Assembly (NCBI RefSeq): GCF_048627035.1
Contig: NZ_CP184478.1
Direction: 5' to 3' (one strand)
From: Pseudomonas sp. ABY48
Lineage (GTDB): Bacteria; Pseudomonadota; Gammaproteobacteria; Pseudomonadales; Pseudomonadaceae
Length of the DNA stretch: 40,000 bases
Numbering within the stretch: position 1 is the stretch's first letter; the number at the start of each line of letters is the position of its first letter. Shown here one piece after another: positions 1-40,000 of the stretch. The position numbers and the translations under genes are program-made. The notes beneath the pieces were generated by a model. That model did no database searches. It saw nothing but the letters and a program-made list of their open reading frames with translations, and was not told the origin of the DNA.

Positions 1-2
1 CT

Positions 3-254
3 GATGGCACGGTTGTGTACGCCGGGAGTGGTTTAAGGGGCTACGGCGAACTCGTGATCATCAAACACAGCGATACCTACGTCAGTGCTTACGGTCACAA
101 CCGCAGGCTGTTGGTTCGGGAGGGGCAGCAGGTCAAGGTCGGACAGACAATTGCCGAAATGGGATCAACGGGAACAGACCGGGTGAAACTGCATTTTGAG
201 ATTCGCCGGCAAGGTAAACCAGTCGATCCGCTGCAATTCCTGCCACGACGTTGA
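3..254 (+). CDS. nlpD: NlpD/LytM-family M23 peptidase lipoprotein, C-terminal part (5' end outside window)
   Basis: The frame is open from the window edge ([22 protein letters not shown]...). It carries the M23 C-terminal signature [22 protein letters not shown]. It lies directly upstream of rpoS, as in other gamma-proteobacteria. Confidence 0.9.
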
Positions 255-266
255 TTTGATTGTCAG

Positions 267-293
267 CCTGTTCCGTCACGTAGAGGGAACAGG
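267..293 (+). other. Perfect 8-bp stem-loop in the nlpD-rpoS intergenic/leader region
   Basis: cctgttcc (267-274), an 11-nt loop, then ggaacagg (286-293). No T-tract follows, so it is not a classic intrinsic terminator. Its function is unknown. Confidence 0.3.
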
Positions 294-360
294 CTCCAGC
301 GTTGCCAAGGATAAAGGCGTCGCTTGAGCTTGAGGTCGAACTCACCAAAGGACTATAACA

Positions 361-1368
361 ATGGCTCTCAGTAAAGAAGTGCCGGAGTTTGACATCGACG
401 ATGAGGTTCTCCTTATGGAGACCGGCATCGCTACGGATTCGATGTCGAATGATGAAGGGGTGACTCCACCTTCCGTTCGTGCCAAATCCAGACACTCCGC
501 TTCGCTTAAACAACATAAGTACATCGATTACACCCGGGCGCTGGACGCCACTCAGCTGTACCTCAACGAAATCGGTTTCTCGCCACTGCTCTCCCCCGAG
601 GAAGAAGTTCATTTTGCGCGGCTGTCGCAAAGTGGCGACCCGGCCGGTCGAAAACGCATGATTGAAAGCAACCTGCGCCTGGTGGTGAAAATCGCCCGAC
701 GCTATGTCAATCGTGGGCTTTCGCTGCTGGACCTGATCGAAGAGGGCAACCTGGGCCTGATTCGCGCCGTCGAGAAATTCGACCCCGAACGAGGCTTCCG
801 TTTCTCGACCTACGCCACCTGGTGGATCCGCCAGACCATCGAACGGGCGATCATGAACCAGACCCGGACCATCCGGTTGCCGATTCATGTGGTCAAGGAA
901 CTGAACGTCTACCTGCGGGCCGCCCGTGAGTTGACCCAAAAACTCGACCATGAACCTTCACCCGAAGAAATCGCCAACCTGCTGGAAAAACCGGTGGGTG
1001 AGGTCAAGCGCATGCTTGGGCTCAACGAGCGGGTTTCCTCGGTGGACGTTTCCCTGGGGCCGGACTCGGATAAAACCTTGCTCGACACCCTCACCGATGA
1101 TCGTCCGACCGATCCGTGCGAGTTGCTCCAGGACGATGACTTGTCCCAGAGCATTGACCAGTGGCTTTCGGAGCTGACCGACAAGCAACGGGAAGTGGTG
1201 ATTCGCCGCTTCGGCTTGCGCGGCCATGAAAGCAGCACGCTTGAAGATGTAGGCTTGGAGATTGGTTTGACCCGTGAGCGGGTGAGGCAGATCCAGGTTG
1301 AAGGTCTCAAGCGTTTGCGAGAGATCCTGGAGAAGAACGGCTTGTCGAGCGAGTCGTTGTTTCAATAG
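361..1368 (+). CDS. rpoS: Stationary-phase/stress sigma factor RpoS (sigma-38)
   Basis: 335-aa ORF with sigma-70 family region 2 ([53 protein letters not shown]). It has a region 4 HTH ([29 protein letters not shown]). An AAGGA lies about 10 nt upstream of the ATG. nlpD-rpoS synteny supports the call. Confidence 0.97.
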
Positions 1369-1427
1369 CTTCAAGGCAAGTGCAGCAGAAAAGCCCTGGC
1401 TGGCTGTGATGCTGTTCACTTGGAAAA

Positions 1428-1466
1428 ACGGCGCTTCTTTCAGAAGTGGGAAGTGCCGTTTTTTTT
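1428..1466 (+). terminator. Rho-independent terminator of rpoS
   Basis: 10-bp stem acggcgcttc / gaagtgccgt (one G-U pair) with a 12-nt loop, followed by a run of 7 T. It starts about 60 nt after the rpoS stop. Confidence 0.85.
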
Positions 1467-1473
1467 GGCTTGG

Positions 1474-1628
1474 TTTTGGGTGTATATCCGGTTTTTGCGT
1501 AACGACGGCTTAGGGTTCCGCTCTTACAGCGGGTCACTTTTGGAAGAGCGCCAAAAGTAACCAAAAGCGCTTTGCCCCACCCCTCGGTGCCTCGTTTAGG
1601 CTCGGCATGCCCTCTCTCCGGCATTGCT
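1474..1628 (+). repeat. Pseudomonas intergenic repeat element (hairpin head plus about 120-nt body), truncated at its 3' side
   Basis: The head is ttttgggtgtatatccgg...gcgtaacgacggc. The body is ttagggttccgctcttacagcgggtcacttttggaagagcgccaaaagtaaccaaaagcgctttgcccc... The head recurs inverted at 27690-27723 and as a perfect palindrome at 32082-32127. From memory this resembles a repeat family common in fluorescent pseudomonads. The listed ORF 1307..1648(-) is read through this repeat and is probably not a gene. Confidence 0.55.
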
Positions 1629-1661
1629 GGGTCGAGTGTTCGAATCACTCCGTCCCGACCA
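1629..1661 (+). other. Orphan tRNA 3' fragment (variable loop, T-arm, 3' acceptor strand, CCA), tRNA-Pro-like; probable att-site relic
   Basis: gggtc GAGTG ttcgaat CACTC cgtcccg a CCA. This gives a 5-bp T-stem, a canonical 7-nt TTCGAAT T-loop, a 7-nt acceptor strand, discriminator A and an encoded CCA. The matching 5' acceptor strand (cgggacg) and the D/anticodon arms are absent upstream. A C1:G72 pair with an ...CCCGACCA end is typical of bacterial tRNA-Pro (from memory). Confidence 0.6.
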
Positions 1662-1678
1662 TATTATTCAATGACTTA

Positions 1679-1705
1679 GCCTAATCTGAAAAGATTGGGC
1701 TTTTT
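1679..1705 (+). terminator. Intrinsic-terminator-like hairpin just downstream of the tRNA fragment
   Basis: gcctaatc / gattgggc form an 8-bp stem (one G-U) with a 6-nt loop tgaaaa, followed by ttttt. The position fits the native terminator of the tRNA gene from which the fragment derives. Confidence 0.5.
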
Positions 1706-1774
1706 CATGTCTGAAAAATACTTCCACATTTACCCCCACAGATTTTTCCTAACTGTAGTGGCAGTCGATCCAAG

Positions 1775-2225
1775 GTAAGCGTTCCGGGAACACACCTTCC
1801 GAACTCCAGCATTAAGGACGATGGTGTCCGCGTATTTTAAGCGGACGCGATCACCCTTATCGCCAGGATTTCCATGCGCCAACGAAGCTCTCACCCCAGA
1901 CCGTTCAAAGCTCAGGTCGTCAAGGAGTGCCTTCAACCCGGGGCCACCGTTTCCGGCGTTGCTATCGCTCACGGCATCGACGCCAACGTCATTCGCAAAT
2001 GGCTGCCGCTTTACCGGGATAAGCCAGCCGCTGCGCTGCCTGCGTTTGTCCCTTTGTAGGCTTCGCCCAAGCGACTGTCAGAGGCAATGACGATCATTGA
2101 GATACCCGTTGGCGAACGATCCATCACGGTGAAATGGCCTGCGTCCGACCCTAAAGGATGCGCCCAATTCGTCCGTGAGCATGCCCAGTGATCCGCATCG
2201 ATGCTATCTGGCTCGCCACCGTGCG
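1775..2225 (+). mobile_element. Truncated IS66-family insertion sequence (left end, disrupted tnpA, first ~12 codons of tnpB)
   Basis: It starts with GTAAGCG..., the typical IS66-family terminal inverted-repeat start, about 100 nt before a tnpA-like ORF. A tnpB-like start GTG ATC CGC ATC GAT GCT ATC TGG CTC GCC ACC = (M)IRIDAIWLAT begins at 2188, and similarity is lost after about 2221. No tnpC and no right end are present. Confidence 0.7.
1874..2191 (+). pseudogene. IS66-family accessory protein TnpA (orf1), interrupted by a stop/frame change
   Basis: The N-terminal HTH part is RPFKAQVVKECLQPGATVSGVAIAHGIDANVIRKW (1874..2059, stop at 2057-2059). The C-terminal part MTIIEIPVGERSITVKWPASD... 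is in another frame (2087..2191). Confidence 0.65.
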
Positions 2226-2542
2226 CGTCCGCAGCAGTGGCGAGGGTATTAATCGATAAAAAAATCAGTATCAAGGCACTTTGCCTTTACCCGCAGTGAG
2301 AGTCTGGATAATGTGACAGCGTTCGCGTCATGCAGGCGGTAGCGATCCAGGGGAGGGTTCTTATCGGGCGTTGCTTGGCAGTAAATGGGTCAACCGTAAT
2401 GATTGTTATTTCGGGTCGGAACGTTTTGGCGAGACTGTGGCTAGTGGGTCCAGTTCAGAATGGCATTTTCATGTGACAAAACTGTCTGGTTCTGGAATTT
2501 GTATGCGTCTGTGATCAGTTCGGTATGGAGTTGTAGGAGGGG

Positions 2543-5500
2543 ATGGTGCTGTTTAAGGGAATGCTAGTCGAATTACCCCGTGGGCTGGGTGTAGGGAAAT
2601 TGGAGTTAGTCAGCGATGGTCGCTGTTCGATTTCCGCCTTCCATTCGATATTGCGCACAGAAACTTTTGATCTTGCATTGAGCGTACTTCGTCGCGCTTT
2701 TTTGAGTCCGCAAACACGCGTCTATGTGAAGCAAGACGACAAATTCGAAGTTGGGCGTATCACCAGTTATCTGAAGCAAGACAACGGCTTGATCGATTAT
2801 GAAGTTCGCTTTCCTAACGGCCGGCAAGAAGATTTTAGCGAGTTGGATCTTTATGTGCGTCTTTGGAATGCGCCGGAGGATCCAGCCGAGATTCTCGCGG
2901 CGGGGGGAGGCGAAAGCCAATTTCTGCATGATCATCGGCAGTCGGCTTTGCTACCCCTGCTTAAGTTACGTAGCGCTGCACAAGGCCTAACTGCTCTACT
3001 CTCTGCTGGAATCGACTTCGTTCCACACCAGATTGCCGCAGTCCGCCGCGTCCTTACGGATCCTATTCAGCGCTATTTACTTGCGGATGAGGTCGGCCTG
3101 GGGAAAACGATAGAGGCTGGCCTAATCATTCGGCAACACCTCATCGACAATCCTAATGTTGGGGTACTGATCGCAACCCCAACGCACTTGTGTGAACAAT
3201 GGCGATCTGAACTAGTTAACAAGCTCAAGCTAGACCAATTCGATGCAGCATTTGAATGTTGCTCTCATGCTGATTTGGCGCGTGTTTCACGCATGCCTGA
3301 CATATTAGTTGTTGACGAGGCACATCATCTAGTCGGTATTGAGTCAGGGCCACTTGCAAAAGCTGCAAGCCGTCTTGTCGAAATTGCACATAAAACCCCG
3401 ATTTTACTATTGCTTTCTGCAACTCCCGCTCTTAGTCATGAGGGGAAATTCCTCGCACTTCTCAATTTGCTTGATCCGCTTTCCCATCCTTTGAGCGATC
3501 TAGATGGGTTTAGAGAAAAGCTTCAGCAGCGCCGCGAATTTGGAAGATTACTGCTTAGTTTGGATCCTAAAAGTCCCGGCCTCGTTATCCGTAAGCGCAG
3601 CGCCGAGATACAAAAGCTCTTTCCAAACGACCGCATAGTCACGGAACTTGCTCCTCGACTAATAGAGGCGAGTCAGCATGGAACAATTGATCTTGAGCCC
3701 GTCTGCAACGCGCTGAAGGAGCATATTGCTGACAGTTATCGCATCCACCAACGGCTGATCCGCTCCCGTCGAGCCGATGCCAAGGGCTGGGAGTTCATGC
3801 CGCGAGGTCCGGCAGTTAATGGTGTGCCGATTCTTAGCCATGTTCGAATAGAAGTCGACCCCGACGACAATCTAGCCGCTATTGCCTCCGGTCTTGAAGA
3901 CTGGCGTTTTTCGGCGATTGAGGCCGCACACGGCAATGCAGCCTTATACCGGCAGTATGCGACTCGGTATGCACGACTACTCGAGTCTTTTAGCGTGAGC
4001 AATACAGCGTTTTTCACCGAGACCAATCCGGCCGACGCACTTTTCAATGATGAAGAGGAAATACTCGAGTCATTGCGTGCACTGATCACTGACAATGATG
4101 AAAGTCGCCGGATCGCCCTTATGGTGGAAAGTACGAAGCGTTTGCTTAAAACACTTTTAGCGGACACTAGAAATCCTAAGGTAGTAGTCTTTGCGCCATC
4201 GGCCGATGTAGCTACCTCATTTCATGAGGCGTTTCACGACGGGTGTGAAGGAGTTGTCACCTTCTTGTTTGTCGAAGACGGGGAGAATGATGAGACCCAG
4301 ACTGCAAGTGCGTTCGTGAATCTTGACGCCACCGCTGTCCTAGTGACGGATCGTTGCGGTGAGGAAGGGCTCAATCTCAACTGCGCCGATGCGATAGTTC
4401 ATTTGGATTTGCCGCTTTCGGCGGCAAGACTTGAACAGCGGATTGGGAGGCTAGATCGCTTTGGCAGGAGGCAGTCAGTCATTCGTCACCGCATCCTATT
4501 ACCTTACGACGATGACGCGAGCCCTTGGTTGGCGTGGTTCTCTTTCCTTGCAAATGGCTTCTTGATCTTCAATCGTTCAATTAGCGACGTTCAGTTCCTC
4601 CTCGACGATATTGAAAGTCAGGGGCTTATCACTCTGTTTGAGAAGGGGCCTGACGCGCTTGTGGCCTTGAGCGAGGAGATCCGACAACGAATTGCTGAGG
4701 AGCGACGTTCGCAGGATGAGCAGTATGCGTTAGACCGAATTGCGCTGGCCGAGGAGCCTGTCGAAGAATTTATTCAGACGTTGGAAGATGCGGAGGAAGA
4801 CGAACAAGCTCTTGAGCACGGCGTTAATCAATGGCTTATCGGCGGACTTCAACTTAAAAAGCGACCATATGCTTGGCCGGAAGAAGATCCGTTCAAACTC
4901 GTTGCCGACCACAACACACTCATCCCGCGTTTGCCATGGTTGAGCGCGTTTGGCATCGAGGATTTGAAGCCTCTCACATGGCGCCGCCGGGTAGCGACAA
5001 AACGCCCCGAAACGACACTGTTAAGGCCCGGAACTCCCCTTATTGATGTAACTGAACGCTTTATGCGTTGGGATGACCGAGGAACTGCATTTGTAACATG
5101 GCGCAAGGCTCATGAATGGATCGGAGATCCGTGGGTCGGTTTTCGCCTCTGTTTTGTCGTCGAACCGAATATCGAAATGACGGATATGCTGACACCAACG
5201 TCAAGAGAGCTTGCATTGGCGCGCCGCGCACAGCGCTATTTCGCACCATACTCGGAGATTATCCATGTTGATGTGAATGGAGATATCGTCGAAGATCCGA
5301 AATTACTCTCGATTTTGCATAGGCCCTATAGGAAAGGGGCAGATGCTACTGACATAAACCTTGGAAGTCGGCCGCATCTACTAGAGCAAATCATCGACGC
5401 CGCATCTTTTCAGCGTTGTTGTCGTCTAGTTCGCGACTCCGCACGCGCCATGCTTCGTACTCGGCCGGAGTTCACTGACCGGACCTTTGCAGCTGGTAAG

Positions 5501-5692
5501 GCTGTGCAGGCAGATCTTGATCGCCACCGTAATCGCGAGTTTCGCGATGAACTCGGCGAAAACTCTTTTACTAAGGCAGATGCCGCGATTATCGAAGAGA
5601 TTTTGCCCGGCGTAATCAACCCAACAATTCGCCTTGATGCTATGGGGTGTTTTGTCATCGCGGGTTTTAGCCCAAGTGTTGAACATGAGTAA
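2543..5692 (+). CDS. dpdE: SNF2-family (RapA/HepA-like) SF2 helicase, DpdE
   Basis: 1049 aa, with an AGGAGG just upstream of the ATG. Motifs: LLADEVGLGKTIEAG (I), VVDEAHHL (II), LLLSATP (III), EEGLNLNCADAIVHLDLP...LEQRIGRLDRFGR (V-VI). It is the first gene of a block whose order and sizes match dpdE-K, next to dpdABC/queCE. Confidence 0.8.
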   Translation: MVLFKGMLVELPRGLGVGKLELVSDGRCSISAFHSILRTETFDLALSVLRRAFLSPQTRVYVKQDDKFEVGRITSYLKQDNGLIDYEVRFPNGRQEDFSELDLYVRLWNAPEDPAEILAAGGGESQFLHDHRQSALLPLLKLRSAAQGLTALLSAGIDFVPHQIAAVRRVLTDPIQRYLLADEVGLGKTIEAGLIIRQHLIDNPNVGVLIATPTHLCEQWRSELVNKLKLDQFDAAFECCSHADLARVSRMPDILVVDEAHHLVGIESGPLAKAASRLVEIAHKTPILLLLSATPALSHEGKFLALLNLLDPLSHPLSDLDGFREKLQQRREFGRLLLSLDPKSPGLVIRKRSAEIQKLFPNDRIVTELAPRLIEASQHGTIDLEPVCNALKEHIADSYRIHQRLIRSRRADAKGWEFMPRGPAVNGVPILSHVRIEVDPDDNLAAIASGLEDWRFSAIEAAHGNAALYRQYATRYARLLESFSVSNTAFFTETNPADALFNDEEEILESLRALITDNDESRRIALMVESTKRLLKTLLADTRNPKVVVFAPSADVATSFHEAFHDGCEGVVTFLFVEDGENDETQTASAFVNLDATAVLVTDRCGEEGLNLNCADAIVHLDLPLSAARLEQRIGRLDRFGRRQSVIRHRILLPYDDDASPWLAWFSFLANGFLIFNRSISDVQFLLDDIESQGLITLFEKGPDALVALSEEIRQRIAEERRSQDEQYALDRIALAEEPVEEFIQTLEDAEEDEQALEHGVNQWLIGGLQLKKRPYAWPEEDPFKLVADHNTLIPRLPWLSAFGIEDLKPLTWRRRVATKRPETTLLRPGTPLIDVTERFMRWDDRGTAFVTWRKAHEWIGDPWVGFRLCFVVEPNIEMTDMLTPTSRELALARRAQRYFAPYSEIIHVDVNGDIVEDPKLLSILHRPYRKGADATDINLGSRPHLLEQIIDAASFQRCCRLVRDSARAMLRTRPEFTDRTFAAGKAVQADLDRHRNREFRDELGENSFTKADAAIIEEILPGVINPTIRLDAMGCFVIAGFSPSVEHE

Positions 5693-8180
5693 GCTGGAGG
5701 GCGGTACCGCGTTCAGCGCGCTGGCAACTCTTCTTCTGGGCGACCACTCTGGTGAGTGGCAAGCCCTTTCTACATCAATCGAGAGGCTGCGGTTAGCGCT
5801 TACCGAAGAGCCTCAGCGTGCTAGTAGCCTCGACCTTGCTGTGCTGCTACGACAAGCTCTTTGTTTCGAGCATGCTCGACGTGGCTATGAAGCTTCTCCA
5901 GTTTTGCTAATCCGACATGCTCGGTTTTCGGACTTTATGGGATGGACTCTGGTAGGCCTGAACGCAACCATCTCGCCGGATGGATATAAAGTGTCAGCGC
6001 TTGCCTGGCAACCGGAATGGCTCAATAAAGCTGATATACAAGGTGTTGATGCACGTGCATCGTCTGAAACAATCTGCCGTGACTTCACCACTAATAGTAT
6101 CGAAGGAGATCCGTTTCTGAAGTCGGTAGGTCGCACTTACTATCGCAGCGTTGGGCAAAGGAGTGCGGTTCGTGCTGCCCTTTCCACACCATCCGGCGGC
6201 ACGTTAGTCATCGCTCTGCCAACAGGGGAAGGTAAAAGTTTGATCTTCCAGTTAGCGCAAAGCATTGGCTTTACTGAGGGAGAGAGAAGAGACGGGCGTA
6301 GGGTCACTCTAGTGATTGTTCCAACTGTTGCTTTGGGTATCAATCATGAACTTGAGGCGGCTAATGTTTGCGGGCTGCCAAAGCCGCTCGCGTTTCAAGG
6401 TGGCAATGACGTTCAAAATGCTCGCATAGCCGAAAGGATCGCGGATGGAACGCAAGGCTTGTGTTTTGTTTCGCCTGAGGCGGCTTGTGGGGTGCTTCGA
6501 GGCGCGCTTCGCCGCGCGGCCGAGGCAGGTTATCTTCATGCTCTCGTGATTGACGAGGCCCATTTGGTCGATCAATGGGGGACTGGTTTTCGAACGGAGT
6601 TTCAGGAACTAAGTGGTCTTCGTCGCGAACTTATTGCGGCTGCCCGTCCTGAGCAACGTATGCGGACGTTGCTGCTTTCGGCAACGCTGACTGATAACTC
6701 GCTAGAAACGCTTCGGTCCCTGTTTGGAGTCGATGGGGCTTTTGAGAGCATCGCTGCGGTCCAGTTGCGGCCCGAACCCGATTATTGGGTTGCGCCAGTT
6801 GCTGTCGATGAAGTCCGCATAGAGCGTGTCATGGAGGCACTTAATCATGCGCCGCGGCCTGCCGTCCTCTACGTGACCAAAGTGCGCGACGCTGAGGTTT
6901 GGTTCAGTCGGTTGTGGGCTGCTGGGTTCAGGCGGATAGCTAAAATGCATGGCAACACTGAAAGAGATGAACGCGAACTGGTTGTTAACCAGTGGCGCAA
7001 TGGCCTGCTCGATATAGTCGTTGGAACCTCAGCTTTTGGCCTCGGAATCGACTATCCCCATGCCCGTAGCGTTTTGCATGCTTGCATCCCGGAGACCCTG
7101 GATCGCTTCTATCAAGAAGTTGGGAGGGGAGGACGTGATGGGCGCGCGTCACTCTCTCTAATTGTTCCATCTCGGCGGGACCTCGCTATTGCCAAGGCGA
7201 TCAACAAAATATCAGTCATTAGTATTCGCCGCGGCATTGAGCGCTGGAGAACGATGTTCGATCGTAAAGTCAAATTGTCTAATGGAAATTTTGCTGTGCG
7301 GATCGATGATCGGCCCGGTGCGGGAGAAGTGGATATCGATATGTTCGGTGTAACCAACACCGATTGGAACCTTCGAACGCTTGCACTGATGGCCCGTGGA
7401 GAGTTAGTCAAGCTACTGGGAACACCGTACCCGAGGCTTGAACGTGTCGGAGATTGGGTTGAGCTTGACATACTAGAGGAGGGCCATCTCGATAAGAATA
7501 TTTGGACGGTTCGAGTGGAGCCTGTCCGTCTAGAAGGATGGATGGCAAACAATCGTAATCTAGCGCTGATGCGACGCTTCGTAGAAAATATGCATTGCCC
7601 CGCGGAGATTTTCGAAGACCTGTATGGATTTGCGCGCATAGGCCGCGTATGTAGTCGCTGCAATATTTGTCGAGACGATCCCGAGCGTCGTCGTTCTTCG
7701 ATAAAAGTTGGAGAGCCACGTTCGCCTTGGATAAAGCCTATACATGCCTCTTTAACTCGGTTGTTAGGCTCAGACGGAAGGCTGCTTGTGACCTACGATC
7801 CTGACCATCTTTCAAAAAGCGAATCTCGCCGCCTAGGCGAAAGTTATCGTCGGCTACAACAAATCGGTGTCGCCAAGCTATTGATACTTGGCCAGCAGCC
7901 CTTTGATATGGATCGTGTACTTAGTTTTGCGAACACAGTTCCATTTTTTGTAAGTAACGTTAAATCGTTGGCTTTATCACGGCTCCCTAAGGGGGCCGAG
8001 ATAGTTATGGTTGCGCCCGAAGAAGAGCTCGAGTCTCTTAATTTACACCCACGAGTAGGCTCTCCAAGAATTTTTATTACGTCCAAATATCTTACTGCAC
8101 CAGACGGACGCCGGCTTGTTGACGTTTTTGGTGGCAGAGTACTAACGCTTGACGAGTTCCACGCGAGGGTTGCCGAATGA
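5685..8180 (+). CDS. dpdF: RecQ-like DEAH helicase, DpdF
   Basis: The start is placed at ATG 5685 (MSKLEGG, 8-nt overlap with the dpdE stop). The upstream ATG 5634 lies inside dpdE. Motifs: PTGEGKSLIFQL, VIDEAHLVDQWGTGFR, LLLSATLT, GTSAFGLGIDYPHARSVLH...YQEVGRGGRDG. It also has a RecQ-type zinc motif, C-x17-CSRCNIC. Confidence 0.8.
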   Translation: MSKLEGGTAFSALATLLLGDHSGEWQALSTSIERLRLALTEEPQRASSLDLAVLLRQALCFEHARRGYEASPVLLIRHARFSDFMGWTLVGLNATISPDGYKVSALAWQPEWLNKADIQGVDARASSETICRDFTTNSIEGDPFLKSVGRTYYRSVGQRSAVRAALSTPSGGTLVIALPTGEGKSLIFQLAQSIGFTEGERRDGRRVTLVIVPTVALGINHELEAANVCGLPKPLAFQGGNDVQNARIAERIADGTQGLCFVSPEAACGVLRGALRRAAEAGYLHALVIDEAHLVDQWGTGFRTEFQELSGLRRELIAAARPEQRMRTLLLSATLTDNSLETLRSLFGVDGAFESIAAVQLRPEPDYWVAPVAVDEVRIERVMEALNHAPRPAVLYVTKVRDAEVWFSRLWAAGFRRIAKMHGNTERDERELVVNQWRNGLLDIVVGTSAFGLGIDYPHARSVLHACIPETLDRFYQEVGRGGRDGRASLSLIVPSRRDLAIAKAINKISVISIRRGIERWRTMFDRKVKLSNGNFAVRIDDRPGAGEVDIDMFGVTNTDWNLRTLALMARGELVKLLGTPYPRLERVGDWVELDILEEGHLDKNIWTVRVEPVRLEGWMANNRNLALMRRFVENMHCPAEIFEDLYGFARIGRVCSRCNICRDDPERRRSSIKVGEPRSPWIKPIHASLTRLLGSDGRLLVTYDPDHLSKSESRRLGESYRRLQQIGVAKLLILGQQPFDMDRVLSFANTVPFFVSNVKSLALSRLPKGAEIVMVAPEEELESLNLHPRVGSPRIFITSKYLTAPDGRRLVDVFGGRVLTLDEFHARVAE

Positions 8181-9091
8181 GTATTATCACTATTGCGCAG
8201 GCAGTGCCAAGTCGCTTGTTCTCTATATATGCTGCCTTGTACGAGAGTTCCGCAGGCGAATTAAAGGATCGATTAGAAGCCTGTGCGACCCCACCGAGTC
8301 TACGAACTAGGGGCGGGGATGAAGATGGTGAACTTGTTACGACATTGTTCAAAAACACCTTAACTGAGGCCCGTCGACTAGGCTTGGTAGAAGAAGTCGA
8401 AGAGCGGCTAAGGATCCCTAATGATTTGCGTTCTTCTGTGCAAGGAGTGGTGGGTAGAGAGACTAAGTTCCGTGATCACTTGCTCAAGGTCCTGTTTAAC
8501 ACAGTGCTTGCCGAAGATGCACAGCAAAGTGGTTTCATGTTGGCATTATCATGGTTCCTTACAAACAGTCCATTGATTCCTCTCGGCTTTTCAACTCCAC
8601 CACAGAACCAGTTGGAAAAACAACTTGGAATGCAATATAGTCGGACGGAGTTAACTAGCCTTAGCCGTTACCAAAATTTTCTATATTGGGCTCGTTTCCT
8701 TGGATTCGCCACGATTGTTGGTCGTGACAACGAGGATGGCAAAGATACGCGGTGGGTCTTTCCTGATCCCCTCGTTGCCATCGATTCTGCACTGCTTAAA
8801 GTGTTCTCCGATGATAGTGAACTTTCTGTCGAAGTTTTTATGGTGCGCCTTTGCAATATCTATCCAGTTTTTGAAGGAGGTACTGCGCGCCAAGAAATCG
8901 ACTCTATGTTGGGAGTATCTCCTTATGTAGATGATCGCAAACTTTCTCAGTCGACAAGTGTTGCTTTGCAGCGCCTTCAGGATCGTCAACGTTTAAATCT
9001 GGTAAGTCGATCTGACGCGCCAATGGTGATCTTCGATCTTGGTACCAGCGAACGTCGTGTAAGCCATGTGATTATGAGGGGGCAAGCATGA
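8177..9091 (+). CDS. dpdG: Hypothetical protein in the DpdG position
   Basis: 304 aa, with ATGA start/stop overlaps with both neighbours. I recognise no motif. The assignment rests only on position and size between the RecQ-like and P-loop genes. Confidence 0.55.
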   Translation: MSIITIAQAVPSRLFSIYAALYESSAGELKDRLEACATPPSLRTRGGDEDGELVTTLFKNTLTEARRLGLVEEVEERLRIPNDLRSSVQGVVGRETKFRDHLLKVLFNTVLAEDAQQSGFMLALSWFLTNSPLIPLGFSTPPQNQLEKQLGMQYSRTELTSLSRYQNFLYWARFLGFATIVGRDNEDGKDTRWVFPDPLVAIDSALLKVFSDDSELSVEVFMVRLCNIYPVFEGGTARQEIDSMLGVSPYVDDRKLSQSTSVALQRLQDRQRLNLVSRSDAPMVIFDLGTSERRVSHVIMRGQA

Positions 9092-12000
9092 TGAGAAACT
9101 TTGTCTGCTGGAATCCCAGTGAAGTCCGCCAGGTTATTAATCCTTACGCAGAGCATATTCCTGATGGGTTATTCCGAGCAGTGCATAGTGACTGGGACCT
9201 TAAAGTCAGCCCACCCATTGGCAAAGCTTTTCAGGATATTAATCCCGCTTCATATTCGGATGTTACTCTGCTCGGGTTCCTCGAAGACTTCCTCCGTGAG
9301 GATCGACCGCATGCTCTAGCCGCGATTCTCGGCACGACGGGGTCAGGTAAATCCCATCTCGTCCACTGGATGCGGCTCAATCTAAAAAGAGATGATCGAC
9401 GCATGGTACTTGTTGTCCGCAAGTCGGGTACGAGTCTGCGTGCAATTGTCGAAATGATCATCGATAAATTACCTGTCGATGAACAGCAAGGATTTCGCGA
9501 TGTTCTCAATCGCGCCGGAGAAGGAACTGCAACACGAGACGGACAGAAGCAACAGTTACTAAACGATCTTGCGCATGCTATCCGAGAAGAAATTCTTCCA
9601 GACGGAGCAGATGAACTGGAAGGAGAACTTGTTAAACAATTGCCGCATCTGTTTCAAGATCCGTATATGCGTGAGACGCATTTTCTACGCGATGGGACAA
9701 TCATCTCTGATATTGTGGATCATATTTTCGCACCATCGAACGCTGGTAATAGACCTGATAAACGCCGTTTGTTCGTGGAGCAAGATCTTCCGCTTGGCGG
9801 TGCTGACTTTATTAATGCCTCAACCAATGCTCAAAACGCAATCAAAGTCGTTGAATTGGAACCGGGCGTTTCCTCGCAGTTGGCGGTTACAATTATCAAT
9901 CGAAATCTGGATAAGGCCACAGCGCGCACTCTGAGCTTTTCAGCCGATCGAGTTGAAGAGTTAATGGGCCGCCTACGGATCCATCTAAAACAGCAGGGTA
10001 AGGAATTAATTCTGCTAGTGGAAGAGTTTGCTCGATTGCAAGGTATTGACCGAGCACTACTTCAAGCTATAACTCATCATGGTGACGATAAGTTCTGCAA
10101 AATGAGGTCGGCCATCGCGGTGACAACTGGCTTCTTCGGAAGCGTTGCAGAAACGGCTTATATGCGTACAACGCATATCGTTGACATGGATAGGTCAGCC
10201 GGTCGAGTTCAGGGGATGGAAGTGACGCCCAGTACGCTTTCTAATTTTACGGCGCGCTACCTTAATACCGTCCGGCTCGGTCTCGCGGGCATAAAGAGTT
10301 GGAGCGAAAACGCAGAACCCGGAGAACAACCTCCCTCGAAGTGTACGACTTGCCCGCAAGTATCACATTGTCACTCCATTTTTGGAGAAGTTGACGGCTA
10401 TGGGCTCTATCCTTTTACGACTACGGCGCTCTGGAATGCCACATCCCGTGTCGATGAGTTGATGCCTGTCAGCCTTAACCCCCGTATTCTCCAGAATAAC
10501 CTCTTGGCTGAAGTCCTAGACGTCTACGAACCTGCGATCCGGACAGGCGATTTCCCGCCGCCTCGGCTATTGGAAAAGCTTGGTGGGCCTAAAGCGTTCA
10601 ACCTTAGCACACGTAATCGGCTTCAGAGTTTAAAGCCTGATGCGGCAGAGCGTCTCATCGCCTTTCTAGAAATATATGATGGATCAGGATTGTTGAAGAA
10701 TTTGCCTGCCCCGTTACGAGAGGCCTTCGGCGTCCCTGAAATACCTGGGATTGATGAGTCGCCGCTATTAATTGACGTACCAGTTGCGCCAACATTGCCT
10801 GTCACGCCTGTCACGCCTGTCACGCCTGTCACGCCTGTCAGCACCGCCAGCGCTAGCGAGATTGCGATAGAGAAATGGATTAATGGAGACGGCCTTGATC
10901 AGGTTGTCGCAGATAAGCTTCGTAAGTTGATATATCCGGCCGTTTCCGAAGCGATTGATTGGGACATGCTCGGCTTAGAGCGTACATCCTTTATGGGGAA
11001 GACTGGTAAGGCGTTCCAGAGAAATAGCATCAGTTTCGATCGCCAGACCACGACAATTCAGGGACACTTACAGGTAAAACTTCGGATACCAGGTGATCAC
11101 GTCACCCCAGTTACCACTGGTGCTGCTCTGCAAGGTTTACTCCGTGCAAGCGCCAACCAGTTCCGCTGGGATTTCGAGGGTGGAGATCGCATGCTGTCAG
11201 CCTTCCTCGACTGCGTGGAGGTTTGGTCAAAAAATGTAGAGGCACAACTTAGAGTATTGAGTGCGCCAACTCCGACCTGGAACCCTTCTATTGCAGCGCT
11301 TCAACTTCTCTGCATTACAGCTGCGATCGGAGGAAAGATAAAAGCCGATGCAACTATCGCTGATATGGTGGATGCTTCATTTGTATCTCTACCACCCGAT
11401 GCTTCTGTTTCATCTCCGCAGATTCGGACGCTTTATGAACGGTTGACAAGGCAACGTGACAAACTCATTAGTGTTGTTCGTGCTCATATTTCTAGCATGA
11501 AAGGCGGCCGTGTCGGGGCCATGCTTGAACCTCATAAGTTTGTTAACGATTTGCGTAATCTTCGTCAAGCAAAATGGCGCCTGGCAATGACAGCGCCGTC
11601 TCCTGATTATGGAGTGACGGACTTCTTGTTTCTAGGCAAACTATATGCCGAAGTACAACGTGACCTTGAGGCAGCCGCGGTTGTTGAGTTTGACACACGA
11701 ATTGCGTGGCTGAACGATATGGAGGAAGCGTTCGGTCATGATGCGAAGCGATCGACGATTATCTCGACGTTAGCCGGACTTTGTGAGCAGGCTAGGACAG
11801 AAGGTATTTCGGCAGGTGGTAACCTCAATCGACTTCTAGTTACAATTGAAAGCTTTCAATCTGTGCAGTTCGATGCCGCGTTGAATGCCGCTCGCACACT
11901 TGCGAAGCAAGAGGATGCGCTCGCTGCATTACCTTATCTGGGGGGGGTTAAGTTGGGAGCAATCGAGGCAGGAAGCAGTTTGAAAGTGGCTTCCATCGCA

Positions 12001-12171
12001 TTCCTTAACAATGTGGAGCAGAACCTCACCACGTACAATGCTGAGTCCGGTAACGAGCACGTTGCGCTGGAGAGTAACCTAACAAAGATCGACGAAGCTC
12101 TTCAAAGCATCCAAACAACTCTTGTTGCCCTCTCTACCTGTGAAAAGGAGTCTCTCAATGGTGCTTCTTGA
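9088..12171 (+). CDS. dpdH: Large P-loop NTPase, DpdH
   Basis: 1027 aa. It has Walker A ILGTTGSGKSHLV and a Walker-B-like ELILLVEEF. A Pro/Val/Thr linker is encoded by a 9-bp tandem repeat. Position and size fit DpdH. Confidence 0.65.
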   Translation: MMRNFVCWNPSEVRQVINPYAEHIPDGLFRAVHSDWDLKVSPPIGKAFQDINPASYSDVTLLGFLEDFLREDRPHALAAILGTTGSGKSHLVHWMRLNLKRDDRRMVLVVRKSGTSLRAIVEMIIDKLPVDEQQGFRDVLNRAGEGTATRDGQKQQLLNDLAHAIREEILPDGADELEGELVKQLPHLFQDPYMRETHFLRDGTIISDIVDHIFAPSNAGNRPDKRRLFVEQDLPLGGADFINASTNAQNAIKVVELEPGVSSQLAVTIINRNLDKATARTLSFSADRVEELMGRLRIHLKQQGKELILLVEEFARLQGIDRALLQAITHHGDDKFCKMRSAIAVTTGFFGSVAETAYMRTTHIVDMDRSAGRVQGMEVTPSTLSNFTARYLNTVRLGLAGIKSWSENAEPGEQPPSKCTTCPQVSHCHSIFGEVDGYGLYPFTTTALWNATSRVDELMPVSLNPRILQNNLLAEVLDVYEPAIRTGDFPPPRLLEKLGGPKAFNLSTRNRLQSLKPDAAERLIAFLEIYDGSGLLKNLPAPLREAFGVPEIPGIDESPLLIDVPVAPTLPVTPVTPVTPVTPVSTASASEIAIEKWINGDGLDQVVADKLRKLIYPAVSEAIDWDMLGLERTSFMGKTGKAFQRNSISFDRQTTTIQGHLQVKLRIPGDHVTPVTTGAALQGLLRASANQFRWDFEGGDRMLSAFLDCVEVWSKNVEAQLRVLSAPTPTWNPSIAALQLLCITAAIGGKIKADATIADMVDASFVSLPPDASVSSPQIRTLYERLTRQRDKLISVVRAHISSMKGGRVGAMLEPHKFVNDLRNLRQAKWRLAMTAPSPDYGVTDFLFLGKLYAEVQRDLEAAAVVEFDTRIAWLNDMEEAFGHDAKRSTIISTLAGLCEQARTEGISAGGNLNRLLVTIESFQSVQFDAALNAARTLAKQEDALAALPYLGGVKLGAIEAGSSLKVASIAFLNNVEQNLTTYNAESGNEHVALESNLTKIDEALQSIQTTLVALSTCEKESLNGAS
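10798..10840 (+). repeat. In-frame 9-bp tandem repeat (cctgtcacg x 4.8) inside dpdH
   Basis: cctgtcacg occurs at 10798, 10807, 10816 and 10825, plus a partial unit. It encodes PVTPVTPVTPVTPV. Confidence 0.95.
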
Positions 12172-12874
12172 GAGGGCTAACGATCTTTCGTTGAGAATCG
12201 CGAAGTACAGTCGTCTGAAAAATTCCGTACTTGAAGCGAAACCGTTTGAGACGCGTGCAACTCAATTCACTAACATATCAGAGAAGCTTGTTCTCACCCG
12301 TGACAGACTTGAGCGACTGTCGGAAGCTGGTATTGATGTAGGCTTTATACCTAAGGATGGTGAGGCGCTCGTAAGCAAGGCGGTGATATTGCGTGAGGCG
12401 TTGCGAACAAATCCCAAGGTCTTAAACGATCCGCCATTTAACCTCCGGTTTGATTTTACCGATCGCTTGCTAGGCATCACCAATGCGGCCGATGCTGAAA
12501 TGCTTGCTGCTTGGAGGTCTTTCATTCACGACAACAGTGATTCTACATCAACTGAGATCCTGGATGCGTTGTATGCAGTTCCGCAGTACCGCCCCATAGT
12601 TTCAAAAATTCGCGCTTGCCAGACCCAACTTGAGACGCTGGCTTCCAGCGTCCCTAACGAACTGAAGATTGCGACGGATCAACTTCGAGCCATTGTCCAA
12701 ACGCATCGTTTGGCTTGGGCGGAAATGACCACTGGGGGCATTCCGGATCCGGTAGTCAGCTTCCTACGTGATTGTGCCGCAGATGGAGCGATGTTGGCCG
12801 GGCTCACTGAGGAGGTTTGGGGATGGCTTGAAAACCGTAATTTACTTAATTCTTTCCGAATAAAGATCAAATAG
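12158..12874 (+). CDS. dpdI: Hypothetical protein in the DpdI position
   Basis: The start is placed at ATG 12158 (MVLLERAND), 8 nt after an AAGGAG and 14 nt inside the dpdH 3' end. The upstream ATG 12122 has no SD. The protein is 238 aa with no recognisable motif; the assignment is by position. Confidence 0.55.
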   Translation: MVLLERANDLSLRIAKYSRLKNSVLEAKPFETRATQFTNISEKLVLTRDRLERLSEAGIDVGFIPKDGEALVSKAVILREALRTNPKVLNDPPFNLRFDFTDRLLGITNAADAEMLAAWRSFIHDNSDSTSTEILDALYAVPQYRPIVSKIRACQTQLETLASSVPNELKIATDQLRAIVQTHRLAWAEMTTGGIPDPVVSFLRDCAADGAMLAGLTEEVWGWLENRNLLNSFRIKIK

Positions 12875-12884
12875 GGGTGGCTCA

Positions 12885-15800
12885 GTGCTAATTTCAGAAA
12901 AGGCGCTCCACCTTCTGGATTCCATAGAAATTATAGAGATGCGATCTCTTGAGTGGGGGTTTACCGATGGCTCACTAAGTGAGGATGAGGCGTTAGCCCT
13001 TGCCAACGTTTCCGCGGACGGTGGAAATGGTGACGAACTGCTTGAGGCGTTGATCGAAGGCCGCCTTATTTACGAGTTCAGAACCAGCAGCGCCGAAATC
13101 CGATACCGCTCTCGTTTCGCGGAGATGGTGCGACTGCTTGCGGCATCAAGGCAATTATTTCCCAATAAGCCTTGGCAAGGTGCTCCCCACCTTGTAGCCG
13201 ATTTTCGAGTTGATCGCCGTCGTCGTAGGTTTCCAAAGCGGGATCTGGATCCGGCATACGTATTGGGTGCCAACTCGATGACTCTCGGCAAAACAGACTT
13301 GCGTAAAGATCTATGGCGGGCTCTGACTAACCGTCCAAATATGAAACTTGCCGCCTTCCAACAGCGTGCTGCTGTACGCCTCATTGATGGCATAGAAGAC
13401 AGTGGGACTATAGTCACGGCTGGGACAGGCAGCGGGAAAACTATTGCTTTTTATCTACCGGCACTTATACGCGTTGGCGAAGCTATCGCTAAAGATAACT
13501 GGGTCAAGGCAATTTCGATTTATCCAAGGGTCGAGTTGCTAAAAGACCAGTTTGCAGAGGTCTATCGTCTAGCGAGAACTATGGACACAGCGCTGGCCGC
13601 TCATGGACGGCGGCCGCTATTGATAGGCACGCTTTTCAGAGCAACACCTCGAAATGCCAAACGCGAAGATCTCATCGCCCATGGCTGGAACCGTAAAGGC
13701 GGAGATTTTGTTTGCCCCTGGCTTCGCTGTCCTGCCTGTGATGGCGAACTCATTTGGCGCGAAACAGACCTCCGTGCGCAGCGTGAGGTTCTTCAGTGCT
13801 CACAACACAATTGTGCGTGTTACGTGCCGGATAGCCATATTGTCTTGACCCGTTCGCGACTTCAAAAAGAACCCCCTGACGTGCTCTTCACGACCACGGA
13901 AATCCTTAATCAGAGACTCTCCGATCAATGGACTCGAAGGCTCTTTGGCGTCGATATGCCAATGGGGAAGAAGCCACTCTTCGCACTCCTTGATGAAGTA
14001 CATACATACGAAGGTGCAACGGGCGCGCAGGCCGCGCTTACTTTGCGCCGGTGGCGTCACCTTTTAAGTGGGCCGATTTGTTGGGCGGGGCTTTCGGCAA
14101 CATTAGGAGAGGCCGCCAGTTTTTTTGCGGATCTCACTGGGGCGAACCCGGACAAGGTTGTAGAGATTACCCCGGCGGGTGACGAAATTGAGGAGCAGGG
14201 TGCTGAATATCAGATAATTCTGCGCGGCGATCCTGCGTCACGTTCGTCTCTGCTTTCGACTACGATCCAAACCTCAATGCTCCTGCCACGTTTGCTTGAT
14301 CCGCCTGGGTTGCCCGTATCGAAGGGGTCATTTGGGTGCCGCGCGTTTCTCTTTACCGACGACCTAGACGTAACAAATCGTCTATATGACGACCTCCGCG
14401 ACGCCGAGGCGTACACCATATATGGCAAACCTGATCAGCAACGCGATCCGCTGGCGGACCTACGTAGTGCAGGACAGGATGCGCAAATCCGTGACATCGA
14501 GGGGCAGCGTTGGCGCGTCTGTGAGGAAATTGGTCATCCGCTGAATCGACGTCTTATCGTGGGGCGGACAACATCTCAGGATGCGGGGGTCAATCAGGCC
14601 TCGAACATCATAGTGGCTACCGCTGCGCTTGAGGTCGGATTCAATGACCCGCAGGTTGGTGCAGTAATACAGCACAAAGCCCCAAGGGGGATGGCCTCTT
14701 TCCTCCAGCGCAAGGGGCGAGCAGGACGCAACCGTGAGATGCGTCCTGTTACGGTGACAGTTCTTTCAGATTATGGCCGCGACCGAATAGCCTATCAGTC
14801 CTATGAGCATCTCTTTGATCCCAGCCTTACAGCTCAACATTTGCCGGTTCAAAATCCCTATATTTTGCGCATTCAAGCGGTCTACGCGCTGATTGATTGG
14901 CTAGCGAAGCGCACCACTACAAACGAAAAGGTGTGGTTCTGGGATTTGCTGAGTCGACCAGTGCTTGGCGCATCCAGTTCTGCTGGAAAAATCCTCAGCG
15001 CAGTGAAAACCCAACTCAGCAAAATAATTCAGGGAGATCCGTCGAGTCTGGCAGATCTCCGCGCGTACCTCATTGCTTCCCTAGGTATTGATGAGGAAAC
15101 TGTAGACTCGTTGCTTTGGGAAGCGCCCCGGTCGCTACTGCTTGAAGTTGTTCCCACTCTAGTGCGCCGAGTATTTCGCCAATGGCAACTCGCGTTTCCG
15201 ACCAATTACGGCGATCGCGATATACAAGTTGATTTTCACCCGCTGCCAGATTTCATCCCGCGAAGTTTGTTCAGTGATCTCAGCCTACCAGAAGTTCAAA
15301 TCATTGTTCCGCCCGCTGATGTCAATCATGCTGAACGCATTGAGACGATGCCAATCGTTCAAGCGCTCAACCAACTCGTTCCAGGTCGCGTGAGTCGCCG
15401 CTTTGCTTTCGAACGCGGTGCCTTAGCGCATTGGGTTCCCGTTGATATCGCCCACCCTGAGCAGGAGCGACGAATCAGTGATTATGCTGAAGAACACGAA
15501 TTTGTTGGGACTTTCCGGGGGAGTTACAACGATGACGGCAACGCGGAGTCCTTTCTGGTTTTCCGGCCTTGGGTTGTTCGACTTGAAAAAGTAGCACGCA
15601 AGGACGCCTTGCCAAGTAGCAATGGACGACTTACTTGGCATACAGATATTGAACCCAATGGTGAGGCACTCACCGTTGGCATTCCGTCTCGTACCCAGTG
15701 GCGTACCTATATTAAGACGGCTTGCTTTTATCTGCATCGTTATCGAGCCAGCGTCAGCGTTCGGCGGTTTGCACCGACGGCACACGCCAATGTTCGGACT

Positions 15801-17447
15801 TTGAAGGATGATTTTCCTGTCACAATTCATTTCCGAAGTGATGGAGGTCTTCCAGCCGCACTAGGGTTCGAGTTGGAGGTTGATGGTTTCTACCTTGATT
15901 TCGATTTGCCGACCGCTAGCGAACTGGCGAGGGTTGAACTCCCGCAACATCTTGCTGCAAGCAGTACGCTGGCTTTTTTACGCGACACATTTTTGACTGA
16001 CGCCGATTTGCCGACTGATCTCAACAGCTTTCAACGCGATTGGCTTTTTCAAGTCCTGCAATCCGCTCTTTTTGCTGACGCGGCGGATACCGATCGTACG
16101 ATTGAGGAGTCCGCATCTGATCTGCTGAGTGAAGATCGTATGGAGGTCGCACTTTGTGAGGTAATGGACGATCTCTTTGGAGGAGTGCCACTCAATCCTG
16201 ACGGCGATTACACAGTCGATGATGTAGATGACATCTACGAGGTGACTAGTTGCGAAGGGGGCGAGGAGGTTGGATCTTCATCACCCCCAACGGCTACTAG
16301 GCTGCGGCAGACGCTTGCGCTTCATCTTTCCCGAGCGATCGTCCGGGATCGATTGCGCGTATTGGCCGGAGAGTTTACGAATCCTGATCCAGAGCGCCAC
16401 AGTCGCTGGCTTCGACGTACCATCGTTGAGACCTTGGGCGAGGCTCTTCTTCAAGCCTGCGCAGTGGCGGCGCCGAAACATGCTGTCGTTGATACCCTTC
16501 TCGTAGACGTACGGGATGACTGCACCAGCAATGTTGCGCGGATATGGATAAGCGAAGCGACACTCGGCGGAGCAGGGGTCCTACAGGCGTTCGCCGAACG
16601 CTTCACAGCTGAACCACGCGTTTTTTTCAGCGCCTTGGAGGCGGCGCTCACCCCAACCGATATCGAATTAGTGGATGGTGGTCTACGCCAAATTCTTGAT
16701 CTTTCCCAATCCGATCCGGACATCGGTGAGCAACTCGCTCAATTACGGAGTACCCATTCCCATGGGGAACGGTCGGCGCTTTGGCAATCATTTTCACATG
16801 CTCTTTCGAGTCGTGGGGCTGTTGATCTGAGTCACGCGCTGGCTGTATCGTTCAACTCCCGTTTGCTTAGATCCGGTGCTGGGCCTGCTCTGGACCGCTT
16901 GTTAGTAGATCTTCAAAAATTCTGGGATGATGTAGAGAAACGTTTTCGAGTGACTGTTGGATTGCGTGAGTTTGCTTATGTTTGTAGCAAAAAGCGGAGT
17001 ATCTCCCTCCGTGTACGTAGCTTCCTCGTTCAAACTTTGCCATTAGCCGTAGCTAATAAGGTGACAATCCTCGACGCCGTGATGAGTTTGTTGTGGCCAC
17101 GAGAAGTTGAACTACGTCAGAAGTTGCTCCGCTCTTATAATCCCTACCGGCAAGCGCGAACCACTGATCCGACGTTGATTCGCTATCTGCTACTTACGCG
17201 TACTGTGGTTACGGTGGAACTATCGGATGATGCGTGGCGAGGAAAACTTAACGCAGCATTAGAAACTGATGGTTCGTGTCGTTTGTCTGTAGTAGCTACA
17301 TCGGCAAGCATCATGCGCGAGACACTAGTTAAACTTGTTGCCACCCCTATAGATATTGGTTATCTACAGTTTTATCCAGTTGTTGAAAGATTCGAACGCG
17401 CTGAAGGTAAAATCATGGTGACCGTTTCACTAAGGGAGCAACTCTGA
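12885..17447 (+). CDS. dpdJ: Very large DEAD/DEAH-box (DEVH) SF2 helicase, DpdJ
   Basis: 1520 aa with a GTG start. Motifs: TAGTGSGKTIAFYLPAL (I), LLDEVHTYEG (II), LSATLG (III), ATAALEVGFNDPQVGAVIQHKAP...FLQRKGRAGRN (V-VI). A Cys-rich insert, CPWLRCPAC...CSQHNCAC, lies between motifs I and II. Confidence 0.8.
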   Translation: MLISEKALHLLDSIEIIEMRSLEWGFTDGSLSEDEALALANVSADGGNGDELLEALIEGRLIYEFRTSSAEIRYRSRFAEMVRLLAASRQLFPNKPWQGAPHLVADFRVDRRRRRFPKRDLDPAYVLGANSMTLGKTDLRKDLWRALTNRPNMKLAAFQQRAAVRLIDGIEDSGTIVTAGTGSGKTIAFYLPALIRVGEAIAKDNWVKAISIYPRVELLKDQFAEVYRLARTMDTALAAHGRRPLLIGTLFRATPRNAKREDLIAHGWNRKGGDFVCPWLRCPACDGELIWRETDLRAQREVLQCSQHNCACYVPDSHIVLTRSRLQKEPPDVLFTTTEILNQRLSDQWTRRLFGVDMPMGKKPLFALLDEVHTYEGATGAQAALTLRRWRHLLSGPICWAGLSATLGEAASFFADLTGANPDKVVEITPAGDEIEEQGAEYQIILRGDPASRSSLLSTTIQTSMLLPRLLDPPGLPVSKGSFGCRAFLFTDDLDVTNRLYDDLRDAEAYTIYGKPDQQRDPLADLRSAGQDAQIRDIEGQRWRVCEEIGHPLNRRLIVGRTTSQDAGVNQASNIIVATAALEVGFNDPQVGAVIQHKAPRGMASFLQRKGRAGRNREMRPVTVTVLSDYGRDRIAYQSYEHLFDPSLTAQHLPVQNPYILRIQAVYALIDWLAKRTTTNEKVWFWDLLSRPVLGASSSAGKILSAVKTQLSKIIQGDPSSLADLRAYLIASLGIDEETVDSLLWEAPRSLLLEVVPTLVRRVFRQWQLAFPTNYGDRDIQVDFHPLPDFIPRSLFSDLSLPEVQIIVPPADVNHAERIETMPIVQALNQLVPGRVSRRFAFERGALAHWVPVDIAHPEQERRISDYAEEHEFVGTFRGSYNDDGNAESFLVFRPWVVRLEKVARKDALPSSNGRLTWHTDIEPNGEALTVGIPSRTQWRTYIKTACFYLHRYRASVSVRRFAPTAHANVRTLKDDFPVTIHFRSDGGLPAALGFELEVDGFYLDFDLPTASELARVELPQHLAASSTLAFLRDTFLTDADLPTDLNSFQRDWLFQVLQSALFADAADTDRTIEESASDLLSEDRMEVALCEVMDDLFGGVPLNPDGDYTVDDVDDIYEVTSCEGGEEVGSSSPPTATRLRQTLALHLSRAIVRDRLRVLAGEFTNPDPERHSRWLRRTIVETLGEALLQACAVAAPKHAVVDTLLVDVRDDCTSNVARIWISEATLGGAGVLQAFAERFTAEPRVFFSALEAALTPTDIELVDGGLRQILDLSQSDPDIGEQLAQLRSTHSHGERSALWQSFSHALSSRGAVDLSHALAVSFNSRLLRSGAGPALDRLLVDLQKFWDDVEKRFRVTVGLREFAYVCSKKRSISLRVRSFLVQTLPLAVANKVTILDAVMSLLWPREVELRQKLLRSYNPYRQARTTDPTLIRYLLLTRTVVTVELSDDAWRGKLNAALETDGSCRLSVVATSASIMRETLVKLVATPIDIGYLQFYPVVERFERAEGKIMVTVSLREQL

Positions 17448-17974
17448 TGGTTTTTCCGTCTCGAGACCTTCATGGTCCTGGCCAAGCACGTGCTGTCCGC
17501 GACCTATTCCAAAGTCTATTTTCGGCTGAGCTAATACATCCAAGTCAGACGCTATGGTTCTTCTTTGCATGGATCTCAGACGTAGAGATCATTGATAACT
17601 CGGCTCGTCAATTCTCCGCCCTGGAGCCAGATTGGCCGGCAGCACAGATCAGATTGTCGCAGGTACTGAGGGCGTTACTGAGTCGTGGAGTACAGGTACG
17701 GCTAATAATCCGTGAAGATGGTCATAATGATTACTTTATAGCGCGCCTAAAGGAGTTAAAGTTGCGTTACAGAGATAGTTTGCAATGGGTTATTGAAAAA
17801 AGTTTCCATGCGAAAGGTTTGCTTGGATCCGACTATTTTCTGAGTGGATCGATGAATCTAACTCTAAACGGCATTTCCGTAAACGGTGAGCATCTTGTCT
17901 TGCGAACGGATCCAGCCGCTGTCGCTGAACAATCCATTCAACTTGAATCGCAGTGGGGGGGGCGGTTGGTATGA
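17447..17974 (+). CDS. dpdK: Small phospholipase-D-family (single HKD-like motif) nuclease, DpdK
   Basis: 175 aa. A TGATG junction joins it to dpdJ, with an AGGGAG upstream. It carries an HKD-like motif, SFHAKGLLGSDYFLSGSMNLT. Confidence 0.75.
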   Translation: MVFPSRDLHGPGQARAVRDLFQSLFSAELIHPSQTLWFFFAWISDVEIIDNSARQFSALEPDWPAAQIRLSQVLRALLSRGVQVRLIIREDGHNDYFIARLKELKLRYRDSLQWVIEKSFHAKGLLGSDYFLSGSMNLTLNGISVNGEHLVLRTDPAAVAEQSIQLESQWGGRLV

Positions 17975-20121
17975 TCGGCTTCCATATCGAGGATTCTGCA
18001 AGGTTACATGATGCTATAGTCTCGGCTTCTGGATATGGGAATCTAGTTGATGAGGTTCAAAGTCTGTGTTATCTGGTGGCTCAGTCATTAACGGATCTAG
18101 ATTTTCCTGGAGCTCTTGTTCCAACTTTAACTGTGGATGGCAGTCTGCAAGTCTATGCCGTAACTCGGACAATCACAGAATGGCGAAGGTTAAATCCAAT
18201 CCTCATTGCTTTCAGTGGTCCGACGATCACTTCCTACACTGGTGTGCCAGGAGCGCTTCCGATTGGAGGGGTGATTGAGGATGTTATACGTTCAATCGCC
18301 CCCTCAAATATCGGTATTCTTCGCTTGCCCGCAGATAGTAAAAAACGAGTAGCCGCTCTGCGTGCACTGCAGCGAGCCCGCGAGACTCTTGCGCGCGCAC
18401 CTAGTGCGCAACGCAAGGCTCCGCTACCGACTAGTTGGCTGCTCGCTAGCTTCCAAGACCATTTGAACGTGGGTCGACGTGCTGCTGCTTGGGACACTCT
18501 CAATCGCCTTAGGGATGAACTACGGGTCGATGCGCTTAACCTCAAGTTCCTTGAGGTGCAATTGCTCGCAGCGTTTGAGGATTGGAGCGCGATTCTCAAT
18601 ATGGCGGGGTTTGCGAGTCTCTGTATTGCAAGACGTCCACCTGCTGTTACGACTTTGCTTTTGGAGGCGCTTTATCGTGTCTATATTCAGGAGCACTTTC
18701 TCAGCGGTGACGTCGAAGAAACGCGTAGGTGTTATGCGGAACTGTGCCGAATACACGCTAAATCGATGCTAGTGGTGCCGTACCCCGCCATGTTGACACC
18801 CGGAGGATGGCGAATTTATGCGTTGGAGGCATTGTTATCTTCCGAAAATCATGAGTTGGTCAACGTTGTAATCGAGCAGTCCTTAGTGCTCGGTTGGATC
18901 TCCGAATACCTACCTGGCTCTTCTACAGCAAAAGCCACCGAGGTGTCGCGTGTTTTACAGACGCAACTCAACCACGCCCGCAAAGCACTCACAGAGGTCG
19001 ACTGTGTCAACAGTCTCGATGCTGTTGCAACTGCAATCGCGAGCATTAATCGATTGAGTAGCGCCGAGTTGGCTCAATTGAGTTCTGCTGAACCGTTTCG
19101 AACATTGTTACGCACTGTTTCGGATGTCGGCGGGCTAGGTGGACTGCCTAGTAGTTGGCTGGAGTGGCTAAGAAAGGTTTCGGACCCCGATTTCACTAAT
19201 GCGCTCGAAATTGCACGTCAGGGGAAAGACGAGTGGGTTCTTGATGAAAGTATCGCCGACCCGGTTGCAGTACAGCGTTTTGTTTCGGCTCTGGAGGCAG
19301 TACAGCACGATCAGATAGCAGCTGAGCGAACCGCGAACGCTCTTCCATTCATCGTCGCCTGGCTTCAGCGTGACGCAGTTTTCCCTCGTAGCGAGATGGG
19401 GCCCGTCTACTCCATCCTTCTTACATTATTCGCGATGGGGGCGAGTCGTGGGCGTGGTATCTACGAGTCTAGTCATATTCTCATTCATGGGTTACTAGCA
19501 ATCGGCGTCACAGAGAGCGTTTATCGAGGGTTAATCGCTGATACCGAGGAATTAGCGGGTTCGGGGTTCGGCGTCGAAATGGTCTATTGGTTACTCGAAG
19601 TTATTGAGGACTTTATACGATTCGGTGCCCCAGATGCTAATGCACGGGAAATTTTCCTTCACTGCGTCTTGTCGAAGATTGCTCCAATTTACTCGCGTCT
19701 AAGCAGCCTCCAATGCGCAGCGATCGTACGTCTGGCCGAACAACTAGGATGGCGCCTCGATGATATTGGGGTAAGTAAAGGTAGCGTTGCGCCAGATGAC
19801 TTTTCATCAAAAATGGATGGTCTGCGTATTGGCATCTACACGCTGAACGAGTCATCTAGCCGTCAAGCTAAAGCGGCGTTAGAAGTTGTCTCTCCCAATG
19901 TAATAGTTGACTGCAACGCTGATCATGGTGGTACGGATAAATTACGTTCTCTTGCAAAAAATGCAGATCTTTTTGTGATGACTTCACTCTCCGCAAAGCA
20001 TGCTGCTACAGACTGTATTCGTGAGCATCGAGTTAATCGTCCGCTTCTTTATGCTCAAGGGGCGGGGGTTTCAAGCATACTTCGTGTGATTGAGGATTAC
20101 TTAAAATTGGGTAGCGCTTGA
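17971..20121 (+). CDS. 716-aa helical-repeat protein ending the operon; possible DpdD
   Basis: The start is placed at ATG 17971 (MIGFHIED), which forms an ATGA overlap with the dpdK stop. The N-terminal two-thirds are largely Leu/Ala-rich. The C-terminal ~100 aa (LRIGIYTLNE...ADLFVMTSLSAKHAATDCIREH...) resembles a DUF2325-type domain from memory. DpdD is the only canonical Dpd component not otherwise accounted for. Confidence 0.4.
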   Translation: MIGFHIEDSARLHDAIVSASGYGNLVDEVQSLCYLVAQSLTDLDFPGALVPTLTVDGSLQVYAVTRTITEWRRLNPILIAFSGPTITSYTGVPGALPIGGVIEDVIRSIAPSNIGILRLPADSKKRVAALRALQRARETLARAPSAQRKAPLPTSWLLASFQDHLNVGRRAAAWDTLNRLRDELRVDALNLKFLEVQLLAAFEDWSAILNMAGFASLCIARRPPAVTTLLLEALYRVYIQEHFLSGDVEETRRCYAELCRIHAKSMLVVPYPAMLTPGGWRIYALEALLSSENHELVNVVIEQSLVLGWISEYLPGSSTAKATEVSRVLQTQLNHARKALTEVDCVNSLDAVATAIASINRLSSAELAQLSSAEPFRTLLRTVSDVGGLGGLPSSWLEWLRKVSDPDFTNALEIARQGKDEWVLDESIADPVAVQRFVSALEAVQHDQIAAERTANALPFIVAWLQRDAVFPRSEMGPVYSILLTLFAMGASRGRGIYESSHILIHGLLAIGVTESVYRGLIADTEELAGSGFGVEMVYWLLEVIEDFIRFGAPDANAREIFLHCVLSKIAPIYSRLSSLQCAAIVRLAEQLGWRLDDIGVSKGSVAPDDFSSKMDGLRIGIYTLNESSSRQAKAALEVVSPNVIVDCNADHGGTDKLRSLAKNADLFVMTSLSAKHAATDCIREHRVNRPLLYAQGAGVSSILRVIEDYLKLGSA

Positions 20122-20260
20122 GCGCGTTGCATATGCTTTTGAGCAATCCCTTTCTCGAAGGATAGGTAGGCTTTAAATGTATTTAATTATTTGGCGAACC
20201 CCCGATAGGTGTCCAAGACGTTTTTTGGGGTTTGGCGATGAAGTATCATTGATGGTTTCG

Positions 20261-20896
20261 TTACGGGATCATTAGTATTTTATGTTGCTGTAGTCCTAAT
20301 TTCCATTTGGGGTGAGATTTACAGTACTCTATCGTCAATTCTATGTTTTTTTGAATGTTTGGACCATCCATGGGTTGTAAATAGTGGTGCTCAAAAAGGA
20401 GTTGCTCAAATTTTTCTGGAGGTGCTTCAGTCTGTGGGTATACAAGCTTAAGTTCATTGCCGTGAGTGATTTTTAGTTGAGCGCCTGATTTTGGACTGAC
20501 ACAAATCCAGTCGATTCCAAAAGGCGGTTCGATCGTACCATTGGTCTCTACGGCAATGGAAAAGTTTAGGTTATGCAGGGCGAGTACCAACGCGTTGTCG
20601 ACTTGAAGTAAAGGTTCTCCGCCGGTCAATACCACATACTTATGATTCTGGTGGGATATTGGCCAAAACGAATCAATAGCATGAGCGAGAGCTTCAGCAT
20701 TTTTAAATTTATCCCCACCATCCCCATCTGTTCCGACGAAGTCCGTGTCACAGAATGTACAGATCGCGCTAGCCCTGTCCTGTTCTCGTCCCGACCAGAG
20801 GTTACATCCTGAAAATCGGCAGAATACCGCAGGTCGACCCGCTTGGTTGCCTTCCCCTTGAAGGGTGTAAAACATTTCTTTGATGCTGTAAGTCAT
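20261..20896 (-). CDS. queE: 7-carboxy-7-deazaguanine synthase QueE (radical SAM)
   Basis: 211 aa. It has TLQGEGNQAGRPAVFCRFSGCNLWSG and a cluster motif C-x14-C-x2-C (CNLWSGREQDRASAICTFC), as in E. coli-type QueE. Confidence 0.9.
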   Translation of the reverse strand: MTYSIKEMFYTLQGEGNQAGRPAVFCRFSGCNLWSGREQDRASAICTFCDTDFVGTDGDGGDKFKNAEALAHAIDSFWPISHQNHKYVVLTGGEPLLQVDNALVLALHNLNFSIAVETNGTIEPPFGIDWICVSPKSGAQLKITHGNELKLVYPQTEAPPEKFEQLLFEHHYLQPMDGPNIQKNIELTIEYCKSHPKWKLGLQQHKILMIP

Positions 20897-20959
20897 TTTG
20901 TTTACTCGTCTGATTCAAATAGGTGGCGAGTGCACTGATCCGCCACCGCTGAACCATCA

Positions 20960-21661
20960 TCAATCTCGTTCTTGAATGTACTGCTCATATCCAGTTTTGC
21001 GCAGTTCACAAGCTGGGCACGTTCCACACCCGTAGCCCCATTCATGTTTCTGCTGTCGGGTTCCGAGGTAGCAGGTGTGGGACTCTTCTTGGATCAGGCT
21101 GACAAAGTCTCGATTACCTAGATCTTCCGCCAAACGCCAGGTCTGCGCTTTGTTAAGCCACATCAAGGGCGTTTCAATGATCACCGGAGCGTCCATCCCG
21201 AGGCTCAAGGCCACCTGGGTGGCTTTGAGGGTGTTGTCCCGGCAGTCTGGGTAGCCTGAGTAGTCTGTTTCGCACATTCCCCCGACCAGCACTGTGAGGT
21301 CCCGTCGGTAGGCAATAGTGGCTGCGAACGTCAAGAACAGCAGATTTCTCCCGGGTACAAACGTATTGGGAAGTCCATTCTTTTCAAACTCTATAGTTTT
21401 CTCAGCGGTCATCGCCGTATCGCTGATCTGGCCGAGTAACTTGAGGTCAAGCACGTGGTCCTCACCGAGTCGCTTGGTCCAGTTCGGAAATCTGTTACGT
21501 ACCTCCTGCAAGATATTCAGCCGACATTCGAGCTCGATTCGATGCCTCTGGCCATAATCAAAGCCAATGGTCTCGACGTGCTCGTAACGTTCCAGCGCCC
21601 AGGCAAGGCAGGTGGTTGAATCTTGTCCGCCTGAAAAAAGAACTAAGGCTTTGGTGTGCAT
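20960..21661 (-). CDS. queC: 7-cyano-7-deazaguanine (preQ0) synthase QueC
   Basis: 233 aa. It has the PP-loop [11 protein letters not shown] and a C-terminal zinc-Cys cluster, CYLG...[22 protein letters not shown] lies upstream of the ATG. Confidence 0.92.
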
Positions 21662-21688
21662 ATTGCTCTCCTCGGGACTGGGTCTGAT

Positions 21689-22744
21689 TTAGCGCCGTTT
21701 CAGTTCTTGCTTGAGTTTTTCGGTCAGATACTTAGTGAGCAATCCGATATCAGTGGGCGTGTTCTGGATACCATTCCAGGGGCGGCGGTCGGTTTCAGAA
21801 ATGTGCCAATCACCACTTGTCCATGCTGTATGAGGTTTCAAAAGTTTTAGACCTTTGATAAAGCCTTCCTTGCTGGTTGTGCCTTGATCGGAGTAAAGCA
21901 ACTCCATAACGAAGCTCAAAGACACCAGGCCCGCCCCGTGTTTCAAACGTGAATTCCTGGGTGCTAGTCCTTCCCATTCCGATTTGAAAACTACACGCAC
22001 TGCATGGAAGAAGTTATTGATAAGTTCGATGCTGCGCCCCTCAAAGTCATCAAATTTCATGAAGCTACGAATTGCGCCATCATTCGCAGAGTTCATCACG
22101 AACTTCTGCATCGCCATGTCGCTTAGTACTCCTCTAGGATTCGTATGTTGTTTGATCTCGCCAAATAGAGAGGAGTTAGGCAGAAAATTCAACAAATCAA
22201 TAATACGAGCAGCAAATTTACGACTTGTGAACCGTTCTGGCAGGCCGTCAACAGTCGGTAAAAGTTCATAGATTAGCGATTTTGGCAGCGGCCTCGTATT
22301 GTTGACGAGCACAAACTGCTGTCGCAGTTCGTTGTAGTCTTTACAAATCAATGCAGATACAAATACCTGGAATCCAGGCTTTTCCATCGTCGCAAGGGCG
22401 CTGAGTCGTTGTTGGCCATCGACCACAAAGCCTGGTTTTGATTCGGTAGCATCAATAATGATTTCTACAATACCCTCACCAAGGTCTTTGATCGTGACTT
22501 CATCGAGAAAAGCCAGGATAATTGCGTTGGGGAGCAATGCATCGTCGCGCTGAAGATAGTCGCGAATATCTCTGATGTGCGACGCGACTTGATGGCGTTG
22601 AAAGCCTTTGAGGTGGCCTTCTTCATCGCGGCCGACTCTCTCAATTTCAGAGAAATCTAAAATTTCATTTGGAGTGGCCGCAAACGAAAATACATCATGC
22701 CCGGAGGCCTGTTGGGCGCGCACACCCTTAAATCGATAGATCAT
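21689..22744 (-). CDS. DGQHR/DndB/ParB-like family protein, paralogue of DpdB (351 aa)
   Basis: Motifs: KGFQR..V..HIRDIRDYL, PNAIILAF, FVVDGQQRLSAL, QFVLVNNTRPLPKSLIYELLP, SRLKHGAG, AWTSGDW...WNGIQNTPTDI. It is colinear over its full length with the 24036..25157 and 26272..27327 products. Its ATGA start overlaps the dpdA stop. Confidence 0.8.
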   Translation of the reverse strand: MIYRFKGVRAQQASGHDVFSFAATPNEILDFSEIERVGRDEEGHLKGFQRHQVASHIRDIRDYLQRDDALLPNAIILAFLDEVTIKDLGEGIVEIIIDATESKPGFVVDGQQRLSALATMEKPGFQVFVSALICKDYNELRQQFVLVNNTRPLPKSLIYELLPTVDGLPERFTSRKFAARIIDLLNFLPNSSLFGEIKQHTNPRGVLSDMAMQKFVMNSANDGAIRSFMKFDDFEGRSIELINNFFHAVRVVFKSEWEGLAPRNSRLKHGAGLVSLSFVMELLYSDQGTTSKEGFIKGLKLLKPHTAWTSGDWHISETDRRPWNGIQNTPTDIGLLTKYLTEKLKQELKRR

Positions 22745-24039
22745 TGTTTCGAAAGTTCCAGAGTTTTCTGAAGGTGGCGGTGGTACACGCCTAAGTTATG
22801 AAATCCACGTCTTTTGTTTCGATTGCTGGCTCGAAAGATAATAGTTTCGATACCCGCTGACTGACAAATCGAACATTGGCATTTTTGCCACGGTTTATCT
22901 CTCAGCGTGGGTGAGATTAGTCGGACATGCTTGGCGATTTCTTTTTCCATTTCTATTGGTGACAATATCGTGCCGGATAGAGTCAGTCGGAGATAGTCTA
23001 CTAGTACGGCTAAGGTAGAATCAAAGTCGAGAAGATTTTTATCGTAGTCGCGGATCGCTAGCAGCGCCGCTTTTTCTTTGATTTGTAACTCTTCCGCGCT
23101 CAGAGTGCCTTTTTTAATTCCTTGCATCAGGCGTGGATTTTCAATTGCCTGAGGAATACGGATGGCAGTGTAATAATCCAGTTTGGTTGTATTGTTGTCC
23201 ATGTAATAATTACACTTCGCATCTTTAAATGCGCGTATAAGGGGGGAGGTTGAGTCAAAACTGGTAATGCCATATCCAGTGAATTCATGGATGTTCTCAG
23301 CTTTGGCGAAACCCAGCAGATGAATATTTGTCTCGGGCTTAAGGATGGCTCGAAGTTCTTTTAGAACCTCATGAATTTGATCGACTTTCAAAGGTACTAG
23401 ACCTCCGATCGCCAAGTAGCGATAACCCATGTCTTCGAGTTGTTTTGCAGCGTTCGCCATGCTTTGGGGAGACCAACCCTGTACCGCTCCAAGAGGTTCG
23501 AAAGGCCATTCCGCCTCCTTCACTAAACGCAGAAACTCTTGCGCATTTTTGAGCGTAATTTCGTACCGAAACAGCACATCTTCCGACTGGCTCAGCGCTG
23601 GAGGATTGCTGGAGTCGCAGTTGAATATGATGTGGTCCGGCGAGCAACCGTGGGTGAATCCCGCATCTGAGTAGAACTCTACTACTTCGCCGGGGCTATA
23701 CGCAGGGGTAGGGTGCTCTACATAGGCGAAAGCCCCGCAGTCACCTAGGACCATCGTATCTTTGAACTGAATGCCATCGAGTCGTAGAAATTTGCGCGCG
23801 CCTTCTCTGAGGAAGCGCTGCTGCTCGGAAGTCGAGTACCGAACCTTTGAATTAGCGACGCCATTTGCAGGTCGCACTGCGCTCATCGAGACCAAGAGCC
23901 CATCATAAGGGACGGGGGTCATCATTTCGTGCGCATACTGGTCATCCCAGTATCTCTTCCGGCCCGGCGCATTTCGATCGTTGATGAAATCGTAGTCCGG
24001 GTCTACGTAGTCTTGGGTGTCGGCGTATAAAAATTTCAT
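22741..24039 (-). CDS. dpdA: tRNA-guanine-transglycosylase-like DNA transglycosylase DpdA
   Basis: 432 aa. It has a TGT-like substrate/Asp motif VLGDCGAFAY and a TGT-type zinc site, CQCSIC...FHNL (CxCxxC...H). It is flanked by DGQHR genes and by queC/queE. Confidence 0.8.
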   Translation of the reverse strand: MKFLYADTQDYVDPDYDFINDRNAPGRKRYWDDQYAHEMMTPVPYDGLLVSMSAVRPANGVANSKVRYSTSEQQRFLREGARKFLRLDGIQFKDTMVLGDCGAFAYVEHPTPAYSPGEVVEFYSDAGFTHGCSPDHIIFNCDSSNPPALSQSEDVLFRYEITLKNAQEFLRLVKEAEWPFEPLGAVQGWSPQSMANAAKQLEDMGYRYLAIGGLVPLKVDQIHEVLKELRAILKPETNIHLLGFAKAENIHEFTGYGITSFDSTSPLIRAFKDAKCNYYMDNNTTKLDYYTAIRIPQAIENPRLMQGIKKGTLSAEELQIKEKAALLAIRDYDKNLLDFDSTLAVLVDYLRLTLSGTILSPIEMEKEIAKHVRLISPTLRDKPWQKCQCSICQSAGIETIIFRASNRNKRRGFHNLGVYHRHLQKTLELSKQ

Positions 24040-25157
24040 TGGTGAGCGCTGGTCATATAGAGGCGGATCAAGGTTTCTTGCAGCGCCTTGATATCTTGAG
24101 GGGTGCTTTGGATTTCATTCCACTGGACATTAATCATCGGCCATTGACCTGTTGTCCATGCGCAGTAAGGGGCTACTCTGGCCAGTTCTTGTAGCACGGC
24201 TTCGTAGGTTTCGCGCTGACCACCGATTTTGGCGTAGATCCGATCCATAAGCACTCCCATGGCGATGATCCCCGCTGAGTGCATGAGTCGACTGCTCTTG
24301 GATTCAAGTGCCCACGCCTCTGGAAACGTATCACGCACTGCCCGCCAGAAGGTCGTCAGCAGGTTGTACATGGACTCAACGTTCGCCGCTCCGTCGGTGC
24401 TGGAGGTGTAGGGGGCCAACGCCCCCAACGGATTACTGATGCTATTGCGGATCATCGTTATTACAGCGGTGTCAGTGATCACTGCTTTGCTATTTTGCTC
24501 GGACGACCGCTTTATGAGTTTGTGGAAAGGGGAGTTGGGATCGCGGCTAAGAAGCCCGCACAACTCAGCTGGTGCTTTGCGAGCACTCAGTTCGCGGGGC
24601 AAAAGGATGCTGCCTGTCTCCGGCAGTAGTTCGTTGATCAGTCGAGTGGGCAAGGGTTTGGCCTTGTTGACCAAAATAAATTGCTCGCGCTGGGTGGTCA
24701 GGCTGTCGGATACAAAACCGATCACTGGCACAGGAAGATCCGAATTGGCCGCTTTCGCCAACGCCAATGAGCGCTGTTGCCCGTCCACGATCCAGGCAGA
24801 CCTCATTCCTTCCTCCCTGATAGGTATCGTCAGCGTACCCGCTTGCGAAAGCCCCGCGTCGCCTGTCGGCTTGCTTCCGCGTGCTGCAACAAAACGCAGG
24901 TCAGGAGACAGCGCTAAGATAATTGCATTGGGAAAAAGTACATTTCCCTGATTGAGGTACTCAGTGATCCCTTTGACATGACTCTTAATCTCGGGGCGCT
25001 GAAAACCCTTGAGGGGACTGCTGTCTTCCCGCGACAGGCGGCTGATGTCGGCAATTCGGACCAGGTCAGATCCCCTGATGAATAATGCATACACATCAAG
25101 GTTGTCGCCTTGCGTGGTGCGTAGTGCACGCACCACAATCGCATCTTCGCTCGTCAT
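24036..25157 (-). CDS. dpdB: DGQHR domain (ParB-like) protein DpdB
   Basis: The start is placed at ATG 25157 (MTSEDAIVV), which forms an ATGA overlap with the upstream gene. The ORF-track start 25226 would overlap that gene by 73 nt. Motifs: KGFQRPEIKSHV, PNAIILAL, IVDGQQRSLAL, QFILVNKAKPLP. Its stop forms an ATGA overlap with the dpdA start. Confidence 0.75.
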   Translation of the reverse strand: MTSEDAIVVRALRTTQGDNLDVYALFIRGSDLVRIADISRLSREDSSPLKGFQRPEIKSHVKGITEYLNQGNVLFPNAIILALSPDLRFVAARGSKPTGDAGLSQAGTLTIPIREEGMRSAWIVDGQQRSLALAKAANSDLPVPVIGFVSDSLTTQREQFILVNKAKPLPTRLINELLPETGSILLPRELSARKAPAELCGLLSRDPNSPFHKLIKRSSEQNSKAVITDTAVITMIRNSISNPLGALAPYTSSTDGAANVESMYNLLTTFWRAVRDTFPEAWALESKSSRLMHSAGIIAMGVLMDRIYAKIGGQRETYEAVLQELARVAPYCAWTTGQWPMINVQWNEIQSTPQDIKALQETLIRLYMTSAHQ

Positions 25158-26125
25158 GCTTTGCTCTCTATGCTGTCTTGACCTTTGATGTCCTGCCAGA
25201 TCCTCCGAAAGCGCGATTGCTCGCACGACACCAGGGCGTCGTCCCTTAAGTAGCGTAACAATCGGGTGGAACTGCCTTGGTAGTCAGCCCACACACACTC
25301 AAGCATGTAGGCAATTTCACTGTCCGATGCGCGCCGCCGGATGGTCGTTTTTGCTAGGGATAAAAGATCCATCGCCGCGCTGACGCTCTTTCGAGCGATC
25401 TCAACAGGAGCACTCGACAGTTCAAGAATCTCAATGAAATGACGCAGGGCTCTCTGAGGGAAATCGTTGCGAGTGCCTGGTAGTGTTGAGGTTTCAAGGC
25501 GTTCGTCATAGGGCATCGCTATGCGTCGTAAATGGCTGGGAAGCATCTCGATGCCTGGGCGCGAAGTGAATATTCTGATCTTGTCGATCTGCGTGCCCCT
25601 GATTTTTCCAAGGTCTTCGCCTATCAACTGGACATAGTTTGAAGAGAGGGCAATGAGCACCAAGTCGATGTCGGGTTGGCTGACGAGGTCCGCTAGGGCG
25701 CTTCCCTTTGATTGGGTGACATTCACGGCTTCCCACCAATCTGATGCGCGCGCACCCAATTTTTCGAGACGTGGGATGATAGAATTCGGATCCTGAGCCA
25801 CCGTCAGGTTGTACGGCGGACATCTCCGATCGCCTTCAATCAACCCTAAGCCGGTCGACGCAAACATTAGCTTCGCGTCCAACTTCGTTGCTACGCGCCT
25901 CGCGTCAGAAACACTTCTGCCCACGTAAAGTGAAGATGCCATCAGAGTGGTGGGACGTTCGTCTATTTGCCCCTTCCACGCCTTTGCCATGGCTGCAATC
26001 GATGAATAACACTCGTCGTTCAGCACCACCGGCGGCAGGCCGTCGAGACGTTTTCGATTGGTGCAGTTGGTGATTATCACGGTTCTCATGGGAAAACTGT
26101 AGGCCTGTTTTGACGAGTGTTGCAT
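25154..26125 (-). CDS. dpdC: Protein in the DpdC position (proposed preQ0-DNA to 7-amido-7-deazaguanine-DNA converting enzyme)
   Basis: 323-aa ORF and first gene of the minus-strand operon, translationally coupled to dpdB. I cannot verify any catalytic motif by eye. The alternative start ATG 26089 (MRTVIITNCTNRKR) is equally possible, and neither start has a clear SD. Confidence 0.5.
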   Translation of the reverse strand: MQHSSKQAYSFPMRTVIITNCTNRKRLDGLPPVVLNDECYSSIAAMAKAWKGQIDERPTTLMASSLYVGRSVSDARRVATKLDAKLMFASTGLGLIEGDRRCPPYNLTVAQDPNSIIPRLEKLGARASDWWEAVNVTQSKGSALADLVSQPDIDLVLIALSSNYVQLIGEDLGKIRGTQIDKIRIFTSRPGIEMLPSHLRRIAMPYDERLETSTLPGTRNDFPQRALRHFIEILELSSAPVEIARKSVSAAMDLLSLAKTTIRRRASDSEIAYMLECVWADYQGSSTRLLRYLRDDALVSCEQSRFRRIWQDIKGQDSIESKA

Positions 26126-26201
26126 TTATCTGAGGCTGATAATTTACCATTTAATAACTGTGTGGGCCAATGCGCGTAGGCTGGTTTTTATGCGATAGGG
26201 T

Positions 26202-26210
26202 TGGTATAAG
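26202..26210 (+). promoter_or_regulatory. Candidate extended -10 (tggtataag) in the dpdC / DGQHR-paralogue divergent intergenic region
   Basis: It matches TGnTATAAT at 8 of 9 positions, about 60 nt upstream of the proposed TTG start at 26272. This would place ATG 26170 upstream of the promoter. Confidence 0.25.
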
Positions 26211-26271
26211 AGCCTCAATACTGCTGCTACCCCTCTTTCTTGGGGGGGCGTTCGATGAAGGAAGAGACTCA

Positions 26272-27327
26272 TTGCTTAAGTTCAGCGCAATCAAGGCGTT
26301 ACAGAGCCAAACCCACCAAGTGGTATCGTTTGCGGCTACCGTTGAGCAGATTTTGGCGATCGCTAGCATCGACCGAGTCAAGCGTGATGATCGTGGCGCC
26401 CTTCATGGCTTTCAGCGGCCACAGGTGTCCAAGCACATACGAGAGATCCGCGACTACCTCTCCCGTCCCGATGCGGTAATGCCCAATGCTGTGGTGTTAG
26501 CGTTTACCAGTGGAGTCCGGGTGGTGGAAGGAAATGGAGCCTATGCAGAAATTGAGGTGGATATTTCATCCGGCCCTCCTGGGTTCGTTGTGGATGGTCA
26601 GCAGCGCCTATCTGCGTTAGCTGGGCTCGAGGGGAGTTCGTTCCAGTTACTGGTGTCTGCTCTTGTGTGTGAAAATCAGGAAGAGCTTCGCCGGCAATTC
26701 ATTCTCGTCAACAACACCAGTCCATTACCGAAGTCGCTGGTATATGAACTGCTCCCTTCTGTCAGCGGCCTTCCATTCAGAATGACTTCCCGCGCCCGCG
26801 CAGCCCGCATCGTGGAAATGCTGAATTATGACGATCGATCTTCTTTGCAAGGACAGATTAAGCAGCATACCAACCCTTCAGGGGTCATCGGTGATACGTC
26901 GCTCCAGAAACTGGTAATGAATTCCTTATCTGACGGTTACTGTCGGGAGGTGATTGAGTTGTCGGGAGGTGAGGATCGGTGTTTCTTGGCCATCAGTGAG
27001 TTTTTCCAGGCGGTCCAGGAGGTGTTTGGAAATGCTTGGCATGGTCACACCCCTAAAAGTTCTCGTCTCGTCCATAGCGCGGGGATTATTTCCATGGGGT
27101 TCGTTATGGAGCAGTTGTGTGCTACAGGAGCGCCACTGGCCCCAGTATTCAAGTTAGGCCTTAGAAAGCTACAAGGATATACAGCTTGGACGCTCGATTC
27201 GGGAGAGTGGTCCTTTAAAACAGGCAATCGGCCATGGAATGGAGTTCAGAATTTACATGGTGATATTCATCTTTTGACTGATTATTTGACCCGGGTGGTT
27301 CGAAGTTCGGAACTCGTACCTAGCTAA
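26272..27327 (+). CDS. Second DGQHR/DndB/ParB-like paralogue (351 aa), divergent from dpdC
   Basis: A TTG start at 26272 is proposed (GAAGGAAGAG SD-like 5-10 nt upstream). It gives exactly 351 aa, the same length as the 21689..22744 product, and the two align from residue 2 (LKFSAIKALQ vs IYRFKGVRAQ). The ORF-track ATG 26170 would add 34 residues with no counterpart. Motifs: HGFQRPQVSKHIREIRDYL, FVVDGQQRLSAL, QFILVNNTSPLPKSLVYELLP. Confidence 0.75.
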   Translation: MLKFSAIKALQSQTHQVVSFAATVEQILAIASIDRVKRDDRGALHGFQRPQVSKHIREIRDYLSRPDAVMPNAVVLAFTSGVRVVEGNGAYAEIEVDISSGPPGFVVDGQQRLSALAGLEGSSFQLLVSALVCENQEELRRQFILVNNTSPLPKSLVYELLPSVSGLPFRMTSRARAARIVEMLNYDDRSSLQGQIKQHTNPSGVIGDTSLQKLVMNSLSDGYCREVIELSGGEDRCFLAISEFFQAVQEVFGNAWHGHTPKSSRLVHSAGIISMGFVMEQLCATGAPLAPVFKLGLRKLQGYTAWTLDSGEWSFKTGNRPWNGVQNLHGDIHLLTDYLTRVVRSSELVPS

Positions 27328-27359
27328 CGGGTGCACATTACTAATATTTAGGAGGCATT

Positions 27360-27899
27360 ATGACTACTTTGGTTTCCTCGGATCTGTCTCCAGCCCTGGC
27401 CAGTGACGCCAGTGTAAAAGAGTTCTCTGAAGTCATTCTTCATCTATCCATGGCTTTTCAGGAGGCATTGAGGAGGCTCGCAGGGCAGGACGAAGCTTTC
27501 CCTTCGGAAGGGTATGGCATGCTGACTGAAGCCTACGGTTTGCGGACGCGTGCGAATATTCTCTACCTGACGCCATCTACCCATGTGGTGCAGGAATTAA
27601 ATTTTTCCCAAACTGCTATGTTGGGGAAATTCGAAGAAATATTGAATTGTTTGAGTGATGTAACCGATTTGCACACAGTTAACGCCAGTGGCCGTTACCG
27701 CAGCAATGGATATACACACAAATCGAAATGCGGAAGCCACCAATCCCCCAGGGCTCGCCTCACGCCAGATGAGCCGATCCCACCGTCGATACAAGCGCCG
27801 ACTCCAGAAAACGAAAAGCAGTCTGCTTCGAAACCAGGGTCGACTCGAAGAACGCCAAATGGCTGCCATTACGCTCCACGTGCAACAAGGCATCACTGA
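27360..27899 (+). CDS. Hypothetical protein; the reading frame runs across the island/core junction
   Basis: A strong SD (taggaggcatt-ATG) precedes it. The first ~110 codons lie in island-type sequence. The rest reads through the repeat head (27690-27723) and the antisense 3' end of syrC, so the C-terminus is probably not native. Confidence 0.4.
   Translation: MTTLVSSDLSPALASDASVKEFSEVILHLSMAFQEALRRLAGQDEAFPSEGYGMLTEAYGLRTRANILYLTPSTHVVQELNFSQTAMLGKFEEILNCLSDVTDLHTVNASGRYRSNGYTHKSKCGSHQSPRARLTPDEPIPPSIQAPTPENEKQSASKPGSTRRTPNGCHYAPRATRHH
27690..27723 (-). repeat. Truncated head of the intergenic repeat family (inverted relative to the 1474 copy)
   Basis: The reverse complement tttgtgtgtatatccattgctgcggtaacggcc matches the head at 1474-1509 and the palindrome arm plus loop at 32082-32127. 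The expected body (gcttagggttccgctc...) is replaced by island sequence. Confidence 0.6.
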
Positions 27900-28986
27900 T
27901 GGACTCGGCAATGTGCTTGGAACCACCAAGGTGGGTGGTTTCATCGCAGTCGCCAGCGACGACCAGCGTAGGCACGCTGATCTGTTCCAATCGTGATCTC
28001 AGCTCAGTCTTGTTCAGCGCATCGTTGAGTCGCGCATAGCGATAGAACAACTCTTCGTTGACATAGGGATAGAGCGCCGCATGGGCGATGGAATCCGGAA
28101 TGGTCGCCAGCGTCGCCTGATCCAGGAACAACGCCTGCAGGTCGCTGGCCTCGTTGCGGTCCACGGCGGCCGACTCCATCAGCCATTCGAAATTCTGCTG
28201 GTGGGCAGTGCGCAGGCTGTTGTCCCCCAGGTTGTAATCGCCGTGCCACAGGCTCAGGGAATTGACCCGGTCGGGGTGGGTGGCGGCCGCGCTGAGGGCG
28301 ATCACCGCGCCACCGCAGATACCCATCAGGTGCGCGTTCTCCAGGTCATAGTGGTTCATCACATTGATCAGGTCACCCACCTGGGCGTCGGTGTCCACGG
28401 ACAACTGGTCGAACGAGGTGCAGGAACCGAACAGCCCACGGGTTTCCCAGGTGACCACGAAAAACCGCTCGCTCAACGCATTGAACCAATCGCGGCACAG
28501 GTCGAACGGCATGCCGCAGGGCAGGGCGAGGACGATGGCCGGGCGATTTCGATCGGTGCTGGCATGGACCGACAGCGCCACGTTGTCGCGGGTAATCAGG
28601 TGCAGTGTCTCGACCTCGGGCACGGCACCGCTGAAATCGAAGTGTCTGACCAGGCGCCCGAAATCCTTGGCACTGTCGACGTCGTCGAAGTGGTCATAGG
28701 CAAACTCGAGGGCCTGGCAGATTTTCTTGCTGATGAACATCTCGAAAGACGACAGCTGGGCCTCGCCGTCATGCACGTACTGCAAGGCTTTGACGCCGAT
28801 CCTGGCGAATGCGGTGCTGACCGCGCGTTCCGTGGCTCTCACGCTGGAGGACGCCTGGTCGGGGGCCACGTCATTGCCCTGGGCCAGAAAGCTCAGGCAG
28901 ATCGGATTGGGCAAATGGATGGCAAGGTGCCTAAGCATCCTCACGGTCTCACACAGGCGCGTCGCTGCGTCGGTGGAAATAGTCAT
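27760..28986 (-). CDS. syrC: SyrC-type alpha/beta-hydrolase-fold aminoacyl transferase
   Basis: The start is placed at ATG 28986 (MTISTDAATRL) with an AGGAG about 11 nt upstream. It has an active-site Cys in a GxCxG nucleophile elbow (HLMGICGGAVIAL), as in SyrC. It lies downstream of syrB1/syrB2. Confidence 0.85.
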   Translation of the reverse strand: MTISTDAATRLCETVRMLRHLAIHLPNPICLSFLAQGNDVAPDQASSSVRATERAVSTAFARIGVKALQYVHDGEAQLSSFEMFISKKICQALEFAYDHFDDVDSAKDFGRLVRHFDFSGAVPEVETLHLITRDNVALSVHASTDRNRPAIVLALPCGMPFDLCRDWFNALSERFFVVTWETRGLFGSCTSFDQLSVDTDAQVGDLINVMNHYDLENAHLMGICGGAVIALSAAATHPDRVNSLSLWHGDYNLGDNSLRTAHQQNFEWLMESAAVDRNEASDLQALFLDQATLATIPDSIAHAALYPYVNEELFYRYARLNDALNKTELRSRLEQISVPTLVVAGDCDETTHLGGSKHIAESISDALLHVERNGSHLAFFESTLVSKQTAFRFLESALVSTVGSAHLA

Positions 28987-29046
28987 GGATTGGGGACTCC
29001 TGTCAGGCACGTTGCGCATGCCAACTGTCATGTGGCATTGAAAAGG

Positions 29047-29982
29047 TCAGACGGCTTCGAACTTCTTGCCTCGAGTGGTGTGGGTGACAAGGCGATTGTA
29101 TTCAGGTGTCGTGTCGCCGATGACCTGCACCGCGCCGTACTTTTCAAGGCTGATACGTCCACCGTATTCCTCGATGTGGTCGGAGTCCGGGTAGATCTTC
29201 ACGAACGACGGTACATAACGCGAGGCGAAGCCCATGCGCATGTCCTGGGACTCACCGCTGTGGGGGTAGGAGGCGTGCATCAGGGTCGACCAGAAAATGA
29301 TGAACTGGCCGGCCTTCATCTGCATCGGCACGGCAGAGGCTTCATCGGGTTTCCAGTTTTCGTCGATCTGCAGCTGGCGATAGTCGTAGCCGAAGAAACC
29401 GCGCCGCACGCCATCCTTGACCACCGAGCTGTTGTTGGCATCGGGGTCGTAGGCCATGCGCTTGGTTTCGTCGTAGTTCATGCTGTTCTGGGTGCCGGGA
29501 ATGAACTGCAGGCAACCGTTGGCGATGTTGGCGTCGGTGAAGGCGGTCCAGACGGTAATGGTGCCGCCGAAGTCTTCGTTTTCCGGCCACAGGATCTGCG
29601 GTTTGCCCGAGGCATTGGCGAAGGTGTCGGCCTGGTGCCAGTCGGTGCCTTCGTCGCCTGGGTATTTAGGGAAAAACTCGGTGCGCCAGCACAGCACGTC
29701 CGGGCCGAGGATGCTTTCGACGCGGTCGCAGATTTGCGGACGGCAGATGTGGTTGGCGAGGAATTCGTCGTCCAGGTGGCGATCGTAGTTGGCAATGTTG
29801 GTGCCGCCGGAAATCGCATCCAGATCCTGGTACGCCGCGGCACTGCGGTCGAGCAGGCGCAGGCGGGTGCGTTTCCAGGTCTCTTTCATTTCTTCTGGGG
29901 AATAGGCGTCGAACGGTCCAATGAAACCGTTCTTTTCAAAGGACGCACGTTCTTCCGGGGTCAAGGCGAATTTTTTGCTCAT
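29047..29982 (-). CDS. syrB2: SyrB2-type non-heme Fe(II)/2-oxoglutarate halogenase
   Basis: The start is placed at ATG 29982 ([11 protein letters not shown]), giving 311 aa. The HxA motif (WHQADTF) replaces the HxD/E of hydroxylases, and a distal His lies in [10 protein letters not shown]. It sits between the syrB1 and syrC homologues. Confidence 0.9.
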
Positions 29983-29999
29983 GGGCTTTTCCTTTTCGA

Positions 30000-31847
30000 T
30001 CAATGGGCTTGAACAAGGGAACGCTGGATACAACCGGCCAACACTTTGGCGGTCGCGCCGTCTGCCAGCACGCCGGGGTCGAGGTTGACTCGGTAATGGG
30101 CCTTGAGTGTGCTCAACGAGCGGATCAGGGCCAGGGAGGTGCCGCCGAAGTCGAAGAAGTCATCGTTCAAGCCGATATTTTTCAGGCCGATGTCGTCCGA
30201 CCAGACCTTGAGCACGAACTGCTCCTGTTCGGTGAGGCCCGGTTCGCTGGAATGGTCCACGGTCGAAGTGGCCAAATCGGGAGAGGGTAGGCGGCTCTTG
30301 TCGATTTTGCCGTGGTCGGTGACTGGCAACGCGGCCAGTGGGATGTAGGCCGAGGGGCGCATGTAGTCCGGCAGGTTCGCAGCCACCTGCGCCGCCACTT
30401 CGCAGCGCACCTGTTCGGTCCAGGCCGCCACGCCATGGGTCGGCACCACGTAGGTGACCAGGCGCCAGTCGCCATCGCCGTAATCGTGACCGGCCACGTG
30501 GGCGGCGGCTACGGCCGGGCTGGCTTGCAGGCACGCCTCGACTTCGCCCGGCTCGATGCGGAACCCACGGATTTTCAATTGTTCATCGCAACGACCGGCG
30601 TAGCGGTACTCGCCGTCGTCCCCCAGCACCAGCAAGTCACCGGTGCGATAGGCACGGCTTGAGGTGCCTGGCAGCTGGACGAAGCGTTCGCTGTTCAGCG
30701 CGGGGCGATTCAGGTAGCCCAGGGCGACACCGGCGCCTTCGATATACAGCTCGCCGGCATTGCCTTGCGGCACCGGTTGCCGATTGGCGTCGAGCAGGTG
30801 CAGGCGCCAGCCATCCAGCGGCGCGCCGATGGACACCATGGCGGCGCTTTCCAGGTCCTGGCCGCGCACCTGTTTGAAGGTGGTGTGGACAGTGGCTTCG
30901 GTGATGCCGTACATGTTGATCAAGGCCGGCTTCTGATCGCCATGGCGCTCAACCCACGGGCGTAGCACGGTGGCTGGCAGCGCCTCGCCGCCGAACACCA
31001 CATAGCGCAGCGCCAGGGGCGCACTGCCAGAACGGTCAGCCTCATCCAGGCCGCGGAACGCCGATGGCGTCTGGCTCAGGACCGTCACGCCCTGGTCGGC
31101 CAGCCATTGACGCGTGCCACTTGGCGAGCGCGACACATCGTAGGGCACCACGGCGACATGGCCACCGTGGGCGAGGGCGCCCCAGATTTCCCACACCGAA
31201 AAATCGAAACCGATGGAGTGGAACATCGACCAGACGTCGTTTTCGGTGAAGGCGAACGAGCGCTGGGTACTTTCCAACAGGCGGCTGACGTTGCCGTGCG
31301 CCACCAATACACCCTTGGGTTCGCCGGTGGAACCGGAGGTGTAGATGACGTAGGCTGCGGCCTCGTCGGGGTTGCGCCGGTCGTTGCCAGGCAGCGGTTG
31401 CAGGGTCGGGCCGGCCAGCAGCTCGGCCAGGGACAGGACGCGTACGGATGCGCTTTGCGGCAGGTCGGCGAGTTCACCGATCATCAGGCCCAGGCTGCTG
31501 TCGCGCACGATGTGTTCGACACGCTTGCCGGGGTATTGCGGATCGACCGGGACGTAAGCGCCGCCGGCCTTGAGGATGCCCAGCAGGCTGATGACCAGGT
31601 CGACGCCACGTGGCAGGCACATCCCCACCAGCATGCCGTCCTGGACGCCTTCCTGGCGAAGCCTGGCCGCCAGCTGCGACGAAGCCGTGTCGAGTTGTGC
31701 GTAGCTCAATGAGCGAGAAGCGTCGGACACCGCGGTTCGCTCAGGGAATTCACGGGCCCGGGCGACGAATGTTTCATGCAGGAATGCACCGGGTGTGAGG
31801 GGGGCTGGCGCGGGGTTGACCGATCCGCCAGTGTTCTTAATCGGCAT
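30000..31847 (-). CDS. syrB1: SyrB1-type stand-alone adenylation-thiolation didomain protein
   Basis: The start is placed at ATG 31847 (MPIKNTGG) with an AGGAG 8 nt upstream, giving 615 aa. A-domain cores: [70 protein letters not shown]. The carrier motif is [12 protein letters not shown]. Confidence 0.9.
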
Positions 31848-31997
31848 GACTAACGCTCCTGTTAAATGCCAGGCACAGCGTGCTTGCGTGTTGCGCAAAC
31901 CGATGTACTCGAGACGTCGCTGCGACCCACGGCATCATTTGCGGTACCTGTGCAATTCGCAGCTCGCGCATTTCAGCACCGACTTTGTGTCGGCGTC

Positions 31998-32017
31998 TGT
32001 CGCGGGAAATGGGGACA
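31998..32017. promoter_or_regulatory. Candidate LuxR-type (syr-syp-box-like) dyad in the syrB1/syrP divergent region
   Basis: TGTCgcgggaaatgggGACA has TGTC/GACA dyad ends. The spacing is 2 nt longer than the TGTCCCG-N4-CGGGACA consensus I remember for P. syringae. Confidence 0.2.
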
Positions 32018-32081
32018 AGCGAGGCTTATGCGGATCGACGTGCATCTGTGCATTTGTGCAACGGTCGGTGGTGGGCTTTGT

Positions 32082-32127
32082 TTTGGTGTGTATATCCGTT
32101 ACCGCAGAAACGGATATACACACCAAA
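32082..32127. repeat. Perfect 19-bp inverted repeat with an 8-nt loop (repeat-family head in palindromic form)
   Basis: tttggtgtgtatatccgtt (32082-32100), accgcaga, aacggatatacacaccaaa (32109-32127). There are no mismatches. Confidence 0.9.
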
Positions 32128-32193
32128 CCACGCCTCTCGGAACAGATAATCAAAACCTCCGATAACGGCCTAAGTAACCCCCATCAAAACCTC

Positions 32194-32213
32194 TGTCCCG
32201 GTTTGCGGTGCCA
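32194..32213. promoter_or_regulatory. Second candidate syr-syp-box-like half-dyad about 100 nt upstream of syrP
   Basis: TGTCCCGgtttgCGGtGcCA. The left half is a perfect TGTCCCG and the right half is degenerate. Confidence 0.2.
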
Positions 32214-32314
32214 GACATCCCCCCCGATCAATGTTTTTATCCTTGCCCGATGGTGGGTCGCATTGGTCCGGCCCTGCGACGTGGATCCGACGATCCGTGG
32301 TTCAGGAGTTATTC

Positions 32315-33376
32315 ATGAGTCTTCAAACTGACGCTTCGCCCGTCATGTCCGCTGACGGGATGGCGGATTCGCTTGCCTGGCCAGGTCCTGGAGCCGGCGA
32401 ATCGGTCAGGCTGTCGTTGCTCGCCGACGGTTTGAGTTTACCGGTGGTGATCGAGCCGGCCGAACCGGGGTTGAATCCTTCGCTGTGGGCCAGCACCCAT
32501 CGTGAAGCCATCGAAACGTTGCTGTGTCGCCATGGTGCGGTGCTGTTTCGCGGTTTTGACCTCGCCTCGGTGCCAGCCTTCGAGGCGTTCGCCGAAGCCT
32601 TGTCGCCTGGGTTGCACGGCAGCTACGGCGACCTGCCGAAGAAGGAGGGCGGACGCAACGTCTACCGCTCCACGCCGTATCCCGAGCGCGAGATGATCCT
32701 GTATCACAACGAGAGCTCGCACCTGGAAAGCTGGCCGCGCAAGCAATGGTTCTATTGCGAGCAGCCGTCCCGGATGGGCGGCGCCACGCCATTGGCCGAC
32801 ATCCGCCAAGTGTTGCGGTGCCTGCCCTCGGAAGTGGTGGCCCGGTTCGAACAAAAGGGCCTGAGGTACAGCCGCACCTTCACCGCCGGTGTCGAGCCGA
32901 GCTGGGCGTCGTTCTTCGGCACAACCGAGCGCGCGGTGGTCGAACAGCGTTGCCGGGAGGAAGGCACCGATTTCGAATGGCTCGACGACGAAACCCTGCA
33001 AGTGCGCACCCTCTGTCCGGCGGTTATCCAGCATCCGGTGACCGGGGAGCGGGCTTTTTTCAACCAGGTACAGCTGCACCATCCGTTCTGTCTCGGCGAG
33101 GAAATGCGCGAAGACCTGCTCGATATGTTCGGCGCCGACCGCCTGCCACGGATGGTCAGTTATGGCGATGGAACGCCGATTGAAGACGACGTCATGGCGT
33201 TGCTTGGCGAGGCCTATGAGGCCTGTGCGGTCAGGTTCGCCTGGCGCAAGGGCGATGTGGTGATGCTCGACAACATGTTGGCCGCCCACGCTCGCGATCC
33301 CTACGAGGAGCCGCGGCTTATCGTGGTGGCGATGGGCGAGATGACCGCCCGGGGCGATGTATGGCGACCGGCGTGA
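32315..33376 (+). CDS. syrP: SyrP-type TauD/TfdA-family Fe(II)/2-oxoglutarate hydroxylase (Asp beta-hydroxylase in syringomycin synthesis)
   Basis: The start is placed at ATG 32315 (MSLQTDASP) with an AGGAG 8 nt upstream, giving 353 aa. It has an HxE facial-triad motif (ILYHNESSH) and a distal His in NMLAAHARD. Confidence 0.85.
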   Translation: MSLQTDASPVMSADGMADSLAWPGPGAGESVRLSLLADGLSLPVVIEPAEPGLNPSLWASTHREAIETLLCRHGAVLFRGFDLASVPAFEAFAEALSPGLHGSYGDLPKKEGGRNVYRSTPYPEREMILYHNESSHLESWPRKQWFYCEQPSRMGGATPLADIRQVLRCLPSEVVARFEQKGLRYSRTFTAGVEPSWASFFGTTERAVVEQRCREEGTDFEWLDDETLQVRTLCPAVIQHPVTGERAFFNQVQLHHPFCLGEEMREDLLDMFGADRLPRMVSYGDGTPIEDDVMALLGEAYEACAVRFAWRKGDVVMLDNMLAAHARDPYEEPRLIVVAMGEMTARGDVWRPA

Positions 33377-33410
33377 GCCCTTTCGCGACTCCATTCGAGG
33401 ATAGCAAGCC

Positions 33411-35120
33411 ATGAAAAAAGAGAAGAAAGCGAAGAAAGCGAAGAAACCCAAGGCGGGCTCGGTCATGCGCCTGTTGTGGCGTAACCACCCCTGGCTGACG
33501 CTCTTTACGTTGATCTGTGGCGTCATCAGCGGGGTGGCGTCCATCGCGGTGGTGAGCGTGATCAACGACGCTATCCACAATGACGGCTCGCGCCTGCAGG
33601 CGCTGTACTGGTTCATCGGCCTCAGTGCCACGGCGCTGATCTTGCGCAATGGCGCAGCGTTGTTCCCGGCCTACGCCAGCATGCGCATCATGACGCGCTT
33701 GCGCATTGCGCTGTGTCGCAAGATTCTCGCCACACCACTGGAGGAAGTGGATCGGCGTGGTCCGCCCAATGTGCTGACGATGTTGACCAACGACATCCCG
33801 CAATTGAATACCACGCTGATCATCATGCCCACGATCCTGGTGGAGACGACAGTCTTTCTGTTCGGCATCGGCTACCTGGCCTATCTGTCTTGGGTCGTGC
33901 TGGCCTTGACGGTTTCACTGATGGTCCTGGGGGTGGGGCTGTATCTGTTTTTCTTCTCCTGTGGCGTCAGGAACACCTCCCGTGTCCGGGACGAATACAC
34001 CGCGTTCAATGAATACACCCACGCCCTGGTGTTCGGTCTCAAGGAGCTCAAGCTCAATGGCGTGCGGCGCCGTTGGTTCGGTCGCTCGGCCATCGAGGCA
34101 TCTTCCACCCGTGTGGCGCGCTACAACTTCGTCGAGCGCCTGTGGTACACCGCCGCCGACAACGTCGGGCAATTCACGCTGTCGTTGCTGATCGGTTGCC
34201 TGCTGTTCGCCGCGCCCCTGGTCGGTGCCGTCGATCCGAAAATCATGACTGCCAGCGTCCTGGCCGTGCTGTACATCATGGGCCCGTTGTCATTGCTGGT
34301 CGGGGCGATGCCCTTGCTCGCGGCGGGCCGCGTGGCCTCTACGCGTCTTTCGGAATTCGGTTTCTCGATCAATGACCCACACCCCGAGCCCATCGAGACC
34401 GACGTGCCCAAGGTTCATCTGCTGGAACATAAGAAGTCCTGGAGTCGCATCGAATTGAAAGCCGTGCGCATGCACTACCAGGCGTTGCACGCCGAGAGCG
34501 GTTTCTCCCTGGGGCCCATCGACCTGACGGTGCAGGCGGGCGAGTTGATCTACATCGTCGGCGGCAACGGTTGCGGTAAAAGCACCTTGGCCAAGATCCT
34601 CTGCGGCCTCTACATACCCCAGGACGGCGAGATCCTGCTCGATGGCAAGCCTGTCACGGATGCAAGTCGCAACGACTATCGCGATCTGTTCTCCGCCGTG
34701 TTTTCCGATTTCCATCTGTTCAACCGCCTCATCGGCCCCGACGAAGAAGACGGCAACCCGACGCTGGCGCGCAAGTACCTGGAAACCCTGGGGCTGGCCG
34801 ACAAGATCAAGATCGAAGGACTGGGGTATTCAACCTTGAAGGCCTTGTCCTATGGCCAGCAAAAGCGCCTGGCGCTGGTGTGCGCCTACATGGAAGACCG
34901 ATCGGTCTACGTACTGGATGAATGGGCCGCGGACCAGGACCCACCCTTCAAGAAGTTCTTCTATGAGGAACTGCTGCCCGACCTCAAGCGCCGTGGCAAG
35001 ACGGTGCTGATCATTACCCATGACGACCAGTACTTCCAACTGGCCGATCGCATCATCAAGCTGTCGGATGGCCAGATCGTTTCCGACATCAACTGCGCCC
35101 TGCGCGACAAGCGAGCCTGA
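33411..35120 (+). CDS. syrD: SyrD-type cyclic-peptide ABC exporter (fused TMD-NBD)
   Basis: 569 aa. It has Walker A GGNGCGKST, signature LSYGQQKRLAL and Walker B VYVLDEWAADQD, with a hydrophobic N-terminal half. A Lys-rich N-terminus is encoded by gaagaaagc repeats. Confidence 0.88.
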   Translation: MKKEKKAKKAKKPKAGSVMRLLWRNHPWLTLFTLICGVISGVASIAVVSVINDAIHNDGSRLQALYWFIGLSATALILRNGAALFPAYASMRIMTRLRIALCRKILATPLEEVDRRGPPNVLTMLTNDIPQLNTTLIIMPTILVETTVFLFGIGYLAYLSWVVLALTVSLMVLGVGLYLFFFSCGVRNTSRVRDEYTAFNEYTHALVFGLKELKLNGVRRRWFGRSAIEASSTRVARYNFVERLWYTAADNVGQFTLSLLIGCLLFAAPLVGAVDPKIMTASVLAVLYIMGPLSLLVGAMPLLAAGRVASTRLSEFGFSINDPHPEPIETDVPKVHLLEHKKSWSRIELKAVRMHYQALHAESGFSLGPIDLTVQAGELIYIVGGNGCGKSTLAKILCGLYIPQDGEILLDGKPVTDASRNDYRDLFSAVFSDFHLFNRLIGPDEEDGNPTLARKYLETLGLADKIKIEGLGYSTLKALSYGQQKRLALVCAYMEDRSVYVLDEWAADQDPPFKKFFYEELLPDLKRRGKTVLIITHDDQYFQLADRIIKLSDGQIVSDINCALRDKRA

Positions 35121-35501
35121 ATGTCCATTCAGGCCTCATCGTCCGGCTTGCGCTGTCGCGACAGTACTGCTGAACACCCGTGAACAACGCTTGGCATTGA
35201 CCCACCCGGCAGACGTGCATCTCCGCCGGGTGGCGATGCCATGCAAGAACGCTCCGATCGTTCGACGCTCGACCGATCTCACGCCGCGCCGGCTACTTGC
35301 GCGGATTTGCATCAACGCCAGGCGTGCCTGTTGCATTCAACCCGGGCAGCACTGACAAATCTCTGAGAAGGACCGTATGAAATTTTTCTTTGCGCGTGTA
35401 GTGGGTGATGTTGTTGCAACTGGCTGTTCGGCCAAGCGGGGCCATGAGCAACAACAGGTCAGTTCATTGTCGGTGAGTGTTCAGGTGTCGGAGGGACGGG
35501 T

Positions 35502-38500
35502 ATGAACCAGTCCCTGTCGTGTTCGCAAACCTACCCGTTGACGGCCGCCCAGCGAGACATCTGGCTGGAGCAAATGGTCCAGGGCGACTCCCCCCTCTAC
35601 AACATCGGCGGTTACCTGCACATCGAGGGTGTGGTTGACGCCGAGCGGTTCCAGCAGGCAATCGACTTGTTGGTGCAAAAGCATGATGCCCTGCGCACGG
35701 TATTGCTCCGTGAAGCCGACGCAGGTGGCGTGCCGATGCAGATGCTGGCCGATACGCTGGCGGTGCAGGTGCCTGTGCATGATTTGTCGGATCTGCCCGA
35801 CCCGCAGGCATCGGCACAGGCCTGGGTCGAGCAGCGGATGGCGATGGCGTTTCCACTGGATGGCGGGCCGCTGTTCCGCCTGGCGCTGCTCAAGCTCAAT
35901 GACGCATCGTTCTATTTCGTCATCCAGGTGCATCACATCGTCCTGGACGGCTGGAGCATCGGTTTGATGTTCAAGGAACTCGGCGAGCTCTACAGCGCGC
36001 TGGAAAGCAACCAGACGCCAGACGTGGTAGCACCGTCCTACGTGGCGTTCATCGAGGACGATGCGCGCTATCGCGATTCCCCGCGGTTTGCCCGTGAACG
36101 GCAGTACTGGCTGGAAAAATACCAGGAAGTGCCACCACCCTTGTTCGTGGCCCGCAACCGTGATCGCTACCCTGATGGCATGGCCCCCAGCCGCCATGCC
36201 GTATGGCCCTACGCCCGGTCGCTGAACGAGCGGATCGACGCCCTGGCGCAGGTGCATCAGTCCTCACGCTCGGCTGTGCTGCTGGCTGCGCTGTACGTTT
36301 ATTTTGCCCGCACCACCCAACGTGAAGAGCTGGTGATCGGTTTGCCGATCCTGAATCGCTCCAACGCGTCCTTCAAGAAAACCATGGGGATGTTCACCCA
36401 GGTGAGTGCCGTGCGGTTGCGCTTCAGCGCCGAGCTGTCATTCGGCGAGCTGGTCCACGACGTGGCGCGCACCCTCAAGCAGGACTATCGCCACCAGCGC
36501 TTCCCCCTGAGCGACATGAACCGTTCGCTGGAATTGCTGCAGGGCAACCGTGCGCAGTTGTTCGACATATCGTTCTCCTATGAGCTGGACGATCACCAGT
36601 TCATGTTCGGGCAGGCCCCGGCGCGTTCGTTCAAGTGCTCGAACGGTCACGAACAAATGCCGTTGGCCATCCACGTGCGCAGCAACCCGCACGACGATAA
36701 CGCCTGGCTGCACTGGATCTACAACGCAGCTTTTTTCCAGGACGGTGAAATCGAGGCGATGGCCGAGCGCTTCATGCAGGTGCTGGAGCAAGGCTTGGGT
36801 GATGACGCATTGCCGATCTGCGAGTTTGTACTGCCGACGCCAGCCGAGGCCCTTCAGCTTCAGGCCTGGAACGCCAACGACGGGCAGCACTATGAGCACG
36901 ACCGCACGATCCATGGCCTGTTCGAAGCGCAAGCGGCCGCGCAACCCGATGCGGTGGCAGTGGTGCATGAAGACCAAGCATTGACCTACGGCGAGCTCAA
37001 TGCCCGGGCCAACCAAGTCGCCCATCGCTTGCTGGCGCTGGGTGTTCGCCCGGACGATCGGGTGGCGATCTGTGTCGAGCGTGGCCTGGACATGATCGTC
37101 GGCCTGTTGGGTATCCTGAAGTCCGGCGCCGGTTACGTGCCGCTGGACCCGGCCTATCCGCCGGAGCGCCTGGCCTTCATGCTCGAGGACAGCACCCCGT
37201 CGGCCTTGCTCACCCAGTCGGCGCTGGAGGTGCAACTGCCGGCGCTGTCTGCGCCGGCGTTATGGCTCGATCAGCCCGCCAGCGCGGGGATCGCTGAACA
37301 GCCGTCGCACAACCCCGACGTCGCGACGCTGACGTCGCACCACTTGGCCTACGTGATCTACACCTCGGGCTCCACCGGGTTGCCCAAGGGCGTGATGGTC
37401 GAGCATCGCAACGTCGCACGGCTATTTTCGGCGACCCAACCGTGGTTCGAGTTTGGCCCTCAGGATGTGTGGGCGCTGTTCCATTCCTTCGCGTTCGATT
37501 TCTCGGTTTGGGAAATCTGGGGCGCGTTGACCCATGGCGGCCGCTTGCTGGTAGTGCCACAGCTGGTCAGCCGTTCCCCGCAAGACTGCTACGCACTGGT
37601 GTGCGAGGCCGGGGTCACGGTCTTGAATCAGACGCCGAGTGCCTTCCGCCAGTTGATCGCGGCCCAGGGCGAAAGCGAGCTGCGCCACAGTCTGCGTCAG
37701 GTGATTTTTGGTGGTGAAGCGCTGGACACTCGCATTCTCAAGCCGTGGTATGACTGTGCAAGCAATGCCGGGACGCAATTGGTCAACATGTACGGTATCA
37801 CTGAAACGACGGTGCACGTGACGTACCGTCCGCTTGAAGCCGCCGATGCGCAGTGGGGCGGGGGCAGTCCGATCGGCAAGCGTATCCCTGATCTGCGCCT
37901 GTACCTGCTCGACCCGTACGGCCAGCCCGTGCCGGTGGGCGTGGCAGGCGAGTTGTATGTCGCTGGCGCGGGGGTGGCACGGGGTTACCTGAACAGGCCC
38001 GAACTCAATGACACCCGCTTCATCGCCGATCCGTTCGACAGCACTGCCGGGGCACGGATGTATCGCACCGGCGATCTCGGTCGCTGGCAGGAGAACGGTG
38101 AGCTGCAATACCTGGGTCGCAACGACGAACAGGTGAAAATCCGTGGCTTCCGTATCGAGCTTGGCGAGATCGAGACGAAGCTGGCGGCGTGCGAGGGTGT
38201 ACGCGAAGCGGTGGTCATCGCCCGTGAAGACACGCCGGGCGATCAACGCCTGGTGGCCTATCTGATCGCCGGCGAAGGCGCACAACTGTCGGCGGTCGAA
38301 CTGCGTTCGAACCTGCTGGGTTCGTTGACGGACTACATGGTGCCCACTGCCTTCGTGGTCCTTGAACGGTTCCCGCTGACCACCAACGGCAAGCTCGATC
38401 GCAAGGCACTGCCGGCGCCCGATGCACAGGCGTATGCCCATCGCGTGTTCGAAGCGCCGGTAGGCGACGTGGAAATCACCCTGGCCGGGCTCTGGACTGA

Positions 38501-40000
38501 ACTGCTCGGCGTCGAACAGGTAGGGCGCCATGACCGGTTCTTCGAACTGGGCGGTCACTCGCTGCTGGCGGTCAAGCTGATCGAGCGCATGCGCCAGGTC
38601 AATCTGGACACCGATGTGCGGGTGCTGTTCGGCCAGCCAACCCTGGCAACACTGGCGGCCGCCACGGGCAGCAGCGGTGGCATTGTCGTACCGGACAACG
38701 CCATTGCCCACGATGCCCAGCGCATCACGCCAGACCTGCTGCCACTGGCAACGCTGACCCAGGACGAAATCGACCGTATTGTCGCGGCGGTGCCGGGTGG
38801 GGTGAGCAACGTCCAGGACATCTACGCGCTGGTGCCATTGCAGGAAGGCATCCTGTATCACCATCTGGCGACCGCCCAGGGCGATCCCTATCTGCTGCAA
38901 GCGCTGTTGCGCGTGGGCAGTCGCGAACAGTTGGATGCGTTCGTCCAGGCCTTGCAGGCGGTGGTCGAACGGCACGACATCCTGCGTACGTCGGTGATGT
39001 GGGAAGACCTGGGCGAGCCGGTCCAGGTGGTCTGGCGCCAGGCCCGGCTGATGGTGGAAGAACTCGCCTTGAATGCGGCCGATGGTGACATCGCCGAGCA
39101 GTTGCGGGCCCGCTTCGATCCTCGCCATACCCGCTTCGACCTGCGCCAGGCGCCAATGATGCGCATCCATGTGGCCGAAGACCTCGTCAGCGGTAGTTGG
39201 GTCGCGGTGTTGCTGTTCCATCACTTGATCGATGACGCCACGTCCCTGGGCATGCTGGGCAAGGAAATCGAGGCCCACCTGGAAAACCGTGCGGGTGAAC
39301 TGCCCAGGTCCGTGCCTTATCGCAACTATGTGGCGCAGGTGCGCTTGGGCAGCGATCCTGGCCAACATGAAGCGTTCTTCAGCGAAATGCTCGGGGACGT
39401 GGACGAGCCGACGCTGCCGTTCGGCTTGCAGGATGTGCAGGGCGACGGCACCGGTATCGAAGAGGCTTCGCTGTCCCTGGCTGCCGACTTGACCCAGCGC
39501 CTGCGCGCCCAGGCACGGCGCCTGGGAGTCAGCACGGCGAGCCTGCACCATTTGGCCTGGGGCCAGGTGGTGGGGCGCTTGTCCGGCCGCCAGGATGTGG
39601 TGTTCGGGACGGTCTTGATGGGACGCCTGCACAGCGGCCAGGACGACGGGCACGCTTTGGGCATGTTCGTGAACACGCTGCCGTTGCGCGTCGAGGCAGG
39701 GGAGCAGGGTGTGCTGGCCGCGCTGAAGGCCACCCACGAGCGCCTGGCGGCGCTGCTTGGTCACGAGCATGCGCCGTTGTCCCTGGCGCAACGTTGCAGC
39801 GGGGTCGCCGCGCCGACGCCACTGTTCAGCGCGTTGCTGAACTACCGGCAAACCGCGGTGGCTGCGCAGGCACCCAAGGACGCCGGTCAGGCGCGAACCT
39901 GGGCCGGGGTCGAGATCCTCGGCGGCGAAGAGCGGACCAACTACCCACTGTCGCTGTCGATAGACGATCTGGGCGAGTCGTTCGGGCTGACGGTGCAAGC
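35502..40000 (+). CDS. Non-ribosomal peptide synthetase, 5' part (starter C - A - T - C ...), SyrE-like; continues beyond the window
   Basis: It is not in the ORF track because it has no stop in the window. An ATG at 35502 follows GGAGGGACGGG. The frame stays open to 40000, and no listed plus-strand ORF shares this frame. Motifs: C1 HHIVLDGWS (35931), A-domain [21 protein letters not shown] (about 37350), [58 protein letters not shown]. The carrier motif is FFELGGHSLLAV (Ser codon 38559-38561). The second C domain has LFHHLIDDATS (39219). Confidence 0.92.
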   Translation, partial: MNQSLSCSQTYPLTAAQRDIWLEQMVQGDSPLYNIGGYLHIEGVVDAERFQQAIDLLVQKHDALRTVLLREADAGGVPMQMLADTLAVQVPVHDLSDLPDPQASAQAWVEQRMAMAFPLDGGPLFRLALLKLNDASFYFVIQVHHIVLDGWSIGLMFKELGELYSALESNQTPDVVAPSYVAFIEDDARYRDSPRFARERQYWLEKYQEVPPPLFVARNRDRYPDGMAPSRHAVWPYARSLNERIDALAQVHQSSRSAVLLAALYVYFARTTQREELVIGLPILNRSNASFKKTMGMFTQVSAVRLRFSAELSFGELVHDVARTLKQDYRHQRFPLSDMNRSLELLQGNRAQLFDISFSYELDDHQFMFGQAPARSFKCSNGHEQMPLAIHVRSNPHDDNAWLHWIYNAAFFQDGEIEAMAERFMQVLEQGLGDDALPICEFVLPTPAEALQLQAWNANDGQHYEHDRTIHGLFEAQAAAQPDAVAVVHEDQALTYGELNARANQVAHRLLALGVRPDDRVAICVERGLDMIVGLLGILKSGAGYVPLDPAYPPERLAFMLEDSTPSALLTQSALEVQLPALSAPALWLDQPASAGIAEQPSHNPDVATLTSHHLAYVIYTSGSTGLPKGVMVEHRNVARLFSATQPWFEFGPQDVWALFHSFAFDFSVWEIWGALTHGGRLLVVPQLVSRSPQDCYALVCEAGVTVLNQTPSAFRQLIAAQGESELRHSLRQVIFGGEALDTRILKPWYDCASNAGTQLVNMYGITETTVHVTYRPLEAADAQWGGGSPIGKRIPDLRLYLLDPYGQPVPVGVAGELYVAGAGVARGYLNRPELNDTRFIADPFDSTAGARMYRTGDLGRWQENGELQYLGRNDEQVKIRGFRIELGEIETKLAACEGVREAVVIAREDTPGDQRLVAYLIAGEGAQLSAVELRSNLLGSLTDYMVPTAFVVLERFPLTTNGKLDRKALPAPDAQAYAHRVFEAPVGDVEITLAGLWTELLGVEQVGRHDRFFELGGHSLLAVKLIERMRQVNLDTDVRVLFGQPTLATLAAATGSSGGIVVPDNAIAHDAQRITPDLLPLATLTQDEIDRIVAAVPGGVSNVQDIYALVPLQEGILYHHLATAQGDPYLLQALLRVGSREQLDAFVQALQAVVERHDILRTSVMWEDLGEPVQVVWRQARLMVEELALNAADGDIAEQLRARFDPRHTRFDLRQAPMMRIHVAEDLVSGSWVAVLLFHHLIDDATSLGMLGKEIEAHLENRAGELPRSVPYRNYVAQVRLGSDPGQHEAFFSEMLGDVDEPTLPFGLQDVQGDGTGIEEASLSLAADLTQRLRAQARRLGVSTASLHHLAWGQVVGRLSGRQDVVFGTVLMGRLHSGQDDGHALGMFVNTLPLRVEAGEQGVLAALKATHERLAALLGHEHAPLSLAQRCSGVAAPTPLFSALLNYRQTAVAAQAPKDAGQARTWAGVEILGGEERTNYPLSLSIDDLGESFGLTVQ

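What the first reader, a model, noticed from the sequence alone, without database searches (positions are those of the whole stretch)
2543..20121. 17.6-kb eight-gene operon with three different SF2 helicases, a P-loop NTPase and a PLD nuclease, almost fully translationally coupled
**Junctions read directly.**
- dpdE/F: 8-nt overlap.
- F/G: ATGA.
- G/H: ATGA.
- H/I: 14-nt overlap with AAGGAG.
- I/J: 10-nt gap with a GTG start.
- J/K: TGATG.
- K/last gene: ATGA.

Such tight coupling implies fixed stoichiometry, that is, a multi-subunit machine. It would combine SNF2-type, RecQ-type and DEVH-type motors with a single-HKD nuclease. How such a complex distinguishes 7-deazaguanine-modified DNA from unmodified DNA is not established.
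Basis: partly seen in the sequence, partly recalled or inferred. Interest (0 to 1): 0.7.

Follow-up and report, generated by a model that had tools for sequence, protein, structure and literature searches.

The report
Canonical Dpd restriction operon, Pseudomonas
The eight tightly packed genes are the already-described restriction half (dpdE-F-G-H-I-J-K-D) of a 7-deazaguanine "Dpd" restriction-modification island in Pseudomonas sp. ABY48, so the finding is real but ordinary; the one new point is that this operon has been swapped as a cassette next to an unchanged modification module.

Summary

**What it is.** NCBIfam and PADLOC identify DpdE, F, G, H, (I), J, K and, as the unnamed last gene, DpdD. 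Convergent to them lies a complete modification module: dpdC-dpdB-dpdA-dpdB-queC-queE plus a third dpdB. The source is Pseudomonas sp. ABY48, where RefSeq already names DpdA, DpdJ and DpdK. This is a known system.

**Coupling is not special to this locus.** Gene order and junction overlaps recur in about 36-46 related loci at 22-82% protein identity. They also recur in the E. coli leuX island and in Archangium. The modification operon is ATGA-coupled too. This fits co-translation, but it does not show one eight-subunit machine.

**New here.**
- One modification module (96-100% amino-acid identity) sits beside at least five restriction operons whose DpdK and DpdD are only 22-54% identical.
- The recombination breakpoints lie inside queE.
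- Against P. syringae there is a further break within the operon, near dpdH/dpdI.
- AlphaFold models suggest DpdD is an alpha-solenoid scaffold and DpdG a tandem winged-helix protein.

How modified DNA is recognised remains unknown.

The parts
1629..27687 (.). Whole Dpd genomic island (about 26 kb, G+C about 0.45-0.55 against 0.58-0.67 in the right-hand flank)
   Evidence: The left limit is where the 98.9%-identical metagenome contig L060 starts to match. It is also where L032 shares 119 nt. The right limit is where 98% identity to P. viridiflava L059 stops.
1630..1661 (+). 32-nt 3' fragment of tRNA-Pro(GGG), an att-like island end. There is no intact tRNA in the window.
   Evidence: It matches exactly the 3' end of the full tRNA-Pro at L032 2190-2266. 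ARAGORN finds no tRNA in the window.
2543..5692 (+). dpdE: SNF2/RapA-like SF2 ATPase, 1049 aa, DEAH at residue 258, AGGAGG before the ATG
   Evidence: NCBIfam DpdE scores 950 bits against a cut-off of 500. It also gives weaker hits to RapA and DISARM DrmD. Pfam finds SNF2-rel_dom and Helicase_C. PADLOC finds DpdE, BrxHI/II and DrmD. The PDB sequence search gives RapA at 2e-30.
5685..8180 (+). dpdF: RecQ-like DEAH helicase, 831 aa
   Evidence: NCBIfam DpdF scores 783 bits against a cut-off of 550. The recQ_fam hit is 126 bits, below its cut-off of 219.8. Pfam finds DEAD and Helicase_C.
8177..9091 (+). dpdG: 304 aa, predicted tandem winged-helix protein, a candidate DNA binder
   Evidence: NCBIfam DpdG scores 157 bits against a cut-off of 80. 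The AF2 model has pLDDT 89.7 and pTM 0.88. Foldseek against the PDB finds nothing at E of 1e-3 or better. The top rows are the FokI recognition domain, AlkX/YcaQ and SelB WH2-4.
9088..12171 (+). dpdH: P-loop NTPase, 1027 aa, Walker A GTTGSGKS
   Evidence: NCBIfam DpdH scores 538 bits against a cut-off of 450. Pfam AAA_22. PADLOC DpdH scores 1331 bits. There is no relative among PDB sequences.
12158..12874 (+). dpdI: 238 aa, fast-evolving, no known domain (alternative start GTG 12161)
   Evidence: NCBIfam DpdI aligns over the full length, but at 33.9 bits against a cut-off of 150. PADLOC finds nothing even at E of 5. A gene of 226-263 aa sits at the same position in all related operons.
12885..17447 (+). 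dpdJ: YprA/DrmA-like SF2 helicase, 1520 aa, GTG start, DEVH at residue 370
   Evidence: NCBIfam DpdJ scores 1759 bits against a cut-off of 800. PADLOC finds DpdJ plus weaker DruE, DrmA and BrxHI. PDB sequence matches to Lhr and YprA are weak. RefSeq names it 'protein DpdJ'.
17447..17974 (+). dpdK: single-HKD phospholipase-D-family nuclease, 175 aa
   Evidence: NCBIfam DpdK scores 208 bits against a cut-off of 100. Pfam PLDc_2. PADLOC finds DpdK and DrmC at 2.6e-8.
   Evidence: NCBIfam DpdD scores 509 bits against a cut-off of 300. PADLOC DpdD scores 773 bits. The AF2 model has pLDDT 85.5 and pTM 0.52. Foldseek returns only repeat proteins of PPR, TPR and HEAT type, with E of 2.5e-3 or worse. 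The C-terminal domain gives a weak DUF2325 hit at E = 0.0036.
20261..20896 (-). queE, convergent with dpdD, and the site of the recombination breakpoints between restriction and modification modules
   Evidence: TIGR04508 QueE scores 342 bits.
20960..21661 (-). queC
   Evidence: TIGR00364 scores 205 bits against a cut-off of 150.
21689..22744 (-). dpdB, copy 1
   Evidence: NCBIfam DpdB scores 375 bits against a cut-off of 300.
22741..24039 (-). dpdA, the TGT-like DNA transglycosylase
   Evidence: NCBIfam DpdA scores 556 bits against a cut-off of 200. RefSeq names it DpdA.
24036..25157 (-). dpdB, copy 2 (373 aa, with the start that gene calls use in relatives; the ORF is open up to 25226)
   Evidence: NCBIfam DpdB scores 465 bits. 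Gene calls in L058 and L059 give 373 aa. The ATGA overlap with dpdC was read directly.
25154..26125 (-). dpdC
   Evidence: PADLOC DpdC scores 294 bits. It is 22% identical to the E. coli island's gene upstream of dpdA, E = 1e-7. NCBIfam and Pfam find nothing.
26170..27327 (+). dpdB, copy 3, divergent from dpdC
   Evidence: NCBIfam DpdB scores 353 bits.
27360..27687 (+). 5' part of a 145-aa island gene, cut by the island's right-hand truncation. The queD that follows in relatives is absent.

Best explanation
This is the restriction half of a complete, canonical Dpd (7-deazapurine-in-DNA) restriction-modification island in Pseudomonas sp. ABY48. The gene order is dpdE-F-G-H-I-J-K-D.

**Shown.**
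- The eight genes are intact and sit on one strand.
- They are joined by six overlaps and one 10-nt gap.
- That architecture is conserved across phyla.
- The six genes that could be tested are under purifying selection.
- A full modification module lies convergent to them: dpdC, dpdA, three copies of dpdB, queC and queE.

**From the literature.**
- DpdA and DpdB insert preQ0 into DNA, and DpdC converts it to dADG.
- dpdD-K are needed to restrict unmodified DNA.
- The role of each restriction protein is unknown.

**Inferred.**
- The operon is read as one mRNA from a promoter between 1750 and 2540. Ribosomes re-initiate at each junction, which keeps the products in set proportions.
- The products work as a DISARM/BREX-like ATP-driven surveillance apparatus made of sub-assemblies, not necessarily one eight-subunit particle.
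- The most deeply conserved coupled pair is DpdJ (YprA/DrmA-like helicase) with DpdK (single-HKD PLD nuclease, probably a dimer). I take this pair to be the sensor-effector core.
- DpdH with DpdI would be an ATPase module.
- DpdE (SNF2) and DpdF (RecQ-like) would be further motors.
- DpdG would be a winged-helix DNA binder and DpdD an alpha-solenoid scaffold.
- DNA lacking dPreQ0/dADG at DpdA sites would license cleavage, and the marks would veto it.

One modification module pairs with at least five very different restriction operons. So the mark is probably read without lineage-specific contacts between modification and restriction proteins.
For: **Identity.**
- NCBIfam equivalog hits are above cut-off for seven of the eight genes.
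- PADLOC Dpd models agree.
- RefSeq names proteins of this locus as Dpd proteins.
- The neighbouring genes are DpdA, three DpdB, DpdC, QueC and QueE.

**Conserved order and junctions.**

**The J/K overlap is the deepest.** It is kept in 45 of 46 loci. These include Acidobacteria, Planctomycetes and Myxococcota at about 30% identity.

**Inheritance together.** Across 33 loci, identity to the window co-varies among the eight proteins, with a mean Spearman rho of 0.76.

**Purifying selection.** Window against P. syringae, dN/dS is 0.11-0.28 for I, J, K and D. For G and H, pN (0.17-0.28) is far below pS (0.76-0.79, saturated).

**Relatedness to DISARM and BREX.** DpdE matches DrmD and BrxHI/II, DpdJ matches DrmA, DruE and BrxHI, and DpdK matches DrmC. 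The preprint 10.1101/2025.09.15.676423 says the same.

**Structure models.** DpdD is an alpha-solenoid and DpdG a tandem winged helix.

**Cassette exchange.**

**Literature on function.** PMC10164549, PMC5699537 and PMC12707154.
Against: - Nothing here shows transcription, protein association, nuclease activity or the presence of dPreQ0/dADG in ABY48 DNA.
- Fold matches for DpdD and DpdG are weak. No Foldseek hit reaches E of 1e-3, and TM-scores are 0.27 or lower. The 'scaffold' and 'DNA binder' roles are therefore readings of secondary structure and topology.
- DpdH and DpdI gave no BrxC hit in PADLOC, even at E of 5. The BrxC likeness rests only on the preprint.
- The island has lost its own queD. 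preQ0 supply must then come from housekeeping genes, which were not examined.
- The promoter and terminator scans have no power here. Matches do not exceed shuffled sequence.
Confidence: 0.8

Rival explanations
1. All eight products assemble into one stoichiometric holo-complex, and the translational coupling exists to fix subunit ratios.
For: - All seven junctions are coupled, and this is conserved over very large distances.
- The eight proteins co-vary in divergence.
- DpdD is predicted to be a long alpha-solenoid, a typical assembly platform.
- The operon is replaced whole beside an unchanged modification module.
Against: - Coupling alone does not imply a complex. The modification operon is coupled in the same way, and short overlaps are common in operons generally (my own knowledge).
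- The window and P. syringae differ in blocks. The end of dpdF, dpdG and dpdH are about 60-75% identical at the nucleotide level, while dpdJ, dpdK and dpdD are 82-89%. So subunits from diverged lineages are combined in nature.
- In the related DISARM system, as I recall it, only DrmA-DrmB was shown to be a stable complex. I did not check this here.
- No interaction data exist.
Confidence: 0.2
2. The operon is a self-contained DISARM/BREX-like anti-phage system that does not read 7-deazaguanine. It is merely parked next to the modification genes in a defence island.
For: - Restriction operons are freely exchanged beside one modification module.
- Components resemble DISARM and BREX parts.
- In L060 the island lies next to GmrSD-type genes.
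Against: - In the proteobacterial loci whose flanks reach far enough, preQ0-synthesis genes, dpdA or dpdB sit beside the restriction operon, whichever restriction lineage is present.
- No methyltransferase, PglZ or other alternative self-marker lies in the island.
- The literature links dpdD-K to restriction of DNA lacking the modification (PMC10164549; PMC5699537).
Confidence: 0.05
3. The locus is a decaying remnant in this strain: an island truncated at its right end, with a tRNA fragment and no integrase. The operon would no longer be functional.
For: - The island's right end is cut at 27687, and queD is lost.
- Only a 32-nt tRNA fragment marks the left end.
- In L060 a nearly identical operon has a shortened dpdJ call of 1394 aa.
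Against: - All eight ORFs are full length and match relatives end to end.
- The six genes tested (G to D) show purifying selection.
- All modification genes are intact.
Confidence: 0.05

Closest known systems
Dpd system of Salmonella Montevideo and E. coli (leuX island; Thiaville et al. 2016; Gedara/Hung et al. 2023, PMC10164549)
   Same: - The gene set is the same.
- The order is the same: dpdE-F-G-H-I-J-K-D in E. coli B27.
- Junctions are short overlaps or small gaps.
- The families are the same by NCBIfam and PADLOC.
- The island sits at a tRNA-associated site.
   Different: - The proteins are distant. DpdK is 36% and DpdD about 28% identical to those of E. coli.
- The modification genes are convergent rather than upstream and co-directional.
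- There are three dpdB copies.
- queC and queE lie in the island, whereas E. coli has only queD.
- The island is next to rpoS, with only a tRNA-Pro fragment.
DISARM (DrmA/DrmB helicase, DrmC PLD nuclease, DrmD SNF2, DrmMI/MII methyltransferase)
   Same: The part types are shared: a DrmA/YprA-like helicase (DpdJ), an SNF2 ATPase (DpdE, DrmD model 148 bits) and a small PLD nuclease (DpdK, DrmC model E = 2.6e-8). A self-mark on DNA is thought to veto attack.
   Different: - The self-mark is a 7-deazaguanine base exchange, not methylation.
- There is no methyltransferase.
- All DISARM model scores are far below their cut-offs.
- According to the preprint, DpdJ is unsplit and lacks the DUF1998 zinc cluster.
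- The operon has extra components: DpdF, G, H, I and D.
BREX (BrxC ATPase, BrxHI/HII helicases, PglX, PglZ)
   Same: DpdE hits the PADLOC BrxHI/BrxHII models at 126 bits. The preprint equates DpdH plus DpdI with BrxC.
   Different: - There is no PglZ and no PglX.
- No BrxC hit was found for DpdH or DpdI, even at E of 5.
BRIGADE, ARMADA and Druantia (YprA-family defence systems; 10.1101/2025.09.15.676423)
   Same: All are centred on a YprA-family helicase. BRIGADE also carries 7-deazaguanine genes, DpdG, DpdH/I and PLD nucleases.
   Different: BRIGADE is archaeal and has two YprA homologues. The window has a single canonical DpdJ, with an NCBIfam equivalog score of 1759 bits.

Membership tests
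Dpd restriction-modification system | DpdA, a TGT-family DNA transglycosylase | tested here: met
   Window 22741-24039 (-). NCBIfam DpdA scores 556 bits against a cut-off of 200. RefSeq names it DpdA.
Dpd restriction-modification system | DpdB, a DGQHR/ParB-like ATPase | tested here: met
   There are three copies, scoring 375, 465 and 353 bits against a cut-off of 300.
Dpd restriction-modification system | DpdC, which converts dPreQ0 to dADG | tested here: met
   Window 25154-26125 (-). PADLOC DpdC scores 294 bits over the full length. NCBIfam and Pfam find nothing.
Dpd restriction-modification system | The restriction genes DpdD, E, F, G, H, J and K | tested here: met
   All seven are above the NCBIfam equivalog cut-offs. 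All seven hit the PADLOC Dpd models.
Dpd restriction-modification system | DpdI | tested here: inconclusive
   The NCBIfam alignment covers the full length, but scores 33.9 bits against a cut-off of 150. PADLOC finds nothing. Position and size are conserved. The E. coli and L032 counterparts also fall below the cut-off, at 96 and 27 bits.
Dpd restriction-modification system | Gene order E-F-G-H-I-J-K-D next to the modification genes | tested here: met
   The order is the same in E. coli B27, in about 40 proteobacterial loci and in Archangium.
Dpd restriction-modification system | dPreQ0 or dADG actually present in genomic DNA | not testable with these tools
   This needs LC-MS/MS of ABY48 DNA.
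Dpd restriction-modification system | Restriction of unmodified incoming DNA that depends on dpdD-K | not testable with these tools
   This needs transformation or phage assays. The held papers report it for the enterobacterial system only.
DISARM | DrmA, DrmB (DUF1998) and DrmC core together with a DNA methyltransferase | tested here: not met
   Only sub-threshold DrmA, DrmC and DrmD similarity was found. No methyltransferase and no DrmB hit occurs among the island's genes.
BREX | PglZ phosphatase, PglX methyltransferase and BrxC | tested here: not met
   None of the 18 island proteins hits PglZ, PglX or BrxC. Only DpdE and DpdJ give BrxHI/HII-like helicase similarity.
RecQ family (for DpdF) | Score above the RecQ-family model cut-off | tested here: not met
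   TIGR00614 scores 126 bits against a cut-off of 219.8, and TIGR01389 scores 134 against 640. DpdF is RecQ-like in its helicase core only.

The most novel reading that the evidence does not exclude
The eight-gene operon is an exchangeable cassette. Homologous recombination replaces it again and again beside one fixed modification module. The anchors are queE on one side and the conserved island end on the other (tRNA-Pro fragment plus 86 nt). At least five restriction lineages share that module. Their DpdK proteins are 30-54% identical and their DpdD proteins 22-36%. Within a lineage, the blocks around F-G-H and I-J-K-D can also recombine.

If this reflects selection rather than chance sampling, two things follow:
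- The restriction machinery recognises the 7-deazaguanine mark itself and needs no lineage-specific partner in the modification module.
- The restriction half is the fast-diversifying target of phage counter-defence.

Nature would then have already done the swap experiment that could locate the reader of the mark.
Probability: 0.5. Interest if true: 0.5.

Novelty: already known. Interest (0 to 1): 0.25.

Why it matters
As a locus it adds little. Dpd islands number in the tens of thousands (PMC11888242), and RefSeq already names proteins of this one as Dpd proteins.

What could be useful is the comparative result. How the dpdD-K proteins sense 7-deazaguanine is still unexplored (PMC12707154). 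A set of natural chimeras gives a ready panel for asking two questions:
- Which restriction proteins must match the mark?
- Which must match each other?

That panel has one modification module paired with five unrelated-looking restriction operons, plus an operon broken near dpdH/dpdI. It also points to DpdJ-DpdK, DpdG and DpdD as the first proteins to test.

Tried and rejected
- **Internal promoters and terminators.** The consensus scan of 1400-20900 found 20 promoter-like sites against 15.7 +/- 4.1 in shuffles, and 16 terminator-like sites against 21.0 +/- 5.3. This is uninformative, so I use it neither for nor against a single transcript.
- **RNA elements.** Rfam found no match in the window at gathering thresholds, and ARAGORN found no tRNA.
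- **Solved structures by sequence.** There was nothing for DpdD, DpdH or DpdK. DpdE gave only RapA, and DpdJ gave generic helicase cores.
- **DpdH/DpdI as a split BrxC.** PADLOC does not reproduce this.
- **D-last as a local rearrangement.** I first suspected this. I rejected it because E. coli B27 has the same order.
- **Absence of DpdC.** I first suspected this too, because NCBIfam and Pfam found nothing. I rejected it after the PADLOC hit.
- **Extending L032.** Looking up the exact DpdB1 protein to extend the L032 genome context failed because it is not on record.
- **Cluster sizes.** I did not use the cluster sizes as evidence. The DpdA cluster also contains DpdB sequences.
- **Papers not held.** The 2016 PNAS paper and the 2024 MMBR review could not be read.

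Full report
**Observation.** The + strand of window 2543-20121 holds eight ORFs of 1049, 831, 304, 1027, 238, 1520, 175 and 716 aa. Read directly, the junctions are:
- E/F: 8-nt overlap (ATG 5685, stop 5692)
- F/G: ATGA at 8177
- G/H: ATGA at 9088
- H/I: 14-nt overlap (ATG 12158, preceded by AAGGAG; a GTG at 12161 would give 11 nt)
- I/J: 10-nt gap before GTG 12885
- J/K: TGATG at 17445-17449
- K/last gene: ATGA at 17971

The motifs it named are also there: DEAH in the first two helicases, DEVH plus a Walker A motif in the third, Walker A in the NTPase, and a single HxK...GSxN element in the PLD protein.

**Identity.** NCBIfam equivalog models identify the following:

| Protein | Bits | Cut-off |
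|---|---|---|
| DpdE | 950 | 500 |
| DpdF | 783 | 550 |
| DpdG | 157 | 80 |
| DpdH | 538 | 450 |
| DpdJ | 1759 | 800 |
| DpdK | 208 | 100 |
| DpdD (the unnamed last gene) | 509 | 300 |

- The fifth gene aligns end to end with the DpdI model, but at 33.9 bits against a cut-off of 150. PADLOC has no hit for it.
- The positional counterparts of DpdI in E. coli and in another Pseudomonas also fall below the cut-off. DpdI is simply the fastest-evolving member.
- PADLOC agrees for the other seven genes. Pfam gives the expected domains.
- Convergent to the operon lie queE, queC, dpdB, dpdA, dpdB and dpdC. A third dpdB is divergent from dpdC.
- Exact-sequence look-up places the window in Pseudomonas sp. 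ABY48. There RefSeq already calls these proteins DpdA, DpdJ and DpdK.
[quoted passage not shown] It also calls it a 'presumptive restriction cluster' of eight genes (PMC12707154).

So the system is known.

**Is the coupling special?** I collected 56 loci from reference genomes using a DpdH alignment. About 40 proteobacterial loci have the order E-F-G-H-I-J-K-D. With alignment-guided start codons, the junctions are conserved:

| Junction | Conserved state | Loci |
|---|---|---|
| E/F | overlap | 37 of 39 |
| F/G | overlap | 36 of 38 |
| G/H | overlap | 34 of 40 (the rest 5 nt apart or less) |
| H/I | overlap | 36 of 37 |
| I/J | gap of 0-15 nt | 35 of 38 |
| J/K | overlap | 45 of 46 |
| K/D | overlap | 36 of 36 |

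- Independent annotations show the same pattern. In E. coli B27 the junctions are +5, -17, -1, -4, +15, -4 and -4, with D last. P. syringae and P. viridiflava agree.
- In Archangium, at 22-34% identity, eight ORFs of matching sizes again abut or overlap.
- The coupling is therefore an old, maintained property of Dpd restriction operons, not a peculiarity of this window.
- It is not confined to the restriction half. dpdC/dpdB, dpdB/dpdA and dpdA/dpdB in the modification operon are ATGA-coupled too.
- The consensus scan for internal promoters and terminators gave no more matches than shuffled sequence. That settles nothing either way.

**What the coupling can and cannot show.**
- Conservation argues that co-translation is selected.
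- Divergence of the eight proteins co-varies across 33 loci, with a mean Spearman rho of 0.76. It does not co-vary with the neighbouring QueC.
- Between the window and P. syringae, dN/dS is 0.11-0.28 for I, J, K and D. For G and H, non-synonymous change is far below the saturated synonymous change.
- These facts fit a functional unit. None of them shows a single eight-subunit particle.
- One result argues against strict eight-way co-adaptation. Against P. syringae the operon is mosaic: about 60-75% nucleotide identity through dpdG-dpdH, 82-89% through dpdJ-dpdK-dpdD, and 94-99% in the modification genes. The step lies near 12.3-12.7 kb.
I prefer sub-assemblies, with DpdJ-DpdK as the most deeply conserved coupled pair.

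**Likely mechanism.**
- Shown by others: DpdA and DpdB exchange guanine for preQ0 in DNA, DpdC makes dADG, and dpdD-K are needed for restriction. The individual roles are unknown (PMC10164549).
- Profile similarity here: DpdE resembles RapA, DISARM DrmD and BREX BrxHI/HII. DpdJ resembles DrmA, DruE and YprA. DpdK resembles DrmC. This agrees with the YprA-family preprint.
- The preprint's equation of DpdH plus DpdI with BrxC was not reproduced by PADLOC profiles.
- No component has a relative of solved structure beyond generic helicase cores.
- AlphaFold2 models from 58- and 60-sequence alignments gave the following. DpdD (pLDDT 85.5) has a small N-terminal alpha/beta domain, an alpha-solenoid of about 480 residues, and a C-terminal four-strand alpha/beta domain with invariant D651, G654, S674, K676, H677, G697, G699 and S701. 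That C-terminal domain also has a weak DUF2325 similarity. DpdG (pLDDT 89.7, pTM 0.88) is a run of helix-helix-helix-hairpin units.
- Foldseek found only repeat proteins for DpdD. For DpdG it found winged-helix arrays: the FokI recognition domain, AlkX/YcaQ and SelB WH2-4. All hits had E of 2e-3 or worse.
- My inference is an ATP-driven DNA-surveillance apparatus of the DISARM/BREX type. DpdJ-DpdK would be the sensor-nuclease core, DpdH/I an ATPase module, DpdE and DpdF additional motors, DpdG a DNA binder and DpdD a scaffold. 7-Deazaguanine marks would veto cleavage. Every step of this is inferred.

- Pseudomonas sp. ICMP22404 (L032) shares only two stretches with the window: 1629-1747 (96%) and 20251-22129. 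The first is the last 32 nt of tRNA-Pro(GGG) plus 86 nt. The full tRNA is present in L032, but only the fragment is in the window. Between the two stretches lies a different Dpd restriction operon, 28-54% identical in protein.
- An exact 37-mer from the 5' end of queE retrieved seven metagenome contigs.
- In L062, L063 and L064 the modification proteins are 93-100% identical to the window's; all but the third DpdB copy are 96% or more. The adjacent DpdK and DpdD are genuine by NCBIfam, but only 31-38% and 22-26% identical to the window's, and just as far from each other.
- In every such contig, queE is at least 96% identical over its first 100 nt and decays to about 60-65% by its 3' end. The breakpoints therefore lie inside queE.
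- So one modification module has been joined to at least five restriction lineages.
- The simplest reading is that the restriction machinery needs the mark, not a matched modification partner, and that the restriction half diversifies faster.
- I did not find this described in the held papers. I could not read the 2016 and 2024 reference papers.

**Island anatomy.**
- The island runs from 1629 to 27687.
- A 98.9%-identical metagenome contig matches from exactly 1629 onward and has GmrSD-type genes to the left of that point.
- P. viridiflava is 98% identical up to 27687. Beyond that it continues with the rest of a 145-aa gene and queD, both missing from the window.
- G+C is about 0.45-0.55 inside the island and 0.58-0.67 to its right.
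- rpoS lies at 361-1368.

**Verdict.** The mechanistic inference is unproven and only partly supported, and the system is already known. Interest is low for the finding as written. The cassette-exchange pattern gives it modest added value.

Noticed in passing
window 1748-20250 and 20261-20896; L032, L062, L063, L064: The same modification module (96-100% amino-acid identity; third DpdB copy 93-97%) sits beside at least five mutually diverged restriction operons. Their DpdK proteins are 30-54% identical and their DpdD proteins 22-36%. The breakpoints lie inside queE, where identity falls from at least 96% to about 60% along the gene.
   Followed up: yes
window about 12300-12700 (dpdH/dpdI boundary), compared with L058: The restriction operon is mosaic against P. 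syringae. Nucleotide identity is about 60-75% through dpdG-dpdH, 82-89% through dpdJ-dpdK-dpdD, and 94-99% in the modification genes. This points to recombination within the operon.
   Followed up: partly
window 1629-1747: The last 32 nt of tRNA-Pro(GGG) plus 86 nt form a conserved left end of the island, about 260 nt downstream of rpoS. There is no intact tRNA and no integrase in the window. The full tRNA precedes the island in Pseudomonas sp. ICMP22404 (L032 2190-2266).
   Followed up: partly
window 27360-27760: The island is truncated at 27687. A 145-aa island gene is cut, and the queD that follows it in P. viridiflava and P. syringae is absent. The sequence then runs into the 3' end of an alpha/beta-hydrolase gene on the other strand.
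   Followed up: partly
window 21689-22744 (-), 24036-25157 (-), 26170-27327 (+): There are three DpdB paralogues in one island, all above the NCBIfam cut-off. Extra dpdB copies are reported as common (PMC11888242). Their separate roles are unknown.
   Followed up: no
window 22741-25157 (-): The modification operon is ATGA-coupled at dpdC/dpdB, dpdB/dpdA and dpdA/dpdB. Tight coupling is therefore not specific to the restriction genes.
   Followed up: yes
window 12158-12874: DpdI evolves fastest, at 28-48% identity where its neighbours are 45-82%. It escapes the curated models in the window, in E. coli B27 (annotated 'hypothetical protein') and in L032.
   Followed up: partly
window 19800-20121 (DpdD residues about 610-716): DpdD has a C-terminal four-strand alpha/beta domain with invariant D651, G654, S674, K676, H677, G697, G699 and S701. 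It gives a weak DUF2325 hit (E = 0.0036, below the cut-off). It could be a ligand- or nucleotide-binding site, but this is unexplained.
   Followed up: partly
window about 1876-2061 (+): In the 98.9%-identical contig L060, the corresponding 61-aa gene call carries a precomputed HTH_Tnp_1 (IS3 transposase N-terminus) hit. My own Pfam scan of the window ORF 1821-2090 found nothing. It may be a transposase remnant upstream of dpdE.
   Followed up: partly
L068 1070-5460: Next to the shared queE, an IS3-family transposase is followed by an inverted dpdE-dpdF. The 3' part of this queE matches the L032 type. This looks like an IS-mediated rearrangement of a restriction operon.
   Followed up: no
L060 1-2512: Two GmrSD-type (type IV restriction) genes lie directly left of the Dpd island in a metagenome contig. 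The island is part of a larger defence island there.
   Followed up: no

What the first reader, a model, noticed from the sequence alone, without database searches (positions are those of the whole stretch)
21689..22744. Extra DGQHR (DGQQR) paralogue embedded between dpdA and queC
The minimal modification machinery known for Dpd is DpdA+DpdB(+DpdC). Here a second full-length DpdB-like gene is translationally coupled (ATGA) to the 3' end of dpdA. It shares every conserved block with DpdB: KGFQR, PNAIILA, VDGQQR, QF.LVN..PLP, SRL.H.AG and AWT.G.W...WN.IQ.TP.DI. It is nonetheless clearly divergent. All three paralogues carry DGQQR instead of the family-name DGQHR. Its role is open. It could be a second ATPase partner for DpdA, a sequence-specificity subunit, or a regulator.
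Basis: partly seen in the sequence, partly recalled or inferred. Interest (0 to 1): 0.7.

Follow-up and report, generated by a model that had tools for sequence, protein, structure and literature searches.

The report
Standard-slot DpdB gene, not the extra one
The gene is a real, conserved DpdB-family ATPase gene coupled to dpdA in a Pseudomonas DNA-modification (Dpd) defence island. It sits where every Dpd island keeps its DpdB, so the gene the studied Salmonella system lacks is the upstream copy, and the layout is common and already annotated.

Summary
Window 21689-22744 (- strand) encodes a 351-aa DpdB-family protein. Its ATG overlaps the dpdA stop (ATGA), and it passes NCBIfam's DpdB model (375 bits, cut-off 300).

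- DGQQR is the normal DpdB motif.
- All 80 most closely related species-level dpdA loci have dpdC-dpdB-dpdA-dpdB-queC.
- Salmonella Montevideo-type islands, including annotated E. coli, have one DpdB, and it lies downstream of dpdA, in the target's slot.
- In 52 metagenome loci, 30 had both copies, 22 had only the downstream copy, and none had only the upstream copy.

So the target fills the universal slot, and the upstream gene (24036-25157) is the optional addition.

The target's clade is well supported (bootstrap 0.95-1.0). Its divergence matches that of its DpdA (distance ratio about 1.2). All paralogues keep the NTPase motifs and have dN/dS of 0.02-0.06.

The third copy (26170-27327) occurs only in Pseudomonas-type islands and groups with alphaproteobacterial downstream copies.

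Extra dpdB copies have been counted in the literature (801 in 2335 islands) but never studied.

The target is most likely the ATPase partner of DpdA. What the upstream and third copies do remains open.

The parts
21689..22744 (-). Target: downstream-slot (D) dpdB, 351 aa, a DGQQR ParB-like NTPase
   Evidence: NF041060 gives 375 bits against a cut-off of 300. PADLOC DpdB gives 411 bits. The start overlaps the dpdA stop as ATGA. dN/dS is 0.02-0.05. The AF2 model has pLDDT 82.5, and its best PDB matches are ParB, PadC and SspE.
22741..24039 (-). dpdA, DNA-guanine transglycosylase
   Evidence: NF041059 gives 556 bits. It matches PDB 7ui4, the S. Montevideo-type DpdA, at E = 1e-95.
24036..25157 (-). 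Upstream-slot (U) dpdB paralogue; this is the copy absent from single-DpdB systems
   Evidence: NF041060 gives 465 bits. Its ATG at 25157 overlaps the dpdC stop as ATGA. Its stop overlaps the dpdA start by 4 nt. The U clan has NJ bootstrap 0.69-0.99.
25154..26125 (-). dpdC (the true start may be the ATG at 26089)
   Evidence: PADLOC DpdC PDLC02815 gives 294 bits, aligned from residue 13. There was no Pfam or NCBIfam hit.
26170..27327 (+). Third dpdB-family gene (B3), divergent from dpdC; probable true start is the TTG at 26275
   Evidence: NF041060 gives 353 bits. It is 52% identical to the target. It groups with alphaproteobacterial downstream-slot genes at bootstrap 1.0. It was found only in the window, L002-L010 and P. 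aeruginosa L170. A Shine-Dalgarno-like GAAGGAAGAG lies before the TTG at 26275.
20960..21661 (-). queC (preQ0 synthesis), 27 nt downstream of the target
   Evidence: PF06508 gives 233 bits and TIGR00364 gives 205 bits.
20261..20896 (-). queE
   Evidence: TIGR04508 gives 342 bits.
2543..20121 (+). Restriction module: dpdE, F, G, H, I, J, K, then dpdD
   Evidence: NCBIfam scores: DpdE 950, DpdF 783, DpdG 157, DpdH 538, DpdI 34 (below its cut-off), DpdJ 1759, DpdK 208 and DpdD 509 bits.

Best explanation
The target is this lineage's version of the standard DpdB. It is a ParB/sulfiredoxin-fold ATPase (FQR and DGQQR motifs) encoded immediately after dpdA and made together with it. Its ATP hydrolysis most likely drives DpdA's exchange of guanine for preQ0 in DNA, as shown for the S. 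Montevideo DpdA/DpdB pair.

The copy that the studied model lacks is the upstream paralogue, between dpdC and dpdA. The four genes dpdC, upstream dpdB, dpdA and downstream dpdB are joined by three ATGA overlaps, so they are probably made in fixed proportion.

Two arrangements are possible for the two DpdB paralogues:
- They replace the homodimer of the model system with a heterodimer.
- They divide the work, the downstream copy serving DpdA and the upstream copy serving DpdC.

Shown here: family membership, gene slot, conservation, co-divergence with DpdA and motif retention. Inferred: the ATPase role, the partnership with DpdA and any heterodimer.
For: - **Family membership:** full-length DpdB equivalog and PADLOC hits.
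- **Motif retention:** Q49-R50, D109-G-Q-Q-R113, Q143, N148 and E160 are 100% conserved in all three clans.
- **Same slot and coupling as the characterised type:**
  - Brenneria, with DpdA 90% identical to the PDB 7ui4 sequence.
  - The Logan contig L083.
  - PGAP-annotated E. coli with dpdA followed by DpdB and a 4-nt overlap, found in 159 complete genomes.
  - Ferrimonas, Marinobacterium and Moritella.
- **Universality of the downstream copy:**
  - It is present in 80 of 80 genome loci.
  - It is present in 52 of 52 metagenome loci with both flanks covered. The upstream copy is present in 30 of those 52 and never occurs alone.
- **Co-divergence with DpdA:** the downstream-DpdB/DpdA distance ratio is 1.18-1.20 between window-type and other islands, against 0.92-1.09 within types.
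- **Natural fusions:** DpdA-DpdB fusions exist in that gene order (P0254, P0264, P0267, P0292, P0293). Their DpdB domains score best on the downstream-type profile.
- **Selection:** dN/dS is 0.02-0.05.
- **Fold:** the predicted fold matches ParB, PadC and SspE, the proteins reported as structural neighbours of DpdB (PMC10164549).
- **Published biochemistry:** DpdB is a homodimeric ATPase needed for DpdA activity (PMC10164549).
Against: - **Tree topology:** outgroup-rooted NJ trees put the characterised type with the upstream clan rather than with the target's clan in 31-89% of bootstraps. An all-downstream clan is recovered in only 8-30%.
- **HMM scores:** the upstream copy scores higher on the NCBIfam and PADLOC DpdB models (465 against 375 bits, and 456 against 411 bits).
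- **Target-clan differences:** the target's clan differs from both other clans at many otherwise conserved positions. It also has a 12-residue deletion before DGQQR.
- **No stable complex reported:** no stable DpdA-DpdB complex was seen for S. Montevideo (PMC10164549).
- **No experiments:** no experiment exists for any two-copy system.
Confidence: 0.6

Rival explanations
1. One reading: the upstream gene (24036-25157) is the true DpdA partner. The target is an accessory paralogue with another role, such as a second ATPase, a specificity factor or a modulator.
For: - The upstream copy scores higher on the DpdB models (465 against 375 bits; 456 against 411 bits).
- NJ trees tend to group the characterised type with the upstream clan (0.31-0.89).
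- The target's clan has many derived substitutions and a 12-residue deletion.
Against: - Systems with one DpdB keep it in the target's slot, never upstream.
- All natural DpdA-DpdB fusions are in the order DpdA then DpdB, with downstream-type domains.
- The target's divergence is about what its DpdA's divergence predicts.
- The characterised-type DpdB is marginally closer to the target (37.7%) than to the upstream copy (36.3%).
Confidence: 0.2
2. Obligate heterodimer: the upstream and downstream paralogues together form one ParB-like clamp. This replaces the DpdB homodimer, so both are needed for preQ0 insertion. It is compatible with the best explanation and is a sharper form of it.
For: - S. 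Montevideo DpdB is a homodimer (PMC10164549).
- Wherever the upstream copy occurs, the downstream copy also occurs (110 of 110 loci).
- Both copies flank dpdA with ATGA overlaps.
- Both keep every NTPase motif and are under equally strong selection.
- Both co-diverge with DpdA.
Against:
- Neither paralogue shows the degenerate active site often seen in paralogous heterodimers.
- The one DpdC-DpdB fusion and the link between the upstream copy and dpdC point instead to separate partners.
Confidence: 0.3
3. DndB-like regulator: the target binds the dpd promoter or DNA and tunes expression or the modification level, instead of acting in catalysis.
For: - It matches Pfam DndB PF14072 (50 bits).
- DndB is described as a regulator of the dnd operon (PMC5699537).
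Against: - The match to the DpdB equivalog is far stronger and full length.
- The gene is inside the operon and coupled to dpdA, not at a promoter.
- In the model system DpdB is catalytically required (PMC10164549).
- No dnd genes are in the window.
- If any copy is a regulator, the divergently transcribed third copy is the better candidate.
Confidence: 0.07

Closest known systems
DpdB of Salmonella enterica serovar Montevideo (Dpd 7-deazaguanine DNA modification system; PMC10164549)
   Same: - It belongs to the same family (NF041060 above cut-off).
- It has the same FQR and DGQQR NTPase motifs.
- The predicted fold has the same structural neighbours (ParB, PadC, pNOB8 ParB, Atu1540, SspE).
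- It occupies the same slot, immediately downstream of dpdA with a 4-nt overlap.
- It sits in the same kind of island (dpdA-K).
   Different: - It is only about 38% identical and belongs to a separate, well-supported clade.
- It has a 12-residue deletion before DGQQR and many clade-specific substitutions.
- It works alongside a second, upstream DpdB paralogue, and here a third, which the model system lacks.
- preQ0 genes (queC, queE) follow it in the same operon.
Upstream-slot DpdB paralogues of two-copy dpd islands (for example Comamonas testosteroni L018, the Agrobacterium vitis plasmid CP146243 and Myxococcus L085)
   Same: - They share the family, the motifs, the operon and the strength of selection.
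- PGAP gives both flanking genes the name DpdB.
   Different: - They form a different clan, 32-33% identical to the target.
- They have two clan-specific insertions.
- They always lie between dpdC and dpdA.
- They are never found without dpdC or without the downstream copy.
DndB (phosphorothioation regulator) and SspE (ParB-like NTPase with a nuclease domain)
   Same: - They share the ParB-like DGQHR/DGQQR NTPase superfamily (PF14072, 50 bits).
- SspE appears among the fold matches (6jiv).
   Different: - No dnd or ssp genes are nearby.
- The score on the dnd-associated DGQHR model is far below its cut-off (48 against 450 bits).
- The paper on DpdB reports that DpdB lacks SspE's EHxxP nuclease motif (PMC10164549); this was not checked residue by residue for the target.

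Membership tests
DpdB (NCBIfam NF041060 equivalog; PADLOC DpdB) | Full-length match above the curated cut-off | tested here: met
   The score is 375.3 bits against a cut-off of 300, with residues 4-340 on model positions 2-352. PADLOC PDLC02811 gives 410.6 bits.
DpdB (NCBIfam NF041060 equivalog; PADLOC DpdB) | ParB-type NTPase motifs: FQR and DGQQR (the motif named for S. Montevideo DpdB) | tested here: met
   GFQR is at 47-50 and DGQQR at 109-113. These residues are 100% conserved in all DpdB clans. The motif is named in PMC10164549.
DpdB (NCBIfam NF041060 equivalog; PADLOC DpdB) | Encoded next to dpdA within a dpd island | tested here: met
   The start overlaps the dpdA stop as ATGA. DpdA-K are all present. 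The same junction occurs in the characterised type.
DpdB (NCBIfam NF041060 equivalog; PADLOC DpdB) | [quoted passage not shown] | tested here: inconclusive
DpdB (NCBIfam NF041060 equivalog; PADLOC DpdB) | ATP hydrolysis that is required for, and enhanced by, DpdA acting on DNA | not testable with these tools
   This is a biochemical property, shown only for S. Montevideo DpdA/DpdB (PMC10164549).
DpdB (NCBIfam NF041060 equivalog; PADLOC DpdB) | Homodimer in solution | not testable with these tools
   Only monomer prediction was possible, so a heterodimer with the upstream paralogue cannot be excluded.
DndB (Pfam PF14072; dnd phosphorothioation regulator) | Match to the family model | tested here: met
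   PF14072 gives 50.1 bits against a cut-off of 29.1. This shows similarity at superfamily level only.
DndB (Pfam PF14072; dnd phosphorothioation regulator) | Association with the dnd or ssp sulfur-modification genes | tested here: not met
   The neighbours are dpd and que genes only. TIGR04172 gives 47.9 bits against a cut-off of 450.

The most novel reading that the evidence does not exclude
The widespread dpdC-dpdB-dpdA-dpdB module is a division of labour between two specialised ParB-like ATPases. The downstream copy (the target) loads or powers DpdA for preQ0 insertion. The upstream copy serves DpdC for conversion to dADG, or the two form an asymmetric heterodimeric DNA clamp. On this reading the Salmonella model with one homodimeric DpdB would be a reduced form of the system. 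In Pseudomonas a third, alpha-type copy at the island edge would add a further role, for instance regulation.
Probability: 0.3. Interest if true: 0.55.

Novelty: new member of a known kind. Interest (0 to 1): 0.33.

Why it matters
All mechanistic knowledge of Dpd modification comes from a one-DpdB system. This work shows three things:
- A large share of dpd islands carry two DpdB paralogues flanking dpdA. These include all 80 nearest species-level loci, 30 of 52 metagenome loci, and P. aeruginosa and Comamonas islands.
- The universal copy is the downstream one.
- The upstream copy never occurs without dpdC.

This tells experimenters which gene to call the equivalent of the studied DpdB. It also gives a simple, testable question about why a second ParB-like ATPase was added. 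For the finding as written the result is mostly deflationary: the gene is an ordinary DpdB in its usual place.

Tried and rejected
- **Branching order of the three DpdB clans:** NJ with Kimura or gamma distances and 100-200 bootstraps gave conflicting, weakly supported orders. Conserved-site characters point both ways. No maximum-likelihood program was available, so I left the order unresolved and relied on gene slot and co-divergence with DpdA.
- **Long-branch attraction for the target's clan:** the mean distance to the outgroup is the same for all clans (3.67-3.73), so this explanation has no support.
- **Promoter and terminator scan of 19900-27950:** counts were no higher than in shuffled sequence, so it was not used.
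- **Rfam and tRNA scans of the window:** nothing was found.
- **Sequence search of the target against PDB:** no hit at E <= 1.
- **Original papers:** Thiaville 2016 and Yuan 2018 are not held, and the GATOR-GC supplement is not held. I therefore could not see whether their figures draw two dpdB genes.
- **Pseudo-enzyme idea:** I considered that one paralogue might have lost its active site and rejected it, because all NTPase motif residues are invariant in each clan.

Full report
**What is in the window.** The window is a Pseudomonas chromosome segment; the closest protein hits are P. viridiflava and P. alliivorans at 97-98%. A complete Dpd island lies next to rpoS.

On the + strand are dpdE, F, G, H, I, J, K and then dpdD (2543-20121). 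The NCBIfam equivalogs are all above cut-off except DpdI.

On the - strand is one tightly packed operon:
- dpdC (25154-26125; PADLOC DpdC 294 bits)
- a DpdB-family gene (24036-25157)
- dpdA (22741-24039; NF041059 556 bits)
- the target (21689-22744)
- queC and queE

A third DpdB-family gene (26170-27327) is transcribed divergently from dpdC.

**Checking the observation.** The target ORF, its ATGA overlap with dpdA and all the listed sequence blocks are real.
- The target is 32% identical to the upstream paralogue and 52% identical to the third.
- All three pass the DpdB equivalog NF041060 (375, 465 and 353 bits; cut-off 300) and PADLOC DpdB.
- The two other junctions are also ATGA overlaps: dpdC/upstream dpdB at 25154-25157 and upstream dpdB/dpdA at 24036-24039. 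So dpdC, dpdB, dpdA and dpdB form one translationally coupled block.
- dN/dS against close relatives is 0.02-0.05 for the target. It is about the same for dpdA (0.04-0.05), the upstream copy (0.02-0.06) and the third copy (0.04-0.05). None of them is decaying.
- DGQQR is not a deviation. It is the motif described for S. Montevideo DpdB (PMC10164549), and it is invariant in every DpdB clan I aligned.

**Is the arrangement unusual?** No. A DpdA-anchored scan of one genome per GTDB species gave 439 loci, of which the best 80 were kept. Their DpdA is 98% down to 50% identical to the window's. They come from gamma-, beta- and alphaproteobacteria, plus MAGs labelled cyanobacterial, Chitinophaga and Phycisphaeraceae.
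- All 80 have dpdC, dpdB, dpdA, dpdB and then queC or queE.
- A crude start-codon heuristic gave a 4-nt overlap at the dpdA/downstream junction, and likewise at the upstream/dpdA junction, in 49 loci each.
- A PGAP-annotated Agrobacterium vitis plasmid shows both flanking genes named 'DGQHR domain-containing protein DpdB'.
- The GATOR-GC survey reports dpdB as the dpd gene with the most additional copies, 801 in 2335 unique islands, without further analysis (PMC12235509).
- The same paper lists Comamonas testosteroni among bacteria whose islands modify DNA with dPreQ0 and dADG. The C. testosteroni ATCC 11996 locus in my survey (L018) has the two-copy layout.

**Which copy is the 'extra' one?** I reconstructed the S. 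Montevideo-type DpdA from PDB 7ui4 and looked up the genomic context of its relatives.
- Brenneria (DpdA 90% identical), a Logan contig (92%), Ferrimonas, Marinobacterium and Moritella each have a single DpdB. It lies immediately downstream of dpdA, with a 4-nt overlap in the closest ones.
- 159 complete E. coli genomes carry this type. PGAP annotates a hypothetical gene (in the dpdC position), then dpdA, DpdB, dpdE and dpdF.
- Myxococcus has both an upstream and a downstream copy.
- A metagenome scan led by the Myxococcus DpdA gave 52 loci with both flanks covered. Of these, 30 had upstream-dpdA-downstream, 22 had dpdA-downstream only, and none had an upstream copy alone.

The downstream slot, which the target occupies, is therefore universal. 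The upstream slot is the optional one. Natural DpdA-DpdB fusion proteins exist in that gene order (five full-length representatives less than 50% identical to each other).

**Phylogeny.** NJ trees of 284-287 DpdB-family sequences were rooted with remote true-DGQHR proteins found in some islands. They give three clans:
- All upstream copies (bootstrap 0.69-0.99).
- The downstream copies of window-type islands plus the third copies (0.95-1.0).
- The downstream copies of single-copy and Myxococcus-type islands, including the characterised type (0.44-0.81).

The order of the three clans is not resolved. 'Upstream plus characterised type' gets 0.31-0.89, and 'all downstream together' gets 0.08-0.30. 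Conserved-site characters point both ways. Mean identities are close: upstream against characterised type 36.3%, target clan against characterised type 35.6%, upstream against target clan 33.2%. The Brenneria DpdB is 37.7% identical to the target and 36.3% to the upstream copy.

**Co-divergence with DpdA.** This test is more informative. Between window-type and other islands the DpdA distance is 1.07-1.10, the downstream-DpdB distance is 1.28-1.29 (ratio 1.18-1.20) and the upstream-DpdB distance is 0.97 (ratio 0.91). Within island types the ratios are 0.92-1.09. The target's clade is therefore about as far from the characterised DpdB as its DpdA is from the characterised DpdA. This is what is expected if the downstream gene has been inherited together with dpdA throughout, with only mild acceleration.

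**Function.**
- All NTPase motif residues (Q49, R50, D109-R113, Q143, N148, E160) are invariant in all three clans, so none is a dead paralogue.
- The AF2 model of the target (pLDDT 82.5) has a strand-rich N-terminal half and a helical C-terminal half.
- Its best PDB matches are ParB bound to CDP (6sdk), pNOB8 ParB, PadC, Atu1540 and SspE. These are the proteins reported as structural neighbours of S. Montevideo DpdB, but all E-values are weak (PMC10164549).
- In the model system DpdB is a homodimeric ATPase. Its hydrolysis is required for DpdA's transglycosylation and is enhanced by DpdA with DNA, and DpdC acts independently.

I therefore take the target to be the ATPase partner of DpdA.

**The upstream copy.** Three hints tie it to dpdC:
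- It always lies directly after dpdC.
- It is never found without dpdC (0 of 26 non-window-type loci, plus all 80 window-type loci), whereas five loci have a downstream copy but no dpdC.
- The single DpdC-DpdB fusion found (P0307) carries an upstream-clan domain, whereas every DpdA-DpdB fusion carries a downstream-type domain.

These hints are weak. There is only one fusion, the loci are phylogenetically non-independent, and 21 loci have dpdC without an upstream copy. A heterodimer of the two paralogues is an equally reasonable reading and could not be tested here.

**The third copy.** It was found only in the window, in L002-L010 and in a P. aeruginosa island, where it lies between the integrase and dpdC. 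It groups with alphaproteobacterial downstream copies at bootstrap 1.0, not with the window's own downstream gene. It is therefore an import or an old duplicate, not a recent tandem copy. Its likely start is the TTG at 26275, preceded by GAAGGAAGAG, which gives a 350-aa protein. Its role is unknown. Being divergently transcribed at the operon's promoter region, it is the best candidate if any copy acts as a DndB-like regulator.

**Verdict.** It needs three corrections:
- The target is in the standard DpdB slot.
- The arrangement is the norm for this lineage and is already annotated and counted.
- DGQQR is ordinary.

Novelty is low for the gene itself. A modest open question remains about why many Dpd systems carry a second ParB-like ATPase, and Pseudomonas a third.

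Noticed in passing
window 26170-27327 (+); L002-L010; L170:5695-6771: The third DpdB-family gene groups with alphaproteobacterial downstream-slot dpdB genes (NJ bootstrap 1.0), not with the window's own downstream copy. It occurs only in Pseudomonas-type islands. In P. aeruginosa CP115204 it sits between the island integrase and dpdC. Its probable true start is the TTG at 26275, after a GAAGGAAGAG Shine-Dalgarno-like sequence.
   Followed up: partly
P0254, P0264, P0267, P0292, P0293 (DpdA-DpdB); P0307 (DpdC-DpdB): Natural fusion proteins exist. Several DpdA-DpdB fusions carry downstream-type DpdB domains. One DpdC-DpdB fusion carries an upstream-clan domain. I could not check on DNA whether P0307 is a real ORF or a merged gene call.
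   Followed up: partly
L004:~8201-9470, L010:~4032-5270, L017:~14094, L034:~15721, L040:~15798, L063:~8110: Several window-type dpd islands carry a further, remote DGQHR protein with a true DGQHR motif. It is 24-26% identical to DpdB, scores far below the DpdB cut-off, and lies 3-5 kb from dpdA. The window has none. Its function is unknown; I used these proteins as the outgroup.
   Followed up: partly
window 20261-26125 compared with L006: Synonymous divergence is mosaic along the operon: dpdC dS 1.45, upstream dpdB 0.19, dpdA 0.25, target 0.88 and queE 1.78. This suggests recombination between island variants inside the modification module.
   Followed up: no
window residues 151-171 of the target (about 22232-22294): The only low-confidence stretch of the AF2 model (pLDDT < 50) coincides with the most conserved linker motif, PLPxxLxxELLPxxxxLP. 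It may become ordered only in a dimer or on DNA.
   Followed up: no
window 1369-2542: The gap between rpoS (361-1368) and dpdE holds a short IS66-orfA-like remnant ORF (1874-2059), judged from its sequence only. There is no tRNA gene and no Rfam family at gathering threshold anywhere in the window, so the insertion site of the island is not marked by a tRNA here.
   Followed up: partly
P0256, P0279, P0329: Some downstream-type DpdB proteins carry an extra N-terminal domain of about 140 aa. It matches the PADLOC candidate family PDC-M57A, and in one case it shows faint similarity to DpdC.
   Followed up: no
window 12122-12874 (+): The ORF in the DpdI position matches NCBIfam DpdI at only 33.6 bits (cut-off 150). 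It is a very divergent DpdI.
   Followed up: no
window 27360-35120: To the right of the island lie an unassigned 179-aa ORF (27360-27899, no family hit) and an alpha/beta hydrolase (27760-29031). Beyond these, ORFs look like siderophore/NRPS-type genes (an adenylation enzyme at 30000-31898 and an ABC exporter at 33411-35120). The last two were judged from the translations only.
   Followed up: no

What the first reader, a model, noticed from the sequence alone, without database searches (positions are those of the whole stretch)
26170..27327. Second DGQHR paralogue, divergently transcribed, same 351-aa length if it starts at TTG 26272
Roughly half of the aligned residues are identical by eye to the 21689..22744 product. 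With a TTG start at 26272 (SD-like GAAGGAAGAG upstream) both proteins are exactly 351 aa. The 34 N-terminal residues implied by ATG 26170 have no counterpart in the paralogue.

The two genes flank dpdC-dpdB-dpdA in inverted orientation. They differ in base composition: sampled lines of this copy look clearly more GC-rich. This argues against a recent duplication.

Established knowledge: the related DndB protein acts as a transcriptional regulator of the dnd operon. A divergently placed paralogue sharing the promoter region with dpdC is therefore a plausible regulator. That is an inference.
Basis: partly seen in the sequence, partly recalled or inferred. Interest (0 to 1): 0.7.

Follow-up and report, generated by a model that had tools for sequence, protein, structure and literature searches.

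The report
Third DpdB-family gene in dpd island
The flagged gene is a real, well-conserved extra copy of DpdB, the DNA-binding ATPase partner of the enzyme that puts 7-deazaguanine into DNA. It starts at the proposed TTG, is already annotated that way in RefSeq, and whether it regulates the system is still untested.

Summary
The product of 26272..27327 (+) is 52% identical over 346 aa (E 6e-126) to the product of 21689..22744. Both are 351 aa, and GC is 51.6% versus 46.7%.

The TTG 26272 start is strongly supported. Four close orthologous loci have no in-frame start upstream. Two distant loci have GTG at that position, with a stop 3 or 6 codons upstream. RefSeq holds exactly this 351-aa protein as "DpdB" (Pseudomonas sp. 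ABY48).

It is the third DpdB-family gene in the island. All three exceed the NCBIfam DpdB cutoff. It is not a recent duplicate of its neighbour: the two are exclusive sisters in 0 of 100 bootstraps. Its closest non-Pseudomonas relative with a known position sits just downstream of dpdA in another dpd cluster.

It keeps every universally conserved family residue and evolves at dN/dS of about 0.05. In relatives it heads an operon, dpdB-orfX-queD, which is cut off here at about 27684.

The regulator idea is neither shown nor refuted. The shared control region carries conserved AACTG repeats. The same repeats occur in eight two-DpdB clusters that lack this third copy, and are absent from the one single-DpdB cluster type examined.

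This is a variant of a known system, of moderate interest.

The parts
26272..27327 (+). dpdB_R: 351-aa DpdB-family (DGQHR/DGQQR, ParB/Srx-fold) protein with a TTG start. This is the finding.
   Evidence: NCBIfam DpdB NF041060 353 bits (cutoff 300), TIGR03187, Pfam DndB; PADLOC DpdB; start evidence; dN/dS 0.04-0.05; AF2 pLDDT 86.6.
26170..26271 (+). Spurious N-terminal extension. It is 5' leader DNA that is in frame only in this strain.
   Evidence: ATG lost in L005 and L007; indels not divisible by 3 in the G-run 26240..26249; no upstream start in four orthologous loci; no counterpart in homologues.
26257..26266 (+). Shine-Dalgarno-like GAAGGAAGAG, 5 nt before the TTG.
   Evidence: Conserved (GAAGGAAG) in eight loci; coordinates.
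26090..26271 (.). Shared divergent control region between dpdC (real start probably M13 at 26089) and dpdB_R.
   Evidence: Alignments A1 and A3; the PADLOC DpdC match begins at residue 13; the M1 ATG is CAG in L007, L009 and L019.
26094..26100 (+). AACTG repeat 1 (AAACTGT). On the dpdC strand it reads ACAGTTTTCCC-ATG, abutting the dpdC start.
   Evidence: the same placement next to the dpdC ATG is seen in L017, L013 and L028.
26121..26129 (-). AACTG repeat 2 (TGCATTTAT), degenerate here. It is TGCAGTTAT in L007, L009 and L019, where it forms an inverted repeat with repeat 3 (9-10 nt arms, one mismatch, gap 23-26).
26154..26161 (+). AACTG repeat 3 (ATAACTGT).
26202..26210 (+). TGGTATAAG, read by eye as an extended -10-like element for dpdB_R (inference only).
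   Evidence: Conserved in eight close loci; the sigma-70 scan itself found no site.
27360..27684 (+). orfX: first ~108 codons of a conserved 145-aa helical-bundle protein that follows dpdB_R. It is truncated here, and the ORF tail to 27899 is unrelated sequence.
   Evidence: AF2 pLDDT 91 with no fold match; dN/dS 0.11; distant relatives lie next to DpdB genes.
27684..27688 (.). Right end of island homology. Relatives continue with the orfX 3' end and queD; GC rises from about 0.50 (27001-28000) to 0.61 (28001-29000).
21689..22744 (-). dpdB_L: 351-aa paralogue, the last DpdB gene of the dpdC-dpdB-dpdA-dpdB operon, joined to dpdA by an ATGA overlap.
22741..24039 (-). dpdA (DNA transglycosylase).
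   Evidence: NF041059 556 bits.
24036..25157 (-). dpdB_M: middle DpdB, probable start ATG 25157 (373 aa), ATGA overlap with the dpdC stop.
   Evidence: NF041060 465 bits; 375-aa calls in L009 and L019.
25154..26089 (-). dpdC.
   Evidence: PADLOC DpdC PDLC02815 294 bits from residue 13; weak DUF6884 hit.
20261..21661 (-). queE and queC, the preQ0-synthesis genes at the end of the leftward operon.

Best explanation
SHOWN. 26272..27327 is a functional gene for a 351-aa DpdB-family ParB/Srx-fold protein that starts at TTG. It belongs to a 'DpdB2' sub-lineage whose members normally sit just downstream of dpdA in dpd clusters carrying two DpdB genes (dpdC-dpdB-dpdA-dpdB2-que). In Pseudomonas this extra copy heads its own divergent operon, dpdB_R-orfX-queD. 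The window has lost the end of orfX and all of queD. It is an old paralogue or xenologue of its neighbour dpdB_L, not a recent duplicate, and it is under purifying selection as strong as that on dpdA. INFERRED (about 0.4). It works as characterised DpdB does: as an ATP-hydrolysing, DNA-binding dimer in the modification arm that assists DpdA in inserting preQ0 into DNA. On this reading it is a second DpdB2 isoform, possibly altering target choice or capacity, and is co-expressed with precursor supply (queD). It is not a dedicated transcription factor. A DndB-like autoregulatory side-role at the AACTG repeats remains possible.
For: Family membership: NF041060 353 bits against a cutoff of 300, plus TIGR03187, Pfam DndB and PADLOC DpdB. 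It keeps all 52 columns conserved at 95% or more across the R, L, M and other DpdB groups, including GFQR, DGQQR, QFxLxN, PLP, ELLP and SRLxHxAG. Only three R-specific changes occur at positions fixed in its nearest relatives. dN/dS is 0.04-0.05, equal to dpdB_L, dpdB_M and dpdA. The AF2 model is confident (pLDDT 86.6) and matches ParB-N, DndB-like and GmrSD-N folds. The layout queE-queC-dpdB_L-dpdA-dpdB_M-dpdC / dpdB_R-orfX is kept in 8 Pseudomonas species genomes, P. aeruginosa and a metagenome contig. queD follows orfX in L002 and L001/L004. Phylogeny: R and L are never exclusive sisters (0 of 100 bootstraps), and R groups with genes that occupy the position after dpdA in other clusters in 93 of 100. 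orfX relatives also accompany DpdB genes elsewhere. Characterised DpdB is an ATPase required for DpdA activity (PMC10164549).
Against: No experiment bears on this copy. Clusters with only two DpdB genes, and the characterised single-DpdB system, function without it, so it is not needed for basic chemistry. Characterised DpdB is only 36-37% identical and equidistant from all three paralogues, so transferring its function is an extrapolation. A solitary homologue in a Magnetococcales prophage-like region, and one beside type I-E cas genes in Variovorax, both lack dpdA. This shows the sub-lineage can act without DpdA. The divergent position and the conserved repeats in the shared control region fit a regulator equally well.
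Confidence: 0.5

Rival explanations
1. DndB-like transcriptional (auto)regulator. The protein binds the shared 180-bp control region, perhaps at the AACTG repeats and modulated by ATP. It sets expression of the dpdC-dpdB-dpdA-dpdB-queCE operon and of its own operon.
For: Divergent placement with a shared control region. Three AACTG-core repeats 27-34 bp apart are the main conserved blocks of an otherwise divergent intergenic region; two form an inverted repeat with 9-10 nt arms and one mismatch in L007, L009 and L019. The module encodes no HTH regulator, and DGQHR proteins are its most obvious DNA binders. DndB, a DGQHR protein, binds two palindromes in the dnd promoter (PMC4507180).
Against: The same repeats are enriched upstream of dpdC in five non-Pseudomonas clusters (11 hits against 1.0 expected, P about 1e-8) and in three alphaproteobacterial plasmids. 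None of these has the third copy. So if a DpdB binds them, it is a paralogue present in all two-DpdB clusters. There are no sequence signs of changed function. The gene is co-operonic with queD. DndB is not divergently encoded.
Confidence: 0.3
2. dpdB_R and orfX form a separate two-gene unit whose job is not DpdA-linked modification of host DNA. Examples would be sensing modification status, or a defence or anti-defence role, by analogy with other ParB/Srx NTPases such as SspE.
For: The dpdB_R-orfX pair is conserved out to 68% identity in L024, although that contig ends 289 bp upstream, so any dpdC/dpdA there would be unseen. Solitary homologues occur without dpdA in a prophage-like region and next to cas genes. 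orfX is a confident 5-helix bundle with no known relatives.
Against: In every Pseudomonas locus with enough sequence it sits inside the modification module. orfX relatives also occur at the end of an ordinary dpdA-dpdB2-queC-queD string. No nuclease or effector domain was detected.
Confidence: 0.15
3. A functionless remnant: the 3' end (dpdB2-orfX-queD) of a second dpd module that recombined into the island and is merely carried along.
For: Its nearest relatives sit in the position after dpdA followed by que genes. The phylogeny shows a different origin from dpdB_L. The island is mosaic.
Against: dN/dS is 0.04-0.05 over divergences with dS up to 1, the ORF is intact in all loci, and the start codon and SD are conserved.
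Confidence: 0.05

Closest known systems
DpdB of the Salmonella Montevideo / E. coli type dpd system (ATPase partner of DpdA; PMC10164549)
   Same: Same family by curated model (NF041060 above cutoff). Same DGQQR motif, same size, same ParB/Srx-type fold prediction, and encoded with dpdA and dpdC in a dpd island.
   Different: Only 36-37% identical, and no closer than the other two paralogues. The characterised system has one DpdB, in the order dpdC-dpdA-dpdB. Here there are three, and this one is divergently transcribed in its own operon.
DpdB2-type genes downstream of dpdA in two-DpdB dpd clusters (e.g. Rhodomicrobium, Methylomonas, Skermanella, Caulobacter)
   Same: Closest sequence relatives outside Pseudomonas (53-60% identity). 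Same length, and followed by que genes, sometimes with an orfX-like gene.
   Different: Those genes are co-directional with and coupled to dpdA. This one is an additional copy on the opposite strand, so far seen almost only in Pseudomonas (two cluster members carry Paucimonas and Pseudoalteromonas labels). Extra dpdB copies are counted (n=801) but not analysed in the GATOR-GC survey.
DndB, regulator of the dnd phosphorothioation operon (PMC4507180)
   Same: DGQHR-domain ParB-superfamily protein with a Pfam DndB match. It belongs to a DNA-modification island, and there are candidate repeated sites in the promoter region.
   Different: No dnd genes are present. The dnd-associated DGQHR model TIGR04172 scores 31 bits against a cutoff of 450. 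The repeat sequence differs from TACG-N10-CGTA. DNA binding is untested.

Membership tests
DpdB (NCBIfam NF041060, DGQHR domain-containing protein DpdB) | Full-length match above the curated equivalog cutoff | tested here: met
   353.2 bits against a cutoff of 300, covering model positions 1-352 of 352 from residue 36 of the long ORF; PADLOC DpdB 380 bits.
DpdB (NCBIfam NF041060, DGQHR domain-containing protein DpdB) | DGQ(H/Q)R motif and the other family-invariant residues | tested here: met
   D108 G109 Q110 Q111 R112 and all 52 columns conserved at 95% or more across the R, L, M and other DpdB groups are retained.
DpdB (NCBIfam NF041060, DGQHR domain-containing protein DpdB) | Encoded in a dpd cluster with dpdA and dpdC | tested here: met
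   dpdA lies 2.2 kb away and dpdC is adjacent and divergent. The same layout holds in 11 related loci.
DpdB (NCBIfam NF041060, DGQHR domain-containing protein DpdB) | Orthology to the biochemically characterised DpdB | tested here: not met
   The E. cloacae/E. coli-type DpdB is 36.5% identical to this protein, 37.3% to dpdB_L and 35.8% to dpdB_M. It is equidistant, so this copy is a paralogous sub-lineage.
DpdB (NCBIfam NF041060, DGQHR domain-containing protein DpdB) | ATPase activity required for DpdA-catalysed preQ0 insertion | not testable with these tools
   Needs purified protein. The precedent is PMC10164549.
ParB/Srx-fold NTPase superfamily | N-terminal ParB-like fold | tested here: inconclusive
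DndB (dnd-operon regulator) | Pfam DndB domain (PF14072) | tested here: met
   42.4 bits against a gathering score of 29.1, spanning residues 40-374.
DndB (dnd-operon regulator) | dnd-associated DGQHR protein, linked to dndCDE | tested here: not met
   TIGR04172 scores 30.7 bits against a cutoff of 450. No dnd genes were seen among the annotated ORFs of the island.
DndB (dnd-operon regulator) | Sequence-specific binding to repeats in its own promoter, repressing the operon | not testable with these tools
   Candidate sites were found (26094, 26121, 26154), but they also occur in clusters lacking this gene.

The most novel reading that the evidence does not exclude
Two-DpdB dpd islands carry their own cis-regulatory code: an array of (A/T)AACTG repeats about 31-35 bp apart upstream of, and abutting, the dpdC start codon. 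A DpdB2-type ParB/Srx NTPase reads this array in an ATP-dependent, DndB-like way. In Pseudomonas the divergent third copy would be a trans-acting extra reader that couples expression of the modification operon to its own dpdB_R-orfX-queD operon.
Probability: 0.2. Interest if true: 0.6.

Novelty: new variant of a known kind. Interest (0 to 1): 0.42.

Why it matters
The only biochemically characterised Dpd modification machinery has a single DpdB. Yet two-DpdB clusters are common: 9 of 16 matching plasmid records here, and 801 extra dpdB copies across 2,335 islands in a published survey. Pseudomonas adds a third copy. How the work is divided among DpdB paralogues (ATPase partner, target selector, regulator) is unknown. 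This locus offers three diverged paralogues in one island, each deletable. It also offers a defined 180-bp control region with conserved repeats that can be tested directly. If one paralogue proves to be a DndB-like regulator, that would link regulatory logic between the phosphorothioate and 7-deazaguanine DNA-modification systems. If it instead changes DpdA targeting, it would explain how modification specificity diversifies.

Tried and rejected
- **Promoter scan:** the sigma-70 scan of 25900..27500 found no site, and the two terminator-like hits are at chance level.
- **RNA families:** Rfam gave nothing at gathering thresholds over the whole window, and only noise (E above 2) in 25950..26450. 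A preQ1 riboswitch or other known leader is therefore not supported.
- **Leader folding:** the dpdB_R leader folds no better than shuffles (z -0.44), so the anti-SD pairing I noticed (CTCTTTCTT/AAGGAAGAG) is not supported.
- **Repeat finder:** default settings found no inverted repeat in the window's intergenic region. The inverted repeat is degenerate here and clear only in L007, L009 and L019.
- **Motif enrichment:** WAACTGY is not enriched across the whole window (17 against 15 expected). The signal is local to the control region.
- **DpdA target site:** I considered whether AACTG is the DpdA target. The published partial site CxGCxG fits some copies (CTGCAG) but not the Pseudomonas ones, so this was dropped.
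- **Solved structures:** a PDB sequence search gave no hit.
- **orfX:** no Pfam, PADLOC or PDB-fold match.
- **Other dead ends:** P0067 was not on record. The first bootstrap script timed out. The solitary 'DpdB' genes in Nonomuraea and Euzebya are not in dpd clusters, so they were unusable as negative controls.

Full report
**Setting.** The window is a Pseudomonas dpd (7-deazaguanine DNA modification/restriction) island downstream of rpoS (361..1368).
- On the + strand lie dpdE, F, G, H, I (weak), J, K and D, spanning 2543..20121.
- On the - strand lie queE, queC, a 351-aa DGQHR gene (dpdB_L, 21689..22744), dpdA, a second DGQHR gene (dpdB_M) and dpdC.
- The finding, here called dpdB_R, is the next gene, on the + strand.
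- GC is about 0.50 in the island and about 0.60-0.67 (mostly above 0.60) from 28 kb onward.

**Observation.** BLASTP of the 26170..27327 product against dpdB_L gives 52% identity over 346 aa (E 6e-126). The alignment begins at residue 35, which is the TTG at 26272. Identity to dpdB_M is 31%, and dpdB_L to dpdB_M is 32%. All three exceed the curated NCBIfam DpdB cutoff of 300 bits (353, 375 and 465 bits). So the paralogy is full-length, and this is the third family member in the island. GC is 51.6% for dpdB_R and 46.7% for dpdB_L.

**Start codon.** Several lines of evidence agree on TTG 26272.
- Homologues begin MLKF, MLRF or MRF at the position of TTG 26272. Where longer N-termini were called, they differ in length and sequence.
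- In a nine-locus alignment the TTG and the GAAGGAAG Shine-Dalgarno are conserved, and the codon is GTG in P. duriflava.
- ATG 26170 is lost in two loci, and the G-run at 26240..26249 carries indels of 1, 2 and 3 nt.
- L001, L003, L004 and L006 have no in-frame start codon upstream of the TTG. In L007 and L009 an in-frame stop lies 3 and 6 codons upstream.
- The exact 351-aa sequence is RefSeq WP_420232073.1, "DpdB", from Pseudomonas sp. ABY48. The 385-aa form is not in the collection.

The TTG start is therefore as secure as comparative evidence allows. The same logic suggests two other corrections. dpdC probably starts at its 13th codon (26089), because the PADLOC match begins there and the first ATG is not conserved. 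dpdB_M probably starts at ATG 25157, overlapping the dpdC stop as ATGA. ATGA overlaps also join dpdB_M to dpdA and dpdA to dpdB_L.

**Conservation and operon.** Eight Pseudomonas species genomes, P. aeruginosa and one metagenome contig keep the same order: queE-queC-dpdB_L-dpdA-dpdB_M-dpdC on one strand and dpdB_R plus a small ORF on the other.
- The small ORF (orfX) is a 145-aa protein of unknown family. By the word-index search it appears in named Pseudomonas genomes and unnamed metagenome contigs.
- orfX belongs to a small family of about 35 clusters at 50% identity.
- It is predicted as a confident five-helix bundle with no fold match.
- In L002, L001 and L004 it is followed by queD.
- In the window, homology to relatives stops at about 27684, inside orfX. 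The end of orfX and queD are therefore missing, and the ORF tail to 27899 is unrelated sequence.
- More distant orfX relatives again lie beside DpdB-family genes. One directly follows a dpdB_R-like gene (68.6% identical). Another sits at the end of a dpdA-dpdB-queC-queD string.

**Origin.**
- Homologues at 53-60% identity from Rhodomicrobium, Methylomonas and a metagenome-assembled genome contig (L015) occupy the position just downstream of dpdA, in clusters of the form dpdC-dpdB-dpdA-dpdB(-que genes). Relatives of dpdB_L do the same.
- In a neighbour-joining tree rooted on the dpdB_M clade, dpdB_R orthologues are monophyletic in 100 of 100 bootstraps. The dpdB_L clade is monophyletic in 97 of 100.
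- The two are never exclusive sisters (0 of 100). dpdB_R groups with the clade represented by L015 to the exclusion of dpdB_L in 93 of 100.
- dpdB_R is 60% identical to P0035 but 51% to its neighbour dpdB_L.
- A tblastn search of plasmids with dpdB_M found nine records with two DpdB genes, seven with one, and none with three.

So the third copy is an old paralogue, or a gene captured from another dpd lineage, plausibly together with orfX and queD. So far it has been seen almost only in Pseudomonas; two members of its 90% cluster carry Paucimonas and Pseudoalteromonas labels.

**Is it functional, and has it changed?**
- Pairwise dN/dS is 0.04-0.05, the same as dpdB_L, dpdB_M and dpdA. For orfX it is 0.11.
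- dpdB_R keeps all 52 columns conserved at 95% or more across the R, L, M and other DpdB groups, including GFQR, DGQQR, QFxLxN, PLP, ELLP and SRLxHxAG.
- It differs from residues fixed in its nearest relatives at only three positions: L70M, F127L and G269S.
- The AF2 model (pLDDT 86.6) matches ParB-N, DndB-like and GmrSD-N folds, though only weakly.

Nothing in the sequence indicates loss of NTPase function or gain of a new domain.

**The regulator idea.** The shared control region (26090..26271) is poorly conserved between distant loci, except for copies of an AACTG core.
- In the window these are AAACTGT at 26094, TGCATTTAT at 26121 (TGCAGTTAT in distant loci) and ATAACTGT at 26154.
- In L007, L009 and L019 the last two form an inverted repeat with 9-10 nt arms, one mismatch and a 23-26 nt gap.
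- The first copy abuts the dpdC start codon, where no Shine-Dalgarno is evident.

This resembles an operator, and DndB does bind two palindromes in the dnd promoter (PMC4507180). I then tested the motif on independent clusters.
- In five non-Pseudomonas two-DpdB clusters without a third copy, the 230 bp upstream of dpdC hold 11 matches against 1.0 expected (Poisson P about 1e-8).
- Three alphaproteobacterial plasmid clusters also carry the motif, again with a copy next to the dpdC ATG in Caulobacter.
- The canonical single-DpdB cluster (dpdC-dpdA-dpdB in E. coli GE3 and E. cloacae pPOL9A) has none in 300 bp.

The repeats are therefore a property of the two-DpdB class, not of the third copy. 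It could be either resident DpdB, DpdA or DpdC. dpdB_R, being of the DpdB2 type, might share that activity, but this cannot be decided computationally.

**What is known.** The characterised S. Montevideo DpdB is a homodimeric ATPase required for DpdA-catalysed preQ0 insertion (PMC10164549). It is about 36% identical to, and equidistant from, all three paralogues here. The GATOR-GC preprint reports that dpdB has the most additional copies (n=801) among 2,335 unique dpd islands, but does not analyse them. RefSeq already names this gene DpdB.

**Verdict.**
- The gene, its start and its ancient paralogy are confirmed.
- My best reading, at about 0.4, is that it acts like DpdB: an ATP-driven DNA-binding accessory of the modification arm, co-expressed with queD.
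- The DndB-like regulator reading is a live rival at about 0.3.
- A separate function with orfX is at about 0.15, and a functionless remnant is disfavoured by selection.
- This is a variant of a known system. The gene itself is already annotated. The three-paralogue architecture, the dpdB_R-orfX-queD operon and the AACTG array are not described in the papers I could search.

Noticed in passing
window 26090..26165; also L011 6581/6626, L013 6601/6635/6670, L017 1809/1842, L018 2698/2733/2764, L027 2953/2987, L028 2822/2864/3021: An array of (A/T)AACTG repeats, mostly about 31-35 bp apart, lies upstream of dpdC in two-DpdB dpd clusters from many hosts, often with one copy directly before the dpdC start codon. 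It is absent from the single-DpdB E. coli/E. cloacae cluster. I found no description of it in the papers searched.
   Followed up: partly
window 2543..20121 versus 20960..27684, compared with L001-L008: The island is mosaic. The modification module (queC to orfX) is mostly 91-99% identical at protein level across six to seven Pseudomonas species genomes, except dpdC (71-77% in two of them). The restriction genes dpdD, dpdJ and dpdK of the same loci are only 23-54% identical. queE drops to about 80%, which suggests a recombination joint between queC and queE.
   Followed up: partly
window 27360..27899: The ORF after the finding is a conserved 145-aa protein (orfX) truncated at about codon 108, where island homology ends. 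Relatives continue with queD, so this strain's island has lost queD and the orfX C-terminus.
   Followed up: yes
window 25154..26125 and 24036..25226: Two ORF starts are probably too long. dpdC likely starts at its 13th codon (26089). The middle dpdB likely starts at ATG 25157. dpdC, dpdB_M, dpdA and dpdB_L are then all joined by ATGA stop/start overlaps.
   Followed up: yes
L016 8861..9916: A Magnetococcales contig carries a solitary homologue (58% identical to the finding) in a prophage-like region (P22 antirepressor-like, SSB, primase, integrase), with no dpdA among the called genes of the locus.
   Followed up: no
L021 6908..8475: A Variovorax plasmid has a DpdB2-like gene (45-47% identical to the L and R copies) followed by a DUF6884 (DpdC-like) gene, immediately after a type I-E cas operon. 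No dpdA is annotated in the stretch.
   Followed up: no
L011 11711..13800 and L018 401..2427: Other two-DpdB islands carry additional, much more divergent DndB-like genes (388-391 aa, weak Pfam hits). One is paired with an HNH protein divergent from dpdC. The other lies next to a 304-aa gene beside dpdD.
   Followed up: no
window 1866..2200: Transposase-like ORF fragments, judged by eye only to be IS3/IS66-type helix-turn-helix remnants, lie between rpoS and dpdE, near the left end of the island.
   Followed up: no
window 12122..12874: The ORF in the dpdI position scores only 33.6 bits against the DpdI model (cutoff 150), so it is a very divergent DpdI or a different protein.
   Followed up: no
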